NCBI GenBank assembly: GCA_965262715.1
Contig: OZ253553.1
Location: 288,001-352,000, forward strand
Direction: 5' to 3'
Source of the DNA: Bdellovibrionales bacterium
Lineage (GTDB): Bacteria; Bdellovibrionota; Bdellovibrionia; Bdellovibrionales; JAUICD01
DNA length: 64,000 nucleotides
The position numbers and the translations under genes are program-made. The notes under the pieces are model-generated. The model was not told where the DNA came from. It worked only from the letters and a program-made list of their open reading frames with translations, and ran no database searches. Positions 1 to 64,000 of this stretch are shown here, one piece after another. How positions within the stretch are numbered: position 1 is the stretch's first letter; every line of letters begins with the position of its first letter.

Positions 1-1
1 A

Positions 2-850
2 AATACTTTTTATGCTGATAGCGCATCTGCTTTGCACATAAAAGAAGCCGTTAAAACAATGCCTGTGATGTCTGATAAAAGAATGGTGATTTTAAAGGGT
101 GCCTGTAGCTTTAAACAAATCAACCAACTACAATCTTTTATAGAAAAGCCTATCTCTTCTTGTGTTTTGGTTTTTACAGATAACAAAATCAATCAGAGGA
201 TGAAGTTTTTTAAAATCTTATCTCAAACAGGGGCCATTGTTAAATGTTCAGCTCTTAAAGATCACCAACTTATTGCATGGATTCAGAAAGTTGTATCTGA
301 TCAACAAAAATCAATAGATACAAAAGCCTGCGCATTCTTGTTACAAAGAGTTGGGTCTTCTATGTTGGACTTGCACAATGAAATCACAAAGCTGATGCAA
401 TATATAGGGGAATCTCCATCTATTACAGTAGAAGATATCAAAAAGGTCGTTTCAAAACAGCATACAGAATCAGTCTTTGATTTAGTAAATGCTTTAGGAT
501 CATCTAAGTCATTAATTCTTTTAAAATCCCTTATTTATCAAGGGCAAAATGAAGTTTTGATTTTGACGATGCTGGCCAGACAAATTCGCATTCTCATTTT
601 AATTAAAGAGGCGCAGCTAGAAAATCTTTCTTCTACACAAATTTGTCAAAAAGTAGGAATTTCTTCTTACTTTTTAAATTCCTACATTCGTCAGAGCCAG
701 TCTTGGAATTTCACACAGCTTTATGAATTTCACACACTCCTTTTAGAAACAGACAGGTTACTTAAAAGCACTTCTATTTCTAAATCACTTCTTATGGAAA
801 ATTGCCTGTTAAAAGCTTTTCAAATTAGAAATCATAATCATTATAGATAG
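2..850 (+). CDS. holA: DNA polymerase III subunit delta (5' end outside window)
   Basis: Frame open from base 2; HolA-like motifs (LHNEITKL, SVFDLVNA, LARQIRIL, LLETDRLLKST). Confidence 0.85.
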   Translation, partial: NTFYADSASALHIKEAVKTMPVMSDKRMVILKGACSFKQINQLQSFIEKPISSCVLVFTDNKINQRMKFFKILSQTGAIVKCSALKDHQLIAWIQKVVSDQQKSIDTKACAFLLQRVGSSMLDLHNEITKLMQYIGESPSITVEDIKKVVSKQHTESVFDLVNALGSSKSLILLKSLIYQGQNEVLILTMLARQIRILILIKEAQLENLSSTQICQKVGISSYFLNSYIRQSQSWNFTQLYEFHTLLLETDRLLKSTSISKSLLMENCLLKAFQIRNHNHYR

Positions 851-1033
851 TCTTTAGTCTATAGATATCTAATGTCATATTTATTTTAATTTGAGATAGT
901 TTATTAAACCTCATCTAAGACCCTAAACTGTTTATTTTAGGCTTAAGGTAAGTGGATTTTTAATCATAATTGAAATAAATTGTAAGTAGTTGTTAGTAAA
1001 TAAAATGATTAAGCTATATAGAAGGAAGTTAGA

Positions 1034-2293
1034 TTGAAGTATTTTTCACAGACACAACTCATTCAACACATTTTATTTTTTTTATTTATTGGTTTTTTAG
1101 CAATAAGTTGCAGACAGGATCCTTTATCAGGTCTTCCAAAATCTGTTAAAGATAGACTTAGTATGCTCTCTGATGTTGAATTCAAAAGAAAAAGTTTAGA
1201 CTTACAAGTTAAAGAAGTTTCTAGTACTTTTGGTCGTATTTTAGCAGATGATTTTTGGCAGGCTTCTCTAGATAAAGAATTTGAAATGGTGCTGACTGCA
1301 AAGATTTTTTTAGATGAAGATCAATTTTATGATTTTAATGTGGAACTAGAAGATCCTGTATTTGAAAATGAAGACTATTCTTTAATCCAAATTCCAAACG
1401 AAGCTGAAAACAAAAATGAAAAAAAGTACCTTTTTAAGTGGGATCCTAGTGAAAACTTTCTTTTAAATTATTTTGAAAAATGTATTCCCATCACATTTAA
1501 ACTGCAAACTTTTGGAGGTTTTGTTTTAGAAAGAACAGATGCATTCACACTTTTTGTTACCAATAAGTCGCAATTGCCCGTACTTCAAGTTGTTGATATG
1601 TCCAAAGAAATAAAAGAAAATGACGAGGGAGTCATGACAGTTCATGTTTTCGATCCTCAGGCAACTGCAGCAAACCCTCCTGTTTTGATATTGAATGAAG
1701 TTGATTTTGGTGAAAATATTTTAGAAGAAGAAAGACCAAGAGATTTGAACCAGCTAGTTCATTTTTTGAAAAAGGAAAAAATAGATGCAAATATATGGGA
1801 ATTTCAGTACCGTTTGACATCAAGTGCTCTGGGTGCAGGTTTAGATCGCGTGACTTATGCTCTTGAAATGGTTGCCTCTTCTGTCAGCGGCGTTTCTGAT
1901 GCGCATCAAGTCACAGCCACTGTTTTTAATCGTGTTTTAATACCTAAGGTGATAGGTCCTTCAGAGGTTACGCTCTATGTAGGTAAGACTTCTTCTGTTT
2001 TTATTCAAGTTCTAGATCCTCTAGCCAGCGGAACCCTATCAAGCCGCCTTTTAAATGTAGAAGGGGATTTACCTGGTGAAGTGATGTTTAACTATGATAT
2101 CACACCCGAGGGTATGCTTGTTTCTCTATCTTTGTCTGTTCCTGAAGATGCGGATACATCTCAAAAATATAAGGCCTCTATTGAAATCTTAAATGAAGGT
2201 GTAGAAAACTCACAAACAGTTTTAGATAGCGTGGTTCATGATATATCAATAGAAGTAGCTTCATCGGAAAGTAATGTGACACCACTCAAATAG
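1034..2293 (+). CDS. Hypothetical lipoprotein, beta-rich
   Basis: 419-aa ORF with hydrophobic N-terminus ending in lipobox-like LAISC. Confidence 0.6.
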   Translation: MKYFSQTQLIQHILFFLFIGFLAISCRQDPLSGLPKSVKDRLSMLSDVEFKRKSLDLQVKEVSSTFGRILADDFWQASLDKEFEMVLTAKIFLDEDQFYDFNVELEDPVFENEDYSLIQIPNEAENKNEKKYLFKWDPSENFLLNYFEKCIPITFKLQTFGGFVLERTDAFTLFVTNKSQLPVLQVVDMSKEIKENDEGVMTVHVFDPQATAANPPVLILNEVDFGENILEEERPRDLNQLVHFLKKEKIDANIWEFQYRLTSSALGAGLDRVTYALEMVASSVSGVSDAHQVTATVFNRVLIPKVIGPSEVTLYVGKTSSVFIQVLDPLASGTLSSRLLNVEGDLPGEVMFNYDITPEGMLVSLSLSVPEDADTSQKYKASIEILNEGVENSQTVLDSVVHDISIEVASSESNVTPLK

Positions 2294-2309
2294 AGGTGGT
2301 CTCATCATG

Positions 2310-3269
2310 TTATAAAGAATATTCTATGATGACAAAAAATTCGTCAAGTCCTTCTAAAAAACTTTCAGATCCCATAACAGACACTAAGAGTGGTGGAAGA
2401 AGAGTTCTTTCGATGTCAGAAGGCGGCCGATGAGGCAATAGAGCAAAGATAAAAGCAGCATTTCCACGATTAAGACTTATTTGATCAAATGTTTGCAGGT
2501 TCTCTATACGTCTAGCATTTGCTTCTACACCTTCCAAAAGAGCAATTTCAATATTTGATTGCAGCATGACACTGGCTTCAGAAATCTCATTAACTGTGAC
2601 TTCCATCAAGATGCCAATTTGTCCGAAAGTCTCATCTTCAGTTCTTATGGAAAACTCTCTATTTTGAGGAGATGGTGATGCAGGTACTTGCCATGAGCTT
2701 TGTATGAGTATGTTTTTATTCTCATTTGGTATGGACCCAAAAGAACCTGCAAAATCAGAAATAATGCCGTATTGCCCTGATTGAAGCTCTGCTGTTTGAA
2801 GTGAGGTGATATCACTAGGCATCACAAGAAAATAAGCTTTGATGACACCTGATGAAAAAGCATCTATTTTAGCCTCATCCTCAGAGGCGTCTTTCTTGTT
2901 TTTAGTCTTATCTTCATCAATTTCTTCTGATATAAAAGCATTTTGAGAAAACAAACTTGGAGGTTTTCTAGTTTCTTGTGATATTTCTAATTCTTCTTCG
3001 AGTTTTTGAGGAGGCATGCTATCTATTGCCGTGTAATCCAGATTGGAAGGAGATATACTTCCATCTTCCTCAAAATGAATTAAGACTTTTTTATAAGCAA
3101 AGAAAGTCGTGACAAGAACGACACAGCATAGCAAAACAATATAGAAACTCGTGCTTTCAGTTACTTTTTGGAGAAAAGAACGGTTTTGTGGTATGTTCAT
3201 ATCGATACCACATTTTGCGCAAAAAATATCCTTTGGCTGTTGAAATTTGCAGTTTGGGCAAGTGACCAT
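2310..3269 (-). CDS. Membrane-anchored hypothetical protein with N-terminal zinc ribbon
   Basis: CPNC...CAKC followed by one TM helix; start moved to the ATG of MVTCPNC. Confidence 0.6.
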   Translation of the reverse strand: MVTCPNCKFQQPKDIFCAKCGIDMNIPQNRSFLQKVTESTSFYIVLLCCVVLVTTFFAYKKVLIHFEEDGSISPSNLDYTAIDSMPPQKLEEELEISQETRKPPSLFSQNAFISEEIDEDKTKNKKDASEDEAKIDAFSSGVIKAYFLVMPSDITSLQTAELQSGQYGIISDFAGSFGSIPNENKNILIQSSWQVPASPSPQNREFSIRTEDETFGQIGILMEVTVNEISEASVMLQSNIEIALLEGVEANARRIENLQTFDQISLNRGNAAFIFALLPHRPPSDIERTLLPPLLVSVMGSESFLEGLDEFFVIIEYSL

Positions 3270-3573
3270 CAGATATATATAACTCCAAAGGCATTGTATA
3301 GCCAATTAATTATAGAACAAATCATTAAAAAAAGCACTAAAAATACTGACTTTAGATGGGTTTTAGAACCTTTATTTTAAACCAATCTTTTGCGTAAACC
3401 AGATGTATATCATGAAATTATTATGAGGATTCAAGTAAATACCTAAACTTACAATGGAATCTCTGAGATTCTAAAGCCAAATATTCGTTATATCCATTTT
3501 AAGATTCCTCGTAGGAGAAGTTTATAAAAGCCCTGATTCTGACGATAAGTGAAATACTAAGAAGGGTTTTATA

Positions 3574-5082
3574 GTGTATAGATGGACAAAATTTTATAGA
3601 TGTAAGGTCAGTCAAAAGCCGAAGATTTATCAAGTTCTTATTTTATTAACACTTTTCCCTACTTTAGAGACTACCTTTGCTGACTCTAATATCTCCAATA
3701 TAGAAACTACAACTGTATTTGGTAATAATTGCTCTTCAAGTTATAATAATGCATTTAAAAATATTCAGAATATCATCTATCAAGAAGACTTTGAGATACA
3801 GCAAGAGCTTGTTTATGAAGCTTGTGCAGTTTCTTGTTATAAAAAAGAAAAGTGTTATGACAACACTTATCTCCAAGATAGATTAAGCCCTAGTTATGAA
3901 AATCAAGAACTCAATAGGTCACTAGATCCAAGATGTACTTATCGTGTTTTAAAAATCGCTGGAAATTCATCAGGTGGTTTTTTAGATTGTGATTCTTTTA
4001 ATGATAATAACCCTCAAGTAAGACGTCGATCTGAAAAACCTTGTTTTTCAAAGCGTCTTCATCATGCTATCCATCAATCAATTACAGAAATATCTTCTTG
4101 TTTTAGAATAGACCCTAAACTTTTTTTTTCAATCATGGCTAGAGAAAGCAAGCTTCACCCTCTTGCAAAAAACTCAACATCTAGCGCAACAGGTGTAGGA
4201 CAACTTGTTTCAACATATATTGACCAGTACAGTAATCAATCACAACGCATCACCTTCGATACTCTTAAAAGAGAGGTATTGCCTGCTTTAAGTCGTCAGA
4301 ATAGAGATTGTCGTACTGTTCAAGATAAAATAAGTCGATTTTCTAAGCTTGAAGAAAGACCTATTTGTCAAAGAACCAATCATTATGTAAATATGATTTA
4401 TACAATGATGGGTTTGATGGATAGCATAAGCCGGTTAACTCCTCTTGTTATAAAAGGACAGAGAGGGTCATTTAGAATATCAGAAGATTCACCTTTTCAT
4501 AACTTGATCAGCGAATATGAATATAACTTAGATCAAAAAGATGCAGAAAATACTAGAATTCAAAGTGCCTTGACAGCTGCAAATCAAGGAGATGGAGAAT
4601 ATCGTATTCGCGCGCAAACTCCTGAGCAAAAAGCCAGAGAAGTACAAAGATTGCAATCTCATCTTCAACATAGTGATAATGAGGTAAGAGGTTTAAGAGA
4701 GAAAAAATATTTCTTTGAAAACTTAGCTAGGTTTCAAGAACTCAACGTGGATGACAGAAACTTAGTCTCAGAGTTGTCTATTTATTCGCATATGCTACCA
4801 CGTACAACAGAGTTATTTCAAACTTATGTTGACGATAGACGTTCTTTGGCATTTGAAGACTTTACTGGGCTTAATGGTCAGTGGGTCAACTTTCTTAGTG
4901 CAGGTGGAATAAGAAGGCAGATGGGTGTTGGGAAGAGACTACAAGACTATTTTATAGAATTTGTTTACAGTCCAGGAGAGAGTTCACCAGGCAGTTCACC
5001 TAGTGCATCTATGATGCATGGACTACTTAACCGTATTGAACAACAAGAGCCGGATATTTCACATAGATGCAGACCTTACTAA
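3574..5082 (+). CDS. Secreted lytic transglycosylase (SLT-like) domain protein
   Basis: IMARESKLHPLAKNSTSSATGVGQLV matches SLT motifs I/II (catalytic ES, AxGxxQL); signal-peptide-like N-terminus; start uncertain. Confidence 0.65.
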   Translation: MYRWTKFYRCKVSQKPKIYQVLILLTLFPTLETTFADSNISNIETTTVFGNNCSSSYNNAFKNIQNIIYQEDFEIQQELVYEACAVSCYKKEKCYDNTYLQDRLSPSYENQELNRSLDPRCTYRVLKIAGNSSGGFLDCDSFNDNNPQVRRRSEKPCFSKRLHHAIHQSITEISSCFRIDPKLFFSIMARESKLHPLAKNSTSSATGVGQLVSTYIDQYSNQSQRITFDTLKREVLPALSRQNRDCRTVQDKISRFSKLEERPICQRTNHYVNMIYTMMGLMDSISRLTPLVIKGQRGSFRISEDSPFHNLISEYEYNLDQKDAENTRIQSALTAANQGDGEYRIRAQTPEQKAREVQRLQSHLQHSDNEVRGLREKKYFFENLARFQELNVDDRNLVSELSIYSHMLPRTTELFQTYVDDRRSLAFEDFTGLNGQWVNFLSAGGIRRQMGVGKRLQDYFIEFVYSPGESSPGSSPSASMMHGLLNRIEQQEPDISHRCRPY

Positions 5083-5113
5083 GTAACTCGTTACTAAGTA
5101 ACTCGTTACTAAG
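5076..5113. repeat. 15-bp tandem repeat (TTACTAAGTAACTCG) x2.5 overlapping the SLT gene stop codon
   Basis: Directly visible. Confidence 0.9.
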
Positions 5114-5159
5114 CAGATCGTTTTTCTAAAAAAGTTAATTTAAAGAGAGTTAATTAATT

Positions 5160-5561
5160 ATGTGGAAAAAAGTATTTATTGTATTCTTTTTAGGATTTGT
5201 TAGTTATGCTTATAGTCAAGAGAGCTTAACTGAAGATGTTGCAATGACTGATCAAAGCTTGCAAGCAGAACCTAATTTTGAAGATCGTGTTCGTATTATC
5301 AATGAATTTGTTGAGAAAGCTTCTCAGAGACGAGAGAAGCTTATAAAACAAAGAAGAAGGACAGATGAAGAGATTTTAGTTTTATTTCATATTAATATTC
5401 TTCGAAGTTTTCATAACGAATTAGACACAAGCAGTTCTTCTAATTGTACAAGAAGTCTAGGTAATGCAAAGGCGACCCTTTATCCAAATAGATTTCAAGA
5501 AGTAATGCTTCCTTTTGAACAGTCTATATACAATGTGTATAAAAAAACATGTGCTCTTTAA
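5160..5561 (+). CDS. Secreted hypothetical protein
   Basis: Signal peptide MWKKVFIVFFLGFVSYAYS. Confidence 0.65.
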   Translation: MWKKVFIVFFLGFVSYAYSQESLTEDVAMTDQSLQAEPNFEDRVRIINEFVEKASQRREKLIKQRRRTDEEILVLFHINILRSFHNELDTSSSSNCTRSLGNAKATLYPNRFQEVMLPFEQSIYNVYKKTCAL

Positions 5562-5690
5562 CCATCTTATAATTGCTTTACCAAATTCTTGAGAATATTT
5601 TAGCCGAGATGAGTTAAATTACTTGAAGCCATCCTAAAATGTAGAATTGGTCTTAAAAATGCTATGTCTATTATTTGAACTTACCTTTTG

Positions 5691-5887
5691 CAAGATAGCA
5701 TATTGAATTTACAAATTACATTTTATCAAGTTTTTATTTTAATCCAGCAGTTGGGCAAGCAAGAATGCAGGCAAATTGCATCTGTTATCAGTAATGTTAA
5801 CCTTCTATGAAGATTAAAAAACATTTACCAGCTAACAGTTTAGCTCTGATACCATTGCCGGATTGCCTCGTCTGCTGAAATGCGAGA
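5691..5887. repeat. Dispersed element E, copy 1
   Basis: Similar to 45646-45763; GCAGTTGGGCAA...TTGCC(TCGT)CTGC stem. Confidence 0.6.
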
Positions 5888-6160
5888 TGTTCTATTTATG
5901 AATCATAATTATTCAATCAATTTGAAACGCTTTGAATAACATTTTCTTTATTTGAAACACCTTTCTTTAATTTGAAATATTTTTTTAACCTATATATATC
6001 TTATTGATACAGTATTGATAATTTTAATAGTTTCTTTTTATCACAGCTTAAGTTACAATAAGATGTGAGATAAATCATATACACTAAGGTGTTTGTACAG
6101 AACTTTTATTCATAACTCCAAATAATACCTTATTTTTTTTAATGTTATTTTTTTTGTTAA

Positions 6161-6210
6161 ACTTAAATTATCTTTGGGTTCTACAAATGTTTAAAACATG
6201 TAACTTTTCT
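6161..6210 (+). repeat. 50-bp target-site duplication, left copy
   Basis: Identical to 8167-8216. Confidence 0.95.
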
Positions 6211-8166
6211 CCTGAGTTTGACAGTTGCGAAAATAAAGTTAAGTTATTTTAGTTAGTTACAGTGGATGTGTGATTTTGTACCACTACATTTTGATTTTGT
6301 GGTAGAGATTTAAGAGATTGTTTGTAGGTCTAAGTAGATTCTACTTTAAGTTGTTTTGATGGGATCTTTGCTCCTATAGCTTTAAATACATCAGCATTGT
6401 TACCGTTAATATCTGTTCTGATCCAAAGTGTCTTATCCTTTACCCTCACAGGTATAGCTCGTACTTCTTTCAGCTTTGACATAGCTTCTGCCACACTCAA
6501 TGGCCTTGACTTTATTCTCTTGTCTGTAATTGCTTTATCTTTTAATGTGATGTTTCTCTGATGTAACTTCTTTGAAAAATAAGCCTCACATAAGTAAGAT
6601 AAAAAACACACAACTAAATGTCCTAAGATCCTCTTATCTGTCCAGTGGAACATAGGACGTGTCTTTAATGTACCTTTCAATTCTCTAAATGAATTCTCTA
6701 CCTTCCATAATTGCTTATAGTTCGTTATAATCTCTTCAGAACTTAAACTATCTGTATTTGTAATGATTCCAAAAAAACCATCTGTCCTCTCTGATTGTTC
6801 TATGGCTGACTTATTTAAAGTAGGCTTGCCTTTACTCTTAGGATGAATAATATACTTCTTATAATTGCTATTAGATACAAAATCCTTTGTGCTTGATGAC
6901 GATTTTGAAAGCTTATCTTCTAACTTAGATAGAATATCTTCTCTTACTTTCTTATCTCGTTCTGCTCTCTTTCTTGACCAGGTAATTATACAACGATTAT
7001 CATTATAACTCGTCTCGTATATAGCTAAATTTTCATTTATAAATTTAAAATTCTTTAAATTGTATATCTCTGCATGACGATCCTTTAATAAACCTAGCTT
7101 TAATCCTACTATAAATTCATCTCCCTTTGCTTTTACAGATTGTAAATTCTCATTAGAAAATAAACCTCTATCTCCTACTAATATAAATCTTCTGATCTTA
7201 AACTTCTTTTTTAGTTTCTCCATAACTGAAGGTATGGTTTTACCTTCAAAGGTATTTCCAGGATAAACATCAAAGCCTAAGGGCATACCTTCTCTATCTA
7301 CTAAAAGTCCAAATACCACCTGGGTACAATCACTCCTCTTCTCTTTGCTATAACCAAATCTTCGAAGATTATCTAAATCCTCTCGGGTACTCTCAAATCT
7401 CAATGTCGTTAAATCATACAAAATAACATCACACTCATTGAAAAAACTTAACTGAGACTTACCTTGTGTATAAAGAGTCTTCTCTATATCTTCCTTATGC
7501 TTACTTAGAATATCTAAAGAACGATAAATGTCTTGAAGATGAAGCTCCTCTTCTAAAAAATCAGGGTAAAATAACTTCTGCCAGTGTGAAAATACTTTAA
7601 GCTTAGAACATGGCTCTACAAAACGGCTTATAACCAATGTAAAAATAATCTTAACAAAATCAAATTGTACTTTAGGGTGCTTTTGTTTTAAATCTGTTAA
7701 TAATTCATAGAGATTTAATTGTTTGAAAATAGCATCTATTATAAGTAAGGGACCTAATATAAAAGTGTCTTTAACATCAATCTCTTTTAATAACTTACTA
7801 GCAGGAATTATCTCTAACTCTTTAGATAATACTTCTAGAAGCTTCTTCAAGTTAACTTCCTTATCCGCGGCTTTACCTAAAGACATTAGAATCCTTTGCT
7901 TCACTTGAGAACCTAATCTGTAGCTCTCAACAAGATGATAATATATGTCTCCTCTCGGATTTCTTGTAGACCTTATGAACATAAAAATACATTACAAGAA
8001 AAATATAAAAAATAAAAGAAAATAAGGTATATGACGCGTAGTGTATGATAAATAAGTACACTACACTTTTTGACCAAAATACAAACACAATAACCGCTAA
8101 TGACTATAAATACAACATTCCTTGAAAAAAATATCACGAAAATTCAAATTAAGTGTCAAACTCAGG
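6211..8166 (-). mobile_element. IS1634-family insertion sequence (1956 bp)
   Basis: Perfect 13-bp TIR CCTGAGTTTGACA / TGTCAAACTCAGG; 50-bp flanking direct repeats; DDE transposase inside. Confidence 0.95.
6330..7982 (-). CDS. IS1634-family DDE transposase
   Basis: YDLTTLRFE, FGYSKEKRSD, VGDRG, YKQLWKVENSFRELK, RPMFHW motifs. Confidence 0.95.
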   Translation of the reverse strand: MFIRSTRNPRGDIYYHLVESYRLGSQVKQRILMSLGKAADKEVNLKKLLEVLSKELEIIPASKLLKEIDVKDTFILGPLLIIDAIFKQLNLYELLTDLKQKHPKVQFDFVKIIFTLVISRFVEPCSKLKVFSHWQKLFYPDFLEEELHLQDIYRSLDILSKHKEDIEKTLYTQGKSQLSFFNECDVILYDLTTLRFESTREDLDNLRRFGYSKEKRSDCTQVVFGLLVDREGMPLGFDVYPGNTFEGKTIPSVMEKLKKKFKIRRFILVGDRGLFSNENLQSVKAKGDEFIVGLKLGLLKDRHAEIYNLKNFKFINENLAIYETSYNDNRCIITWSRKRAERDKKVREDILSKLEDKLSKSSSSTKDFVSNSNYKKYIIHPKSKGKPTLNKSAIEQSERTDGFFGIITNTDSLSSEEIITNYKQLWKVENSFRELKGTLKTRPMFHWTDKRILGHLVVCFLSYLCEAYFSKKLHQRNITLKDKAITDKRIKSRPLSVAEAMSKLKEVRAIPVRVKDKTLWIRTDINGNNADVFKAIGAKIPSKQLKVEST

Positions 8167-8216
8167 ACTTAAATTATCTTTGGGTTCTACAAATGTTTAA
8201 AACATGTAACTTTTCT
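8167..8216 (+). repeat. 50-bp target-site duplication, right copy (contains ATG 8193)
   Basis: Identical to 6161-6210. Confidence 0.95.
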
Positions 8217-11200
8217 TCTTATCTTAGTTTAGGGACAAAGCGTTTCACTCATCGTGGCCAGCAGGGGATGATGTTAGTGGAGATTATTTTAATAGCCGTG
8301 TTTTTAGCGACTGTAGCAGTAGGGACCAGTTATTTTTTTACTCAAACAAAAGTCACTATGAGCTCTTCCTCTCAAGTTACACAGTGTGACACTATTGCAA
8401 AACAAGCCTTAGAAAGTGTTGTGTCTTTAGGAGCGCGTCTTTATGGATATAAAATTCACCATACAGGCACTGATCATTTTATATTTATGTATGAACCATT
8501 GTTTATTAAAGATGATGGTGGAGTTGTTAAGGATGTTGGCAGTGGTAGTGAGCTTTCTTTTCCTCCAGAGATGTACAATGAATTATATAAAAGCCTTGGC
8601 ATCACTCCTCCTACAGGAGACCCCCAATCAAATACAGGTAAGCCTCTTATTGGAGCTACTTATCCTTTTGACATATCTACGTCAACACTCATTGTGAATT
8701 CTGTGAATGCTCTTCAATATCTTTACAATTCAGATAATGGATTTTTTACAGAGAACAGTGGTGATGGTAAAATGTACACAGTTAATGGCATGAATAGTGG
8801 TAACATGTTTTCTATATTAGAGAAGTATGGAGATCAATTTGATTTAGAGAACCTAAAATTTTATATAAAAATATCTCCAATAAACTTACAAACAGAAAAG
8901 CCAATAGCATCTCCCCCCAGTAAGATTTTAACACGTCCTCGTTTTCATAATCCTCAAGGAGCGCAATTATCCCCAGCCTTAAATGTATTAGGTGATCCAG
9001 AAATTGGTTTTGAGATTACAATCATGTTGAAATACAATCGTAACGATCAAGGGTATAGATGTAATGCTTCTCATAGGTTTGCTCATCAGATAAAGCCAAT
9101 AACGGCAACGCTGTCAAAAGCTATTCATGCAGCTATGGTAGGCTTGACTACTGGAGCTGGCCAAGACCTTTTAACTAATTCAACCTTATTGTTGACCTCT
9201 TGTGACACTGATGGTGCTGGTTATGATGATATAACAGTCACAGTCAATTTTAATGGTATACAAGAAAGCCAGCAGATAGGCACAGTCATTTTATGTCAGA
9301 TGAACTCTTATTGCAGATCTTATGGAGATGCAAGTTACAATGGTTGTAATCCTCAGTTAGGTCGTTGGCAGAGATGTCATCATATTCAACCTACGGGTCC
9401 AGACCAGGATTGGAAATACGCATCGCAACTTACAAACCCTCAAGTTCTTGAGATGGAATTTAGTGATATGAAAACAGATAGAAGATATGAATTGAATGTT
9501 GGCGAATTTTCTATGGCAGGTCGCAATTTAAGAAAGAAGATGGTGTCCAGATTTTACATTGATGCTATTAGACCTACTATATCAAGTAGGAGTATTACTA
9601 ATGATGCAGTAGGTACTCCTGATGATGGTGGAGGAGGCCGTGATTACGATGGTCTTTTCACAAATTGGATAAAACCTGGAGATTCAACAAACAAATGGGT
9701 TCAGTGCAATCAAGACACAGTTGAGTTTTCAGCAAGTATAGAAGATCAATTCACTCATAATCTAGAAAAGTGTGAGCTTGAAGGGGAAAGAGAAGATGGA
9801 AACGGTACAGCTGCAACAAGTCCAACTTTAACTTCAGATTGCGGGGGAGAGCTGAGTGGAGTTCAGCAAGGCAGACAAACGATCACCTTCACTCCCAAGG
9901 ACACATGCGGAGGTACAAATACAAAAGACTTAGTATGGGATACAGATTTACCCAGTAAATTTGAGACTCATGACTTTCCAAATGACCCTGAGTGGCTCAA
10001 AAGTACAGATAAGGATGCTTATCTTATAAAAACAGTGCTTCCTGCAAAAGATACTGCAGGGGAACTTCCAAAGCACTATTCCGTAGATTGTAATGATAAT
10101 TTTATGGGCAGTAGAGCTAGAAAAGATGGTGATGGTGGTCAGTTGGATTGTAAGTTAGAGGGGAGCAAGCCTTATCATGATGATGGCTGCAATCCCATCC
10201 AATTTTCCACTAAATATCACCATGTTTGTGGTGGAACTGGATCCGGAGTTTGTAAAGACACAGAGTGGAGTGTTTATGTTCCTCACAAGCCTACGTGTAC
10301 AGGCCCATCATGCAAATGTACAAATGTGCAATGTGAACCTCAATTGATCTGCTGTGATGGGTTTAGGAATGAATGTGGGACTGTTGGAACAGATGAGTGT
10401 GAAACAAACTCATACCCAAACTCTTGCTCTAATCCCAAGGGGGGAGGTAGGACTCAACAGGATTCAGCATCCGGTTGTCCACCACTAGGCTTGTATGATT
10501 GCCATTATGACCTTCCTTGTAATTCGACATCTCCTTGTAGTGAGACAGGGCCAACATCTGCTTGTGTAGGGAGAAGGCAAGGAAATTCATGTAGTTACTC
10601 AAAAAGTGGAACATGTCAACCTACTGGTTCAACTGATCTCACTTGTGATACCTCTGGAACTTATACAATAGGGTGTGATAGTGGTTCTTGTACAGTCAGT
10701 TGTGCTCAAAGTTGCAGAACACCATGTTCACATACTTGTTACGATACTTGTTACAATACTTGTTCACAGCAACAATGTGACCTGAATGGGCTAAATTGTC
10801 AGACTGTATCAGTTCAGTGTAATCCTTATAACTGTAATCCTCATAGGTGCCATGCCTGTGATGTATATCAATATACTCCTACACCAAGAACTCATACTGT
10901 GAGTTTTAGTGGAGCATGTGGTGTCCCCAGTGGAGGTTGTCCTGATCTAGGTGTTGGTGGAGGGAATTTATCTTCGGAGCGGTGTGATGCTAGGCCAGCT
11001 TCATGTGCACTAGAATTAGGAGTGACACCACCTCCTTGTGATTCAACTGTGGAATGTTGTCCATCCACAGGTGATACTTTCCCCAGTAACTCGAATTGTC
11101 CATCTGATTGTGTCAAGGCAAATGGAAAGGCTTGTTGTCTAGTATCAGAAGGAGGAGATTGCACAGGGCAATTCTGTGCTACTAACTGTGCAAGTTCAGG

Positions 11201-13589
11201 GACATGTCATGTTCAAGAGATCAATGATGATGGAGTTTGCAGACCGACTTGTCAAAGTTTAGCAGAAGCACAAGGATACACAGGTGATGGTGCATCAGAT
11301 ACATCGAATTGGACACATACTGCAAGTACTTGTGCAAGCCTCAATACGCAGCAGCTTTGGGGTTCTGATGACTGGATTAAGATTCCTCTTATAGATAACA
11401 AAGAACCTCAGGAAGTTACTGAAAATGGAGGAGAATGTTGTGGAAGACCACCGTCTGCATGTGACCCAAGTAAAGAATGTTGTGACACTGATAAGCACTC
11501 AGACTTAGGAGGAAGCAACGATAACTGTCCAGTGAATGGAGAGTGCGATACTCCTAATGATGGTTGCAAATACGGAGATAAAGAAAATGCAACACCTCCT
11601 GATGTAACATGGATATGTAAAGGTGAAAATAAAGGAGATGATAGCGGAGTTTGCGGCACATGTGACTCAGCTGTGAAATGTTGTGATAGTGATAAGCACT
11701 CAGATTTAGGAGGAAGCAACGATAAGTGTCCAGTGAATGGAGAGTGCAGTCCGACTGGATGTGATAAAGGAGATCCAGACCCAGATCCTCCAGATCTTAC
11801 TAAAACACGGACATGTAAAGGTAAAAATGGAGGAGATTCTGCAACTTGTGAACCAGATGTGACAAAAGTAAATGCAATATGCAACCCTACAGGATGCAGT
11901 GAGGGAACGGAAATAAAACATAATGATGGAACATGGATATGTAAAGGTGAAAATGGAGGAGATGATGCTCCTCAGACTCCTTGCCCACTTAATATTAATG
12001 GAAAGTGCAGTCCGACTGGATCTGGATGCTCTGCAGGAACTCAAAAGCCTGCTAATCCTAACTTATCTCTTAGTTCTACTGGATCCTGGACATGTAAAGG
12101 CATAGGTACAGGAAGTAACACTGGAACTTGTCCAAGAGATGGAAAGTGCAGCGATACTGGATGCGCTGTGGGAACTAAAAATCCACCAAATGCTCCACCT
12201 GGAACATGGATATGTGAAGGCATAGGTGGAGGTGGAGATAGCGCAACTTGCGGATGTAACCCAGCTAGTGAATGTTGTTCTGGTCAAACTTATGCAGAGA
12301 ATCCTGATCATTGTCCTATTACTGGTATAGATGGAGTATGTGGTACTATGCATACTGATCCATGTGGTAGTGGAGTCTCAAATCCATCTTTCCCAGCTCC
12401 TACTGCCACATGGATATGTAGAGGTATAGATGGAGGAGGAAGTAGCGCGACATGTTGTGATATACAATTCGGTTGCAGTCCAGGTGATCCCGTAGATGGA
12501 GTTTGTAATATCTCTAACGGATGCTCTTTTGGAGATCGATATCCAACTTCTGGTGGTGCAAAATGGAGATGCTTAGGTGTATTGGGAGGAGAAAGCGTTG
12601 ATTGTTGTGATTCCACTCAAACATGTTGTGATGGTGATACTTATTCCAGCAACTCTCATTGTTCTTTAGATGGAGTGTGCAGTTCTACTGGATGCACTGC
12701 TGGAGATCCAAACCCAAATCCTCCACCAAATCCCGGAACATGGATATGTGAAGGTAAAAATGGAGGAAAAGATAGTCTCACTTGCGGATGTAATCCAACT
12801 TTGAAATGTTGTCCTGGTCAAACCTGTACAGACAACCCCACTCATTGTACTTGTCCAATACCACCTCCAGCTTGTGGAGGTTATCTTCATGGCACAGGAG
12901 GCACATGTGCAGCAGGTAGTATTGTTAATGTGCTTACCAATACATCGCTGCTGTATAAATGGGAATGTAAAGCGGGTGGAAACACTGCGAATTGTCCTGC
13001 CCATGATAAATGTCATTGTGGCTCGTGCCCTCAACCACTACCACCAGGGTGTTGTAATTCCAGTGCAGCATGTTGCCCGAATGATGACTACAATAGCAAC
13101 CCTACTCATTGTATTCCTCCTCCAGTAGATGGAGTGTGCGATATTCCTAATCGTGACTGCGAGGAGGGAGAGAAGAAGACAATTAATGCTAAAAAGTGGG
13201 AATGTTTAGGTCAACATGCAGGACAAAAGGCCACTTGCGAAATTTCATGTGACTCAACTGTGAAATGTTGTGATGGAGAAGATGGTGATGACACATATGC
13301 AACTAACCACCTTTGCGAATGTCCTGGCCGTCTTCAAAGACTTACTGCTACTGACCCTTGTGTGTTCCTACTGGGACAATGTGGCCACTATTGTGGTGGA
13401 TGTCAAACTGGCAATGGTAGGAGCGGCCAAGGAGAAAACGAAGAATGTAAGCCAGGTAGTAGTGCAAATGATTTTCGGTGTACGTGGGAATGTGCCGGTG
13501 TAGGGGACTATAAGGGAAAAGCAATAGATAAAGATTGTCGGGGCTCTTATGATGGAGGTGGTATTTGCGCTGATCCGGGTATATGGTAA
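8193..13589 (+). CDS. Giant (~1800 aa) type IV pilin-like protein with long Cys-rich repeat C-terminus; putative adhesin
   Basis: Class III signal RGQQG|MMLVEIILIAVFLATVAVG; repeated (N/D)GxC, WICxGxxGG and CC motifs; the ORF-track start at 8100 lies inside the IS. Confidence 0.75.
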   Translation: MFKTCNFSSYLSLGTKRFTHRGQQGMMLVEIILIAVFLATVAVGTSYFFTQTKVTMSSSSQVTQCDTIAKQALESVVSLGARLYGYKIHHTGTDHFIFMYEPLFIKDDGGVVKDVGSGSELSFPPEMYNELYKSLGITPPTGDPQSNTGKPLIGATYPFDISTSTLIVNSVNALQYLYNSDNGFFTENSGDGKMYTVNGMNSGNMFSILEKYGDQFDLENLKFYIKISPINLQTEKPIASPPSKILTRPRFHNPQGAQLSPALNVLGDPEIGFEITIMLKYNRNDQGYRCNASHRFAHQIKPITATLSKAIHAAMVGLTTGAGQDLLTNSTLLLTSCDTDGAGYDDITVTVNFNGIQESQQIGTVILCQMNSYCRSYGDASYNGCNPQLGRWQRCHHIQPTGPDQDWKYASQLTNPQVLEMEFSDMKTDRRYELNVGEFSMAGRNLRKKMVSRFYIDAIRPTISSRSITNDAVGTPDDGGGGRDYDGLFTNWIKPGDSTNKWVQCNQDTVEFSASIEDQFTHNLEKCELEGEREDGNGTAATSPTLTSDCGGELSGVQQGRQTITFTPKDTCGGTNTKDLVWDTDLPSKFETHDFPNDPEWLKSTDKDAYLIKTVLPAKDTAGELPKHYSVDCNDNFMGSRARKDGDGGQLDCKLEGSKPYHDDGCNPIQFSTKYHHVCGGTGSGVCKDTEWSVYVPHKPTCTGPSCKCTNVQCEPQLICCDGFRNECGTVGTDECETNSYPNSCSNPKGGGRTQQDSASGCPPLGLYDCHYDLPCNSTSPCSETGPTSACVGRRQGNSCSYSKSGTCQPTGSTDLTCDTSGTYTIGCDSGSCTVSCAQSCRTPCSHTCYDTCYNTCSQQQCDLNGLNCQTVSVQCNPYNCNPHRCHACDVYQYTPTPRTHTVSFSGACGVPSGGCPDLGVGGGNLSSERCDARPASCALELGVTPPPCDSTVECCPSTGDTFPSNSNCPSDCVKANGKACCLVSEGGDCTGQFCATNCASSGTCHVQEINDDGVCRPTCQSLAEAQGYTGDGASDTSNWTHTASTCASLNTQQLWGSDDWIKIPLIDNKEPQEVTENGGECCGRPPSACDPSKECCDTDKHSDLGGSNDNCPVNGECDTPNDGCKYGDKENATPPDVTWICKGENKGDDSGVCGTCDSAVKCCDSDKHSDLGGSNDKCPVNGECSPTGCDKGDPDPDPPDLTKTRTCKGKNGGDSATCEPDVTKVNAICNPTGCSEGTEIKHNDGTWICKGENGGDDAPQTPCPLNINGKCSPTGSGCSAGTQKPANPNLSLSSTGSWTCKGIGTGSNTGTCPRDGKCSDTGCAVGTKNPPNAPPGTWICEGIGGGGDSATCGCNPASECCSGQTYAENPDHCPITGIDGVCGTMHTDPCGSGVSNPSFPAPTATWICRGIDGGGSSATCCDIQFGCSPGDPVDGVCNISNGCSFGDRYPTSGGAKWRCLGVLGGESVDCCDSTQTCCDGDTYSSNSHCSLDGVCSSTGCTAGDPNPNPPPNPGTWICEGKNGGKDSLTCGCNPTLKCCPGQTCTDNPTHCTCPIPPPACGGYLHGTGGTCAAGSIVNVLTNTSLLYKWECKAGGNTANCPAHDKCHCGSCPQPLPPGCCNSSAACCPNDDYNSNPTHCIPPPVDGVCDIPNRDCEEGEKKTINAKKWECLGQHAGQKATCEISCDSTVKCCDGEDGDDTYATNHLCECPGRLQRLTATDPCVFLLGQCGHYCGGCQTGNGRSGQGENEECKPGSSANDFRCTWECAGVGDYKGKAIDKDCRGSYDGGGICADPGIW

Positions 13590-13805
13590 TTGTACACAAG
13601 CTGTGAAATAAAAACAGTGATATCTTTAAATAAGAATGTAAAAATGATTGTGAAGGTGTAAGCTGTATAACAGGAACCTGCTTTAATTATAAAGAGTGTA
13701 GTCGGTTTTCCTTTGAATAAGATATCTTGTATAACTCTTTTTTATAATTAGTGCTTGTAACAGATGAAAATATCATGTTATTGAAGTCTCATTTATGAGG
13801 TGATT

Positions 13806-14000
13806 ATGAGACTTCGAATAGATATTTGTTATAGCGGTCAGGGTTATCAAGGTTGGCAAATTCAACCTCACACCCAAATGACGATTCAAGAACAAATACA
13901 AAAAGTGCTTAACTTAAAATCATCTTTTAAAAGGCTTGTATGCAGTAACACAACTTATAAGCTATCGTATATAAAATCAGTTATGAAAAAGACTATTTGA
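13806..14000 (+). pseudogene. truA: truA 5' fragment
   Basis: MRLRIDICYSGQGYQGWQIQPH..TIQEQIQKVL resembles the TruA N-terminus; similarity ends before the catalytic GRTD motif. Confidence 0.65.
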
Positions 14001-14202
14001 TGGTAATTCTCTTTTAAAGTGGATTATAATGCATTAAAAAAAGATGACTGTATTCCCATTTCCTAATATTGAGCTTTTAGTAAAACTTTTCTTCCAAAGA
14101 ACACAGCCACCTACTTTCATTGCTTTATCTAAGAATAAAGGCATTTTCATTAAATGTCATTAGACCAAACGTAGGTATTTTGCTTAATCACTCAAAATTC
14201 TC

Positions 14203-14347
14203 TTTCCCTAAAAATAGTCTCGCCTCTGGCGACTTTCTGGTAATGACCCTGACGGTTCTTACCGTCAGCAATTAGGTCATTACCTAGAAAGCTTGACTAT
14301 TTTTAGGAAGGAGACTCCTTTCATTCTTTAACATAATGTTAAGGAAA
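14203..14347 (-). repeat. Structured element A, copy 1
   Basis: Nested stems; CCAGAGG hairpin and TTTCCTTAAC start on the minus strand. Confidence 0.85.
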
Positions 14348-14521
14348 CTGTTTCACTTAAAATGCATCTGACCTCTCGAGGCAAGCCTCTTGAGGCGAGC
14401 CTCTGGTTGTTTTCTGGCAATGATGATGGCCTTACGCTATTAGAAAATGGTCATTGCCTAAAAAATCTGTTTATTTTGAGTAGACAGATTCTCCTCATTT
14501 TTTAATACAATGTTAAGGAAA
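14348..14521 (-). repeat. Structured element A, copy 2 (tandem with copy 1)
   Basis: Same architecture, with extra GAGGC-GAGCCTC palindrome units. Confidence 0.8.
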
Positions 14522-14630
14522 TCGTTCCTTTAAGAAATAAAAATTGAGATTGGTAGCGGTTTGTGGTAAAAGTTAGCTTTCTTCATGAGTATATTATATA
14601 ATAAGAATGAACAGCGGGAATATATAAGAT

Positions 14631-15209
14631 ATGGAAACCCAAAGAGATGTAACAATTCAAATACAAGATACACCAAATCCTCAGGCTAAAAAGTTTATTT
14701 TTAATACACAGCTTGTTGAAGAGCCTGTGGAGTTTGTAGATGGCCTGTCAGCAAATGCCTCTCCTTTAGCCTCTAAAATATTTGGATTTCCATGGGCAAA
14801 CTCTGTTTATATTGGAGAAAACTTTGTTTCTATCACAAAACAAGACTGGGTGGATTGGGAACTACTGCAAGAACCTATCTCTCAATTGCTTTTAGATCAT
14901 ATAAAGTCAGAAGAGCCTATTATTATAAAAGAATCTGTGTCCAATGGGTCGTCAGACATCTTAGATTCAGATACAGAGGAAGTCCAAAAAATCAAAATGA
15001 TTATTAATAGAGATATTCGTCCTTTTGTGGCTATGGATGGAGGAGATATCACTTTTAGTAAATACGAGGATCACATTGTCTATGTTGCAATGAGAGGCGC
15101 TTGTAGTGGATGTCCTAGCTCTCAAGCAACTCTTAAAGACGGAGTGGAAAGGCTTTTAAAGCAAGCTCTTCCTGAAGTCCAAGGAGTAGTTGCCGCATCT
15201 TCTCTATAA
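14631..15209 (+). CDS. nfuA: NifU/NfuA-family Fe-S carrier
   Basis: TPNP N-domain; DGGDI and GACSGCPSS motifs. Confidence 0.85.
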   Translation: METQRDVTIQIQDTPNPQAKKFIFNTQLVEEPVEFVDGLSANASPLASKIFGFPWANSVYIGENFVSITKQDWVDWELLQEPISQLLLDHIKSEEPIIIKESVSNGSSDILDSDTEEVQKIKMIINRDIRPFVAMDGGDITFSKYEDHIVYVAMRGACSGCPSSQATLKDGVERLLKQALPEVQGVVAASSL

Positions 15210-15229
15210 TAATACGTGCGAAAGTAGTG

Positions 15230-15832
15230 CTATAACTGCTTGCTTTCAGTTGTTTGGTCCCATGCAAAAGATCGAATAATGTTATTACATTCTCTCAAAG
15301 AGCTTTGGAATGAGTTGACATTGTCAATACAAGTTAGGATAACAGCTTTCTCTCTTCTTTTGAAGAACACGACTTGTCGTACTTGTTTTTCAGTTTCTGT
15401 ATTTTTGACATCTATCACATAACTTCTTTCATTTTTATGTTGAAAGGGTCTTGATCCTAAAATGCGGTAACCTAACTTTGCATAGTCTCCCATCCATTGC
15501 TCGACATATTCTTTGATGTTTTTAGCTTTACCGACATTTTTATCTACTCTTACTGTCATAATAGGTTGAAAACCGTTTGTAACAACTGGAGATCTAAATA
15601 AGAGATGGATATTTTTTTTATCCTCTGGTGCGGGAGAGTTAAACCATGAGGTATCTAATTGACTGAAAAGAAACCCTTCATCACTCCTCAGTGTTTGAAA
15701 TGCCTTAGATTCTGGATCGGATGGTTTAGGCGCATCTGGTGCTGCAGAAGCGACTGCAGAGATCAACATGAGTGAAGTGAATAAATATCTACAAACTTTT
15801 AGGTCATGGTGTAATTGTTTTTTATTTTCCAT
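15230..15832 (-). CDS. Secreted hypothetical protein (possibly PsbP/DcrB-like)
   Basis: Signal peptide; fold call is tentative. Confidence 0.5.
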   Translation of the reverse strand: MENKKQLHHDLKVCRYLFTSLMLISAVASAAPDAPKPSDPESKAFQTLRSDEGFLFSQLDTSWFNSPAPEDKKNIHLLFRSPVVTNGFQPIMTVRVDKNVGKAKNIKEYVEQWMGDYAKLGYRILGSRPFQHKNERSYVIDVKNTETEKQVRQVVFFKRREKAVILTCIDNVNSFQSSLRECNNIIRSFAWDQTTESKQL

Positions 15833-16065
15833 TGTTCTTCCTCAGGTTTTGATTATTTTTGTATTGACTTTATTTCATTTAAGCAAATTTTATAGACTTT
15901 GAAAAGCACAATCTGATGTAAATATTTATAAAATCATAAGGAAATGAAAAAAATGGGTATAACCAGAAAAAACCCTATTTAATAAGAGTTGAGTGAACTT
16001 AAAATGGTCTAAAATCCAGTAAACAGAAGATTGAAAGTGAAACAGTTTCCCTAACATCAGTTACT

Positions 16066-16365
16066 TCATGTATTTTGGCATAATTTATAAAGATAAGCAC
16101 CAAGTTTATCAGCTTCCTTTATGAGCTGGATATGACCAATAATATCTAATATAGCTTGAGTTTCTCTTAATGATCCAAAGGCAATTCTATAGAACTTTCT
16201 ACGGTCTTTAGCTGTTGCTTTAGCACTACCTTCAGCTAAATTAAGTACAATACTTAAAGAAGCTCTGTTGAATTGGTTTCTAAGTGGCTCTTTCAATCTC
16301 AACTGACTTGCTTGATGATAGAATTTAATAGCTAACTGATAAGTTTTGAATTTTTGCATTGTCAT
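16066..16365 (-). CDS. Four-helix-bundle protein (23S rRNA IVP / Avd-like)
   Basis: QFNRASLSIVLNLAEG and FYRIAFGSLRET family motifs; AGGAGG RBS. Confidence 0.88.
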   Translation of the reverse strand: MTMQKFKTYQLAIKFYHQASQLRLKEPLRNQFNRASLSIVLNLAEGSAKATAKDRRKFYRIAFGSLRETQAILDIIGHIQLIKEADKLGAYLYKLCQNT

Positions 16366-16434
16366 AAAAAATTCCTCCTTTATTAAACCCGCCAGGGCCT
16401 GGGAGGAAATTTTTTAAATGCAAAAATTCAAAAC
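16343..16434 (-). promoter_or_regulatory. Long inverted repeat pairing the RBS and first codons of the four-helix-bundle gene
   Basis: GTTTTGAATTTTTGCATT..AAAAAATTCCTCC versus GGAGGAAATTTTTT.AATGCAAAAATTCAAAAC. Confidence 0.7.
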
Positions 16435-16507
16435 AGATACTGTGTACGTTCTGAGACATAGGTTACAGAATGTTCTTGATTGCCTGTTTGCCAGAATTAA
16501 GTGGTTA

Positions 16508-16700
16508 TTGTTTTTTAGAAAAACAAGGAAAAAAATCTTTGGGGCGATGATTTGATATTTATGGCAAAGCCAAGTAGTCCTCAGGCTGTCGCCTTGCGGA
16601 AGAACTTGTCTTTTTGCCATAAATATCAAATTTTGACTTGTTATAAAGATTTAGATGATTTGTAAGGGAGAAAGAGAAGAAGATAGTAAAAGTTTTCCTT
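16508..16700 (+). repeat. Structured element B, copy 1
   Basis: TTGTTTTTTAGAAAAACAAGGAAA start; TTTGATATTTATGGCAAA/TTTGCCATAAATATCAAA stem; GTCCTC and TGCGGAAGA motifs. Confidence 0.85.
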
Positions 16701-16751
16701 ATTATCATTTGCGTTCAATTCCTCTATTTGAGAAAACCAAATATTGAGAGC

Positions 16752-16830
16752 GAAAAGAATAAGAGGTGATAAGAGCTAATGATAAAAATGAGAAGAAGCT
16801 CGCTTCACGAGTCTGGCCTCAGGGTAATGG
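16752..16830 (+). repeat. Module C, copy 1
   Basis: Similar to the reverse complement of 32974-33052 (CACGAGTCTGGCCTCA core). Confidence 0.7.
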
Positions 16831-16863
16831 TTTTGAAATTAGCTAAATAAATTGAAGGTCCAG

Positions 16864-16938
16864 CTCAACATTTTGTTAAAAAAGAAAGCGTATCTGTTCT
16901 ACTCAAAATAAACGGATTTTCTAAGCGATGACCATTTT
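16864..16938 (+). repeat. Truncated element A, copy 3
   Basis: CTACTCAAAATAAACGGATTTT shared with the copy at 57584; cut off by the next A copy. Confidence 0.65.
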
Positions 16939-17080
16939 CCTTAACATTGTGTTAAGGGACGAAGGTATCCTGCCTACAAAAAATGCATCAGGCTTTCTAG
17001 GCGATAACCATTTTCTGATGGAGCCATCAGGGTTATCGCCAGAAAGTGACCAGAGGTCAGATGCATTTTTTGTGAAACAG
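16936..17080 (+). repeat. Structured element A, copy 4 (overlaps mutY 3' end)
   Basis: GGCGATAACC/GGTTATCGCC, TGACC-AGA-GGTCA and AAAATGCATC/GATGCATTTT stems. Confidence 0.9.
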
Positions 17081-18073
17081 TGTCTTTGCAATAAGACTTG
17101 TTGGACTGTATTTTTTGATTTGAGGGAGATCGACCCATTGCTTTTGGGTAGTATCAAAGTCAAAGTCGTCTGATTGGAAATGTTTTTTTTGCATTTGTAC
17201 ATAAATATTATGATGAGTGATGGTGTGCTTGAAATCAAAAACTTCAGGAGGGTTTTTTAGTTTTTGAATTTGTCCAGGCCATATCCATTGTCCTTTTAAA
17301 AAAGCAGAATGATGATTTTTTACTAGTAGGACTTTATTCTTATAGCGATGATGATGATAGATTAAGGGTTTCCAAAGCCATGGCTCAGGCTTACGTCGCA
17401 ATCTCATTAAAGGCACGGTTTCTATTTGATGATGTTGATAACTTTTACATGTTTTTTGTAGAGGGCAGATATGGCAATTTGGAGATTGTGGTAAGCATAC
17501 TTTTGCACCTATTTCTATAAGTGCTTGATTGATATCTGCTACTTGATTGTCTTTTGCCCATTGATCAGCAAGGGATTGAAAATGTGAACGTCCTTGTGTA
17601 GTCCACCACTTTTCTTTGATCAAATGATAACGAGCTAAAAAACGAATCACATTACCGTCTAAGACTCCTACTTTTTGCCCAAAAGTAAAACTTGCAATAG
17701 CTCTACTCGTATAAGGGCCTATTCCTGGTAGAGCGATAAGTTTTTGCCAAGCCTTTGGAAATTGACCTTTATATTTTTTAAGGATAACTTGAGCTGTTTT
17801 ATGAATATTTTTAGCTCGTGTATAATAACCTAAACCGCTCCAAGCTTCTAAAACGTCATTTTCATTGGCTATGGCAAGGCTTTGGAGTGAGGGAAATTTT
17901 TTGAAAAATGCCTCATAGTAGGGAATAACGGTCACAGAAGTTGTTTGTTGCAACATGATTTCTGAAATCCAGATTTTATAAGGGTCTAGAGCTTTTTTTT
18001 GTGTTTCTCTCCATGGCAACTTGCGTCTATTTTGAAAATACCAATTTAGGAGTAACTTTTTTTTATTCATCAC
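17057..18073 (-). CDS. mutY: A/G-specific adenine glycosylase
   Basis: ISEIMLQQT, WSGLGYY, LPGIGPYT, DGNVIR and the CX6CX2CX5C Fe-S motif. Confidence 0.93.
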   Translation of the reverse strand: MMNKKKLLLNWYFQNRRKLPWRETQKKALDPYKIWISEIMLQQTTSVTVIPYYEAFFKKFPSLQSLAIANENDVLEAWSGLGYYTRAKNIHKTAQVILKKYKGQFPKAWQKLIALPGIGPYTSRAIASFTFGQKVGVLDGNVIRFLARYHLIKEKWWTTQGRSHFQSLADQWAKDNQVADINQALIEIGAKVCLPQSPNCHICPLQKTCKSYQHHQIETVPLMRLRRKPEPWLWKPLIYHHHRYKNKVLLVKNHHSAFLKGQWIWPGQIQKLKNPPEVFDFKHTITHHNIYVQMQKKHFQSDDFDFDTTQKQWVDLPQIKKYSPTSLIAKTLFHKKCI

Positions 18074-18294
18074 TTTTAAAAATCCAATTTATATAAAACT
18101 TTACATTATTAAAATAAATGTAATAAAGTACTTAGGTTTACGAATAGTGAAGTCTAAAAATATCCAAAATATTGATGGTTGTTACAGTTTATTTACCAAG
18201 AAACCTCTCATTTATATCTGTAAGTGTAAAGATATTTTTTGATGTTTTATTGAAGTTAATAGTCAGTTTTTATAGATCACTAAAGTAAGGTAAG

Positions 18295-18979
18295 ATGGTA
18301 GAGCATATCTCTGATCCTACACAGCTTTCTTTTGTTATGATTCTACTTTTAGGGCTTTCTTTATCTGTTCTTAGCGGTGCTGTGGGACCTTTTGTATTGG
18401 CAAGTAAGACAAGCTCCTTAATTGGTAGTGTTTCTCATGCCATATTGGCAGCTGTGGGCATTGCTGTTTATTTTGATTGGAATCAATCTCTATCAAAAAG
18501 GATATGATGGAGAAGAAATCATGCATGTTCTATTTGGCAACATAAAGCATCTTAATGAACAAGATATTGTTATTTTATGTGTAGGCAGTTTGAGTGTAGT
18601 AGGATTTGTTGTATATTATTTTAAGAAGTTTTCTAATATGGTTTTTGATCTTGGACGGTCAAAGCATCTAACACCTTCATCTCATTTGATATATTTATTT
18701 CTTTTAGGACTTATTTCCTTCACTGTGATACTGATGGTGAAATTTGTAGGGATTGTTTTGGTTTTATCTTTACTTTCTCTGCCAGCAGCAATAGCTACAC
18801 GATTGACTCAAAAAATGCATCAACAGATTTTTTATGGGATTGTTTTAGCAATGATCATGACATTTGGAGGCTTAAAATTGTCTTTTTTACTTTATTGGCC
18901 TATAGGGGCTACAATCACATTATTTAGCGGGATTTGTTATTTGCCATTTTTATTTAACAGAAAAAATAAAACTATTTGA
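18295..18979 (+). pseudogene. Zn/Mn ABC transporter permease (ZnuB/MntB-like), frameshifted and probably internally deleted
   Basis: N-part (SVSHAIL) and C-part (LFGNI, VGIVLV..LPAA) lie in different frames; total length is short. Confidence 0.7.
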
Positions 18980-19386
18980 AATATGGACATAATCATAGTA
19001 AGAATAATCTTTATAAGGATATATTTGTGAAAGAGATCATATCGAGATTTTATCAAGTCACCATTATTATTGTTTTTATTGTGATTTTTGTATCTTGTTC
19101 TTCATCATTAAAACAAAATAACCAAGGCTCTGCCCAAGATTCAGAAGAGCCGGCACAAGAAATGAAACCGGAATGGTTAGAATGTAAGGCAAATATGGAT
19201 TGTATAAAAGTAAAAGGTTTTTGCAAAATGCCAGCAGTGGTTCATGGAAAATACAAAGAAGCTTTTTTAGATTTTGTTAAGCAGAATAAAAATCCTATTG
19301 ATTGTAGTAGATATAAAGGTATAGATTATGATTCTATTGTAGAAGCTGCTTGTGAAAATAAGCAGTGCAAATTGATCATACCTTGA
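18976..19386 (+). CDS. Small Cys-containing lipoprotein
   Basis: IFVSC lipobox; several Cys; start uncertain. Confidence 0.55.
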   Translation: MKYGHNHSKNNLYKDIFVKEIISRFYQVTIIIVFIVIFVSCSSSLKQNNQGSAQDSEEPAQEMKPEWLECKANMDCIKVKGFCKMPAVVHGKYKEAFLDFVKQNKNPIDCSRYKGIDYDSIVEAACENKQCKLIIP

Positions 19387-19407
19387 TCTTAAAACTAAGT
19401 CTTTATT

Positions 19408-19498
19408 CATAAAATTATGTAAAAGTTTCATATCTATTATGTTATTTTTTCACAATCTTGGTCCATCTGGACAACAAATGTCACTTTTTTCTAACTCT
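19408..19498 (+). repeat. ~85-bp intergenic direct repeat, copy 1
   Basis: Similar to 20533-20612 and 23642-23732. Confidence 0.85.
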
Positions 19499-19714
19499 TA
19501 TCTCAAGATTTTTGTCAGTTTGAAAAATTATTTACAATATCTTTGTTATTTTGGTATAATAAATAAAGACTTTATTGTACAAGTGTCTCCACAATGAACG
19601 ATTTTTACAGAATTGTTACTTGTAAGCTTCTGGACACCTAATAAATAAGTGGTTAGATAGGCTGGCAAGTGTTAAATTGTTGATGTTTATGCAATAATCT
19701 TATAAACGTGTGGT

Positions 19715-20002
19715 ATGAGGGATAGAGTTGATTTTTCAAAAGTAGAAAAATATCTCAAACGGTTGCCAAAAAGGATATATGAATTATTTTTTATATGGGT
19801 TGATTTTATTGAGAAAGATGGATGGGAACATACAAGGCATTTGAAGGTATATAAAGATCATACTCTCAAAGGTTTTTGGAAAGGGTTTAGGTCAGTTAGC
19901 TTAAAATGGTCTTATAGGATTATCTATCAACACCAAAAAGATGGGAAAATAAATATTATTAAAATAGAAAGGATCAGCAAGCATGACTATAAAAAAAGCT
20001 AG
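19715..20002 (+). CDS. RelE/HigB-family mRNA interferase toxin
   Basis: YKDHTLKG.WKGFRSVSL..SYRIIY; toxin-first order, overlapping an HTH gene. Confidence 0.8.
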   Translation: MRDRVDFSKVEKYLKRLPKRIYELFFIWVDFIEKDGWEHTRHLKVYKDHTLKGFWKGFRSVSLKWSYRIIYQHQKDGKINIIKIERISKHDYKKS

Positions 20003-20345
20003 GCAAACAGCATCTCAGAAACTAGCAAAAAGATATGGTCCTCTTAGAATAGGTAGTGTTTTAAGGTTACATAGACAAGGGGATAAAATCACTCAACTTA
20101 AAATGGCTAAAAAATTAGGTGTTACTCAAAAAGAACTTAGAGAGATTGAAAATAACCGATTGCTTCCATTAGTGAATTTTGTACATAAGGCTGCTTTAGT
20201 ATTTAAAAGCAGTCCTAAAAGCTTTGAGAGAATCTTAAAAGAACAAATAAAAAGAGAAAAACCAAATAAGCTTATAAAGTTTCAAGCAACAGCAACTCAA
20301 CTTTTATCAATGATTCAAGCTGTATCAAGAGATAAAACTCAATAG
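19983..20345 (+). CDS. HigA-like Xre HTH antitoxin
   Basis: ITQLKMAKKLGVTQKELREIEN. Confidence 0.75.
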   Translation: MTIKKARQTASQKLAKRYGPLRIGSVLRLHRQGDKITQLKMAKKLGVTQKELREIENNRLLPLVNFVHKAALVFKSSPKSFERILKEQIKREKPNKLIKFQATATQLLSMIQAVSRDKTQ

Positions 20346-20532
20346 GTCATCAAAAATTCATCATTTTATTAGTTAAGAGTATTTAAAATTGAATAATCTT
20401 TCTTATTTTGAATAGAACGCTTTGTTTGCCAAAGTTGAGTTTTCCAGTTCTCTGGAATCTGGAAGTTATAGAAGTCAAGTTGGATACAAGTGCAGATAGA
20501 TTAATAAGAATCAATTCTATATAAGAATATTT

Positions 20533-20612
20533 CGTAAAATCATGTAAAAATTTCATATCTATTATGTTGTTTTTTCACAATCTTGGTCCATCTGGACAAC
20601 AAATGTCACTTG
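20533..20612 (+). repeat. ~85-bp intergenic direct repeat, copy 2
   Basis: Near-identical to copy 1, including the GTCCATCTGGAC palindrome. Confidence 0.85.
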
Positions 20613-20712
20613 TTTTTAGTATTTACTCTCTCTCTCTTTATAAACTACTAATATCACTTATTTTTTTTACATTTCCTTAACCTTTATGATTTGTAGTTTT
20701 TGTTTATATTTT

Positions 20713-20730
20713 TTGGCATTGATTGTGCAT
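20713..20730 (+). promoter_or_regulatory. Putative sigma54 promoter
   Basis: TTGGCATTGATTGTGCAT = GG-N10-GC, ~55 bp before the ATG. Confidence 0.5.
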
Positions 20731-20784
20731 CATTATGTTTGTTTTTACAGATGTATATGATCAATTTTTAAAAAGGAGCTTATA

Positions 20785-21642
20785 ATGAACTTTAGAAATT
20801 TTATATCAATATTTTGTGTTTTATTACACTTAACTTATTTAGCAGGATGTACTTCAAAAACAGATCAGCACGGCACATCCTCACCTCATCTTAGCATTGA
20901 TCAAGGGTTGCTGAATATTAATTCAGTAAATAACCGTCTAGTAACTCTTTGTAAAGCAGGTCAAGCCGTTGACTTTGCCCCTCCTCCTGGAACAGATCCG
21001 GTATATCTTATAGAAAATAAAGCAGGTAATGTACAGGTTGATGACTGTAACAAGTTTGAAACCCAAAAATCATATTTTGCTTTTATATATGATTTGGATG
21101 AAGATATCAACAATATCAACGATATTGAAAAAGCGAAAAACTTTAAAGTAGATGGATATGTTGTAGACCCAAGTCATCGCACAAGAATCCAAGAACTCTG
21201 TGAGTCTAATACCAATAAATTGGAAGATTACACATCTCTTGCAAAGATAGCCGCCTTTCTTGGTGTAACAACAGTCGCAGCCTCATATACAGCAGAAAGT
21301 GAAAATCCGGAATTTCAAGCAAAAATTGATGAGCTATTAAAAGATCATACAGCTGTGATGAAAATAGAATATGAATCAGTATTAAAGTCAGAATGTGCTA
21401 TTGAAACAGATATCGGAGTCGAAATGGATTTTGAGCATGCAGAAGATGAGGTTCATTTGTCAAGGATCTATTTTTATCGCAGAGGGCTTATTGGTTCTAG
21501 TATGAGTCCAATGGAGGTGAGTGTTAGTGGTGACAACTTTAATAGAGAAGCTCAATTAATAAGTGAAGATTTGGATACTTTATCCTTCACTTTTGAAATT
21601 ACACTCAAAGATAGTAATGATAAAGTGACTCCAAATTTATAA
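20785..21642 (+). CDS. Hypothetical lipoprotein
   Basis: Lipobox LAGC; AAGGAG RBS. Confidence 0.75.
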   Translation: MNFRNFISIFCVLLHLTYLAGCTSKTDQHGTSSPHLSIDQGLLNINSVNNRLVTLCKAGQAVDFAPPPGTDPVYLIENKAGNVQVDDCNKFETQKSYFAFIYDLDEDINNINDIEKAKNFKVDGYVVDPSHRTRIQELCESNTNKLEDYTSLAKIAAFLGVTTVAASYTAESENPEFQAKIDELLKDHTAVMKIEYESVLKSECAIETDIGVEMDFEHAEDEVHLSRIYFYRRGLIGSSMSPMEVSVSGDNFNREAQLISEDLDTLSFTFEITLKDSNDKVTPNL

Positions 21643-21669
21643 TCTCTTAAGTTGTTATGAATCTAAAAG

Positions 21670-21700
21670 AAAAGGCGGTGTTTGATAGCTGCCTTTTTTG
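21670..21700 (+). terminator. Intrinsic terminator
   Basis: AAAAGGCGG...CTGCCTTTTTT. Confidence 0.65.
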
Positions 21701-21818
21701 TTTCGCTGCAATAAGAATCATAAACTATGAGTAAAATGTAGGAATGTTTTCTCAATAAGGCTATAAAATAATATGACTTTTTAGGAGTAGATTCCGAAAT
21801 AGGCTAGTCTTTTTAGGA

Positions 21819-22264
21819 ATGATATCCGAAATAGTCTTGACGGTTCTAAAAAAAAATAAATCACTATTAAAGCAGCCCAAATATTACTTTTATGACACGG
21901 GACTTATCAAGGATCGTGGTGCTGCATTTGAAAATCTTGTAGCTTGCAGTCTTTTAAAAGAAAATCATTTTCGTGAGATTGTTATGGTGAAACGCGAGGG
22001 CTTTATTATTTAAAGAATAAAGATCAAAGAGAGATTGACTTTCTTATGACAAAGGATCATCAACCTATTGCTATGATTGAGGCAAAATTGACCGATTCTT
22101 TTTTAAGTCCTCACTTTAAAATTTTTGCAAAACAGCTTCCTCCGAATGTTCAAAAAATCCAGCTAGTTAAAAACTTAAAGACAGAAACAACTTTCCCTGA
22201 AAAATATGAAATATGCAAGGCTTCTCGTTGGCTTTCAACAATAGAGATTAAAAATGGTTTATGA
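21819..22264 (+). pseudogene. AAA+ ATPase/DUF4143 C-terminal remnant, frameshifted
   Basis: PKYYFYDTGL..FENLV, then REIDF..IEAK in another frame; ATPase part absent. Confidence 0.7.
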
Positions 22265-22599
22265 TTGAATTGGAAATCAAACAGGGAAGCTGTTTCAAAA
22301 ATAAGGTTTTATATTTTACAATTCGAGTTAAAACTCAAAGTGAACCTTTTTTAAAACCTATTTTTATTTGATTTAAGATCCGTAAAACACGACTTTGTGT
22401 CCAAGCGTTAGGACAATATCCAGCCTTAAACTTTTAAAAGTCTATTTATTTGGTGTTTTAGCCTCAAAAATATTGGCACGTATTTTGTATATATTATTTT
22501 CAGTCATCAACAATGTGATAGGTGGGAAAAAGCATGACTTGCAAAGTCATTTTTGGATGAACTTTGCAATTGATTGCGAAAGGTTAGGGGTATTTTTTA

Positions 22600-23607
22600 A
22601 TGTCAGTTCATCGCAATAACAATAATCAACAAAGGAGTTCTTTTAGAGGACATCCTCATGATTTATTTTTTAGAAGATTTTTTTCTGGTAACAAGGAGGT
22701 AATAGCATTATTAGAAACAATTTTACCTCAATCTATCTTATACCTTCTTGATCTATCTAATTTGAAGATTGAGAATAGTATTGTTGTTAAAGGTTTAGAG
22801 ATAAGAGTTGATTTAGTGTTAAATGTAAAACTTAAAAAGTCTAAAAAGAAAGCTAAGATATTTTTTATCATAGATCATAAGAGTTGGCCGGAGAGAAAAG
22901 TCATACAACAGTTACTAAAATACCAATTCATAATGATGGAGAAACATTATGATGATAAAGAAGATTTTTTATCTCCAGTTTTAACTATTATTTTCTATCA
23001 TGGTCATAAAAAATGGAATCCATCATTTTCTTTACATAAGGATTGGGTCTCTAGAGGAGTTTTTTCAAAGAAAGATTTAGGGAGAATTTCTCAATATCTT
23101 ATAAACTTCACTCCTTATTTTTTTAATTTATCTGAATTTGATATAGAAAATAATGCGATAAAGAGGATAAAGCCAATTTTATACACGTTTAAGCAGATTT
23201 GGTCTTTAAATAAGCTTAAGAGTTTGGAGGAGAAGAAAGCCGCATTATATAAGATTTTGTTATCAGTAAAAAAGGACTTACAAGGAGAGGAAAAAGAGTA
23301 TATAATAAATGTGCTATCGGGTATAAAGAGTTATCTTCTTCAATACAACCCGGAGTTAGCAAAGGGGTTATTAGATGAAGTCTCAAAAGATGTCACAGAA
23401 GAGTTAGGAGGAAAGAATATTATGTTTGATTTTATAACAGAGTTTGCTCAAAAAAACCTTCAGACAGGGAAACAAGAAGGCCTACAGGAAGGAAGGCAAG
23501 AGGTGATATTAAAGCTGCTTAAAGCTGATATGAGTGTGGAAAAGGTATCTAGAATTACTGGTTTTTCAAAAGAAAAAATCCGTAATTTTCAAAAAGACTC
23601 TAAATAA
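22600..23607 (+). CDS. Rpn-family (YhgA-like) PD-(D/E)XK nuclease
   Basis: HPHDLFFR, RVDLV, IDHKS, IIFYHG..KW, C-terminal GKQEGLQEG repeats plus HTH. Confidence 0.88.
   Translation: MSVHRNNNNQQRSSFRGHPHDLFFRRFFSGNKEVIALLETILPQSILYLLDLSNLKIENSIVVKGLEIRVDLVLNVKLKKSKKKAKIFFIIDHKSWPERKVIQQLLKYQFIMMEKHYDDKEDFLSPVLTIIFYHGHKKWNPSFSLHKDWVSRGVFSKKDLGRISQYLINFTPYFFNLSEFDIENNAIKRIKPILYTFKQIWSLNKLKSLEEKKAALYKILLSVKKDLQGEEKEYIINVLSGIKSYLLQYNPELAKGLLDEVSKDVTEELGGKNIMFDFITEFAQKNLQTGKQEGLQEGRQEVILKLLKADMSVEKVSRITGFSKEKIRNFQKDSK
23422..23607 (+). CDS. Putative in-frame internal small Rpn protein (RpnS-like, 61 aa)
   Basis: AGGAGG at 23406-23411 before an in-frame ATG at 23422. Confidence 0.6.
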   Translation: MFDFITEFAQKNLQTGKQEGLQEGRQEVILKLLKADMSVEKVSRITGFSKEKIRNFQKDSK

Positions 23608-23641
23608 AGATAAATAAAGATTTATTTTGTAAGTCACATTT

Positions 23642-23732
23642 CATAAAACCATGTAAAAGTTTCATATCTGTTATGTTGTTTTTTCATAATTTTGGTCTGT
23701 TTGGACAGTAGGTGTCGCTTTTTTCTAACTCT
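23642..23732 (+). repeat. ~85-bp intergenic direct repeat, copy 3 (diverged)
   Basis: ATGTAAAAGTTTCATATCT..TTATGTTGTTTTTTCA shared with copies 1 and 2. Confidence 0.8.
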
Positions 23733-23873
23733 CACCTTCTCTTTGTAAGTCGTTAAAGTCATTTGTCTTTTATAACTTTTATTTTTTAAGTTTTTCTTTA
23801 TATTTTTTGGTATTTATTGTACATAATCTATCACAAATAGATACAATAAATAAACTAAATAAGGAGAAAAGTT

Positions 23874-24308
23874 ATGAAGTACTTTATGAAATTTATTTTA
23901 CCTTTATTATGTGTAACTGTTTGGACTGGGTATAAAGTGTCAGCTTACCAAAATAACAATTCTTCATCTCAGACTGATAATCAGGCATCGTTAGAAATTT
24001 TTTATCAAGATGTCCGTTCTTTTTTTGATGTTGTTGATCAATCTGGTAATGCTCTATGTCGAGCTGATATTTCTAAGAGAGTTAGGACTACAGATTTATT
24101 TAGATTCTATTTAGATAAGAGTTTACTTGAACTAGCTGTTTCTAGATTTGATATTAGTCCTTCTGCAGAAATTTTTTCTATGTTGGACAGAGCTCAATAT
24201 TCTCTAGAGAGAACTATAAGTGAAATCTCATTAGAAGATGTTAGAGAAGAATTAGAGGTATTACAAGTGCAATTAGATTCTTGTCTAGAAAATGGTGTAG
24301 ATGGTTAA
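23874..24308 (+). CDS. Secreted hypothetical protein
   Basis: AAGGAG RBS; signal peptide. Confidence 0.65.
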   Translation: MKYFMKFILPLLCVTVWTGYKVSAYQNNNSSSQTDNQASLEIFYQDVRSFFDVVDQSGNALCRADISKRVRTTDLFRFYLDKSLLELAVSRFDISPSAEIFSMLDRAQYSLERTISEISLEDVREELEVLQVQLDSCLENGVDG

Positions 24309-24333
24309 ACATCTTAAGGCTACTATAAGAATA

Positions 24334-24366
24334 GAAGGTAGTTTTTAAAAATCTACCTTTTTTATT
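24334..24366 (+). terminator. Intrinsic terminator
   Basis: GAAGGTAG...CTACCTTTTTT. Confidence 0.6.
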
Positions 24367-24523
24367 TCGCTGCAATAGAGATTGTGAGATACGAGTGTGT
24401 GCTATTAGATAACTTTCTTTTTAAGGACGGCCTTTTTAAGTTTTCTAATCCGTGTCTCAAGAGTTTTTTCAGATAAAGTTAATTCAATTAAAAGTTTTGT
24501 TTCTCAGATAAAAAGTTTGTAAA

Positions 24524-25020
24524 TTATTTTAATTTATAAACTTCTTTACGATGAGCAATTTTAACAATTAAGAGGCTTTGTTGCACAAATATTTGCATGT
24601 ATTAACTAGCGTCTTTGGGCAGGCTTCTTCACTAGCAGCAGGCAGCCCCCGAGCAATGAGCTTCCATTATTTTTATAATTAATTATAGAATAAAAATTCT
24701 TTTAAAATCTTTACCTCATAATGCTCTGGCCTGAGCTAGCTCACAAGCCTGCCCAAAGACGCTAATGGTAAAATCCAACGTAATAGAGTCAATATTTGTG
24801 CAACAAAACCCAATTAAGATAGATGTCCTTTCTAGTTTAAAAATAATTCTATAATGTCCTACTCTCATGTGACGACAGCCTTCAAAGCTATAGCGTAAGA
24901 GTTTACCAAAACGTATAGGGTCTTGTGCTAAGCGTTTTTCTATAGCCTGTTTGATTCTTTTTTTATCTAATTTTGGCAATTTTGGGATATCATCTGTAAT
25001 GACAGATTCTAGATATTCGT
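24524..25020 (-). pseudogene. RelE/ParE toxin interrupted by a MITE
   Basis: Removing the MITE and one TSD restores ...RVGHYRIIFKLERTSILIVKIAHRKEVYKLK*. Confidence 0.85.
24574..24810. mobile_element. 237-bp MITE with IS903-like (IS5 family) ends
   Basis: TIR GG(C/T)TTTGTTGCACAAATATT; 9-bp TSD CAATTAAGA at 24565-24573 and 24811-24819. Confidence 0.92.
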
Positions 25021-25024
25021 AACT

Positions 25025-25237
25025 TCAAATCGCAAGTGCAACTCTTTTGTGTTTCTGAGATAGTCGATGGTCTGCTATTTTGGAAAAATGAATATCCTCT
25101 TGAGATTCTAAGGCTTCACGAATGAGGTTTAAACTAACGGTAGATATCTTTTGCTGACGTTTGCCAGAGAGTACTTTTAAAGCTAGATAAGTGTTTTGGT
25201 CAACAGTTAAACTGATTCTTTTTTTTTGTAAGGGCAT
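25025..25237 (-). CDS. Antitoxin (RHH-like) of the RelE pair
   Basis: KRISLTVD..LIREALE..ED; directly upstream of relE. Confidence 0.7.
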   Translation of the reverse strand: MPLQKKRISLTVDQNTYLALKVLSGKRQQKISTVSLNLIREALESQEDIHFSKIADHRLSQKHKRVALAI

Positions 25238-25461
25238 TTTAAACTCCTATATACTTATAAAGATACTTGAATTTATATAAAATTTCAAATAAATTTCTCA
25301 ATAAAAAGTGAACACGAATTACCTCATAATATATGTTACCGAAGCTTGGTAATGTAATGTAATTTTGATTTTTGTTTGACTTTTTGGAATTTATTTTGTA
25401 TTAGTTGCCTATAAATGAATAGGCTGCATACATTCTATTTTTTAAGAAAAGGGGTTATGAG

Positions 25462-26607
25462 ATGAGCTTTAGAAATTTTGTGCCGATATTTTGTGTTTTA
25501 TTACATTTAACTTATTTAGTAGGATGTAGGGATGATAGTTCTACAACCTCTTCCCCAGCACCAACAACTTCTGGCGCACCTAATGAAAGTGCTACAAGTC
25601 CTCAATCAGGGCAATCATCGGCTACTGGCCAAGCAGTTGAAGATGTAAATACAGAACAACAAAGACAGCAAGAAGCTTTTTTTACTGCTGTTAGGCAAGG
25701 AGATATAGAAACTATATCAAATTATTTAAACAATGGAGGAGATGTGAATGTCACAGATGATGAAGGTAAGATGGCATTTTCTTTTTTTATACCACAACAA
25801 CAACCATTATTTCTAGATACTTACAAAGTTTTGGTCAATGAAGGAGCAGATACCATTGATGTAAATGTTCGAGAGTATGGGAATAACAGCACACCATTGT
25901 TTTTTGCCACAAGTGCAAAAGTTGTGGCAAAACTGGTAGAAAGAGGAGCAGATGTGAATGCTAAAAATGATTATGGTTCTACACCATTGCATTATCCTAG
26001 AACTGCGGAAGTTGCAAAAGCACTAATAGAAGCAGGGGTTGATATCAATGCCAAAAATAATTATGGCATAGTGCCATTTCAAAGCTATGATGATGATGTT
26101 AGAGAAGTTCTGGTAAACGAGGGAGCAGATACTATTGATGTGAATGTTCAAAATGATAACAGGACACCATTGTTTTTTGCCATGAGTGCAGAAGTTGTAG
26201 AAAAATTGATAGAAAGAGGAGCGAATAAGCTAGCTAGGGATAGAGATAACAAAAACCCATTACATTATGCCAGAAACTCAGAAGTTGTACAAGCTTTAAT
26301 AGAATCTTTTTCTTCGACATATTCTATCGAAGACTATGTTAATTTTAAAGGTTCACTTGGAGAGACAGCATTATGGAGTTTCATTTGCGAAAGACAGGGA
26401 GAGGATGATGAGAATATAGAAATAATAGAAATGGAAAAAGCAGTACAAGCTTTAATAGAAGCAGGAGCGGATGTCAATGCCACACATTCACAACATGATG
26501 ACTTAACGCGGCTGTTTGGTAGAATGTGGAGTACACCATTAGAATGTGCTGAACGTATTGGAAATGAAGAAATTGTAAGACTCTTAAAAGAAGCAGGAGC
26601 AAGATGA
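25462..26607 (+). CDS. Ankyrin-repeat lipoprotein
   Basis: Lipobox LVGC; repeated GADVNA..G.TPLH motifs. Confidence 0.9.
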   Translation: MSFRNFVPIFCVLLHLTYLVGCRDDSSTTSSPAPTTSGAPNESATSPQSGQSSATGQAVEDVNTEQQRQQEAFFTAVRQGDIETISNYLNNGGDVNVTDDEGKMAFSFFIPQQQPLFLDTYKVLVNEGADTIDVNVREYGNNSTPLFFATSAKVVAKLVERGADVNAKNDYGSTPLHYPRTAEVAKALIEAGVDINAKNNYGIVPFQSYDDDVREVLVNEGADTIDVNVQNDNRTPLFFAMSAEVVEKLIERGANKLARDRDNKNPLHYARNSEVVQALIESFSSTYSIEDYVNFKGSLGETALWSFICERQGEDDENIEIIEMEKAVQALIEAGADVNATHSQHDDLTRLFGRMWSTPLECAERIGNEEIVRLLKEAGAR

Positions 26608-26620
26608 TAAATCGGCTGTC

Positions 26621-27991
26621 TTATAAAGATGTGATTTCAGCAAATTTGGCGGTGAAGTGGCGTAGAAACTGAGGCTCTTCAACAATCTTAACTCCTACAA
26701 TGCTCTTTCTTTTTTTATAAAGCTCTCCTAAAGCATGCGCCACATAAAGAATATGATCATTTGTATATACCCGGCGAGGGATGGCTAGTCTGACAAATTC
26801 ATAGGGAGGAGGGCTTGTAGGAAACATCACAGAGCCAATTTCCACAGATCGGATGCCAAAGTGACGGTAAAGAGCTATCACTAAAGCTTGTCCAGGAAAT
26901 TGCTCTATTGGAATATGAGGTAAAAAATGAGAGGCATTTACATAAACAGCATGTCCTCCAGTTGGCCTAATAATAGAAATACCCTGATCAATAAGCTTTT
27001 GACCTAAAAGCTCAACCTGTTTTGTCCGGAAAAGAAGATAGTCTTCTTCTATCACTTCTTTTAAACCTTGGGCCATAGCTTCTAGGTCTCTACCTGCAAG
27101 TCCTCCGTAAGTTTTAAAACCTTCATGGAGGATCAGTCTATTACAAATAGATTGAAATAATTTTTCATTTTTTTTATTAAGTGTGATAAAGCCTCCAATG
27201 TTGACAAGCGCATCCTTTTTTCCTGAAACAATAGAACCATCAACTAGAGAGAAAACTTCACGGATAATATCTCTGAGTGGTCTTTTGATCTGACCAGCTT
27301 CTTTCTGCTGAATAAAATAACAGTTTTCAGCAAATCGGCTGGCATCCAGGAAAAAAGGGATGTCGTATTTATCTAGAATAGCTTTAACAGCTTTGATATT
27401 TTCTAAAGAAGCTGGTTGTCCTCCAGCAGAGTTATTAGTAAGGGTCATCATTACAAGAGGAATGTTTTCTCTTCCTTTCTCATCAATAATTTTTTGAAGC
27501 CCTTCTAAATCCATATTGCCTTTGAAAGGGTAAGTGTTATCTATTTGAAGAGTTTCTTTGCAAGGCAGGTCAATTGCCTGGCCTCCAAGTTGTTCAATAT
27601 TTGCTCTTGTTGTGTCAAAATGTGTGTTGTTAGGAATAAATATTTTAGGTTTTTCAATCACACTTGAGAAAAAAATATTTTCCGCTCCTCGTCCCTGATG
27701 GGTGGGAATGACATAAGTATGACCAAAGATTTCTTGAACGGTTTCTTGAAACTTATAAAAGCTTTTTGATCCCGCATAAGACTCATCTCCTAAAAACATA
27801 GCACTCCACTGTCGATCGCTCATTGCACTGGTTCCACTATCAGTGAGAAGATCAATATAGACATCTTCAGAGGGGATCTGAAAAACATTGAAATAGGCTT
27901 TTTTAAGGACATGTTCTCTTTTCTCTATAGGAGAAAGTGTGATGTGTTCTACCATTTTTATTTTAAAAGGAGGAGGGGTTCTTTTAAGCAT
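26621..27991 (-). CDS. tnaA: Tryptophanase
   Basis: LLTDSG, SGKKD (PLP lysine), RLAIPRRVYT and LRHFTA, which favour tryptophanase over tyrosine phenol-lyase. Confidence 0.85.
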   Translation of the reverse strand: MLKRTPPPFKIKMVEHITLSPIEKREHVLKKAYFNVFQIPSEDVYIDLLTDSGTSAMSDRQWSAMFLGDESYAGSKSFYKFQETVQEIFGHTYVIPTHQGRGAENIFFSSVIEKPKIFIPNNTHFDTTRANIEQLGGQAIDLPCKETLQIDNTYPFKGNMDLEGLQKIIDEKGRENIPLVMMTLTNNSAGGQPASLENIKAVKAILDKYDIPFFLDASRFAENCYFIQQKEAGQIKRPLRDIIREVFSLVDGSIVSGKKDALVNIGGFITLNKKNEKLFQSICNRLILHEGFKTYGGLAGRDLEAMAQGLKEVIEEDYLLFRTKQVELLGQKLIDQGISIIRPTGGHAVYVNASHFLPHIPIEQFPGQALVIALYRHFGIRSVEIGSVMFPTSPPPYEFVRLAIPRRVYTNDHILYVAHALGELYKKRKSIVGVKIVEEPQFLRHFTAKFAEITSL

Positions 27992-28120
27992 TGTAAAGGG
28001 TCTCCAAAATCAATAAAATAGATGTTTTGTGCAAGGTGTAAAAATGTACCGTATATAAGTATACTGTGTCATAATAGGTCATTCAACTTTTAACACAACT
28101 AGTAGAAAAGGAGAAGTTAA

Positions 28121-29746
28121 GTGAATACAGCAGATATTAAAGTGAAAATAGTCAGTGAAAAATCTTTTAAAAGCTTTTTGAAGGGGATGAAAAAAACAAA
28201 GACTGATGTTGAAATTCTATTTTGCTATAGAGGCAAAAAAATAAAGGGTAAATCCTATGAAACTTTTAACCTTCTGCCTAAAAAAGATTTTGTCATCATC
28301 AAGCCAAATGCGCCTGAAGAGACTTTAGAAAGGATCCAAGAAGCTATCAATGAAGAGTCTTTTTTAGCGGAAGATCAGAAAATACTGACATTAAGACATT
28401 GTGGTACAGACACAAAACACACAATTGTGATTGGACTTGGAGATTTAAAAGATCAAGATCATCCATGTCTTGAAATTTTTCGAAAGTGTGGAGGGATTGC
28501 ATTTCAATCTCTATCTGTTATGAAAGCTAAAGAGGCAAAACTCTCTCTTCATCACTTTGATTTATTCTCTCACCAAACAGAAAAGATGTTACATGCATTT
28601 TTATTAGGTTTTAAGCTGGCCAGTTATCGATTTGAAGACCATATCAGTAAAAAATCAGAAGTCCCTTTTAATAGCCTACTATTAACTTTAACTGAATCTT
28701 CGAAAGAAACAAAATCTAAAGAGGTGGCTTTAACAAATAGTATAGAGCAGGCCTCTCATATTTGTGAAGGAATAACATTTGCTAGATGGCTTGCAGATCA
28801 TCCAGGCAATGTGATCAATCCTGTAAGTTTAGCAAAAGAGGTTCAAAAGAAATTCAAGAACACATCTGTTAAGGTAACAGTTTGGGATAAAAACCGTATT
28901 CAGAAAGAACGTATGGGACTTCTTTACGGTGTAGGTCAAGGTAGTAGTGTAGATCCTCGACTTATCATTATGGAATACAAAGGCAAAGGATTAAGTAAAA
29001 ATACAGATCCTGTTTGTTTTGTAGGTAAGGGTATCACTTTTGATTCAGGAGGTATTAGTATTAAGCCTTCTAGATCAATGGAAGAGATGAAATATGACAT
29101 GTGTGGCGCGGCAGATGTGATAGGTACGATGGTGGCATTGGAAAAGCTTCAGGCGAAGGTTCATGCAATTGGAATTATTGCTTCAGCGGAAAACATGCCG
29201 GGCGCGTCTGCAACAAAGCCTGGAGATATTCATTATGCTCGTAATGGTTTATCTGTAGAAGTGTTCAATACAGATGCAGAAGGCCGGTTGGTTTTAGGTG
29301 ATGCTCTTTGTCTAGCAGTAGAAAAAAAACCACAGTTTATTGTTGATGCAGCGACGTTAACGGGCTCAGTAGTTGTTGCATTGGGAGATAACCATACAGG
29401 GTATTTTGTGCGAGGAGAGACTTTAGCAGAGGCTATTGAAAGAGCTCTTGAAGCTACTCAAGAAACCGCTTGGAGGATGCCCTTGGTAGAAGGACATCGC
29501 AAATCAATGAAAGGGATACATGCGGATTTAAAGAATATAGGTGATGGTGATCATCCAGGTGCAGGAAGTGCTAAGGGAGCTGCTTTCTTATCTTATTTTG
29601 TGAGTGGTGATATCCCATGGGCCCATTTTGACATTGCTGGAACTGCCTATAATGTAGGACATTTATACCCTTATTGTCCTAAAAAAGGAGCATCGGGTTT
29701 AATGGTCCGTACTTTTTGCCAACTTGCGCTCAACAGTTTCGAATAG
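28121..29746 (+). CDS. pepA: Leucyl aminopeptidase (M17)
   Basis: GKGITFDSGG, MKYDM, NTDAEGRL. Confidence 0.92.
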   Translation: MNTADIKVKIVSEKSFKSFLKGMKKTKTDVEILFCYRGKKIKGKSYETFNLLPKKDFVIIKPNAPEETLERIQEAINEESFLAEDQKILTLRHCGTDTKHTIVIGLGDLKDQDHPCLEIFRKCGGIAFQSLSVMKAKEAKLSLHHFDLFSHQTEKMLHAFLLGFKLASYRFEDHISKKSEVPFNSLLLTLTESSKETKSKEVALTNSIEQASHICEGITFARWLADHPGNVINPVSLAKEVQKKFKNTSVKVTVWDKNRIQKERMGLLYGVGQGSSVDPRLIIMEYKGKGLSKNTDPVCFVGKGITFDSGGISIKPSRSMEEMKYDMCGAADVIGTMVALEKLQAKVHAIGIIASAENMPGASATKPGDIHYARNGLSVEVFNTDAEGRLVLGDALCLAVEKKPQFIVDAATLTGSVVVALGDNHTGYFVRGETLAEAIERALEATQETAWRMPLVEGHRKSMKGIHADLKNIGDGDHPGAGSAKGAAFLSYFVSGDIPWAHFDIAGTAYNVGHLYPYCPKKGASGLMVRTFCQLALNSFE

Positions 29747-29771
29747 CAACATCGCAACAAAGTTTCAAAAT

Positions 29772-31130
29772 TTAAATATTAATTTGCTCTAAACGCCAGC
29801 TTTTGTATTCTAGATTGTAATCCACAAGTTGATTGCGATTTAAACCTGTTCTACTTCCTAAGCGAGTATCACCACTTTCAAGCTCCATCAGATCAAATAA
29901 AACTTTTAAGTGTCCATATCGATCATAGCCTTCCATAACCACTCTTGCAGTCCCACCATTTTCTAAATCCAAAAGCTCATCTTCTAAGTCTTGTTTTCTC
30001 ATTTCAAATAATTCTAGCATTCCGCTGAAAAATAAATACTGTTCTTGGAGAGCTCCTGTAAGGTTTGTTTGAGTAGTTAATTCTCGGTACTCTTCTACAA
30101 AATCTCTAATTTCTATATAATCTTTTGCATAGTGATCTATAAGTATAGAAATCTCAGCATCTAGTCTTATATGTTCTAAGGTGCCGGCAGTGAGCTGTTC
30201 GAGTTGTTCCATTTTGTTTAGGATGGCATTTTGATACATGCCTTGCCTCATAGACCATCTATTGTTGATGACCTGTTGTCTTGAATTGCTTGTATATGCT
30301 ATAAGTCCTGTCCTTGCAGTCTCTCTTCGAGTTTTGTTATCTTTATAAATCTTATAATAATAACCTCCAGCGATAGAGGCAAAACCTGTTATTGTGGCTC
30401 CAGCGAATTTCCATTTATGCCTCATAACAAAAGCTATTCGATTTGATAAAACAGAAGCTACTTTTGTATTGGCAATCCATTTTGTAAATCTTGTTTGACT
30501 GAAAGAGAACCATCCTGCTTGAATTCCTTTTATCAGATAGCTTCCTATAAAACCGTCAAGAGTAAGCCCAGCTACTGTTCCTACCATTCCTCCTGCTTGA
30601 TCAGAACCTAAAACAGCTCGTTTCATAAAATCAGCAAAACCTTCTGGATTGGTTGAGTTGTGAGCTTTAGCACAATCCATAACACCATTTCGAAAATCTG
30701 TAGTATCAACAAGATATTGTGCATACATAGTGGTCAGAGCTAAAATATCTTTATGAGGGTCTTGGTTTTGCATACTTGATGGAAGTATCCCTAGGATATT
30801 CAATGTGGGTGGAAGAATCCCTAAAAAACTTAATGAAAGTCCTTTGCCCATGAAAGAACGGGTTATAAAAAGAAGCCATTCTCTACTTCCCTCTCTAAGT
30901 TCTACATCAGTAGATTGCAAGGAAGCAGTCCATGCTCTTATATCAGAACGAGCAGGGTGCGAGAAATGATATAAAAAGGCATAACAAATTGATGATCCCT
31001 TTCTATATGCAGTTGCTTCAATATAGTTTTTTAAGTCTTGATCTAATTCATTAGCTGCTAAGAGATTTGAAGGCAGTAAAAATGAACAGAATATTGCAAA
31101 GGTTATTATAATGGCTGATGCTTGTTTCAT
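29772..31130 (-). CDS. Secreted or membrane hypothetical protein
   Basis: Signal peptide and Gly-rich hydrophobic segments. Confidence 0.6.
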   Translation of the reverse strand: MKQASAIIITFAIFCSFLLPSNLLAANELDQDLKNYIEATAYRKGSSICYAFLYHFSHPARSDIRAWTASLQSTDVELREGSREWLLFITRSFMGKGLSLSFLGILPPTLNILGILPSSMQNQDPHKDILALTTMYAQYLVDTTDFRNGVMDCAKAHNSTNPEGFADFMKRAVLGSDQAGGMVGTVAGLTLDGFIGSYLIKGIQAGWFSFSQTRFTKWIANTKVASVLSNRIAFVMRHKWKFAGATITGFASIAGGYYYKIYKDNKTRRETARTGLIAYTSNSRQQVINNRWSMRQGMYQNAILNKMEQLEQLTAGTLEHIRLDAEISILIDHYAKDYIEIRDFVEEYRELTTQTNLTGALQEQYLFFSGMLELFEMRKQDLEDELLDLENGGTARVVMEGYDRYGHLKVLFDLMELESGDTRLGSRTGLNRNQLVDYNLEYKSWRLEQINI

Positions 31131-31195
31131 GTTTATGTTTCCAGTTTTAAAAATAATATAAGTGTTGAGGTTTAAGATAAGTAATTAGGATATAC

Positions 31196-31232
31196 AAAAA
31201 GACAAAGAAAGACCTAGCCTTTCTTTGTCTTG
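31196..31232 (-). terminator. Intrinsic terminator
   Basis: AAGACAAAGAAAG/CTTTCTTTGTCTT stem followed by a U-run on the minus strand. Confidence 0.7.
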
Positions 31233-31241
31233 TTATTCTTA

Positions 31242-32357
31242 TTAGAGAAGGTCTCTTAATGCTTCTGTGGCAACCCTGACATCTTCTTTTGCTGTGTTTA
31301 GCTCGTCTTGTGTTAAGATGATGGTGTTTGGATCTTCAGAAGCTTGAAGGCGTTCCATAAAGACAGGACCTAAAACAGCTCCTGCAATCAAAACAGGCAA
31401 TGCTACTTTTTGAGCTACAGCTTTAGCCGTACGCATTATTGCTGCATAAGTAGGATTTATCACCTTAGTTAAAGCGGACATTAATTGTCTTGGGTTTATT
31501 TTGAAAGGTCGCCCTAATTCTGTTCTAATATTGACCAAACGCCCACCAAAATAGACATCATCTGTAGTACTTATGAGTAATTCGTTTCCTTGTGGTGTTA
31601 TACGTATTGTTGAGTAGCCTCTCATATCATGATGCCTATTTGTCAATGCGTCGATAGGTTGACCACTTAATCCATAATAAGTAAGTCTTCTTGGTGTACG
31701 ACGATTATCTTTAAATCCTAGTCTCTGTTGAATCCTAATTTCAAGTTCGTGAGGTTGTCTAATTACACCAGGACCCTCTTGATATTGATATAACATATGG
31801 TTGCTCTGAGCATTGTGATTTACACCAACAATTGAAATATCATCTACTATTGTATTAGTTGTCCGTATTCCTTCTATTCCTTCAACTTCTGGTATAACTG
31901 CCAGCCCGTTTATGTTAAGTGAGTTATTACGTAACCGGTTTTGTATATGTTGTTGAGCAGTAAAAAAACCTGGAATAGGATGACGGATTGAACCATCAAA
32001 AGCATTAAGAGCTGTTGCTAAATCTTTTACTTCATCAAAGATAGATGCTGAATATTTTGCAGTCAATTGTTCAAGCTCAGATGCACTTTTAGCCAGTATA
32101 ATTCTTTCTAGAAACAATCCTATCCATAATAAATTACTTGCCATCTGTATCTGGATTTCACATTGTCCTTCATTGCAATCGGCTTGATCTAAAGCCTCTT
32201 CAAAAATAGAGAATTCTACTCTTTGAAGTTGAAAGTCTTCTACACCTAATCCTTCAGATGGCCTGTTAAAATTGTGTTTGGCAGAAGCAAAAAAAGGAGT
32301 AAAAGCCATCGAGAAAGCTAAAACTACACACATAAAACATAAACTTAAATTTTTCAT
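31242..32357 (-). CDS. Secreted hypothetical protein
   Basis: Signal peptide; AGGAG RBS. Confidence 0.65.
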   Translation of the reverse strand: MKNLSLCFMCVVLAFSMAFTPFFASAKHNFNRPSEGLGVEDFQLQRVEFSIFEEALDQADCNEGQCEIQIQMASNLLWIGLFLERIILAKSASELEQLTAKYSASIFDEVKDLATALNAFDGSIRHPIPGFFTAQQHIQNRLRNNSLNINGLAVIPEVEGIEGIRTTNTIVDDISIVGVNHNAQSNHMLYQYQEGPGVIRQPHELEIRIQQRLGFKDNRRTPRRLTYYGLSGQPIDALTNRHHDMRGYSTIRITPQGNELLISTTDDVYFGGRLVNIRTELGRPFKINPRQLMSALTKVINPTYAAIMRTAKAVAQKVALPVLIAGAVLGPVFMERLQASEDPNTIILTQDELNTAKEDVRVATEALRDLL

Positions 32358-32411
32358 AATAATAATCTCCTATAATAATAATTTGTAAATTCAATATAAT
32401 GGTTTAATTTA

Positions 32412-32429
32412 AAGCAAAAAGTATACCAA
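32412..32429 (-). promoter_or_regulatory. Putative sigma54 promoter
   Basis: TTGGTATACTTTTTGCTT = GG-N10-GC. Confidence 0.45.
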
Positions 32430-32708
32430 CATGAAAGCAGGCTAAGATGGAAAGAAGGCTTGGAAAAAAGAGTTTGATATAGTGGAACAGGTGACTTTTT
32501 TTGTCATAAAAGGCAAAACTCTGACAAAAATTGTAAAAAAATAGGTTTCTTTTTATCATCGATCTACTATTTTTAAGATGTCTTTTAGTTTGGTTCATGA
32601 CAACTTAAGCTGATTTTTATAGGGGTTAACTCATTGTTATAATTATGAAAGGCAGGTGTTTTGTCTGTTTCCAGTTTTCTTAAGGCGAGTTTTAGAGAAA
32701 TTAAGGGT

Positions 32709-32804
32709 TTAAGTGTTCTGGCATAACTTATAAAGATAAGTACCTAGCTTATCAGTTTCTTTTATGAAGTTATGATGACCAATGATATCTAATATAGCCT
32801 GAAC
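32709..32804 (-). pseudogene. 3' remnant of a second four-helix-bundle gene
   Basis: Translates VQAILDIIGHHNFIKETDKLGTYLYKLCQNT*, matching the C-terminus of 16066-16365. Confidence 0.9.
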
Positions 32805-32806
32805 TG

Positions 32807-32951
32807 GTTTCACTCAAGATGAATCTGCCTCTGGGAGTTTTTTGGCAATGACCCTGGCGGCTAATGCCCTCAGCAAATAGCTTATTGCCTAGAAAACATG
32901 TTTATTTTGAGTAAATAGATACTCTTCGTTTTTTATACCATGTTAGGGAAA
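32807..32951 (-). repeat. Structured element A, copy 5
   Basis: CCTCTGG, GGCAAT..ATTGCC and ATGTTAGGGAAA. Confidence 0.8.
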
Positions 32952-32973
32952 TCGGCTAAACTTATTTAAGTCT

Positions 32974-33052
32974 CATTGCCTTGAGGCCAGACTCGTGAGA
33001 CGAGTCTCTTCCCATTCTTATCATCAGTTTTTATCACTACTTATCTCTTTTG
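32974..33052 (-). repeat. Module C, copy 2
   Basis: Reverse complement similar to 16752-16830. Confidence 0.7.
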
Positions 33053-33135
33053 AATCTATATATAATGCTTGCAAATTGAACTTGAATGGTCATGCCGAAT
33101 CCCAGAATAAAGAAGGTTTAAGTTGTCATGAACCT

Positions 33136-33498
33136 TTAGTTTTTATTATCTATTAATTTTTCTATTTGTTGAACAGTATCAAAGATATCATCAAAGGGTT
33201 TAGTAAGACTCATATCAGCAAGCTTTGCTAAGGATTTAAAAGTGTGTTGATCTCCTGTATAGGCTGACATCACTGCAATTTTTGCTTTTGGCAGATCGTG
33301 TTTCATTCCTAATATCTGATTACCACTTAAATATGGCATGATAATATCTAACAACACAATATCAGGTTTTTCTTTCTTCCAAATATCTATTCCTTCTCTG
33401 CCGTCTTGGGCCATAAGAACTTTATGATTCTTTGATGTAAACACTCGGTTTAAGGCATGTCTTATGATTTTATCATCATCAATAATTAATATCTTCAA
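33136..33498 (-). CDS. Single-domain response regulator
   Basis: ILIIDDD, LLDIIMP, TKPF. Confidence 0.9.
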   Translation of the reverse strand: MKILIIDDDKIIRHALNRVFTSKNHKVLMAQDGREGIDIWKKEKPDIVLLDIIMPYLSGNQILGMKHDLPKAKIAVMSAYTGDQHTFKSLAKLADMSLTKPFDDIFDTVQQIEKLIDNKN

Positions 33499-33508
33499 AA
33501 TATGATCC

Positions 33509-35497
33509 TTATTCTTCTTGTGTGTTTTTATCAGGAGTTTTTACCGAGGGCAATCGGACGATAAATTGTGTCCCCTGTTGAAACTCTGTATTGTGAAAAA
33601 TCTCCCCATTGTATTTTTCTATAATATTTCTGCAAAGGTACAATCCTAAACCTGTTCCCTTACTTGCCATCTTTGTTGTTACAAATGGCAAAAATATTTG
33701 TTTTCTGATATCTTCTGGAATTCCTGGACCATTATCACTTACTCTTAATTCTACAAAATCAGATCCATTATGATTTATAACATTTGTTTCAATAGAAATT
33801 TCACCCTCTTCCTTGATGGCTTGACAGGAATTATTGATAAGATTAAAGACCACTTGTTGAATCAACTGCGATGAAACATTTACAAAAGATCCCTTTGAGT
33901 TAAGATGTATATCTAATTTGTGCAGCTGAGTGGCAGCTTTTAAAAAAGATAGGGTTTTTTGTACTAAATCATCAATCTCTACAGTATCTGGAGTTGTATG
34001 AGTCGCTGTGAACTCTAGTAGATTTTTAATAACATCCTGACACCTTTTTAAGGCTCTTTCAATTTCTATAATATCTTTATACAATTGTGAATGATTTTCA
34101 GCTTCTGCGGCAATGATCTGGGCCATTGCCCTCATCCCTGTTAAAGGATTATTGAGTTCATGAGTTATATTACCAGCTAAATGACCAAGAGCTGCCATTT
34201 TTTCATTTTGTATTACTTGTGAGTAAAGTTTTTTTGCATTTGTGATGTCCCTATAAATATAAACTTTATTTTCACTCATCTCTCCTAAGCCAGATTTTAA
34301 ATCCATAGGAAAACATCTTATCTCAAACAAGCGGTTGCCAATATTCATTTGATATGTAGATTTTTTTTGTATATGACTCATTTGCTTTTTAAAATCATTA
34401 AAATGCAGTTTTTGGAAACTTATATTGCATCTTAAAATACGATAGGAGTTATCAACTATGGCTATGGGATCAGAAATCACATCAAATGTTTTTTGCCATG
34501 TTTTAGCTATTGCCATCAATTCATTGTCATGAAAAATACGTTGAAAAGATATTTCTATACCTTGCATGTTTAATCTCATATATTGTTTGAAATCTTTAAG
34601 TTCATTTTCTTGAAAAACATGTTCAAAAAATAATGAGCCATGTTTTCCAAAAGGAATTTCAAGAAGTTGTCCTAAAGGTCTACCTAAAATATCAGCTAGG
34701 GTTTTGTGGATAAGCTGGTCCTTGTGTTTTTCTCTTGATAATCTTTGTTTTCTGATCATTCGACTTTGAAGATAATAAAAAGTAGGATCTTTTTTTAAAT
34801 GATTGACAATCAAAAGAGGGCCAATAATATGATGCCATCTTTTGTATTCATCTTTTAATGTGAGTAAATACTCTTCAAAGCCCGTTGCTATACTCAATTT
34901 TTGTACTAAATGTACTAATCTTTCTATTTTAAGTTTCTTTTTTTGAGCATCCAATTGAGCGGCTTTAATATGCTTCGTTCTGTCTTGGACTTTCTTTTCT
35001 AACTCTTGCATAGTTGTCTCTAAGTTTTTATTGATCAAAGTGATCTCTTCCACAATTTTGATTCTATTTATAGATAATGAGTACTTGTCTATGGATTTTT
35101 TGATCAAAGAAAGTATGTCTTTTATATCCCATTTGGAATTAAAGATACCTAAAACATTAACTTTATTCACACAGTTTATAATTTCTCGACATGTTAAGCT
35201 ATTAGCATATAAAAGGCACTTTGTGTCCGGATAGATGTTTTTCAAGTGAATTAAAAAATCTAAAAATGGGATATTTGACAAAGCGTTTCGGATGTTCTTT
35301 GAAGACTGCTGTACAATAACTGCTGCAAAATGTGATTGTGATATTTTGTGTTGAGCTGCTTTTAAATCTTCTGCATAGAAAACTTGTATTTGAGGGAACT
35401 GAGCCCCTATGGCAGGAATTAAATCTTTTTTTAAAAAAGATTGATCCTGCTTGTTATGAGTATTATTTAGACATATCAATAGATTAAGTTTTGTCAT
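33509..35497 (-). CDS. NtrB-type sensor histidine kinase with degenerate receiver and PAS-like domains
   Basis: HELNNPL, NLINNS, DNGPGI, GTGLGL. Confidence 0.9.
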   Translation of the reverse strand: MTKLNLLICLNNTHNKQDQSFLKKDLIPAIGAQFPQIQVFYAEDLKAAQHKISQSHFAAVIVQQSSKNIRNALSNIPFLDFLIHLKNIYPDTKCLLYANSLTCREIINCVNKVNVLGIFNSKWDIKDILSLIKKSIDKYSLSINRIKIVEEITLINKNLETTMQELEKKVQDRTKHIKAAQLDAQKKKLKIERLVHLVQKLSIATGFEEYLLTLKDEYKRWHHIIGPLLIVNHLKKDPTFYYLQSRMIRKQRLSREKHKDQLIHKTLADILGRPLGQLLEIPFGKHGSLFFEHVFQENELKDFKQYMRLNMQGIEISFQRIFHDNELMAIAKTWQKTFDVISDPIAIVDNSYRILRCNISFQKLHFNDFKKQMSHIQKKSTYQMNIGNRLFEIRCFPMDLKSGLGEMSENKVYIYRDITNAKKLYSQVIQNEKMAALGHLAGNITHELNNPLTGMRAMAQIIAAEAENHSQLYKDIIEIERALKRCQDVIKNLLEFTATHTTPDTVEIDDLVQKTLSFLKAATQLHKLDIHLNSKGSFVNVSSQLIQQVVFNLINNSCQAIKEEGEISIETNVINHNGSDFVELRVSDNGPGIPEDIRKQIFLPFVTTKMASKGTGLGLYLCRNIIEKYNGEIFHNTEFQQGTQFIVRLPSVKTPDKNTQEE

Positions 35498-35503
35498 TTA
35501 CAA

Positions 35504-37603
35504 TTATAAAAGAACTTTACGTGATAACTTGATGCGCCCTGTACGATCAATGTCTAAAACCTTAACATTGATTTTTTCTCCTTCTTTTATATAGTCTGTT
35601 ACATTCATGACTCTTTCATTTGCGATTTCAGATATGTGTAATAACCCTGTGGTGTTAGCTAAAATCTCTACAAAAGCGCCAAAATCTGTAACTTTAACAA
35701 CCTTGCCTTCATAAACCTTACCTAATTCTGGATCTGCAACAATACTTTTAATAATTTCTAAAGCACGTTTTCTATCTTCTAAATTTGAAGATATGATATT
35801 CACTGCACCGTCATCTGTAATGTCAATCTTAACACCTGTTGTGGCAATGATTTCCTTGATCTTACGACCACTAGGTCCTATAATATCTTTTATTTTGTCT
35901 GTATTGATCTTTAATGTCTCTATTCTAGGCGCGAATTCAGATAATTCGCTGCGAGGACGAGAGACGACTTCCTCCATCTTATCTAAAATTGTACTCCTGC
36001 CTTCTTTAGCTTGCATAAGAGATTTTTCAATTGTATCAAAATCAATATTATCTATCTTGATATCCATTTGAAGTGCTGTAATTCCATCCTTTGTTCCTGC
36101 TACTTTAAAATCCATGTCACCTAAATGATCTTCATCACCTAAAATATCTGATAAAATAGCTACTTGATTGTCTTCCTTAATAAGCCCCATAGCAATTCCA
36201 GCCACATTAGCTTTAACAGGAACTCCAGCGTCTAGGAGGGCTAGCATAGCAGAACACACTGTTCCCATAGAACTAGAACCATTTGACTCTAAGACTTCAC
36301 CGACAACTCTTATAATATAAGGGAATTTCTCTTCATCAGGTAAAATGGCAACAAGAGACCTCTCTGCTAAAAATCCATGACCAACTTCCCTACGACTCTG
36401 TCCTCCTATTCGTCCCGTCTCCCCTACACAAAAAGGAGGAAAGTTATAATGTAAGAGAAATCTCTTGCTTAAATTACCATGTAATGTATCAATGTTTTGA
36501 GCGTCATCAGATGTTCCCAGTGTGACTGTGCCTAAAACTTGAGTTTCTCCTCTTGTGAAAAGTCCTGATCCATGTGCTCTTGGTAAAAGCCCGACTTCAC
36601 ATTCAATATGACGTATTTGAGTATTGCTCCTTCCATCAATACGAATGCCTTTATTTAAAATTGTTGAACGTACTGTTTCGTATTTAAGGTTATCATAAAT
36701 AGCTTGTACCATTTTAGTATGTTCTTCTCTTGCTTTCTCAGAAAAGTTTTCAGGAAGTTCCTCAATAAACTTCTTGATGACTTCTGTTTTGATTGCTGAA
36801 AGTCTTTCGTATCTTTCTTGCTTTGCTTTGATCTTTAACCCTGAAGTTATCTGGTCTTTTGCAGCGTCTTTGACTCTTGTTTGAAGTGCTTTATCTACTT
36901 TTGGAGGAGTAAAGATTCGTTTTTCTTTGGCCACCTTTGATCGAATGTCTTCTTGAGCTTCTATAACAGGTAAAAAAGATTTATGCGCAAGCTTCAAAGC
37001 TTCTAAAACTTCACTTTCTGTAAGTAAATTAGCTTCTCCTTCTACCATTAAAAGTCCTTTCCTTGTTCCTGCAACTATCATGTTTATATCAGATTCTTTA
37101 ACTTGTGAGGGGTTTGGATTTAAGATTACTTCTTTATTCACTCTAGAAAGTTGTACAAAGCAAACAGGTCCCGCAAAAGGAATGTCACTGATATGAAGAG
37201 CTGCTGAAGAGGCTATACCCGCTAGAATATTGACAGGAAAAAGACCATCAAAGCTCAATACAGTTGTAATGATCTGTGTTTCATGGGCGTAACCTGATGG
37301 GAAAAGAGGACGTAAAGGGCGGTCAATCAACCGACAATTTAATATGGTTAATTCCGTTGGTCGTCCTTCTCTCTTAAAATAACCACCAGGAATCTTTCCA
37401 GAAGCATAAAGCCTCTCTTGATATTCCACTGTTAAAGGGAAGAAATCTAGTTGAGAGGTTTGTTTAGAAGAAACAACTGTTGCCAAAACAATGTTGTTTC
37501 CACATCTGGCCACTACAGCCCCATCTGCTTGTTTAGCCATCACTCCTGTTTCAAGAGTGATTGTATTTTGATCTACTTTACATTGAACTGTTGTCTTTTT
37601 CAT
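35504..37603 (-). CDS. pnp: Polyribonucleotide nucleotidyltransferase
   Basis: FFPLTV, ESNGSSSM, DHLGDMDFKVAG; KH and S1 domains. Confidence 0.97.
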   Translation of the reverse strand: MKKTTVQCKVDQNTITLETGVMAKQADGAVVARCGNNIVLATVVSSKQTSQLDFFPLTVEYQERLYASGKIPGGYFKREGRPTELTILNCRLIDRPLRPLFPSGYAHETQIITTVLSFDGLFPVNILAGIASSAALHISDIPFAGPVCFVQLSRVNKEVILNPNPSQVKESDINMIVAGTRKGLLMVEGEANLLTESEVLEALKLAHKSFLPVIEAQEDIRSKVAKEKRIFTPPKVDKALQTRVKDAAKDQITSGLKIKAKQERYERLSAIKTEVIKKFIEELPENFSEKAREEHTKMVQAIYDNLKYETVRSTILNKGIRIDGRSNTQIRHIECEVGLLPRAHGSGLFTRGETQVLGTVTLGTSDDAQNIDTLHGNLSKRFLLHYNFPPFCVGETGRIGGQSRREVGHGFLAERSLVAILPDEEKFPYIIRVVGEVLESNGSSSMGTVCSAMLALLDAGVPVKANVAGIAMGLIKEDNQVAILSDILGDEDHLGDMDFKVAGTKDGITALQMDIKIDNIDFDTIEKSLMQAKEGRSTILDKMEEVVSRPRSELSEFAPRIETLKINTDKIKDIIGPSGRKIKEIIATTGVKIDITDDGAVNIISSNLEDRKRALEIIKSIVADPELGKVYEGKVVKVTDFGAFVEILANTTGLLHISEIANERVMNVTDYIKEGEKINVKVLDIDRTGRIKLSRKVLL

Positions 37604-37647
37604 AAGTTACATCCTTTATTGTATTATTTTGTTAAAACACATTTATA

Positions 37648-37926
37648 TTATTTGCGAATATTAAGAGTAGTGATAAGTGACTTATATCTTTTAAAATCCT
37701 TTTGTTTTAAATAATCTAATGAACGTCGTCTCTTATTCACTAAATGGATTAAGCCTCTACGGCTGTGTCGATCTTTCTTATGAACTTTAAAGTGTTCAGT
37801 AAGGTGTTCGATCCAACGTGTTAATAAAGCAACCTGTACCTCCAAACGACCTGTGTCTAAAACACCAGAATCACTTGATTGAAACTTTTTAATAATTTCT
37901 AATTTTTCTTCTTTGTGTAATCCCAT
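37648..37926 (-). CDS. rpsO: 30S ribosomal protein S15
   Basis: DTG..EVQVALLT, HKKD.HSRRGL. Confidence 0.97.
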   Translation of the reverse strand: MGLHKEEKLEIIKKFQSSDSGVLDTGRLEVQVALLTRWIEHLTEHFKVHKKDRHSRRGLIHLVNKRRRSLDYLKQKDFKRYKSLITTLNIRK

Positions 37927-37961
37927 GAAATCTCCTATAAGTAAGATCTGAGTTAAAAAAA

Positions 37962-38963
37962 TTATCTATTAAAAACACAAGTTACTTTTATCTTATTTTT
38001 TATTGATTCATATTTAAGTAAGACAAGTAAGTTTCCTGTGTGAGCACTATACACCTTTACTCCTAGAGTATCTTGAGGCTGCTTATCCAGCAATTGCTTG
38101 ATTTCCCATTCCATTCCTTCAGGTACTCTGCCATGCATGATATATTTTTCCCAACGATCGCGAACTATGTATTTTGGCCAATGAGGTAAAACATCTTCTA
38201 ATGGAATAAAACCTGGCTTGTGCTTTTCAGACCAAGTGTTTAATGTCTCTAAATTAACAGCCTGTTGTAATTTATATGGGTCAGAAGCTGTCCTTTCTAA
38301 TTGACTGACAATACCTCCTACCTCTAAATACTCACCTATAGTATTTGCCCATGAACGAACAAAAGAACCTTTTGATGCGCGTAAGAAAGCTTTGAAATAA
38401 GGAAGACAGATCTCAGTGATTTGCAATTGATCAAAAGACATTGTTCTGTGTATCTCTGGAACTTTTGTTTTTTTGTCTTTAGCATTTTTTCTAGCATATT
38501 CATAAAGCTTTTTGCCTTTAAATTTAACTGCAGAGTAAGAGGGTACTTTAAAAGTAAGAGTGGTTGTGAATTTTTCAATAACTTGCTTAACTTTCTCACG
38601 AGATAAGTGGTTTATATTTCGCTCTTCTATAATCTGTCCATCACTATCCCACGTATCTGTTTTTATTCCTAATGTAACAGATACTTTGTAAGTTTTATGG
38701 ACATTAAGTAAGTAAGGAGAGAGCTTTGTACCTTGATTGATTAGAAGAACCATTAAACCAGATGATAAAGGATCAAGAGTGCCAGAGTGCCCTACCTTTT
38801 GAGTGCCCAATATATTACGTATTTTTTGAACAATATCATGACTAGTTAAGCCGCTTGGTTTGTTGATCAGGATAATGCCATTCTCTTTAAAAGCCAATCG
38901 CTTTTGATCGGCTATATAGCAGAAAGGTTGGTATGAATTATGAAAACTGTCTAGACTTTTCAT
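37962..38963 (-). CDS. truB: tRNA pseudouridine(55) synthase
   Basis: KVGHSGTLDP, YSAVK..GKKLYEYAR. Confidence 0.93.
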   Translation of the reverse strand: MKSLDSFHNSYQPFCYIADQKRLAFKENGIILINKPSGLTSHDIVQKIRNILGTQKVGHSGTLDPLSSGLMVLLINQGTKLSPYLLNVHKTYKVSVTLGIKTDTWDSDGQIIEERNINHLSREKVKQVIEKFTTTLTFKVPSYSAVKFKGKKLYEYARKNAKDKKTKVPEIHRTMSFDQLQITEICLPYFKAFLRASKGSFVRSWANTIGEYLEVGGIVSQLERTASDPYKLQQAVNLETLNTWSEKHKPGFIPLEDVLPHWPKYIVRDRWEKYIMHGRVPEGMEWEIKQLLDKQPQDTLGVKVYSAHTGNLLVLLKYESIKNKIKVTCVFNR

Positions 38964-41584
38964 ATAGTTTTTGGCACTTCGACCACCTTAAATACTTCAA
39001 TTATATCTCCTACTTTGATGTCATTAAATCTTTCAATGCTTAATCCACATTCAAAACCACTTGCAACTTCTTTTGCATCCTCTTTAAACCTCTTTAAAGT
39101 ATTAATTTTTCCTTCATAGATGATAACTCCATCTCTCAAAAGCCTGATTTCAGAACCTCTTTGAATTTTTCCATTTAAAACAGAACAACCTGCAACAGTT
39201 CCTACCTTAGATACAGAAAATGTATTTCGTACTTCCAGATGACCGGTAACTTGCTGCTCAAATGTAGGTTTTAAAAGACCTTTGATGGCATTTTCTATAT
39301 CTTGAATAAGATCATAAATAATCTTATAAGTTTTGATTTGAACTTTTTCGCGTTTAGCAAGCTGTAGGGCACCATTATCTGGCCTGACATTAAATCCTAC
39401 CACCATTCCACTTGCCGCGCTGGCAAGTAAAATATCTGACTCGTTAATACCACCAACCGCTTGATGAATAATTTTTAAATTCACTTCTGTTGTGGCTGTG
39501 GGCATTTTATCTAAAATACTTTTGAGGGATTTCTCTATTGCTTCTCCTGTTCCACGCACATCCGTTTTTAAAATTAGAGATAGTGTGCTGAACTGCTCTG
39601 TTTTGACCTTAGAAAATAAATCCTCTAAAGACATTTGAGAGTGAGGTGTGACAGAGGTGGTACCCTGCATGGCTTCTCTTTTTTTGATAATTTCAGAAAT
39701 ATGAGATTCTTTTTCGCAAATATCAAATCGGTCTCCTGCATTTGGACATTCCTCTAAACCTAAGACTTCAATAGGAGTTCCAGGGCCTGCAATATTTATT
39801 TTTTGACCTCTGTCATTCATCATGGCCCTGACCCGCCCACCTATTTTACCTGCAACGATATGTTGCCCCACAGACACACTGCCATCTTGTACTAAAAGAG
39901 TGGATACAGGACCTCTTCCTTTTTTAACTTCTGCTTCAATCACAATGCCTGTGCCAGATTGCTTAGGATTTGCTTTTATATCTTGCATTTCTGATACAAG
40001 AAGAACGGTCTCTAAAAGATCAGATATGCCTTCACCTTTTGGAGATGATATAGGAATAAAAATAGTGCTACCTCCCCACTCTTCTGATACTAAATCAAAC
40101 TTAGTAGCTTCTTGCCTAATTTTTTCTATATCTGCTTCTGGTTTATCTATTTTACTGACAGCTACAATGATTGGAGTTTTTGCTGCTTTAGCATGATTAA
40201 TGGCCTCTATCGTTTGTGGCATAATGCCATCATCAGCAGCAATTACGATAATTGCAATATCTGTTACATTGGCTCCCCTAGCTCTCATGGCTGTGAAAGC
40301 CTCATGTCCAGGCGTGTCAATAAAAGTGATACTCTTTTTATCCTTAATGTTTTTACCACTTAAATGAACAGAGTAAGCCCCAATGTGTTGGGTAATACTG
40401 CCTGCTTCTCCTGAAACCACATTGGTTTTTCTGATTGTATCTAGTAAGGTGGTTTTACCATGATCAATATGTCCCATTACAGTGACAATAGGTGTGCGTG
40501 GCACTTTTTCAGCCTTTATATCTCCAAAATGAGCATCAACAATCAAGTCTTCTAGTGAACGTTCAATATTCTCTGTTTCGTATTGAAATTCAGATGCAAT
40601 TAAAGAGGCTGTTTCATGGTCTAATACAGAGTGGATATTTGCTTGAACACCATTTTTAATGAGGGAGGCGATTAATTGACTGGATTTGACTTGCATTTGT
40701 TGAGCAAAGTCCGTCACAGTGATATGTCCATGTAACTTCACAACTCTTTTATACGCAGCAGGAGTGGTGATTTTTGTTTTTTTAACTTCTCTGTCCAAAA
40801 TAAGATTCTTCTTTTTTGGTTGAAAAATCACTTCTCTTTTTCGAAACTCAGAACCTAAAAACAAAGAACTAGACTCTTCTTTTTGTATATTAATTTTTGT
40901 TGTTTTCAGTTCTTTTAAGGTAGGAAGTTGTTTTTTACTGATTTCTCGATTCTTATGAGAAGGTACATCAACTTGAGAGATCAATTTTTCAGGGCTATAA
41001 CCATGTGCCATTTGAGGTTTTGTAGTTTTACTTAAATCTATTTCTCCAACAATGGCTTTACCTGTGATTTTTGTATCATAAGATTTTTCTTCTTGAGCTG
41101 ATTTTAGTGGAGTTTTAGAGGCTTTTTGATCAAGGCTTTTTGCATCTGTCTTTTTGATATCCTTCTTTGTCTCGGGTTGATCTTCTTTATTAATTTGCGC
41201 TTTTTGTTGATCCTCTAGCTCTAAAGCCTCTTTTTCTAGTTGCTTTTGAGCTCTTGCATAAGTTTGTTTAGCTGAAGGTAGATCACTAGCCTTTCTTCTG
41301 ATCACTTTTTTCTTAGTTACTTTTTTTTGTGCGGTAGATTTATGAGTTGTCTTTACTTTTGTTTTTGAAGCTGTGGTTTTTTTACTCACCTTTTTTTTCT
41401 TTTTTTGAGTTTTCACTTTTTTCTTTTCTGATAAAAGATGAGAGCGTATGGACTTTAATGTTTCTTCATCCAGTTCTGTCATGTGATTTTTGACAGGAAT
41501 GTTCCACTGCCTCAGTTTATCCATCAAAGACAAAGTTTCTATGCCTATCTCTTTTGCAAATTCAAATACTTTTGGTTGTGTCAC
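38960..41584 (-). CDS. infB: Translation initiation factor IF-2
   Basis: GHIDHGKTT, DTPGHEAF. Confidence 0.97.
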   Translation of the reverse strand: MTQPKVFEFAKEIGIETLSLMDKLRQWNIPVKNHMTELDEETLKSIRSHLLSEKKKVKTQKKKKKVSKKTTASKTKVKTTHKSTAQKKVTKKKVIRRKASDLPSAKQTYARAQKQLEKEALELEDQQKAQINKEDQPETKKDIKKTDAKSLDQKASKTPLKSAQEEKSYDTKITGKAIVGEIDLSKTTKPQMAHGYSPEKLISQVDVPSHKNREISKKQLPTLKELKTTKINIQKEESSSLFLGSEFRKREVIFQPKKKNLILDREVKKTKITTPAAYKRVVKLHGHITVTDFAQQMQVKSSQLIASLIKNGVQANIHSVLDHETASLIASEFQYETENIERSLEDLIVDAHFGDIKAEKVPRTPIVTVMGHIDHGKTTLLDTIRKTNVVSGEAGSITQHIGAYSVHLSGKNIKDKKSITFIDTPGHEAFTAMRARGANVTDIAIIVIAADDGIMPQTIEAINHAKAAKTPIIVAVSKIDKPEADIEKIRQEATKFDLVSEEWGGSTIFIPISSPKGEGISDLLETVLLVSEMQDIKANPKQSGTGIVIEAEVKKGRGPVSTLLVQDGSVSVGQHIVAGKIGGRVRAMMNDRGQKINIAGPGTPIEVLGLEECPNAGDRFDICEKESHISEIIKKREAMQGTTSVTPHSQMSLEDLFSKVKTEQFSTLSLILKTDVRGTGEAIEKSLKSILDKMPTATTEVNLKIIHQAVGGINESDILLASAASGMVVGFNVRPDNGALQLAKREKVQIKTYKIIYDLIQDIENAIKGLLKPTFEQQVTGHLEVRNTFSVSKVGTVAGCSVLNGKIQRGSEIRLLRDGVIIYEGKINTLKRFKEDAKEVASGFECGLSIERFNDIKVGDIIEVFKVVEVPKTI

Positions 41585-41633
41585 AAAAGCCTCTTTACCA
41601 TAAATTCTTATTTTTTCTTTAACTTTATATTAT

Positions 41634-43595
41634 CTATCTCTTTTGCTTTATGTTCTGTTTATTTGATGTTGTTGGTGAATCTTTTTTTTTTGATTTTTTT
41701 TCTGTGTGAACTGAATCCATAATTGGATCATCAGATGAAGGATTAGAGAGAGTAGGCTCCTTTTCCTTACTTGAATCTTCTATTATCTTACCTTCTGTGG
41801 CAACTTGTTTTATCTCTGAGATATCACCTGGAGCAGGCAGGTCTTTATTTGCGCTTTTAGTAGAGTCGCTGAGATTTTGAGATGACTTTGTTTGTGTATC
41901 TGTATTGATCTTAATATCTTCACTTGAATCTTCTATTATCTTACCTTCTGTGGCAACTTGTTTTATCTCTGAGATATCACCTGGAGCAGGCAGGTCTTTA
42001 TTTGCGCTTTTAGTAGAGTCGCTGAGATTTTGAGATGACTTTGTTTGTGTATCTGTATTGATCTTAATATCTTCACTTGAATCTTCTATTATTTTATCTT
42101 CTGTGGCAACTTGTTTTATCTCTGAGATACCTGGAGCAGGTAGGTTTTTATTTGCGCTTTTAGTAGAGTCGCTGGGATCTTGAGATGACTTTGTTTGTGT
42201 ATCTGTATTGATCTTAATATCTTCTTCTTTTTTCTCTTCTGTTTGTTGATCATTGACTTGCTTTTTAGTTTGTGATGTTGGAGCGGTACTTTCGCTTGCA
42301 TCTTGCGTTTTTGTAGCAAGTGATGGGATCTGCTTATCCTTATATTCTTCAATAAATGCCTTAGATTCACCAATGAGCTTGAGGGCTTTGTTTTTATCCT
42401 CATAACCAGGAATGGCCATAACTTCCTCTGCTGTGGCTTCTGCTAAGGATTTAATAGAGCTAAAATTGCTTTGATAAATATTTTGAGCCATTGTATCTGA
42501 GATATTTTCAAGGAGAGAAAGGTTGAAGATAGCCTCTGCTTGCCTTTTTGCGACATCAGATTCAGAAACAATTTTCATCTGCCATCCTGTGAGCTTTGTG
42601 GCTAAGCGAACATTTTGACCTTTTTTACCTATAGCTAAGCTAAGTTGTGCATCTGGTACGACAATCTCCATTTCTTTATTTTCTTCATTGATAAAAACTC
42701 TTGCCACTTCAGAAGGTTGAATGGCGTTGCAGACAAAGTTAATAATGTCCTCTTTGAAAGGAACAATGTCTATTTTTTCTCCTTGTAATTCCTGTACTAC
42801 GTTTTGTACACGACTTCCTTTCATGCCCACACAGGCACCTACAGGGTCAACAGCATTATCTTTAGAAACAACAGCTATTTTAGCGCGAGAACCTGGTTCT
42901 CTAGCTGCTGCCACAATCTTTACAATTCCATCATGAACTTCTGGAACTTCAATCTCAAACAGCTTGATCATATATTTCTCGTCTGTTCGTGACATAATGA
43001 TTTGTGGGCCTCTCCCTGTCTGCTTGACATCTAAAATATAACCTTGAACACGATCTCCAGGTTTATAGATTTCTCCAGGGATCTGCTCACTTTGAGGTAA
43101 ATAGGCTTCTGTTCGTCCTAGATCAACCACAATAGTTCTGTATTCCACTCTTCTTACAATCCCAGAAGCAATTTCTCCTCTTCGTTTTTCAAATTCTTGA
43201 AAGATGATTTCATGTTCTGCATCACGTACTTTTTGCATAATGATTTGCTTAGCTGTCTGAACAGCTACTCTTCCTAAATCTGATGAGTCCATTTTAATCC
43301 CAATATAGTCACCAATTTTGCATTCAGGGTCTAATTCTTTAGCTTCTGCAAGCTTGATTTCTACCTCTTCATCCACAAAGGTTTCGGGGTCTACGACTTC
43401 CTTGAATTGATGCAATTCAATTTCACTGGAATCTTCATTATAACTAGATTCAATCTCCTTATAAGTTCCATATTTTTTTCGAGCAGCCAGCAACATCCCT
43501 TGAACAATAGCATCAATAACAATTTGTTTTTGGATGCCTTTATCCCTTACTATGGTCTCAATCAATTTGTCTAAGCTAGAAAATTCGGCACCCAT
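41634..43595 (-). CDS. nusA: NusA with long repetitive C-terminal extension
   Basis: AREPGSRAK, GACVGMKG, AIGKKGQNVRLA. Confidence 0.95.
   Translation of the reverse strand: MGAEFSSLDKLIETIVRDKGIQKQIVIDAIVQGMLLAARKKYGTYKEIESSYNEDSSEIELHQFKEVVDPETFVDEEVEIKLAEAKELDPECKIGDYIGIKMDSSDLGRVAVQTAKQIIMQKVRDAEHEIIFQEFEKRRGEIASGIVRRVEYRTIVVDLGRTEAYLPQSEQIPGEIYKPGDRVQGYILDVKQTGRGPQIIMSRTDEKYMIKLFEIEVPEVHDGIVKIVAAAREPGSRAKIAVVSKDNAVDPVGACVGMKGSRVQNVVQELQGEKIDIVPFKEDIINFVCNAIQPSEVARVFINEENKEMEIVVPDAQLSLAIGKKGQNVRLATKLTGWQMKIVSESDVAKRQAEAIFNLSLLENISDTMAQNIYQSNFSSIKSLAEATAEEVMAIPGYEDKNKALKLIGESKAFIEEYKDKQIPSLATKTQDASESTAPTSQTKKQVNDQQTEEKKEEDIKINTDTQTKSSQDPSDSTKSANKNLPAPGISEIKQVATEDKIIEDSSEDIKINTDTQTKSSQNLSDSTKSANKDLPAPGDISEIKQVATEGKIIEDSSEDIKINTDTQTKSSQNLSDSTKSANKDLPAPGDISEIKQVATEGKIIEDSSKEKEPTLSNPSSDDPIMDSVHTEKKSKKKDSPTTSNKQNIKQKR
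41769..42224. repeat. 153-bp (51-aa) tandem repeat x3 inside nusA
   Basis: Units start at 41769, 41922 and 42075. Confidence 0.92.
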
Positions 43596-43644
43596 TTTTC
43601 ATACTCCTTAAAAGCATTTATCTTATCTTTTAAAATCTTATTAT

Positions 43645-43670
43645 AAAAAAAGTGGGTTGTAACCCACTTT
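43645..43670 (-). promoter_or_regulatory. Terminator-like leader hairpin of the nusA operon
   Basis: AAAGTGGGTT/AACCCACTTT stem plus U-run; resembles the hairpin often seen before rimP-nusA. Confidence 0.55.
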
Positions 43671-43946
43671 GAACACCTATTAATGACTTATAGTAAGTAG
43701 TATAATCCATTAATTTAAAATTGAAACTCTTATGGTATAGAAACACCAGAAAAATAAACACTAACTCTTAATATCAGTTCATTAAAGTCCTGGCAAGCAC
43801 TATTTGCCATAAATATATCAAGTGAATTACCTCAAAATACAAAATATATGCTATCGAAGCAAGGCCATTTTGTTATAGAAAATATGTTCTTATTGGTATT
43901 AACAAACTCGGAGTATTTCAATTTATACTGCTGATTTCAAAATAAC

Positions 43947-45386
43947 TCACCCGATGCTCCTTTCAAGCTTCATCTCTATCAATTTGACGGCTTCTACAGA
44001 AAATTCTAATGGTAACTTTTGAAAGACTTCTTTGCAAAAACCATTAACTAAGACAGAGACAGCATCCTCAGTGCTTAAACCCCTCGATTGCAGGTAAAAG
44101 AGTTGGTCTTCACTCATGCGAGTGGTGCTAGCTTCATGCTCTAATGTGACAGATTTGTTTTTGACTTCCATGTAGGGGTAGGTGTGAACACTGCTTTGAT
44201 CTTCAATAAGCATAGAGTCACATTGAGAGTAATTTCTAGCTCCTTTTGCTGAAGGGAGTATTTTAACAAGCCCTCTGTAAGTATTTGATGATTGATCTGC
44301 AGAAATGCTTTTAGAAATGATAGTGCTTTTTGTATTTTTGCCTATATGAATCATTTTGCTCCCTGTATCTGCTTGCATGTGACCATTTGTTAAGGCAACA
44401 GAATAGAAGGCACCAGAGGAATGATCTCCTTGTAAAATACAACTAGGGTATTTCCATGTGATGGCAGATCCAGCTTCAACCTGTGTCCATGTGATGCGTG
44501 AGTTTTCTCCAATACATTTACCTCTTTTTGTGACAAAATTGTAAACACCCCCTTTGCCATTTTCATCTCCAGAATACCAATTTTGTACTGTAGAATAATT
44601 GATTTGAGCGTTTTTTAAAGCTACAAGCTCTACAACAGCGGCGTGAAGTTGGTTGTTGTCATACATAGGAGCTGTGCATCCTTCGAGATAATTCACAAAA
44701 CTTCCTTCTTCTGCAATCAAGAGGGTCCTTTCAAATTGGCCTGTATCTTGAGCGTTGATACGAAAATAAGTGGACAAGTCCAGAGGGCAGCGAACGTTTT
44801 TTGGAATATAGCAAAAAGAACCATCACTAAAAACAGCAGCATTTAAGGTAGAAAAAAAGTTATCTCCTATAGGCACGACTGTTCCTAAATGTTTTTCAAC
44901 AAGCTCTGTATGTTCATTAACAGCGTCACTAAATGAGCAAAAAACCACCCCCGCTTTTGAAAGTTCTTCTTTATGGGTTGTGCCAATAGAGACACTATCA
45001 AATACCGCATCAACAGCAACCCCTGTTAGTCTTTTTTGCTCTATAAGAGGAATGCCTAGCCTTTCAAATGTTTTAAGAAGTTCTGGATCAATATCTTCTA
45101 ATGAGTGAGATGTGGGCTTTGCCTTTTTGGGAGCAGAATAATAACTCATATTTTGATAATCAATTTGAGGGTGTCTTAGATTTGCCCAAAGAGGTTCTTT
45201 CATCTTCTTCCATGTTTTAAAAGCTTTTAATCTGTATTTTAGTAGAAAATCTGGCTCATTTTTTTTATGAGAGATGAGGCGAATAGTATCTTCATTAAGT
45301 CCTTTGCTAATAGCTTCAGAAGCAATAGGAGTGATGAAACCATACTTGTAATCTTGCTTTTTTAAAGAAACACTCGGCACGGTCAC
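43947..45386 (-). CDS. sufB: Fe-S cluster assembly protein SufB
   Basis: [25 protein letters not shown]. Confidence 0.96.
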
Positions 45387-45645
45387 AACCCTTTATTTAT
45401 TGACTGATTTATTATCCATCTTAATCTTAAAAATCTTAAAACTGTATTTTGATAACAGGTTACATGTTTTTGATGTGGCTCTTAAGAGTAATGAACTTTT
45501 TTAACATCATTTGTCTTAAAAAGCTATAAAAAGTCTCCTGCTAAATACAAATAATAAAATAAGGTTAAGTTATATAAGAATTATACCATTAAATTTGTAC
45601 ATTTTAGACTTATTTCTCTTAAGGTCTCTAAGGTTGTGGCCATTT

Positions 45646-45763
45646 CGAGATAAGATATTGGAATTACAAACTATATCTTATTAAGTTTTTATTTTGCTCA
45701 GGCAGTTGGGCAAGCGGTTGCCGGGGACAGTTTGCTGGATTGCCCGACTGCCGGAATGCCAGA
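45646..45763. repeat. Dispersed element E, copy 2
   Basis: ATAAGATAT/ATATCTTAT and GGCAGTTGGGCAA/TTGCCCGACTGCC stems. Confidence 0.65.
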
Positions 45764-45835
45764 AGTCCCTTATAGGTCCTACCAAGGGACATAGGTAACA
45801 TATATTGCAAGGCAATAGGTAACATTTTTTTAAAG

Positions 45836-46819
45836 TCAGGAATTAGGTTTTGTAATCATTTTGTTTTGTAGAGCCCAATTGATACTGTTTGTAATAGCTT
45901 GTTTTGCATTTTGGGGCTTTAAGTTCAATTCTGATTTGGCTTTACTAGAATCGAACCAATGAAATAGGGTGGATATTTGTACTGTTTCAGAAGTGATAAG
46001 AAAACTTTTATTTCTGTTTTCAAATTGATCTCCTATGACTCCTAACATTTTCAGACATGTTTTTGGAACGGGAATAAAAAAAGACCTTCTTCCAACTGCT
46101 TGTGTAATGATTTGAAAGAGCTCTTTGATGAGAATGTTTTCACCAGATAGAATATATCTCTCTCCTTTACGTCCTTTTGTGGTGGCGTTGTAAGTTGCTT
46201 CCACCACACTTTCGATATCAATGATATTTACTCCTCCTGGGGGGTAAAAAGGAAAATATCCTTTGGCAACTTGGAGATGTATTTTTCGGCTTGATTTTAA
46301 CATATCCCCAGGCCCATAAATAGTAGCAGGGTTTAAGATAACAGCATCTAAATGACCTGATCTTACAGATTTCTTAACTAAATCTTCAGCTTGCTTTTTT
46401 GTTTGAAAATAGCCTAAATTCAGCTTTTCTATAAGAAATGGAGATTCTTCATTGAGACAATTTGGAGTGAATGATGCGCCAATAGCTGCAACAGAGCTCA
46501 TATGAACAAGCCTTTGTGTGCGAGCATTGATGCAGGCATCAATGACATTTTGTGTGCCTTGAATATTCACTCTTTGCATGTCTTTAAGATGTTTTTTGCC
46601 AGAACTCACAAGGCCAGCTAAATGATAAACAACATCTATACCAAGAACGGCTTTTTTTAAGGCATCAATTTGGCAAATATCTCCAGAAAAAACTTCTGTT
46701 TTATCAGGTGCTCTTAAGGGATCTCTGCAAAAAACTCGGACGCTATGACCTTTATTAACTAAAAACTTTGTGAGCCAACTTCCAACAAATCCCGTTGCGC
46801 CTGTCACTAAACATTTCAC
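45836..46819 (-). CDS. NAD-dependent epimerase/dehydratase (extended SDR)
   Basis: TGATGFVG, YFQTK. Confidence 0.88.
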   Translation of the reverse strand: MKCLVTGATGFVGSWLTKFLVNKGHSVRVFCRDPLRAPDKTEVFSGDICQIDALKKAVLGIDVVYHLAGLVSSGKKHLKDMQRVNIQGTQNVIDACINARTQRLVHMSSVAAIGASFTPNCLNEESPFLIEKLNLGYFQTKKQAEDLVKKSVRSGHLDAVILNPATIYGPGDMLKSSRKIHLQVAKGYFPFYPPGGVNIIDIESVVEATYNATTKGRKGERYILSGENILIKELFQIITQAVGRRSFFIPVPKTCLKMLGVIGDQFENRNKSFLITSETVQISTLFHWFDSSKAKSELNLKPQNAKQAITNSINWALQNKMITKPNS

Positions 46820-46857
46820 AAAAGTTCCTTTTAAAGACGAAATACTTTAAGTGATGA

Positions 46858-47076
46858 TCACTTTTTTGCAGGGTGTCGCTTTGTGTTTTTCCTAGATTTA
46901 AAGAGACTATTGATCACTAAAAATGCCTCTTGTCGAAGATCATTTTCATAAATAAATTTGTAGAAGCTCTTTAACTCGGGTGACTTGCGGAACTTTTTGA
47001 CAGCTACTGGAACAGGAGATTCTTCTTTATTAAATTCAATAGCGCATTTCTCTTCTGAAAATTTGATAAGTTCCAT
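46858..47076 (-). CDS. Small hypothetical protein
   Basis: 72-aa ORF with AAGG RBS, co-oriented with the SDR gene. Confidence 0.55.
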   Translation of the reverse strand: MELIKFSEEKCAIEFNKEESPVPVAVKKFRKSPELKSFYKFIYENDLRQEAFLVINSLFKSRKNTKRHPAKK

Positions 47077-47209
47077 AGATAACCTTAATAACTTAAGTTG
47101 AAAGGAATAGCAACACTTAGACTTTAATAAGATAAGATTGAAAGGTCAAACAAAGTGATGTATTTTTGCATAAAAAATCAAAACATGAGTGAAATAAGGA
47201 TAAAAAGAA

Positions 47210-48061
47210 GTGAAAGTATTAAGTGGTGAAGTTGTATCTAAGATTCATAGGCTTCGTATCCGTTCGGATGTTGAAGACTTTATTGAAAAGTACGGGCATG
47301 CTCCGGAGTTGGCTGTGGTGCTTGTAGGTGATTGTGTAGCAAGTCAAATTTATGTAGGGAAAAAAGAAGCTGCTTGTAAAAAAGCAGGTATTATTTCTCA
47401 CAGGCATCATATAGGCGCGCAAGAACCCCCCATGCTTTTAGAAAAGCTCTTAGAGGATTTAAATAACGATCAAAAAATTCATGGCATTTTATTGCAACTG
47501 CCTCTACCTGAGGGCTTTGATCATATAAAGATTCTACAAAAAATTTCACACTTAAAAGATGTTGATGGATTGACTTTTAATTCTGTAGCACGGCTTTGTT
47601 TGCAGCAGGCAAATATAGAGCCTTGCACACCTAAAGGCATAATGGCTATTTTAGAACATTATGGGATTGAAGTTGCTGGACGAAAGGCTGTTGTAGTAGG
47701 TCGTAGTCAAATTGTCGGAAAACCCATGTTTCATTTACTCACAAATGCCAATGCCACTGTTACATTGTGCCATTCTCACACTCAGGATCTCTCAAAATAT
47801 ACCAAAGAGGCGGATATAGTGGTGGTTGCTGCAGGTAAGCCTTGTTTTTTAGGAAAGGACGACTTTAGAGAAAACTCTATAGTGATAGATGTAGGTATTC
47901 ATCGAAAATCAGATGGTGGTTTATGTGGCGATGTGAGATTTGAAGAATTAGATGTGTTTGCAGCAACTCCTGTTCCTGGTGGAGTAGGACCTATGACTGT
48001 GACCATGTTGCTTCAAAATACATTAGACCTTGCTATCCTTCAAAAGAAATATGAGAGGTGA
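47210..48061 (+). CDS. folD: Methylenetetrahydrofolate dehydrogenase/cyclohydrolase
   Basis: KDVDG, PCTPKG, TPVPGGVGPMT. Confidence 0.96.
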   Translation: MKVLSGEVVSKIHRLRIRSDVEDFIEKYGHAPELAVVLVGDCVASQIYVGKKEAACKKAGIISHRHHIGAQEPPMLLEKLLEDLNNDQKIHGILLQLPLPEGFDHIKILQKISHLKDVDGLTFNSVARLCLQQANIEPCTPKGIMAILEHYGIEVAGRKAVVVGRSQIVGKPMFHLLTNANATVTLCHSHTQDLSKYTKEADIVVVAAGKPCFLGKDDFRENSIVIDVGIHRKSDGGLCGDVRFEELDVFAATPVPGGVGPMTVTMLLQNTLDLAILQKKYER

Positions 48062-48085
48062 GTTATTGATTTAAAAAAAACAATA

Positions 48086-49153
48086 TTGCATGAAAGTCAT
48101 CTTCAGTTAAATGCGAAGATGATAGCTTTTGCAGGGTTTTCAATGCCACTCCAGTACACTGAAGGTATTTCTAAAGAGCATCATTGTGTCAGAAATCATG
48201 TAGGGCTCTTTGATGTATCTCATATGGGTCAAGTGCGCGTTAAAGGGAGAGAGGCTGTGACTTCTCTTCAATGGATGACATCCAATAATGTAGACCGATT
48301 AAATGCAGGGGAAGCCCAATACTCTCTTCTTATCAATTTTCAAGGAGGTATTATTGATGATGTTTTGATTTATTGTGTTGAAAAAAATGCGGATTATTTG
48401 GTTTGTGTCAATGCAATCAATAGAGAAAAGGACTTAAAGTGGCTGATTCAAAACAAAAAGGAAGGTACGCAAATCATTGATGAAAGTTCTTATTGGGCAT
48501 TGATAGCTATACAAGGTCCAAAGGCTTTGAGCTTAGCGGCTTCAGTTTTTGGTCAAGAAGTTTCAACACTTCAATCTTTTCGTTTTATTTTTCAAGAGGG
48601 TTCTTACATAGCTCGTACAGGATATACAGGTGAAGAAGGGCTGGAAATTTTTGTTCCAGAACATTTAGCAAAAAATTTGTGGCAGAGGCTTTTAGAGGAA
48701 GGAAAAAATTTTCAGGTAGGAGTTATTGGTTTAGGAGCTAGAGATTCTTTGCGTATAGAGATGAAATACTCTCTTTATGGTCATGAGATTGATGAGGAAA
48801 CAAATCCTATAGAGGCAGGTTTAGGCTGGGCTGTGAAGTTTAAAAAGGGAGATTTTATAGGACGAGAGAAAATATTAAAGATGAAAGAGGAAGGACCTGC
48901 TTGCAAGCTTATTGGATTTAAGATGTTAGAGAGAGGAGGTATTCCCAGGCAAGGGTATAAGATTTATTCTGATGATAAAAGCTCTTATCAGATAGGTCAT
49001 GTAACAAGTGGAATACTATCTCCTACTTTAGGAGTAGGTATTGGCATAGGTTATGTACAAAAGAGTTTTGAACAAATCGGTTGTAAAATTCATGTGGCTA
49101 TACGCCAGCGTTTTATTGGAGCTGAGGTGGTCAAAACTCCTTTTATAAGTTAG
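48086..49153 (+). CDS. gcvT: Glycine cleavage aminomethyltransferase
   Basis: FDVSHMG, RTGYTGE, GLGARDSLRIE; true start may lie slightly upstream. Confidence 0.95.
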   Translation: MHESHLQLNAKMIAFAGFSMPLQYTEGISKEHHCVRNHVGLFDVSHMGQVRVKGREAVTSLQWMTSNNVDRLNAGEAQYSLLINFQGGIIDDVLIYCVEKNADYLVCVNAINREKDLKWLIQNKKEGTQIIDESSYWALIAIQGPKALSLAASVFGQEVSTLQSFRFIFQEGSYIARTGYTGEEGLEIFVPEHLAKNLWQRLLEEGKNFQVGVIGLGARDSLRIEMKYSLYGHEIDEETNPIEAGLGWAVKFKKGDFIGREKILKMKEEGPACKLIGFKMLERGGIPRQGYKIYSDDKSSYQIGHVTSGILSPTLGVGIGIGYVQKSFEQIGCKIHVAIRQRFIGAEVVKTPFIS

Positions 49154-49206
49154 AAGCTTGTAAATGATAAATCCATTATGTTATTATATTCTTATCGATA
49201 TTTTGT

Positions 49207-49282
49207 TCAGAGATAGCTCAGTTGGTAGAGCAGTTGACTGTTAATCAATTGGTCGGGGGTTCGAGTCCCTCTCTCTGAGCCA
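49207..49282 (+). tRNA. tRNA-Asn(GTT)
   Basis: Full cloverleaf, TCAGAGA/TCTCTGA acceptor stem, GTT anticodon, CCA end. Confidence 0.97.
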
Positions 49283-49310
49283 TATCATCATTATACTTTA
49301 TTAAAATACG

Positions 49311-50130
49311 TTTTCCTTAACATTGTGTTAAAGAATGAGGGTAGTCTCCTCCTAAAAATAGACAGATTTTTTAGGCAATGATCATTTTACGAGGACGTTA
49401 GTCGTCGTGATCATTGCCAAAAAACAGCCAGAGGTGTGGAAGTATATTGTTTTTTAGAAAAACAAGGAAAAATCTTGAAGGAGCTGAAAATTGATATTTT
49501 AAGCTAAGTCTCGAAGTCCTCGATGAGATCGCCAAAAAGCGATCTCATCTGCGGAAGATCTCGTCTTTAGCTTAAAACATCAAATCTTAATTCCTATGAT
49601 AAAGATTATAGGTGATTTGTAAGGAGAAGAGACGGTAAGAGGAAGTTTTCCTTAACATTGTGTTAAAGAATGAGGGTAGTCTCCTTACTAAAAATAGACA
49701 GATTTTTTAGGCAATGATCATTTTACGAGGACGTTAGTCGTCGTGATCATTGCCAAAAAGCAGCCAGAGGTGTGGAAGTATATTGTTTTTTAGAAAAACA
49801 AGGAAAAATCTTGAAGGAGCTGAAAATTGATATTTTAAGCTAAGTCTCGAAGTCCTCGATGAGATCGCCAAAAAGCGATCTCATCTGCGGAAGATCTCGT
49901 CTTTAGCTTAAAACATCAAATCTTAATTCCTATGATAAAGATTATAGGTGATTTGTAAGGAGAAGAGACGGTAAGAGGAAGTTTTCCTTAACATTGTGTT
50001 AAAGAATGAGGGTAGTCTCCTTACTAAAAATGAACAGGTTTTTGAGGCAGTTAGCATTTTCTTGAAGGCGTGAGCCTTCAGGCTAACTGCCCAAAAGTGG
50101 CCAGAGGCCAGTTCATTTTTAGGGAAACAG
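49311..50130 (+). repeat. Tandem array A-B-A-B-A (period 335-336 bp)
   Basis: A copies start at 49311, 49646, 49982; B copies at 49447, 49783. Confidence 0.93.
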
Positions 50131-50204
50131 CATTTGACAAATTTATAAAGCTATCGTGAAATAAATATATAAATATATAAATATATAAATATAGGGGGAA
50201 ATAA

Positions 50205-50910
50205 ATGAAAAAATCACTTCTTATCTTACTGTTACTCAATCTTGCACATTTCAATTTAAATGCTCAAGAAACAAATAATAATTCAAAAAATCAAGAACGA
50301 CAAAAGATTTACTTTAAAGGAATTTTTAGCCCTACACTTGATATGCAACCAGTGGGTTTTAATGAGAGTGGGGACTTGGACTTTCTTTTAGATGAGGTTC
50401 AATATACAGCTACAGGTGAAGTGCCTTTAACTTCTGGTTTTTTTGACAACATTGAAACTGGTATAGGGTATAAAGTAAGTAATAATTGAGGGTGTTTTTA
50501 AATTGACAAAGTTTCATGTTGGTCTTCCTGATGCTCACTCGGTAGAGTTCTCCTCTGGTTCTGATAGTGAGTTACTTGAATTTGAACCACATTATTTAGG
50601 TCTTTTTAATTTTGTAGATAATTCAAGTATCTTAGGTTCTTTAGATACTTTAGGTATTATGGGTAAGTTGTTGTATCAAAAGAGTTTATTTGATGACTCT
50701 CATGTTTATTTTGGCTCTGGTTATGGACTTTTTGCAGCTAATGTACCTATAAATGACTGGTCACATATTTGGAGTGGAGAGGTTGGGCTTTTGATAGAAT
50801 TTAGTGACTTCACTGATATAAAGATAGGGTATGAATATACCCGCTTTGCTGAGACCGAAAATGGTATTGTTACATTAGACGGCTTTGACAGACATGGTTT
50901 GGTCATTTGA
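50205..50910 (+). pseudogene. Outer-membrane beta-barrel-like protein split by frameshift
   Basis: Signal peptide and alternating beta-strand patterns (GIGYK, YFGSGYG, KIGYEY) across two frames. Confidence 0.55.
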
Positions 50911-51372
50911 TTTCATGTTTATAAAACAAGATAAAAAAACAGAATAACTAATGTAAATCAATAGACAAAGCTTAAGTTATTTACAAACTCCATTTATACG
51001 AGAAACCGTTTCGTTTATATCAAGACAGTTACTTGAACTGTTAAAAAAATCAATGACTCGTTTATAGGAATTCAATTTAAAATAATTGAGATCATCATCC
51101 CTAACATAGGGATAATATTCCTGTTTATTAGATAAAGGATAATATCACTTCGGACCAACTTAATGCGTTAACCAGTGCGCGGATATGAGGTTGTAGTTTC
51201 AGTGGCAATCATAAAAAAATAATGACTCTCAGAACTTATTCTTCTCTTGCTTTGTGGTCATTCATATGAGTGGAACAATGAAACGATTCTCTTGCATTAT
51301 AGCTTTGATTATGTTAAATAGTTTTGAAAACATGATGAAAGATGAAATGGCCTGCTTTTTCTGAAAAAGGCA

Positions 51373-52389
51373 GTGTTGTTAAGGCAATATACTTTAAGGA
51401 TAAGGAGTTTCAAATTGCGATTATATTATAATGTTAATAAATTGGTTATTTGTTTGATATTTACTAGCTTAGCAGCTTGTTCAAAGGATACATCATCTAC
51501 AAGCTATGATCCTTATGAAGATTTAAATGCTCAACATACAAAAGAAATTATGGATATTATAACTTCTTTAAACATAGAGCATTCAGATTTAATAGAAAGC
51601 TTGCGAGCACAAGAAACTAATGATTTATTTTTGCCTTATATTGCAAGCTATGAAGCTCATAAGTCTTCACCTATTCATCCAGATATTAAAATCTTTTTTT
51701 TTGATCGATCAAAATTACCAGAAAATCATGTGGTAAATTTTTTTATTGGGATGTGTTTTCTACGAGAATTTATATTCATAGATAGGGATTTTTGGTTTAC
51801 TTTAAATCCTTCTGAAGATCTTATATTGAGATATTCTATACTTAAAGGCTTTTCTGAGGATGGGACATATCAACAAAGTTCTAAGAATATAGATGGCAGT
51901 ATATCAAGAGAGGTAGAAAGATATGAGGAGTTATCTGAGGAGGAGAGGCAAGAGAGAATAGAGATAATACAAAGATTAGAGGAAAAACTTTCTGAGGATG
52001 AAAAGATAGCAGCAAGGCAATTAAGAAGAGAGCTTATTTTGTTCCATGAATTGGGTCATTGTGATTTAGGCCGAGATCATGAAATAATAAGTCATTCAAT
52101 TATGAGTTATGAAACTGTAAGCCTCATAGGGAATAATCAAGCTATAAAAAAAGAGGAATGTCCAGAGGACCTTTCATTTGAGAAAGCTATGGAAGAATGT
52201 CGAATGTTTGACATTGAAGTCTCATATTATAATCTTATTCAAAAACTTTTTTCTACGCAGCCGCAGAAGGGTATGAGTCCATTAAAACTAAATCCTGAGG
52301 CAGCTCGGTTACTATATCAAGAAACATTTCAATATATGCAAATGTATACCAATGCCATTGATCATGAAGTACAAAATAATTTGGACTGA
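51373..52389 (+). CDS. Lipoprotein with metzincin-type zinc protease motif
   Basis: LAAC lipobox; HELGHCDLGRDH plus SIMSY Met-turn; start uncertain. Confidence 0.7.
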   Translation: MLLRQYTLRIRSFKLRLYYNVNKLVICLIFTSLAACSKDTSSTSYDPYEDLNAQHTKEIMDIITSLNIEHSDLIESLRAQETNDLFLPYIASYEAHKSSPIHPDIKIFFFDRSKLPENHVVNFFIGMCFLREFIFIDRDFWFTLNPSEDLILRYSILKGFSEDGTYQQSSKNIDGSISREVERYEELSEEERQERIEIIQRLEEKLSEDEKIAARQLRRELILFHELGHCDLGRDHEIISHSIMSYETVSLIGNNQAIKKEECPEDLSFEKAMEECRMFDIEVSYYNLIQKLFSTQPQKGMSPLKLNPEAARLLYQETFQYMQMYTNAIDHEVQNNLD

Positions 52390-52615
52390 TTGAAAATTAA
52401 TTTATACATTTTGCTGTTTAACCTCTATAATTATGACTGTTAGGGAAATACCTAAGTATTGAAGTTCTCGACAAATACATAGCTATAAAATAGAATGGTA
52501 TATTCATTACATGAATTTATAGTTTATTGATCTATAATAAATGAATCACTGAAAATATTTAGAAATGGAATGATTGAAATATTTTCAAAAGAGATTGAAA
52601 TCTTGGGAGATAGTT

Positions 52616-54739
52616 ATGAAATGTGTAAACTTATGGGTTATAGCTTACTGTACATTAGTAGTTGGTTGTTCTTCTTCAACAACGGAAGACAGACCTAATG
52701 CTCTTGCAGAAACCCTTCAGAGCAACACTGTAAGTAATTGCCATATCTCTCGGGTTGTTTCTGAAGAGACTCAAGCTATTATATGGAAGGCTATATGGAA
52801 TGAGGATAGAAAAGAAGTTATTGCTTTAGATAATGATAGAGATAGAGATAGGTATACTTTTTCAGAAGCTATGTCTGTTAATGATAAAGATATAAAGGTT
52901 TTGCTTTCTGATCGCTCACTACTTTCATTACGTCGTTCTTATAGAGTAGTAGGTAATGATATTAGTTTTAAGGTTCTTTATATTAAGCCTTCAAATTCAG
53001 ATGAAGAGAATATGATACAGGCTGAACTTCATGTAGTTAAAATAGAAGATTTGAAAAAGGTCCATAATGAGGGTGAAGAAATACTCAGTGATCTTCCTGT
53101 CAGTGAAGCAGAAGCTTGCTATACATTACTTGCTCAAAAAGTAGAAAACACTGTAGTGTCTGTAGAATCTATAGGTGAAGAAGGTTGGAAAGACCCTGAT
53201 AAGATAAAAAGCTTATTTGATAATAGAGAAATTTATCAAACAGTTTCTTCTAGCGCTTGGAAGTCATCTGATCAATCTGAAACATTGAATGCGCAGACAG
53301 CCATGAATGTGGAGCTTATAGATATCATAACTGATGGTCGTGATCCAATAAGTATTGCTTTTACGCAATCTAATTCAGAATTTAACGACCCTACATCTTC
53401 AGTTAGACCTTCCATTATAGGATTGGAAATCCCTATTACAGGAAGTGGAATTCCTATTATAGGTAATCTTATGAGAGATAATCTAGATGATGAAATTTTC
53501 AATCTAGATATCAAGAAGAAAACTCTCAATCCTTTTGAACTTATCTTTGATTTTTCAGGTGGAAGAGCTAATAACCAGGTAGATTTTACTGTTTCTGTTC
53601 AGACAACCGAATTTTTATCTCAACCTGAAGATTCAAATCAAGCTACTTCTCAAGAAATAGAGACTCAATCTATACCTCAATCTAATGTTCAGGCAGAAAC
53701 TCCCCAAGTTCAAACTGCATTGCAAGCTGCCGACCATGAGACAAAAAATCAAGAACAACCTATAACTGAAGCAGAAACCGAATCAGTACCTCAGGTTGCA
53801 GTTGAAACACAGCTTCAATATCAACCTACAACTGAGTTTGAAATACTGTCTCCACCTGAAATGAGTGAAAATTGTAAAAGCTCTGATAGTTTTATTTCTG
53901 CTTCTGAGGAGACTCAATCTATTATATGGCAAGCCAGATGGAATGCTTCTCAAAATCAAATTGCCTCTTTAAGGCATATTAGAGATACTTATACCCTTTT
54001 AAATGCTGTATCTGCAAATGGTTCAGATATAAGTATTGTCATTTCTGATGAAGATTTACTTATTCGTGAGAGTCGATTTAGCAGACTCAATACAGAGACT
54101 TTTCAGGTGCTTTATATTCCAAATGCAAGCATAAATGATACAATACAGTTTAATTTGCATAAGCTGACACAAGAGGAACTTGAGCCTATTTATCTGGCAG
54201 CTAAAAATCATGAAGTGTTACTCGACCATCCAGCAACTCAAATGGAAGCTTGTTATACAATCAAATTAGAAAGAATGGATGACACTTCAATTTTTGCAGA
54301 ATATGACCCAGATACTTCTTCAAGGAAAGAGAATAAAATTAAAGACCTCTTTCAAAACAGGGTAGTGTTTAGAACAACCTCTTATAGTACTTGGGTGTTA
54401 GGGAATTCCTCTGATATAAATATAATGCGAGAGGCAGCTACGCATTTAGAACTTGAGGATATTTCAGAAGATGAGCGTACTCCATTGAATATTGCCTTTA
54501 AACACTCCTTACCATTTAATGATTCTATATCTTCAATTAGACTTTTTATCGTGGATGTGAAGATATCATCTTGGGGGTTTCTGACAAACAATCTTGATAA
54601 TGAAATATTCAACAGACATTTGAAAGGACAATCCTTAGATCCTTTTGAGCTTGTTTTTGGTTTTTCAATAGGAGAGTCTGAAGACAAAAAAGATTTCACT
54701 ATAGGAATTACTTCAGTACCACTTGCTCAATCAGAATAA
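52616..54739 (+). CDS. Lipoprotein with two homologous ~300-aa domains
   Basis: VVGC lipobox; SEETQ.IIW.A.WN, EACYT, NLD.EIFN and PFEL.F.FS each occur twice. Confidence 0.75.
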   Translation: MKCVNLWVIAYCTLVVGCSSSTTEDRPNALAETLQSNTVSNCHISRVVSEETQAIIWKAIWNEDRKEVIALDNDRDRDRYTFSEAMSVNDKDIKVLLSDRSLLSLRRSYRVVGNDISFKVLYIKPSNSDEENMIQAELHVVKIEDLKKVHNEGEEILSDLPVSEAEACYTLLAQKVENTVVSVESIGEEGWKDPDKIKSLFDNREIYQTVSSSAWKSSDQSETLNAQTAMNVELIDIITDGRDPISIAFTQSNSEFNDPTSSVRPSIIGLEIPITGSGIPIIGNLMRDNLDDEIFNLDIKKKTLNPFELIFDFSGGRANNQVDFTVSVQTTEFLSQPEDSNQATSQEIETQSIPQSNVQAETPQVQTALQAADHETKNQEQPITEAETESVPQVAVETQLQYQPTTEFEILSPPEMSENCKSSDSFISASEETQSIIWQARWNASQNQIASLRHIRDTYTLLNAVSANGSDISIVISDEDLLIRESRFSRLNTETFQVLYIPNASINDTIQFNLHKLTQEELEPIYLAAKNHEVLLDHPATQMEACYTIKLERMDDTSIFAEYDPDTSSRKENKIKDLFQNRVVFRTTSYSTWVLGNSSDINIMREAATHLELEDISEDERTPLNIAFKHSLPFNDSISSIRLFIVDVKISSWGFLTNNLDNEIFNRHLKGQSLDPFELVFGFSIGESEDKKDFTIGITSVPLAQSE

Positions 54740-54741
54740 AC

Positions 54742-54761
54742 TAGAACCGGTCTCAAAAATA
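54742..54761 (+). repeat. 20-bp direct repeat, left
   Basis: TAGAACCGGTCTCAAAAATA, identical at 57141. Confidence 0.85.
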
Positions 54762-55186
54762 CATGATAGTAGTAAATAATACAAAATTGCAAAATACAAA
54801 ACATAATATAACCATTACCAGATCACGAATCATAAGAAATGATCTCAATGAATATTAAGAGCTTTCTTATATAAATTGTGTAAAAACACTTGAAACTTAA
54901 ACTCAACCCTTTTTATTGAGGTGTTTTTACGTAAGATCAGTAATAAGTAAGAAATTTCAGGCTTATAAACTTGTTGTATGTAGCTTCTTATTCAAACGTG
55001 TTGGCTCATATAAATAGAGAATTATTGACATATATAGATTCATCTAGATATACTGCGTTATTTGTGTTATGTTAGAGTTTAGATGGTATTTTTACAATTT
55101 TTTAATTGTACTTTAAGTAAATATAGTGTACAAGGGTTTATTTATGATATTCGTTATTTTTTGAATTAAGAAATTGGATTTAATTT

Positions 55187-55840
55187 ATGAAAAAAATAAT
55201 ATTAACAAATAGTGCAATAACTCTGGTTACACAAAATCAACCGCAATCTGTAAATCATGAATTCTTGGTTCAAAAAGATATTATTCCCAAGGACTTTCAA
55301 GTTAATGATAAAGAAGTTTTTTATACGCCTTTTGCAAGTAAAATAGGGTATACAAATGGATTTGGTATAATAACTGAGCCAGATAGAATATTGTTTCAAG
55401 TATCAAGGATACCTAATTTTGAAGAAAAAAAGAAGAATTATTTAGATTTACTAGAGAATATTTCATTAAATTATGTAACTTTTTTTAAAGAGATGATAAA
55501 ATGGGAGGCTGTGGGGATCAATTTTCAGTTTATAAAGGATGACTTACAATTTGACACTTTTGTTGACCAATCTATAAAACTAAATAGTTCATGGTTTAAT
55601 TTTGAAGGTAAAAAAGGTGACATTCAAAAGATTGATATATCTTATGATTTGAAGGGTAAGCAGTTCAATATAATTATTCATAAAGGTTTAAAAAGAAATA
55701 TTCAAAGTAACAATGAAGATTCTTGTACATTTTTTACAATAAATGTACATTATCGCGATAAATATGACGATATAGTTAATATTATTAGTGAATTAAAAGA
55801 AAATTATGAAAAATCACAAGAATTTATAGGTAGAAGCTAA
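55187..55840 (+). CDS. Hypothetical protein (possibly TIGR04255-like)
   Basis: 217-aa ORF; beta-rich AVGINF pattern; family call tentative. Confidence 0.5.
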   Translation: MKKIILTNSAITLVTQNQPQSVNHEFLVQKDIIPKDFQVNDKEVFYTPFASKIGYTNGFGIITEPDRILFQVSRIPNFEEKKKNYLDLLENISLNYVTFFKEMIKWEAVGINFQFIKDDLQFDTFVDQSIKLNSSWFNFEGKKGDIQKIDISYDLKGKQFNIIIHKGLKRNIQSNNEDSCTFFTINVHYRDKYDDIVNIISELKENYEKSQEFIGRS

Positions 55841-56502
55841 TGAATTCAGGAAAATCTGAAGGTATAAAATTTGAACTGCTTTTGCCAAGAATAACATCAC
55901 TTTTGCAGAAACCCACACAACGAAAAGAGACCTATTATTGTGGAAATACATTTGATACAGGTATAAACTTCTCTCATAACTTACTAGATAATAATAACAC
56001 AAATTTATTTTTAGTTGAGGATGTTGTTTCTCTGCAACATGTTCTTAACTTTTTATATGATCATAATTACAAAATAAAAAATGAGTTAGATAAAATTTTA
56101 AAAGATTTACATGAATTCTGTAAAAAAGAAGGCTTTGAACTTTTTTCTGATAAAGCAAAAGAAAATGCTATACAAATTATAAAATTTATAAAAAATCATT
56201 ATCCTGATTATGATTGGGATATTTATGCTACAGAAGATCAAGAAATTGCAGTAGACTGTACACTTGAAAAAGGAGGCTTATTGATACTTTGTGACTCAAG
56301 TGGGGAATTAGCTTATTTCAAAACACTTAATGGAAAAAACAGTAGATATAGATGTCAAGATATTAATGACTTTCCTTTCGATCAACTAAAAAGAGAACTT
56401 AATTCTTTAGAGGATTATTCATTAAAACCTTCATTAGTTGATGTTGATACGAAGATATATGATTTTATAAAACCAGTGGGTCTTTTTGTAGAATCAAAAT
56501 GA
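55840..56502 (+). CDS. Hypothetical protein
   Basis: Translationally coupled on both sides (TAATG, ATGA overlaps). Confidence 0.6.
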   Translation: MNSGKSEGIKFELLLPRITSLLQKPTQRKETYYCGNTFDTGINFSHNLLDNNNTNLFLVEDVVSLQHVLNFLYDHNYKIKNELDKILKDLHEFCKKEGFELFSDKAKENAIQIIKFIKNHYPDYDWDIYATEDQEIAVDCTLEKGGLLILCDSSGELAYFKTLNGKNSRYRCQDINDFPFDQLKRELNSLEDYSLKPSLVDVDTKIYDFIKPVGLFVESK

Positions 56503-56903
56503 ATATAAGGTTGTCTAAAGATGTAAATGATGATGATAAGCTTGGAAGAGGTAGTTTTTCAACAAAAGATGTAAATAAAGCTGGCAAAGTAAGATACTGT
56601 TTATTCTTTTATAAAAGAAAAGACACTATTTCTGTAGACCGTCTTTTTAATTTTTGTTTAGAAAAACTAACAGCTATTCAAGATAAACATGCTCAAAAAA
56701 GAAATCAATTTTATGGATGGGCTGGTATAAAAACCTTAGATGCTAAAAAAAATGGTAGAAAAACTCAATCAAATCCAGTTAAAGACAACCCCTATCATGC
56801 TAATATTATTCTACCTAAAAACATAGAAGATGATGATCGAAGAAGCCATGCTAAGGAGCTTGCGTTTTACTCTAAATGGGTTGAAAGATATAAATCAGGA
56901 TAA
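56499..56903 (+). CDS. Putative ADP-ribosyltransferase-like toxin
   Basis: LGR, ISVDR and NPYHANI motifs resemble small ART-fold toxins. Confidence 0.45.
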   Translation: MNIRLSKDVNDDDKLGRGSFSTKDVNKAGKVRYCLFFYKRKDTISVDRLFNFCLEKLTAIQDKHAQKRNQFYGWAGIKTLDAKKNGRKTQSNPVKDNPYHANIILPKNIEDDDRRSHAKELAFYSKWVERYKSG

Positions 56904-57140
56904 ATTTTAGTCTTTAGATAATTTTGTTTTTATGTTTTTGAGAATGAGTGAATGACTTCAGGGTATATGTTACCGGGAGTTGATAATGTTATTTTGATTT
57001 TAGACTGGCTTTCCTCACAATCCTTCTCTTGTTTATCATTATCAACCCTTATAGATTCTAGAAGACTTCAAGATGAACTTAGTGATTTAGGACTATTGTC
57101 AATTCGAGATAAGATATTGAAGTTATAAGCTATATCTTAT

Positions 57141-57160
57141 TAGAACCGGTCTCAAAAATA
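57141..57160 (+). repeat. 20-bp direct repeat, right (abuts a partial element E at 57105-57141)
   Basis: Identical to 54742-54761. Confidence 0.85.
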
Positions 57161-57306
57161 AAAATTTAATAAACATTTCCAGTGATTCATAACTTTATCT
57201 AACTATAATGTATATCAGTGTTCACCTTCGTCTATAAACGTTTGTACCTATTACCTCTAATTTCTTGTATAAAAGGGTTATCTTCCTCAAAATGAATCAG
57301 CTTTTT

Positions 57307-57468
57307 TTTCACTAAAATGCATCTGACCTCTCGAGGCGAGCCTCTGGTCACTTTCTGGCAGTAAGCCCGACGGCTCTTATGGCCGTCGGCAAATAGCTTA
57401 CTGCCTGGAAAGGCTAATGCATTTTAGTAGGGAGGATCTTCTTGTTTCTTAGCACAATGTTAGGGAAA
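57307..57468 (-). repeat. Structured element A, copy 9
   Basis: GGCAGTAAGC/GCTTACTGCC, CGACGG/CCGTCG and ACTAAAATGCAT/ATGCATTTTAGT stems. Confidence 0.9.
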
Positions 57469-57583
57469 TTTTATTCTTGCCATCGGATCAGTACCTAGAT
57501 TTATTTCATGGACAATCCTCAAAAAGGCTAGCCTCGAGAGGCTTGTCTTCTATTCATTTTGAGTAAAAGCAGGATGAAGGAAG

Positions 57584-57727
57584 TTTTCCTTAACATGATG
57601 TAAAAGAACGAAGAGATCCTCTCTACTCAAAATAAACGGATTTTTAAGGCAATCAGCATTTTGTTGACGGTGTTAACCGTCACGCTGATTGCCCAAAAAC
57701 AACCAGAGGTTGGTTTATTTTGAGTGA
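57584..57727 (+). repeat. Structured element A, copy 10
   Basis: GGCAATCAGC/GCTGATTGCC, CAACC-AGA-GGTTG and ACTCAAAATAAAC/GTTTATTTTGAGT stems. Confidence 0.9.
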
Positions 57728-57877
57728 GTTTGTATAATGCAAAACTGGTATTTTTTTCTAAAATTGTTATCTCTAATAGCATTTTTGAGATGGCTTCTAA
57801 CTGATCTTACTTGTATAAACTATGCCAAAATACTTGATTTCTTTACCTTCTATGAAATGGCAACAGCCTCTAGTAGA

Positions 57878-58531
57878 TTAGTCATTATTTTTATTATTTG
57901 GGGAAGGAATAGATGTATTTTGAGAAAAGTATAGAGGTTTATCAAGTTTTACTTTTATCTCTTCTGAATCTGACTCTTCTGATATAAAAGAAACTTCTGA
58001 GATAAACCATAATTCTGGCCAGAAATCTGTCATAGAGGATGAAGAAATCAACGTTTGGTTGTATTCTACTGGACGGGTCGTCATTTGAGAAGGTGTTATT
58101 TCTGAAAACATTGTTATTGGAATTTGTAATGACTGGATATAATTGTTTTCACCTATTATACAAGGGCTTTTTAGAGTCAATGAAGGCTTTTCCCCTGATA
58201 CAGCCACTCCATCTGCTAAAACTTTTACTTCAATAGTCTGAAAGTATTCGCAAGCACTTCTGCCTTTTTTGCCATCAACTTGCATTTGGAAATGTGGTAA
58301 ATGAATGTTAATATCCTCTGTTTGATAAGTGATATGCAACTCTTTCAAGAGTCTATTGATAGTGGCTTTTTCAAGAGAACCACCTGACAGTTCAGAATAA
58401 TCAGTATGTATATCCTTTGGAATAGAAGCTAACTGACGCTCAGTCATTTTATGGGGTTTGGAATAAAAAAAGCCAAGCGAAAACATTAAGATAAACAGTA
58501 AAATAGAGCAAAATAATTTGAAAAAGTTCAT
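57878..58531 (-). CDS. Membrane-anchored hypothetical protein
   Basis: N-terminal TM helix followed by an RQLAS motif. Confidence 0.6.
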   Translation of the reverse strand: MNFFKLFCSILLFILMFSLGFFYSKPHKMTERQLASIPKDIHTDYSELSGGSLEKATINRLLKELHITYQTEDINIHLPHFQMQVDGKKGRSACEYFQTIEVKVLADGVAVSGEKPSLTLKSPCIIGENNYIQSLQIPITMFSEITPSQMTTRPVEYNQTLISSSSMTDFWPELWFISEVSFISEESDSEEIKVKLDKPLYFSQNTSIPSPNNKNND

Positions 58532-58705
58532 ATCTATATTACTATCGGCAAATCAGACTGTTGGTTTTGAATTTTTTTCTACAAATTTGATTTTAATGAC
58601 ATTTGCTGATTTATTTCGACTATTTTATTGAATTGGTGTGAGAAAGAGGCTTATCTTGTAGAGATTTCTAATATATATTGTACAATAGATAATAAGGAAA
58701 ATACT

Positions 58706-59152
58706 ATGAAAACACTGTCAAAAAAGGCTAGACCAGAAGATTGGATTGCTCAATTTCAATCTTTAGACAGCTGGGAAGAAAGATATCGTCACATCATCCA
58801 AATGGGTAAATCTATAGAGCCATTAGAAACCCGATATCAAACTGAAGAGTATTTGGTAAAAGGCTGTCAATCTAAAGTCTGGCTTGTAGCCTCCTTTGAT
58901 CCTCCTAAGGTTCATTTTAAGGCCAATAGTGATGCCCTTATTGTTAATGGGTTGATTGCTATTTTACTAGAAGTGTATTCAGGAAAAGCTCCTCAAGACA
59001 TTCTCAAGTTATCTCCTACATTTATAGAACAATTAGGGCTTAATACTCATCTTTCTCAAACCAGATCTAATGGATTGATTGCAATGATCAAGCAAATTAA
59101 ATACTATGCTCTTGCTTTTTCATCCTTATCAGAATCTGGTAAAAAGGTCTAA
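58706..59152 (+). CDS. sufE: SufE-family sulfur acceptor
   Basis: VKGCQSKVW, SDALIVNG, LSQTRSNG; ATG 58706 has an RBS. Confidence 0.9.
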   Translation: MKTLSKKARPEDWIAQFQSLDSWEERYRHIIQMGKSIEPLETRYQTEEYLVKGCQSKVWLVASFDPPKVHFKANSDALIVNGLIAILLEVYSGKAPQDILKLSPTFIEQLGLNTHLSQTRSNGLIAMIKQIKYYALAFSSLSESGKKV

Positions 59153-59155
59153 AAA

Positions 59156-59932
59156 ATGTTTCATGTACCTGTAAGATATATATCCAGTTTTGATAATCCT
59201 CGATTTAAGCTTTGGACATCTCTTAAAAAAGCAAAAGGGATCAAAAAAGCAAACAAATGTCTAGTTTCAGGCCGAAAAATTTTAGAAGAATTATCACAAC
59301 AAAAGCCTCATCTTTTTGATGAAATTTTATATCCACAGCAATTAGAAGTTCATCACACACAACAGAATGATGGGCTTTTAGAGTTTGCCAGTAAGCTATC
59401 TCTACCTGTGTTTAGATTAAAGCAAGATTTGTTTAAGTGTTTAGATCTTTTTGAAATAAATGCCCCTATAGGTGTTTTAAAAGTACCTCAGATAGATTCA
59501 TGGGATGAAAATCAACCTTGTAAAAATAAAGAGATACTTTTACCTTTGGGAAATTCTTTAAACTTAGGAGTTGTTATTCGCTCAGCCAGAGCCTTTGATA
59601 TTTCAAGTGTAGTCCTTTTAGAAGAAGCTGCTCATCCATTTCTACCACAAGCCATTCGATCTTCTAGTGGTGCTGTATTTCACACTTTTTTTCTTTTAGG
59701 TCCTTCTATTCGAGAGCTTCAAAAGCCTCTTTTAGCTTTAGCATTAAATGGAGTTCCTTTAACAAAATTTGTTTGGCCTAAGGAGGCTAGGCTTCTCATC
59801 GGAGAGGAAGGTTTAGGACTTCCATCAAACTTGTCTATGACCCCTATTTCTATAAAGATAGCAAAAGAAGTGGATTCATTAAATGTAGCTGTAGCTACGG
59901 GGATTGCTTTACATCATTGGCAATCCAGTTAA
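59156..59932 (+). CDS. TrmH/SpoU-family RNA methyltransferase
   Basis: NLGVVIRSA, GEEGLGL, DSLNVAVA. Confidence 0.88.
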   Translation: MFHVPVRYISSFDNPRFKLWTSLKKAKGIKKANKCLVSGRKILEELSQQKPHLFDEILYPQQLEVHHTQQNDGLLEFASKLSLPVFRLKQDLFKCLDLFEINAPIGVLKVPQIDSWDENQPCKNKEILLPLGNSLNLGVVIRSARAFDISSVVLLEEAAHPFLPQAIRSSSGAVFHTFFLLGPSIRELQKPLLALALNGVPLTKFVWPKEARLLIGEEGLGLPSNLSMTPISIKIAKEVDSLNVAVATGIALHHWQSS

Positions 59933-59940
59933 AGAGATTG

Positions 59941-60130
59941 TGTTTTTTTAGAAAAAACAAGGAAAAAATCTTTAGAAGCTTTGGTTTGATGCATAAGTTA
60001 AGTCCTCGAGCTATCGCTTGGATAGCGATAGCTCTGCGGAAGACCTCGTCCTTTAACTTATACATCAAACTTTATTTGCCATGAAAAGATTTAGTGTGAT
60101 TTGTAAGAAGAAGAGATAGTAGTAGGAGGA
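59941..60130 (+). repeat. Structured element B, copy 4
   Basis: GAGCTATCGCT/AGCGATAGCTC apical stem between GTCCTC and TGCGGAAGA. Confidence 0.88.
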
Positions 60131-60276
60131 TTTCCTTAACATCATGTTAAAAACCGAAGAGAGTCTCCCTACTAAAATGCCTCCTACTTTCTAGGCAGTT
60201 AGCTACCTGCTGAAGGCGTGAGCCTTCAGGCTAACTGCCAGAAAGTCGCCAGAGGCGAGAGGCATTTTAGTGAAAC
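60131..60276 (+). repeat. Structured element A, copy 11
   Basis: GGCAGTTAGC/GCTAACTGCC, TGAAGGC-GTGA-GCCTTCA and TCGCC-AGA-GGCGA stems. Confidence 0.92.
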
Positions 60277-60338
60277 ATTTTTAGTGAAATAATTTTAGTA
60301 TTTGTGTCATAACACTTTTATTTGCTAGAAGTAGATAT

Positions 60339-61280
60339 ATGGGAACTATATTGTTAAAAACTTTCTTTGCTGGAGGGTTGATTTATTGGCTTATGCAGAG
60401 AGGTAGCTTGGATCTGTCTATTATTTGGCATCTAGCACACCCTCTTCAATTGGCATTACTTTTGGGACTCTACTTTTGTCTTTTACTTAATAATAATTTG
60501 AGATGGTGTCTGTTTTTAAGAGCTTTTGAGATAAATACAACTTTTAAGGAAACTCTTAAACTGACTTTCATGGGACTCTTTTTTAATTTTGCAATAGTTG
60601 GAGGAGTTGGAGGTGATTTAGTGAAGGGGTATTACCTCATTAAGGATAATAAGGATAAAAAACTACAGGCTGCCATGAGTATTTTTTTCGATAGATTTGC
60701 AGGACTTTATACAATGCTTATTATAAGTTTGGCCACTCTTCTTTTAAATTTCAATAGCATTTCAGGCCATGCTCATTTAGTGGGGTTATTGCTTTTTGTG
60801 ACTGTCTTATTTTTAGGCACTTCAGTATTTTTAATGATGTTATTTACTCCTTGGTTTTATAGGATGTATCGTCGGTTTTTACATAAATTGCCATGGGATA
60901 TTTGGAATACAAATAAAAAGTGGAAGTCTTTCAAATTCTCTTATTTTATAAAAGCTATAGGATTCAGTTTTCTTTCTTTAGCTATTTGTATTGTTTTTTT
61001 TATAGTATCAGGAATTTTAATGGGTTTTGAAGTGCCTTTTTGGATTTATGTGTATGCTGTTCCTTTGGGGTTTGTGTTTATGGCCATTCCTATCTCTCCT
61101 GGTGGAATTGGTGTAGGACAAGTAGCTACTCTTGCCCTTTTTTCATGGGGATTAGGTCAGGAAACACAAGTAGGTCCAGCTACGGTATCAGCTTTTCAAA
61201 TCATAGGGATTTTGTGGGGGCTTTTAGGTGCTTTCTTTTATATCCGAATAAGAGATAAGATGAAAAGGGGTAATATATGA
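60339..61280 (+). CDS. Lysylphosphatidylglycerol synthase TM / flippase-like membrane protein
   Basis: RW, GLFFN..GGD.VK, DR and IPISPGGIG motifs. Confidence 0.85.
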   Translation: MGTILLKTFFAGGLIYWLMQRGSLDLSIIWHLAHPLQLALLLGLYFCLLLNNNLRWCLFLRAFEINTTFKETLKLTFMGLFFNFAIVGGVGGDLVKGYYLIKDNKDKKLQAAMSIFFDRFAGLYTMLIISLATLLLNFNSISGHAHLVGLLLFVTVLFLGTSVFLMMLFTPWFYRMYRRFLHKLPWDIWNTNKKWKSFKFSYFIKAIGFSFLSLAICIVFFIVSGILMGFEVPFWIYVYAVPLGFVFMAIPISPGGIGVGQVATLALFSWGLGQETQVGPATVSAFQIIGILWGLLGAFFYIRIRDKMKRGNI

Positions 61281-62776
61281 TTATTGATAAAAAAAATAAA
61301 ATTTTAGTGAGTAGTTTAAGGAAATTCATTAGTATTAAAGCCACTCGCAATATCAAAAATGTTCTTCAAAAGACTCATTCTGCAGATATTGCAGAAATGC
61401 TCAATGATTTAGATAGAGAAGAGCAAAATATCATTTTTAATTTATTAGCATCAGATCAAATCAAGTCAGAAGTCTTAAGTCGATTAGATGAATCTCTACA
61501 AAAAGTTTTTGTCGATGAAATCCCTAAAAAATCATTAATTAAGATCATCTCTTGTATGGATGTAGATGATCGTACAGATCTTTTGGGTCATTTGGATACA
61601 GAGGTATCTACAGTGATTTTGTCATCTATGGAGCAGAAAGAAAAAGAAGAAGCAGAAGACCTCTTACAATATCCAAAGGATAGTGCAGGTGGTTTGATGA
61701 CCACAGAAATTTTAAAACTCAGTGAAAGCCTGACGGTCAAAGAGGCTATTGAGTCTCTTCAAAAGGACGTAGAGGATGCAGAGGCTACTTTTTATGTCTA
61801 TATAGTGGATGAAAATAATCGGTTAGTGGGTGTTTTGAGTTTAAAGCAGCTACTTTTATCAAAACAAACAGATAAGCTTAAAGATCTTATGACAAAAGAA
61901 ATCATTGAAGTTTCAGTCACTACAGATGGTCAGGATGTGGCTAGGTTAGTAGAGAGATATGACTTTTTATCTTTACCTGTTGTTGATGAGAATTTTGTCT
62001 TATTAGGTGCTATTACAGTGGATGACGTTATTGATGTCATTAGGGAAGAAGCTAAGGAAGAATTGCTAGCTATGGGACAAACAGATATCTTAGGCGGTAA
62101 AGGGTACTTATGGCTGGCTATAGCCTTTGTTGTAGGCATTTCTTTTTCTTTTTGGATATTAAATATCACAGATCAATCTTTTGCTAATATTTTTGGTGGT
62201 ACATCATTTGAATCTTTTGTTTCTGATGTGGTGCCTGCACCTGGTTCTGCAGGATCTTTGGAGACCTCATTTGTTCAAAGCTCTGGGTATTTCAATAGTT
62301 TATTGAAGGAGTTGACTGAAAAAATACCTGTTTATGTGAAGGAGAAGATAGCTCAGTTAGAAATGCTGATTTTTGCTATACCTCTTTTGCTCATTATGGG
62401 GATGACTTTAAGCAATCAAATTGTTACTTTAACTGTGCATGATTTAAGAGAAGGACGATTTGATTCAAAAGGACTCTTCTTTTACCTTTTGAATAAAATG
62501 AGGATTGGAATGGTGGTATCCATTGTAGCTTCTGTATTGATTGTTATTCTTTTTTATATTTTACAAATGGCCAGTGTTCGTCATATTGCTATTGTGGCAG
62601 GAAGTTTATCTATACAGCTTTTATTATCTTCTACGCTAGGAGTTTTAATCCCTTGGTTAATTCGCCGGCTTCAGCTGGATCCTGCTGTTGGAAGTTTATC
62701 AATTACAACATCAGTAAGTCAGATACTTACTCTTGTATTTGTTTCACTTATATTTTTAAAGTGGGCAATAGTATGA
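61277..62776 (+). CDS. mgtE: MgtE-family transporter (divergent TM domain)
   Basis: MgtE_N plus two CBS domains (SAGGLMT, ITVDDVID) and DPA motif. Confidence 0.85.
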   Translation: MIIDKKNKILVSSLRKFISIKATRNIKNVLQKTHSADIAEMLNDLDREEQNIIFNLLASDQIKSEVLSRLDESLQKVFVDEIPKKSLIKIISCMDVDDRTDLLGHLDTEVSTVILSSMEQKEKEEAEDLLQYPKDSAGGLMTTEILKLSESLTVKEAIESLQKDVEDAEATFYVYIVDENNRLVGVLSLKQLLLSKQTDKLKDLMTKEIIEVSVTTDGQDVARLVERYDFLSLPVVDENFVLLGAITVDDVIDVIREEAKEELLAMGQTDILGGKGYLWLAIAFVVGISFSFWILNITDQSFANIFGGTSFESFVSDVVPAPGSAGSLETSFVQSSGYFNSLLKELTEKIPVYVKEKIAQLEMLIFAIPLLLIMGMTLSNQIVTLTVHDLREGRFDSKGLFFYLLNKMRIGMVVSIVASVLIVILFYILQMASVRHIAIVAGSLSIQLLLSSTLGVLIPWLIRRLQLDPAVGSLSITTSVSQILTLVFVSLIFLKWAIV

Positions 62777-63417
62777 GAACAGAACGTCTCTTTATTTTAA
62801 AAGTGATCAAGTATGGTGAAGCTGATTTAATTGTTTTTGGATTAAACTCTATGGGAGCTAAGATTCCTCTTTTTGCAAAATCAGCTTTAAAAAGTCGAAA
62901 ACGTTTTGGCGGTGGCGTATTAGAGTCCACACACTATATTGAGGCCACTTATAATGATACATCTAGAAGTTTTCGTGGGCCATTAGAAACGGAATATGGC
63001 AGAAACCATTTTGTAAATCACAATCATAGCTTTTGTTTTTTAAGGGAAGCAACACTTGTGTATGATTTTCATAAGATTCGCTCAGATTATGATCGATTGC
63101 AGTTAGGGTTTTATATGTTGAAATTGGTTAATCACTTTTGTCAAGAAGGCTTGCCAGATAATGGACAGGTTTTTCACTTATTAGGCAACTCTTTGAGGGC
63201 TTTAGAGACCTCAAAAAAATTACATGAACTTCAAATGGCTTTTGAGCTGCGCCTACTAAAAATGCAAGGTATTTTAGACGAGGATCATTCGATGAAAAGA
63301 GTTTTAGGTGGTTCCATTTCAGAGCATGAACAATTAAATATAAATCCTTTAATCGCATCTTCTTTAAAAGAATCTATAAAAAACCACTTTGGAGATATAT
63401 CCTTTAAGATATTGTAG
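62773..63417 (+). CDS. recO: DNA repair protein RecO
   Basis: YGEADLIV, AKSALKSRKRFGG, FELRLL; ATG overlaps the mgtE stop. Confidence 0.82.
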   Translation: MRTERLFILKVIKYGEADLIVFGLNSMGAKIPLFAKSALKSRKRFGGGVLESTHYIEATYNDTSRSFRGPLETEYGRNHFVNHNHSFCFLREATLVYDFHKIRSDYDRLQLGFYMLKLVNHFCQEGLPDNGQVFHLLGNSLRALETSKKLHELQMAFELRLLKMQGILDEDHSMKRVLGGSISEHEQLNINPLIASSLKESIKNHFGDISFKIL

Positions 63418-63496
63418 TTAGATAAAGTTATGAATCACTGGCAATGCTTATCAAAATTACATGGTACAGCTATAATAGAATAAGGGGTTTATAATT

Positions 63497-64000
63497 ATGA
63501 AAATTCATCACTTAAGAAATGCTACACTTATTATGGAAATTAAAGATAAGTTTGTTTTAGTTGATCCTATGCTAGGAGCAAAAGGATCTTTGCCACCTTT
63601 TTCTTACTTTCGTTTCAAAAAACAAGACAACCCAACTGTTGAACTTCCGCCAAATAGCCTAGAACTTTTAAACAAAGTCACAGACTGTCTGATAACTCAT
63701 ACTCACTCATTTGACTTCAAATTATTTCAACATACTGATCATTTAGATACTTCTGGAGAAAACTTTCTTAAAAGTAGAAATATTCCTGTTGTTTGTGGCA
63801 GACATGATGAAAAATACCTTAAAAAATTAGGCATTCCTATCAATAAAGTCTTAAACAACTGGAAGTTTTCAGAAATCTTTGGAGGCAAGGGCTGTAGCAT
63901 CCCTACTCAACATGGTCATGGTTGGATCCATAAATTTATGGGATGTGGATCTGGATTTTATTTAGAATTACCAAACGAACCTTCACTCTATATATTAGGA
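63497..64000 (+). CDS. MBL-fold metallo-hydrolase (3' end outside window)
   Basis: MKIHHLRNAT..LVDPML, NPTVELP, LITH...HTDHLD. Confidence 0.8.
   Translation, partial: MKIHHLRNATLIMEIKDKFVLVDPMLGAKGSLPPFSYFRFKKQDNPTVELPPNSLELLNKVTDCLITHTHSFDFKLFQHTDHLDTSGENFLKSRNIPVVCGRHDEKYLKKLGIPINKVLNNWKFSEIFGGKGCSIPTQHGHGWIHKFMGCGSGFYLELPNEPSLYILG

What the first reader, a model, noticed from the sequence alone, without database searches (positions are those of the whole stretch)
14203..60276. Abundant ~145-bp non-coding element (A) whose fold is conserved by compensatory changes across copies
About 11 copies occur in 64 kb (14203, 14348, 16864 partial, 16936, 32807, 49311, 49646, 49982, 57307, 57584, 60131), in both orientations. 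Layout: TTTCC, a TTAAC..GTTAA hairpin, then an outer stem enclosing a long arm and a small CC-AGA-GG hairpin. The stems differ in sequence but still pair. Outer stem: AAAATGCCTC/GAGGCATTTT, AAAATGCATC/GATGCATTTT, AAAATGAAC/GTTCATTTT, AAAATAAAC/GTTTATTTT, AAAATAGTC/GACTATTTT. Inner stem: GGCAGTTAGC/GCTAACTGCC, GGCGATAACC/GGTTATCGCC, GGCAATCAGC/GCTGATTGCC, GGTAATGACC/GGTCATTACC, GGCAGTAAGC/GCTTACTGCC. Side hairpin: TCGCC-AGA-GGCGA, TGACC-AGA-GGTCA, TGGCC-AGA-GGCCA, CAACC-AGA-GGTTG. This is visible covariation of a three-way junction among paralogues. I see no terminal inverted repeats or TSDs, so it is not an ordinary MITE. Inference: a structured RNA or ssDNA mobile element that I cannot match to a known family. 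Wobble pairs do not settle the strand.
Basis: partly seen in the sequence, partly recalled or inferred. Interest (0 to 1): 0.88.

Follow-up and report, generated by a model that had tools for sequence, protein, structure and literature searches.

The report
Folded mobile repeat with ragged ends
This is a real family of about 145-base repeats, present hundreds of times between the genes of one small group of uncultured bacteria, whose folded shape is kept while its letters change and which appears to spread without any of the usual transposon or reverse-transcriptase machinery.

Summary
Confirmed. All 11 window copies exist; the genome (G000, Bdellovibrionales-like) holds 468 copies or fragments, 2.2% of its DNA, and congener G001 holds more (5.2%). 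Elsewhere it was found only on probably mis-binned G004 contigs. The three-way junction passes tree-aware controls: 201 of 223 same-branch double changes end Watson-Crick. The 5' TTAAC..GTTAA 'hairpin' does not covary; it is a sequence motif. G·T exceeds A·C 165:90, pointing to the top strand. Sites differ between the two genomes, so it is mobile. 'No TSDs' is only partly right: about 27 loci carry 24-92-bp flank duplications, and ends are ragged. G001 has no detectable reverse transcriptase or Y1/RAYT, and the ends match no IS1634. Best guess (0.4): a folded single strand copied in by primer-template switching at nicks; enzyme unidentified (Rpn nucleases and Avd-like four-helix-bundle cassettes are leads). 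This scan noted the family before in other windows of this genome. New variant of structured non-autonomous repeats (bcr1, REPIN).

The parts
14203..14347 (-). Element A, full copy, intact three-way junction
   Evidence: fold -66.5 kcal/mol
14348..14521 (-). Element A, mosaic copy: unmatched outer-stem arms, doubled side hairpin; its 3' end abuts the 5' end of the 14203 copy
16034..16057 (+). Fused remnant: an A 3' end (GTGAAACAG) joined to an A 5' motif, next to the stop of the four-helix-bundle gene
   Evidence: motif at 16046
16066..16365 (-). Four-helix-bundle gene (PF05635/TIGR02436, Avd-like, 99 aa) with a hairpin over its ribosome-binding site; family enriched next to A
16508..16679 (+). 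Companion structured repeat B (partial)
16865..16935 (+). Element A, 5' fragment cut in the inner stem, directly followed by a full copy
16936..17079 (+). Element A, full copy; the stop codon of the convergent HhH-GPD (mutY-like) gene 17057-18073 lies inside it; the orthologous copy on a G004 contig has another inner-arm haplotype
32807..32951 (-). Element A, full length with several stem mismatches; followed by a C-terminal four-helix-bundle gene fragment (32712-32813)
49312..49443 (+). Element A lacking the right arm of the outer stem, 30 nt after tRNA-Asn; first unit of a 336-bp [A+B] tandem
49447..49643 (+). Companion repeat B
49647..49779 (+). Element A lacking the right arm of the outer stem, second tandem unit
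49783..49979 (+). Companion repeat B
49983..50127 (+). Element A, full copy. Anatomy: 5' motif TTTCCYTAACAT (49983-49994), variable purine-rich stretch, outer stem P1 (about 50021-50033 with 50110-50122), long arm P2 with an asymmetric internal loop, side hairpin P3 (50098-50110), 3' tail GAAACAG
57307..57468 (-). Element A, full copy with doubled side hairpin
57585..57727 (+). Element A, full copy, divergent from the 57307 copy
59941..60128 (+). Companion repeat B directly upstream of A
60131..60275 (+). Element A, full copy, followed by a short 3'-end remnant of another copy

Best explanation
Element A is a non-autonomous selfish repeat with two different ends: a sequence-defined left end (TTTCCYTAACAT..TGT) and a shape-defined right end (three-way junction plus a short GAAACA tail). 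Shown: the fold, the asymmetry, lineage-specific sites, ragged junctions, insertion into other copies, long flank duplications. Inferred: the top strand exists transiently as a folded single strand; a 3'-OH at a nick or stalled fork pairs with the few free tail bases beside the outer stem, a DNA polymerase copies the element and a variable stretch of its upstream flank, and then switches back to the original template. Switching back at the same locus gives X-A-X-A arrays; at a new locus it gives an insertion with a short linker. Homologous recombination between copies then swaps helices and junctions. Stems would be corrected arm-from-arm in one step, which explains the many double changes. 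Guessed: the nicks come from the expanded Rpn (PD-(D/E)XK) nucleases, and an Avd-like four-helix-bundle protein may bind the folded strand.
For: Right junctions fall 0-7 nt after GAAA, with carried-over tail bases or 1-3 nt microhomology. X-A-X at 32 locus-strands among 161 loci by script; I kept 26, added one, and about 20 are independent; X is 24-92 bp and often starts 73-86 nt upstream. The same rpsQ structure is in an independent assembly. 3'-truncated copies are followed by a new copy in 47 of 92 (G000) and 166 of 212 (G001). Upstream extensions differ by lineage: repeat B in G000 (38 of 87 B hits), directional heptamer blocks in G001 (53 vs 3 of 254). Double changes are 141 transitions to 50 transversions, near the one-step spectrum (512:306 unpaired; 398:85 genome background) rather than its square; template switching is a published route to such changes (PMC8794818, abstract). 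No RT or Y1 in G001; no IS110 in G000. Rpn matches: 43 in G000, 57 in G001, 0 in G002; RpnA leaves 3'-OH ends proposed to prime template switching (PMC5350276, abstract and discussion).
Against: No enzyme is tied to A. G003 has 20 Rpn matches and no A. Rpn genes lie near A in G001 (48 of 52) but not clearly in G000 (3 of 27, 6 of 24, 4 of 22 vs 14.8%), and A mostly interrupts them in no fixed orientation. RpnA showed little sequence or conformation preference. A replication-slippage version predicts a leading/lagging bias and there is none (113 of 220 loci; 14 of 27 duplications). Nested cases (target change -77 to +12 nt, n=23) reuse a few junction types and mix haplotypes, so they are not clean single events. 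Helix swapping inflates tree counts, and double changes are richer in transitions than unpaired sites (p=0.003). No clean empty site came from the roughly 90%-identical contigs. The model does not explain why the left motif is so strictly kept. X-A-X with unique flanks is rarer in G001 (17 of 565 before curation, several inside other repeats).
Confidence: 0.4

Rival explanations
1. SINE-like retroposition: A is the 3' structured end of an RNA that is reverse-transcribed at a target nick by an RT supplied in trans, perhaps with the Avd-like four-helix-bundle protein; flank duplications are long target duplications and linkers are 5' transductions.
For: Fixed-but-ragged 3' end, variable 5' extension, microhomology. 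Top-strand wobble excess. Four-helix-bundle loci lie within 300 nt of A in 20 of 30 in G000 (vs 14.8%; gap-level odds ratio 9, p=8e-9); in G001, 9 of 10 such ORFs have a same-strand A motif within 140 nt downstream vs 6.2% background, 5 of 10 also upstream vs 7.7%. The family resembles DGR Avd (PMC10053308, passage; TM 0.64 to 4DWL, E 0.43). G000 has two group II-type RT genes and one retron RT.
Against: G001, the richer genome (single contig, 90% complete), has no RVT_1 match. None of the three G000 RTs is flanked by A on both sides; the nearest copy sits at a tRNA beside the retron island. Duplications are no commoner behind sense genes (16 of 27 vs 107 of 193). Four-helix-bundle cassettes are expanded without A in G004's main contigs and G021, and A often breaks these genes, so they may be targets or passengers; the G001 copies are close kin.
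Confidence: 0.2
2. A is a MITE moved by the resident IS1634-family DDE transposases, which make long variable direct repeats.
For: IS1634 is in both genomes. 7 of 13 G000 copies tested have 50-312-bp direct repeats; IS1549/IS1634 are reported with 8-514-bp repeats (PMC2266710, passage). A has a weak 9-10-nt end repeat and a mostly conserved CA near the 3' end.
Against: All four IS1634 types seen start CCTGA; A's ends do not. A's right junction is ragged. Most copies have no duplication. A DDE enzyme would not need a covarying junction. IS1634 copies are rarely near A (3 of 41).
Confidence: 0.15
3. A is a REPIN-like element moved as single-stranded DNA by an HUH (RAYT, IS200 or rolling-circle) enzyme that has since been lost or is carried by a visiting element.
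For: Structure over sequence, one favoured strand, clusters and mosaics like BIMEs. G000 has one IS200-type Y1 gene.
Against: No Y1 in G001; the G000 gene is a plain IS200 TnpA and is not flanked by A. No Y2 match, though that search had no positive control. HUH joining is precise and makes no duplication (recalled); A's junctions are ragged. No match in viral contigs, phages or plasmids.
Confidence: 0.15
4. A is a functional regulatory RNA element (terminator or 3' stabiliser) kept by the host and spread passively by recombination.
For: Side hairpin plus T-run scores as terminator-like in two window copies. 13 of 39 tRNA/tmRNA genes have A within 300 nt. 15 ORFs end inside an opposite-strand copy.
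Against: Sites are not shared between congeners beyond chance; orientation to neighbouring genes is nearly even (124 vs 92); copies break genes and each other.
Confidence: 0.1

Closest known systems
bcr1 repeat of the Bacillus cereus group (about 155 bp; PMC3184786 section 8)
   Same: Similar size, unconserved genomic positions, compensatory changes keeping a branched fold, mover unknown
   Different: bcr1 has 5-bp direct repeats at every copy and is known to be transcribed; A has no fixed duplication, ragged ends, 24-92-bp duplications at a minority of loci, and nests in itself
REP/REPIN/BIME with RAYT (PMC3184786 passages)
   Same: Hundreds of intergenic folded copies, clusters and mosaics, probably single-strand recognition
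   Different: No RAYT or any Y1 gene flanked by A; none at all in G001; multi-helix junction plus a separate left motif instead of a tagged short palindrome
MITEs, including IS1634-type elements with long variable direct repeats (PMC10969869, PMC2266710, passages)
   Same: Short, non-coding, intergenic, stable fold; long variable duplications occur for IS1634 in this genome
   Different: No matching terminal inverted repeats, no fixed duplication, asymmetric ends
Non-LTR retroposons/SINEs and the DGR avd-TR-spacer cassette (mechanisms recalled; Avd-PF05635 link from PMC10053308)
   Same: Fixed ragged 3' end, variable upstream carry-over, microhomology; Avd-like gene upstream of A in G001
   Different: No RT in G001, no template/variable repeat pair seen, 5'-truncated copies are a minority, no sense-strand bias
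Rickettsia palindromic elements, ERIC, CIR, SPRITE (listed in PMC3184786 table passage)
   Same: 100-150-bp lineage-specific structured repeats of uncertain mover
   Different: No Rfam or sequence link; A is mostly outside ORFs (17 of 468 inside an ORF call)

Membership tests
Rfam families | Match at gathering score | tested here: not met
   only tRNA reaches its threshold
MITE (DDE) | Terminal inverted repeats matching a resident IS | tested here: not met
   IS1634 ends CCTGA; the IS30, IS3 and IS1595 ends seen are unlike A; the IS5 and IS256 rows were cut from view; weak self-repeat without covariation
MITE (DDE) | Fixed-length target duplication and precise ends | tested here: not met
   none at most loci, 24-92 bp at about 27, tails of 0-7 nt
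IS1634-type element | Long variable direct repeats | tested here: inconclusive
   present at about 27 loci, but many read as local duplications of flank plus element
REP/REPIN-RAYT | RAYT gene flanked by the repeat in the genome or close kin | tested here: not met
REP/REPIN-RAYT | Abundant intergenic fold-back repeat in clusters | tested here: met
   234 loci, 100 with two or more copies
IS110/IS1111 bridge-RNA element | DEDD recombinase in the genome | tested here: not met
   (G000 only; controls rang)
IS91/ISCR rolling-circle | Y2 transposase | tested here: inconclusive
   none, but no control genome rang
SINE-like retroposon | RT available in trans | tested here: inconclusive
   three RT genes in G000, none in G001; extrachromosomal elements not covered
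SINE-like retroposon | RNA intermediate | not testable with these tools
   no RNA holder listed
bcr1-like repeat | Compensatory changes keeping a branched fold | tested here: met
bcr1-like repeat | 5-bp direct repeats at each copy | tested here: not met
   flank logos and junctions
PF05635/Avd-like four-helix bundle (neighbour gene) | Profile match over cut-off and fold | tested here: met
   (60.7 vs 33.8 bits; 62 vs 24); model pLDDT 94.6, TM 0.73-0.86 to 2GSC/2RLD
Diversity-generating retroelement | DGR RT with template and variable repeats next to avd | tested here: not met
   RTs are group II and retron type; none beside a four-helix-bundle gene

The most novel reading that the evidence does not exclude
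A is the short form of a transposase-free mobile system in which a folded 3' junction primes its own copying into nicked DNA and drags along whatever lies upstream, including heptamer-armed Avd-like four-helix-bundle cassettes whose protein binds the folded strand; in effect a bacterial SINE-like element, or its single-stranded-DNA equivalent, that corrects its own stems.
Probability: 0.18. Interest if true: 0.88.

Novelty: new variant of a known kind. Interest (0 to 1): 0.56.

Why it matters
How TIR-less structured repeats (bcr1, RPE and the like) move is an open question. Here hundreds of copies in two nearly complete genomes give junction statistics that rule against the usual movers and point to a testable template-switch route, with two candidate protein families of poorly known function (Rpn, PF05635). 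The family is also a clear case where strong covariation marks a selfish DNA element, and may be produced by one-step stem correction, rather than a functional RNA gene. It reshapes gene ends: it duplicates 3' ends of rpmJ, rpsQ, asd, grxD and tRNAs (names from my reading of the translations) and supplies stop codons to 15 ORFs.

Tried and rejected
Two pattern scans of genome contigs gave 0 because my patterns were too strict. The covariance-model searches scored only 20-25 candidates per genome. No RNA holder listed; the small-share rows were not used for habitat. Laying contigs of 4 runs gave no clean empty site. G004 as a third host: its A-bearing contigs are 82-95% identical to G000 while the first 20 kb of five large contigs are 65-74% and lack A, so they are probably mis-binned; intergenic turnover was too high for empty sites. 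Flip-flop of the interior: 19 of 303 candidates, nearly all tandem neighbours read on the other strand; two look like fusions of inverted copies. Second hairpin GGAG/CTCC: no covariation. Synonymous bias of duplicated gene ends: 14 vs 4 by script, but 9 and 4 come from two loci I dropped, leaving 5 vs 0; the asd case is 8 of 10 by eye; ordinary recombination between strains can explain it. Other movers checked in G000-G004: GIY-YIG one each (612-653-aa frames), DUF559 in 3 of 5, TnpB only weak hits in 1300-aa frames, AEP none, tyrosine recombinases two each in G000 and G001, not flanked by A. The likeness of the left motif to a XerD arm, a -10 box or attC (all recalled) was not supported: no promoter call on it, wrong spacing. 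My heptamer-run detector was too strict and was replaced. About 0.57 Mb of G001 was not examined as 20-kb stretches. Literature searches that found no description of this element or of an A-like repeat with PF05635 or Rpn: (listings only).
Full report
Host and abundance. The window is G000:C1:288001-352000, a single 2.94-Mb contig of 33.6% GC. Its PNPase is closest (75%) to a record titled Bdellovibrionales bacterium. A profile from eight window copies returns the 11 listed copies and 438 hits genome-wide; a refined profile gives 468 non-overlapping hits, 305 full length, 63 kb, in 234 loci, only 17 mostly inside ORF calls. Adjacent copies face the same way in 215 of 234 pairs. In 1.6 Mb of congener G001 taken without regard to A there are 661 hits, 5.2% of the DNA. 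A covariance model matched 3 of 121 genomes of the order (G000, G001, G004) and only G000 among 150 of the phylum. G004's matches are on three contigs 82-95% identical to G000, unlike its large contigs, so the element is so far confined to one genus. Rfam has nothing.

Anatomy. The 5' 12 bases (TTTCCYTAACAT) are the best-kept sequence in both genomes. They are followed by a variable stretch, outer stem P1, a long arm with an asymmetric internal loop, side hairpin P3 (loop AGA) and a tail GAAACA(G). The 14 strongest mutual-information pairs are all nested Watson-Crick pairs. With one copy per locus (154), Watson-Crick cells number 5629 against 4139 expected; the two arms of a helix are linked more tightly (adjusted MI 0.51-0.76) than physically adjacent arms of different helices (0.13-0.35), which shared ancestry alone would not give. 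On a tree, partner columns change together far more than non-partners in the same helix (0.21-0.50 vs 0.04-0.06), and 201 of 223 double changes end paired. A 24-sequence alignment across genomes beats all 500 shuffles and all slid registers. The TTAAC..GTTAA palindrome, the GGAG/CTCC hairpin and the two termini show no covariation. G·T pairs outnumber A·C 165 to 90; copies are not fully independent, but this favours the strand as written. It does not separate RNA from single-stranded DNA. Helices are swapped between copies: the copy behind mutY has the same 5' part but another inner arm on the G004 contig.

How the stems change. Double changes are 141 transitions and 50 transversions; unpaired columns give 512:306 and the genome background 398:85. 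Two-step change through G·U would give a much higher ratio; one-step copying of one arm from the other gives about this one. Template switching is a published route to such changes (PMC8794818; abstract and opening read). Helix swapping inflates tree counts, so this is suggestive only, and it means covariation here need not imply a functional RNA.

Mobility. At 524 orthologous gene ends, A follows the gene in both genomes 7 times, in G000 only 41, in G001 only 60, as expected by chance. There is no bias to replication strand (113 of 220) and little to the upstream gene (124 vs 92). Copies insert into each other: 47 of 92 3'-truncated copies in G000 and 166 of 212 in G001 are followed within 45 nt by a new 5' end. 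They also sit in hairpins, at tRNA ends and inside dispensable gene families.

Junctions. In 101 of 266 full copies the 60 nt after the element recur in the 400 nt before it (controls 4% and 2%). Collapsed to loci, a script found 32 cases among 161 loci; I dropped six doubtful ones, added one seen, and about 20 of the 27 are independent. The duplicated piece is 24-92 bp and starts mostly 73-86, 43-56 or 30-34 nt upstream; it is often a gene or tRNA 3' end, and later expands to arrays of up to 16 copies. The same rpsQ structure is in an independent assembly, so it is not an assembly artefact. The right join lies 0-7 nt after GAAA, with carried tail bases or 1-3 nt of microhomology. Left of the motif, families of copies share linkers of varying length: repeat B or purine-rich tails in G000, directional heptamer blocks in G001 (53 vs 3 of 254). 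Many X-A-X loci read as local duplications of flank plus element, not as fresh insertions. They are no commoner behind sense genes or on the lagging strand. Twenty-three nested insertions in G001 span target changes from -77 to +12 nt, but they reuse a few junction types and mix haplotypes, so they do not give clean event sizes.

Search for the mover. G000 has two group II-type RT genes, a retron St85-type RT and one IS200 TnpA, none bracketed by A. G001 has no RVT_1 and no Y1 match. IS110 was not found in G000; the Y2 search lacked a positive control. IS1634 is in both genomes and makes 50-312-bp repeats at 7 of 13 copies tested (cf. PMC2266710, passages), but its ends begin CCTGA. Two families are expanded in both genomes. 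Rpn nucleases (43 and 57 matches; 20 in A-free G003) lie near A in G001 (48 of 52) but are mostly interrupted by it and are not clearly enriched in G000. Four-helix-bundle genes (PF05635, TIGR02436, S23/Avd-like fold) are enriched in both: 20 of 30 in G000 (p=8e-9 at gap level) and 12 of 13 in G001. There the layout is heptamers, ribosome-site hairpin, gene, heptamers, linker, A on the same strand; 9 of 10 ORFs have the motif downstream and 5 of 10 upstream. But such cassettes are also expanded without A, A breaks many of them, and the G001 copies are close kin; they may be passengers or targets.

Reading. The asymmetry, ragged right end, variable upstream carry-over, long duplications and the lack of a matching enzyme fit copying from a folded single strand by primer-template switching, a route proposed for RpnA-stimulated recombination (PMC5350276; abstract and first part of the discussion read). 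I give it 0.4. Retroposition with a visiting RT gets 0.2, an IS1634 MITE 0.15, a lost HUH enzyme 0.15, a host regulatory element 0.1. Retroposon and HUH mechanisms are recalled, not read here.

Known and new. bcr1 of Bacillus is the nearest described case: same size, mobile, compensatory changes, but 5-bp repeats (PMC3184786 section 8). MITE and REP definitions were taken from passages of PMC10969869 and PMC3184786. Seven literature searches listed no description of this element. Earlier notes of this scan describe the same family in other windows of this genome and heptamer-armed four-helix-bundle cassettes in other genomes. One of them reads the 257-bp array as a module inside a MITE; each unit of that array holds an A copy. 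What this report adds is the junction statistics, the tree-aware test, the absence of RT and Y1 in the richer genome, and the link to the cassettes. Verdict: new variant of a known kind, interest 0.56.

Noticed in passing
window 6211-8166: IS1634-family element flanked by a 50-bp direct repeat; about 41 IS1634 loci of four end types in the genome, repeats up to 312 bp
   Followed up: partly
window 16508-16679, 49447-49643, 49783-49979, 59941-60128: Second structured repeat B (about 195 bp, 87 profile hits including self-complementary ones); 38 are followed directly by an A on the same strand
   Followed up: partly
window 16066-16400; G001 L128:17364, L131:10660; G004 L145-L161: Heptamer-armed four-helix-bundle cassettes with a hairpin over the ribosome-binding site; 35, 26, 24 and 30 matches in G000, G001, G004, G021; A recurrently sits at codons 64-68
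   Followed up: partly
L086, L087, L088 (G031, G035, G025): Divergent pairs of four-helix-bundle genes joined by a near-perfect palindrome centred on the leader hairpin, as if made by fold-back copying
   Followed up: no
L146, L150, L153, L160, L161, L073, L078-L081 (G004 large contigs): A different dispersed structured repeat, absent from G000, lies beside several four-helix-bundle cassettes
   Followed up: partly
L157-L161 (G004): A shared insertion of about 66 nt at codons 50-54 in several four-helix-bundle genes
   Followed up: no
L053:1282-3054 (G000 2650522-2652294): Retron St85-family effector and RT fused in one 590-aa ORF, beside a partial tRNA-Asp repeat
   Followed up: partly
L052 and L054 (G000 1928850, 1880284): Two group II intron remnants, one with an internally deleted RT
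   Followed up: no
window 22600-23607; repeat at 19396, 20521, 23630: Rpn/YhgA gene followed by a 108-nt repeat; the Rpn family is strongly expanded in G000, G001 and G003
   Followed up: partly
G000 386600-387700: Duplicated asd 3' end in an A array differs from the gene at 10 of about 57 bases, 8 of them synonymous, suggesting it came from another strain
   Followed up: partly
G004 contigs C1, C4, C11: These contigs are 82-95% identical to G000 while the large contigs are about 70%; probably mis-binned
   Followed up: yes
G000 2198524-2198863: Four tRNA-like copies with a four-base anticodon call in tandem before tRNA-Trp
   Followed up: no
G000 892897-893454; G001 L399:7789-8352: Conserved stand-alone catalytic-domain-only tyrosine recombinase (185-187 aa); no tyrosine recombinase match in G003 or G004
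   Followed up: partly
window 8100-13589: 1829-aa protein with cysteine-rich repeats and no Pfam match; several paralogues in the genome
   Followed up: no
window 16759-16842 and 32961-33044: A further dispersed repeat that recurs near four-helix-bundle fragments
   Followed up: no

What the first reader, a model, noticed from the sequence alone, without database searches (positions are those of the whole stretch)
16508..60130. Second covarying ~195-bp module (B) that docks onto the start of module A
Four copies (16508, 49447, 49783, 59941) share fixed motifs: a TTGTTTTTTAGAAAAACAA hairpin, GTCCTC, TGCGGAAGA and TGATTTGTAAG. The stems between them vary: TTTGATATTTATGGCAAA/TTTGCCATAAATATCAAA, TTGATATTTTAAGCTAA/TTAGCTTAAAACATCAA, TTTGATGCATAAGTTAA/TTAACTTATACATCAAA. 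The apical hairpin is fully exchanged (AGGC/GCCT, GATGAGATCGC/GCGATCTCATC, GAGCTATCGCT/AGCGATAGCTC). Every B is followed by TTTCCTTA, the start of A (or of the C-containing segment), which can pair with AAGGAAA near B's 5' end. Inference: a fixed scaffold with a swappable hairpin and a shared junction, consistent with modular assembly of a larger RNA or targeted insertion.
Basis: partly seen in the sequence, partly recalled or inferred. Interest (0 to 1): 0.72.

Follow-up and report, generated by a model that had tools for sequence, protein, structure and literature searches.

The report
Hairpin module of a composite repeat
The flagged 190-base stretch is a real, long hairpin with a fixed internal loop and freely exchanged stems that is scattered dozens of times through two related uncultured bacteria as the upstream passenger of a much commoner repeat, so it looks like part of a new selfish repeat family whose copying enzyme is unidentified, not like a piece of an RNA that docks onto its neighbour.

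Summary
B is real, but copies 2 and 3 are one tandem duplication. Genome-wide there are 98 B-like loci. Of the 44 with an intact 3' end, 41 run into an A/C start. Another 30 are the core hairpin alone inside one IS30 family, and 16 are core-only copies without A. B folds as one rod with strongly compensated stems around a fixed motif, AGTCCTC-hairpin-TGCGGAAGA. Same-genus G001 has 47 copies with that motif but wholly different GC-rich stems; 42 precede an A start. Docking is not supported: no covariation, pairing probability above 0.5 in 1 of 16, AAGGAAA in 2 of 47 G001 copies. B's 5' 'hairpin' is a degenerate A 3' end. B positions are lineage-specific (0 shared among 318 conserved gene junctions), so it is mobile. 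No long flanking duplication (0 of 28 clusters), and no RAYT, IS110 transposase or reverse transcriptase common to both genomes. Best reading: a module of a polar, BIME/BOX-like composite repeat, read as a fold, mobiliser unknown. Earlier scan notes described an A-like family in this genome; none returned described B.

The parts
16508..16693 (+). B copy 1: degenerate A-end leader, rod-shaped hairpin, purine-rich linker
16576..16603 (+). conserved core AGTCCTC-[AGGC TGTC GCCT]-TGCGGAAGA of copy 1
16694..16860 (+). module C (starts TTTCCTTA); 34 blast hits in the genome, only this one preceded by B
16864..17080 (+). truncated A (16864-16938) followed by a full A (16936-17080)
16066..16365 (-). 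four-helix-bundle gene (PF05635), 146 nt upstream of B1 and divergent from it; multi-copy family often next to or interrupted by A
49207..49282 (+). tRNA-Asn directly upstream of the A-B-A-B-A array
49312..49463 (+). A copy whose 3' end is replaced by the B leader (overlap 14 nt)
49447..49646 (+). B copy 2 (core 49515-49558)
49647..49799 (+). A copy between B2 and B3 (336-bp tandem unit)
49783..49982 (+). B copy 3, identical to copy 2 (core 49851-49894)
49983..50130 (+). terminal full A of the array
59941..60130 (+). B copy 4 (core 60001-60043), starting just after the stop of a SpoU-family gene
60131..60277 (+). full A after B4
14202..14521 (-). two A copies without B
32807..32951 (-). A copy without B
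57307..57727 (.). divergent pair of A copies (57307-57468 minus, 57585-57727 plus) without B

Best explanation
B is one module of a polar, composite, non-autonomous interspersed repeat system confined to one genus of uncultured Bdellovibrionales-like bacteria. Shown: B is a long rod whose stems can be replaced wholesale while an asymmetric internal loop (AGTCCTC opposite TGCGGAAGA) is kept; it sits between an A 3' end (or a remnant of one) and an A start; its positions differ between two species; B-A can be added as a unit, with a variable 5' end and without a target duplication. Inferred: A, with its sharply fixed 3' end, is the part that is copied, and it carries along whatever lies upstream (B, C, four-helix-bundle cassettes, stretches of flank). 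Existing A ends are preferred landing sites, and recombination between A copies gives arrays such as A-B-A-B-A. Inferred: the B core is recognised as a folded single strand by a protein, as REP hairpins are by RAYT, more likely as DNA than as RNA; a ~100-nt core can also spread without A and once entered an IS30 that then amplified it. The enzyme is not identified.
For: 98 B loci and 455 A hits in G000; 47 B-type cores and 1312 A hits in G001. Covariation on 31 aligned copies: 90.2% of cells paired, 138 cells changed on both sides, 0 of 500 shuffles as high; 15 of 20 pairs of the long stem compensated. Motif kept across both species with unrelated arms. Polarity: of 68 non-IS30 loci, 35 full, 9 cut at the 5' end, 44 with a 3' end of which 41 precede an A/C start. 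Mobility: of 318 conserved gene junctions, B in G000 only 3, G001 only 2, both 0; A 9, 12, 0; at one junction the two genes overlap by 7 nt in G001 but are separated by a 5'-shortened B plus A in G000. At rpsQ-rplN G000 has four A units while a close relative has A-A-B-A. An IS30 copy at 83% amino-acid identity lacks the core. Non-Watson-Crick cells in G000 B stems show no G.T excess: 36 G.T to 35 A.C over extended stems, 8 to 15 apical, 6 to 15 in the long stem, on 4 columns each.
Against: No mobilising enzyme found: one IS200-type Y1 transposase with no A or B nearby in G000 and none in G001; no reverse transcriptase in G001; no IS110 transposase in either; the IS91 search was blank but so were its controls. 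No close strain pair with a clean empty site was obtained for any window copy. DNA versus RNA rests only on mismatch counts from related copies. A does show a G.T excess on the given strand (48 to 17 and 27 to 8 by arm haplotype, but 10 to 9 and 8 to 4 by site type), which fits an RNA stage as well as single-stranded DNA. Sixteen core-only copies without A need a second route or later loss of A.
Confidence: 0.58

Rival explanations
1. B and A are domains of one larger structured RNA, joined by pairing of A's start with B's 5' end.
For: Fixed order and strand of B then A in both species; both fold well and covary; A tolerates G.T on the given strand.
Against: Docking neither covaries nor is predicted and is absent in G001; A occurs about ten times more often alone; B mismatches favour neither strand in G000 and the opposite strand in G001 (15 sites A.C to 4 G.T, p = 0.019, sites not fully independent); copies lie in both orientations to flanking genes; no Rfam match.
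Confidence: 0.1
2. B-A is a small retroelement or retrozyme-like replicon: an RNA copied by a reverse transcriptase from A's 3' end, with 5' truncation, the conserved loop being a new self-processing or enzyme-binding motif.
For: Fixed 3' end and ragged 5' ends; head-to-tail multimers; 10 of 193 A loci have a 16-nt or longer duplication starting at A's 3' end against 4 of 3000 controls; G000 has three reverse-transcriptase matches.
Against: G001, with three times more A, has no PF00078 match (90% complete); no known ribozyme matches; 0 of 28 B-containing clusters have such a duplication.
Confidence: 0.08
3. B is kept by the host as an RNA hairpin at gene ends (mRNA stabiliser, processing site or terminator), and spreading is incidental.
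For: Upstream gene on the same strand for 26 of 40 B copies with a 3' end, several within 20 nt of a stop; arms covary even among IS30-borne copies, where B is not needed for movement.
Against: No shared positions between the two species; in IS30 and behind a retron-like gene the transcribed strand is the reverse complement; gene calls were crude.
Confidence: 0.1
4. The covariation is a by-product of template switching or conversion between the arms of a palindrome, with no selection on fold; B is inert DNA captured upstream of A.
For: Arms are near-perfect Watson-Crick and change in blocks. Quasi-palindrome correction is recalled knowledge, not tested here.
Against: The non-complementary loop motif, which such correction would erase, is the best-kept part in both species while the arms are unrelated.
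Confidence: 0.1
5. B is a miniature derivative or end of the IS30 element, moved by its transposase.
For: 30 of 98 B-like loci lie in that IS30 family.
Against: The core lies inside the element, 44-70 nt past the transposase stop, not at the inverted repeats; other B copies carry no IS30 ends; a related IS30 copy lacks it; no IS30 cluster appeared among the 25 largest protein clusters of G001.
Confidence: 0.03

Closest known systems
Composite interspersed repeats: E. coli BIME, Neisseria NIME, pneumococcal BOX (boxA-boxB-boxC) (PMC3049150, passages read)
   Same: Intergenic, multi-copy, built from separately folding modules in fixed order, optional inner modules, tandem expansion, copies inserting next to each other.
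   Different: BOX has terminal inverted repeats, makes target duplications and is linked to ISSpn2 in that paper; B has no terminal repeats and no duplication, is 190-230 nt, and shows whole-arm replacement around a fixed internal loop.
GTAG-tagged REP / REPIN elements and RAYT (TnpA-REP) (PMC3733652 passages; PMC8266576 abstract)
   Same: Imperfect hairpin with a conserved bulge, in some copies preceded by GTAG (GTAGTCCTC...), variable stems, clustering with flanking DNA in tandem.
   Different: Most copies have GAAG, the tag lies inside a longer rod, no inverted REP doublet, and no RAYT gene in G000 or G001.
MITEs such as Correia, RUP, Nezha (PMC3049150 passages)
   Same: Short, AT-rich, highly folded, non-coding, lineage-specific positions.
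   Different: No terminal inverted repeats on B, no fixed short target duplication, no resident IS with matching ends among the six IS-type loci inspected.
IS91/ISCR rolling-circle elements with one fixed end and capture of adjacent DNA (recalled)
   Same: One sharp end, variable other end, carriage of upstream sequence, no target duplication.
   Different: No Y2 transposase match (controls also blank); no conserved target tetranucleotide after A's end.
Retrozymes and viroid-like circular RNAs (recalled)
   Same: Rod-like fold, 340-nt head-to-tail multimers.
   Different: No known ribozyme, no reverse transcriptase in G001, no RNA evidence.

Membership tests
REP/REPIN-RAYT | GTAG tetranucleotide at the foot of an imperfect hairpin | tested here: inconclusive
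   GTAG precedes the TCC/GGA hairpin in a subfamily, GAAG in most G000 and all G001 copies; it is internal to a longer rod
REP/REPIN-RAYT | RAYT gene flanked by the repeats | tested here: not met
   One IS200-like PF01797 match in G000 with no A or B hit in its 3.4-kb locus; none in G001
REP/REPIN-RAYT | two REPs in inverted orientation | tested here: not met
   One asymmetric motif per B; B and A on the same strand
MITE | terminal inverted repeats matching a resident IS | tested here: not met
   B has none; ends of six IS-type loci shown and of IS30 do not match A or B ends
MITE | target-site duplication | tested here: not met
   0 of 28 B clusters with 12 nt or more; short duplications at control level over 193 loci
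BIME/NIME/BOX-type composite repeat | multi-copy, intergenic, modules in fixed order and orientation | tested here: met
BIME/NIME/BOX-type composite repeat | sequence homology to a described family | not tested
   No library of these repeats was searched; the motif was at chance level in the other genomes of the order
Rfam RNA families including ribozymes | covariance-model match at gathering score | tested here: not met
   Window: tRNA only; 9 B loci at E up to 5: only tRNA above threshold
IS30 end | located at or containing the terminal inverted repeat | tested here: not met
   Internal, and absent from a related IS30 copy
IS110/IS1111 non-coding region (bridge RNA) | IS110 transposase in the genome; variable loops on a fixed scaffold (recalled) | tested here: not met
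   No PF02371 match in G000 or G001, controls ring in 6 of 14; here loops are fixed and stems vary
IS91/ISCR rolling-circle element | Y2 transposase | tested here: inconclusive
   No PF04986 match in 5 genomes, but none in the 14 controls either
Retroelement / retrozyme | reverse transcriptase available in all carriers | tested here: not met
   3 matches in G000, 0 in G001 at 90% completeness
Retroelement / retrozyme | self-cleaving RNA and circular RNA form | not testable with these tools
   No RNA run listed

The most novel reading that the evidence does not exclude
A and B belong to an undescribed class of non-autonomous element that spreads to over a thousand copies without RAYT, IS110, matching DDE transposase or reverse transcriptase. 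It is copied from one fixed end and recognised through folds on opposite strands (A on one, B on the other), and the AGTCCTC/TGCGGAAGA loop is the recognition or self-processing site. The multi-copy four-helix-bundle (PF05635) gene, which in G001 sits in the same upstream cargo position as B (A follows within 8-103 nt on the same strand in 9 of 11 listed genes), or the Rpn nucleases, would supply part of the machinery.
Probability: 0.13. Interest if true: 0.8.

Novelty: new variant of a known kind. Interest (0 to 1): 0.45.

Why it matters
How short bacterial repeats spread when no cognate transposase is present is an open question (stated for CGTC repeats in PMC3733652). This family offers a tractable case: over a thousand copies in one genome, a fixed 3' end, modular upstream cargo, and one short loop motif kept between two species whose stems share no sequence. 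That motif is a direct bait for finding the protein. If no new machinery is involved, it is one more lineage-specific composite repeat with modest local effects on gene junctions.

Tried and rejected
Rfam: nothing but tRNA. Docking by covariation and by partition function: rejected; the first docking listing had a strand error and was redone. RAYT, IS110, IS91 and integron-type partners: none found; two PF00589 matches each in G000 and G001, not examined further. Reverse transcriptase as common partner: absent from G001. PF05635 looked perfectly co-distributed with A/B until G004's B-bearing contig C11 proved to carry a second, G000-like rplN; G004's large contigs hold most of its 19 PF05635 matches with no A-start pattern listed on them, so the link is not exclusive; contig C4 is taken as foreign by likeness only. 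Rpn (PF04754): 16 matches in G003, which has no A; its apparent 60-of-64 enrichment near A in G001 is inflated by spurious frames made of A itself and by A insertions into Rpn genes; in G000 7 of 29 hits are near A/B. Within-genome empty-site search gave none for a B cluster. Sequencing runs: no RNA holder listed; laying four contig sets showed no joint that skips B4-A among the 15 joints displayed, 37 not shown; no conclusion drawn. Orthologue loci of two window genes in G001-G004 had no A/B, but synteny was mostly broken. Six literature searches found no description of this repeat; they cover open-access text only and were not by sequence. No supplements were read.
Full report
Observation. 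All four copies are at the stated places with the stated motifs. Copies 2 and 3 are an exact 336-bp tandem duplication, so the window holds three independent versions. The two copies folded are more stable than all 200 shuffles (z -5.24 and -3.72). The window lies at 288001-352000 of a single 2.94-Mb contig of 33.6% GC. Earlier scan notes call the organism an uncultured Bdellovibrionales-like bacterium, and records titled Bdellovibrionales carry the same motif family.

Anatomy. On 31 aligned copies (30 from G000, 1 from G004) I named a structure by inspection of column pairing and counted it. B is one rod: an outer stem AAATCTTT/AAAGATTT (92% paired, no compensation), a weaker second stem, a 20-pair long stem (94% paired, 15 pairs compensated), a 3-pair TCC/GGA stem inside the fixed motif AGTCCTC...TGCGGAAGA, and an apical hairpin of 4-12 pairs. 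Overall 90.2% of 1410 cells pair, 138 change on both sides, 0 of 500 shuffles reach this, and slid controls fall to 34-52%. Relatedness of copies inflates such counts, but whole arms are exchanged.

Census in G000. 98 B-like loci against 455 A hits, 308 near full length. Thirty B-like loci are the core hairpin inside a 1.36-kb IS30 element (family named from the transposase sequence, recalled), downstream of the gene and on the other strand. Of the other 68: 35 full (33 followed by an A or C start), 9 cut at the 5' end (8 followed), 19 core-only or 3'-cut (3 followed), 5 fragments (4 followed). C has 34 hits, one preceded by B. An IS30 copy at 83% amino-acid identity has a short 3' end with no core, so the core is a passenger there, though loss from that copy is not excluded.

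Relatives. A covariance model matched G001 (33), G004 (5) and not G002 or G003. The exact motif occurs 54 times in G000, 47 in G001, 3 in G004, once without a hairpin in G003, and as 11 single chance-like matches among the other order genomes (301 searched). G004's contig C11 carries a second rplN that is 95% identical in DNA to G000's, while G004's own is 79% identical in protein to it, so those copies come from a G000-like strain. In G001 the motif is flanked by GC-rich arms unrelated to G000's and by a different outer stem, yet 42 of 47 copies are followed 72-105 nt later by an A start and 28 are preceded by an A end. What is conserved is the loop motif, the rod and the position between A ends.

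Docking. Of 30 G000 copies with both ends readable, 14 have AAGGAAA with TTTCCTT, 14 lack AAGGAAA, and 2 combine it with TTTCCCT; no compensation. In joint folds of B plus A the pairing has probability above 0.5 in 1 of 16. In G001 2 of 47 have AAGGAAA in the 5' part. Docking is rejected as a conserved feature.

Which strand, DNA or RNA. G000 B stems: 36 G.T to 35 A.C and 8 to 15, 6 to 15 on four columns each. G001 arms: 4 sites G.T to 15 A.C. A central arm: 48 to 17 and 27 to 8 by haplotype, but 10 to 9 and 8 to 4 by site type. So A leans to the given strand and B does not. This argues against one RNA, but copies are related and biased mutation could give the same pattern. No RNA run was listed.

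Mobility. Among 318 gene junctions conserved between G000 and G001, B is in 3 and 2 with none shared, A in 9 and 12 with none shared. At one, genes that overlap in G001 are separated in G000 by a 5'-shortened B plus A only. At rpsQ-rplN G000 has four A units, each behind a copy of the rpsQ end, and the G000-like contig has A, A, B, A. A's 3' end is sharp; its 5' side carries variable purine-rich linkers. Ten of 193 A loci have a duplication of 16 nt or more starting at the 3' end (control 4 of 3000), none of 28 B clusters does, and short duplications are at control level. In four-helix-bundle genes A interrupts the same region with a 15-20-nt 5' linker and about 3 nt lost; these may descend from one event.

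Partner enzyme. Not found. PF01797: one IS200-like gene without A/B nearby in G000, none in G001. PF00078: three in G000, none in G001. PF02371: none in either. PF04986: none, controls blank. PF05635 genes are multi-copy in G000 (34 hits), G001 (14) and G004 (19); in G001 9 of 11 listed have an A 8-103 nt downstream on the same strand, the same place B takes. But G004's own contigs have them without A. Rpn genes are in G003 without A. Both are leads, not partners shown.

Mechanism. Most likely (0.58) B is cargo and sometime independent hairpin in a polar composite repeat: A is copied from its fixed end with upstream modules, lands often behind another A, and arrays grow by recombination. The fixed asymmetric loop is inferred to be a protein recognition site on a folded single strand, by analogy with the bulged REP hairpin required by TnpA-REP (PMC8266576, abstract). 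Steps shown: structure, order, lineage-specific positions, unit gain. Steps inferred: direction of copying, nature of the strand, existence of a recogniser.

Comparison and novelty. It works like BIME, NIME or BOX composites (PMC3049150, passages) and like REPs (PMC3733652, passages) but fails membership of REP-RAYT, MITE, IS30 end, IS110 and Rfam families on tested features. Six paper searches found no description. Earlier notes in this scan describe a three-way-junction repeat in this genome that matches A in size and copy number; look-ups by B's sequence and by relatives returned nothing. Verdict: new variant of a known kind, interest 0.45.

Noticed in passing
G000:C1:399677-401034 and about 25 like copies (L050): IS30 family carrying the B core after its transposase gene; the arms covary among IS copies; a relative near 963585 lacks the core.
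   Followed up: yes
window 16066-16365 and 33 other tblastn hits in G000: Four-helix-bundle (PF05635) genes with heptamer-repeat flanks; many are interrupted by A near codon 67, and the 3' third travels behind A.
   Followed up: partly
G001, e.g. L424:12492-13654, L425:7566-8806: Rpn-like nuclease genes repeatedly split by an A insertion at the same place, leaving short C-terminal frames.
   Followed up: partly
G004 contigs C11 and C4 (L002, L004, L064): Small contigs that look like a G000-like organism binned into G004; C11 has a second rplN.
   Followed up: partly
window about 6200-8190: IS1634-type element (family recalled) flanked by a direct repeat of about 49 nt.
   Followed up: no
G000:C1:2842754-2843520: Four A units between rpsQ and rplN, each behind a ~53-nt copy of the rpsQ end; the insertion seems to have changed rpsQ's last codons.
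   Followed up: partly
G000, many arrays (e.g. 86592, 1808386, 2313983, 2868258): Tandem units of A plus 82-91 nt of flank recur at unrelated loci, and 30-32-nt duplications at others; a preferred length is unexplained.
   Followed up: partly
L055 (G000:C1:2649241-2652813): tRNA-Asp, inverted A, partial tRNA copy, a core-only B, then a 590-aa retron-like reverse transcriptase gene with a long N-terminal domain.
   Followed up: no
G000:C1:2198524-2198863: Four tandem tRNA-like units with an unassigned anticodon loop upstream of tRNA-Trp.
   Followed up: no
G000, k-mers; loci 2607210 and 2693943: About 60 copies of a CRISPR-like repeat resembling Cas12a repeats (recalled); stray copies lie directly behind A ends.
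   Followed up: no
G000:C1:476742-490459: Another small palindromic repeat (CGCCCA-loop-TGGGCG followed by GTAG) in arrays, with A inserted beside it at three loci.
   Followed up: no
window 41764-42219: 153-bp tandem repeats within the 3' part of a 653-aa nusA gene.
   Followed up: no
window 8100-13589: 1829-aa protein with cysteine-rich internal repeats and no Pfam match.
   Followed up: no
window 19396, 20521, 23630; 5686, 45641, 57100: Two further dispersed repeats (108 nt and 43 nt), the first next to an Rpn gene.
   Followed up: no
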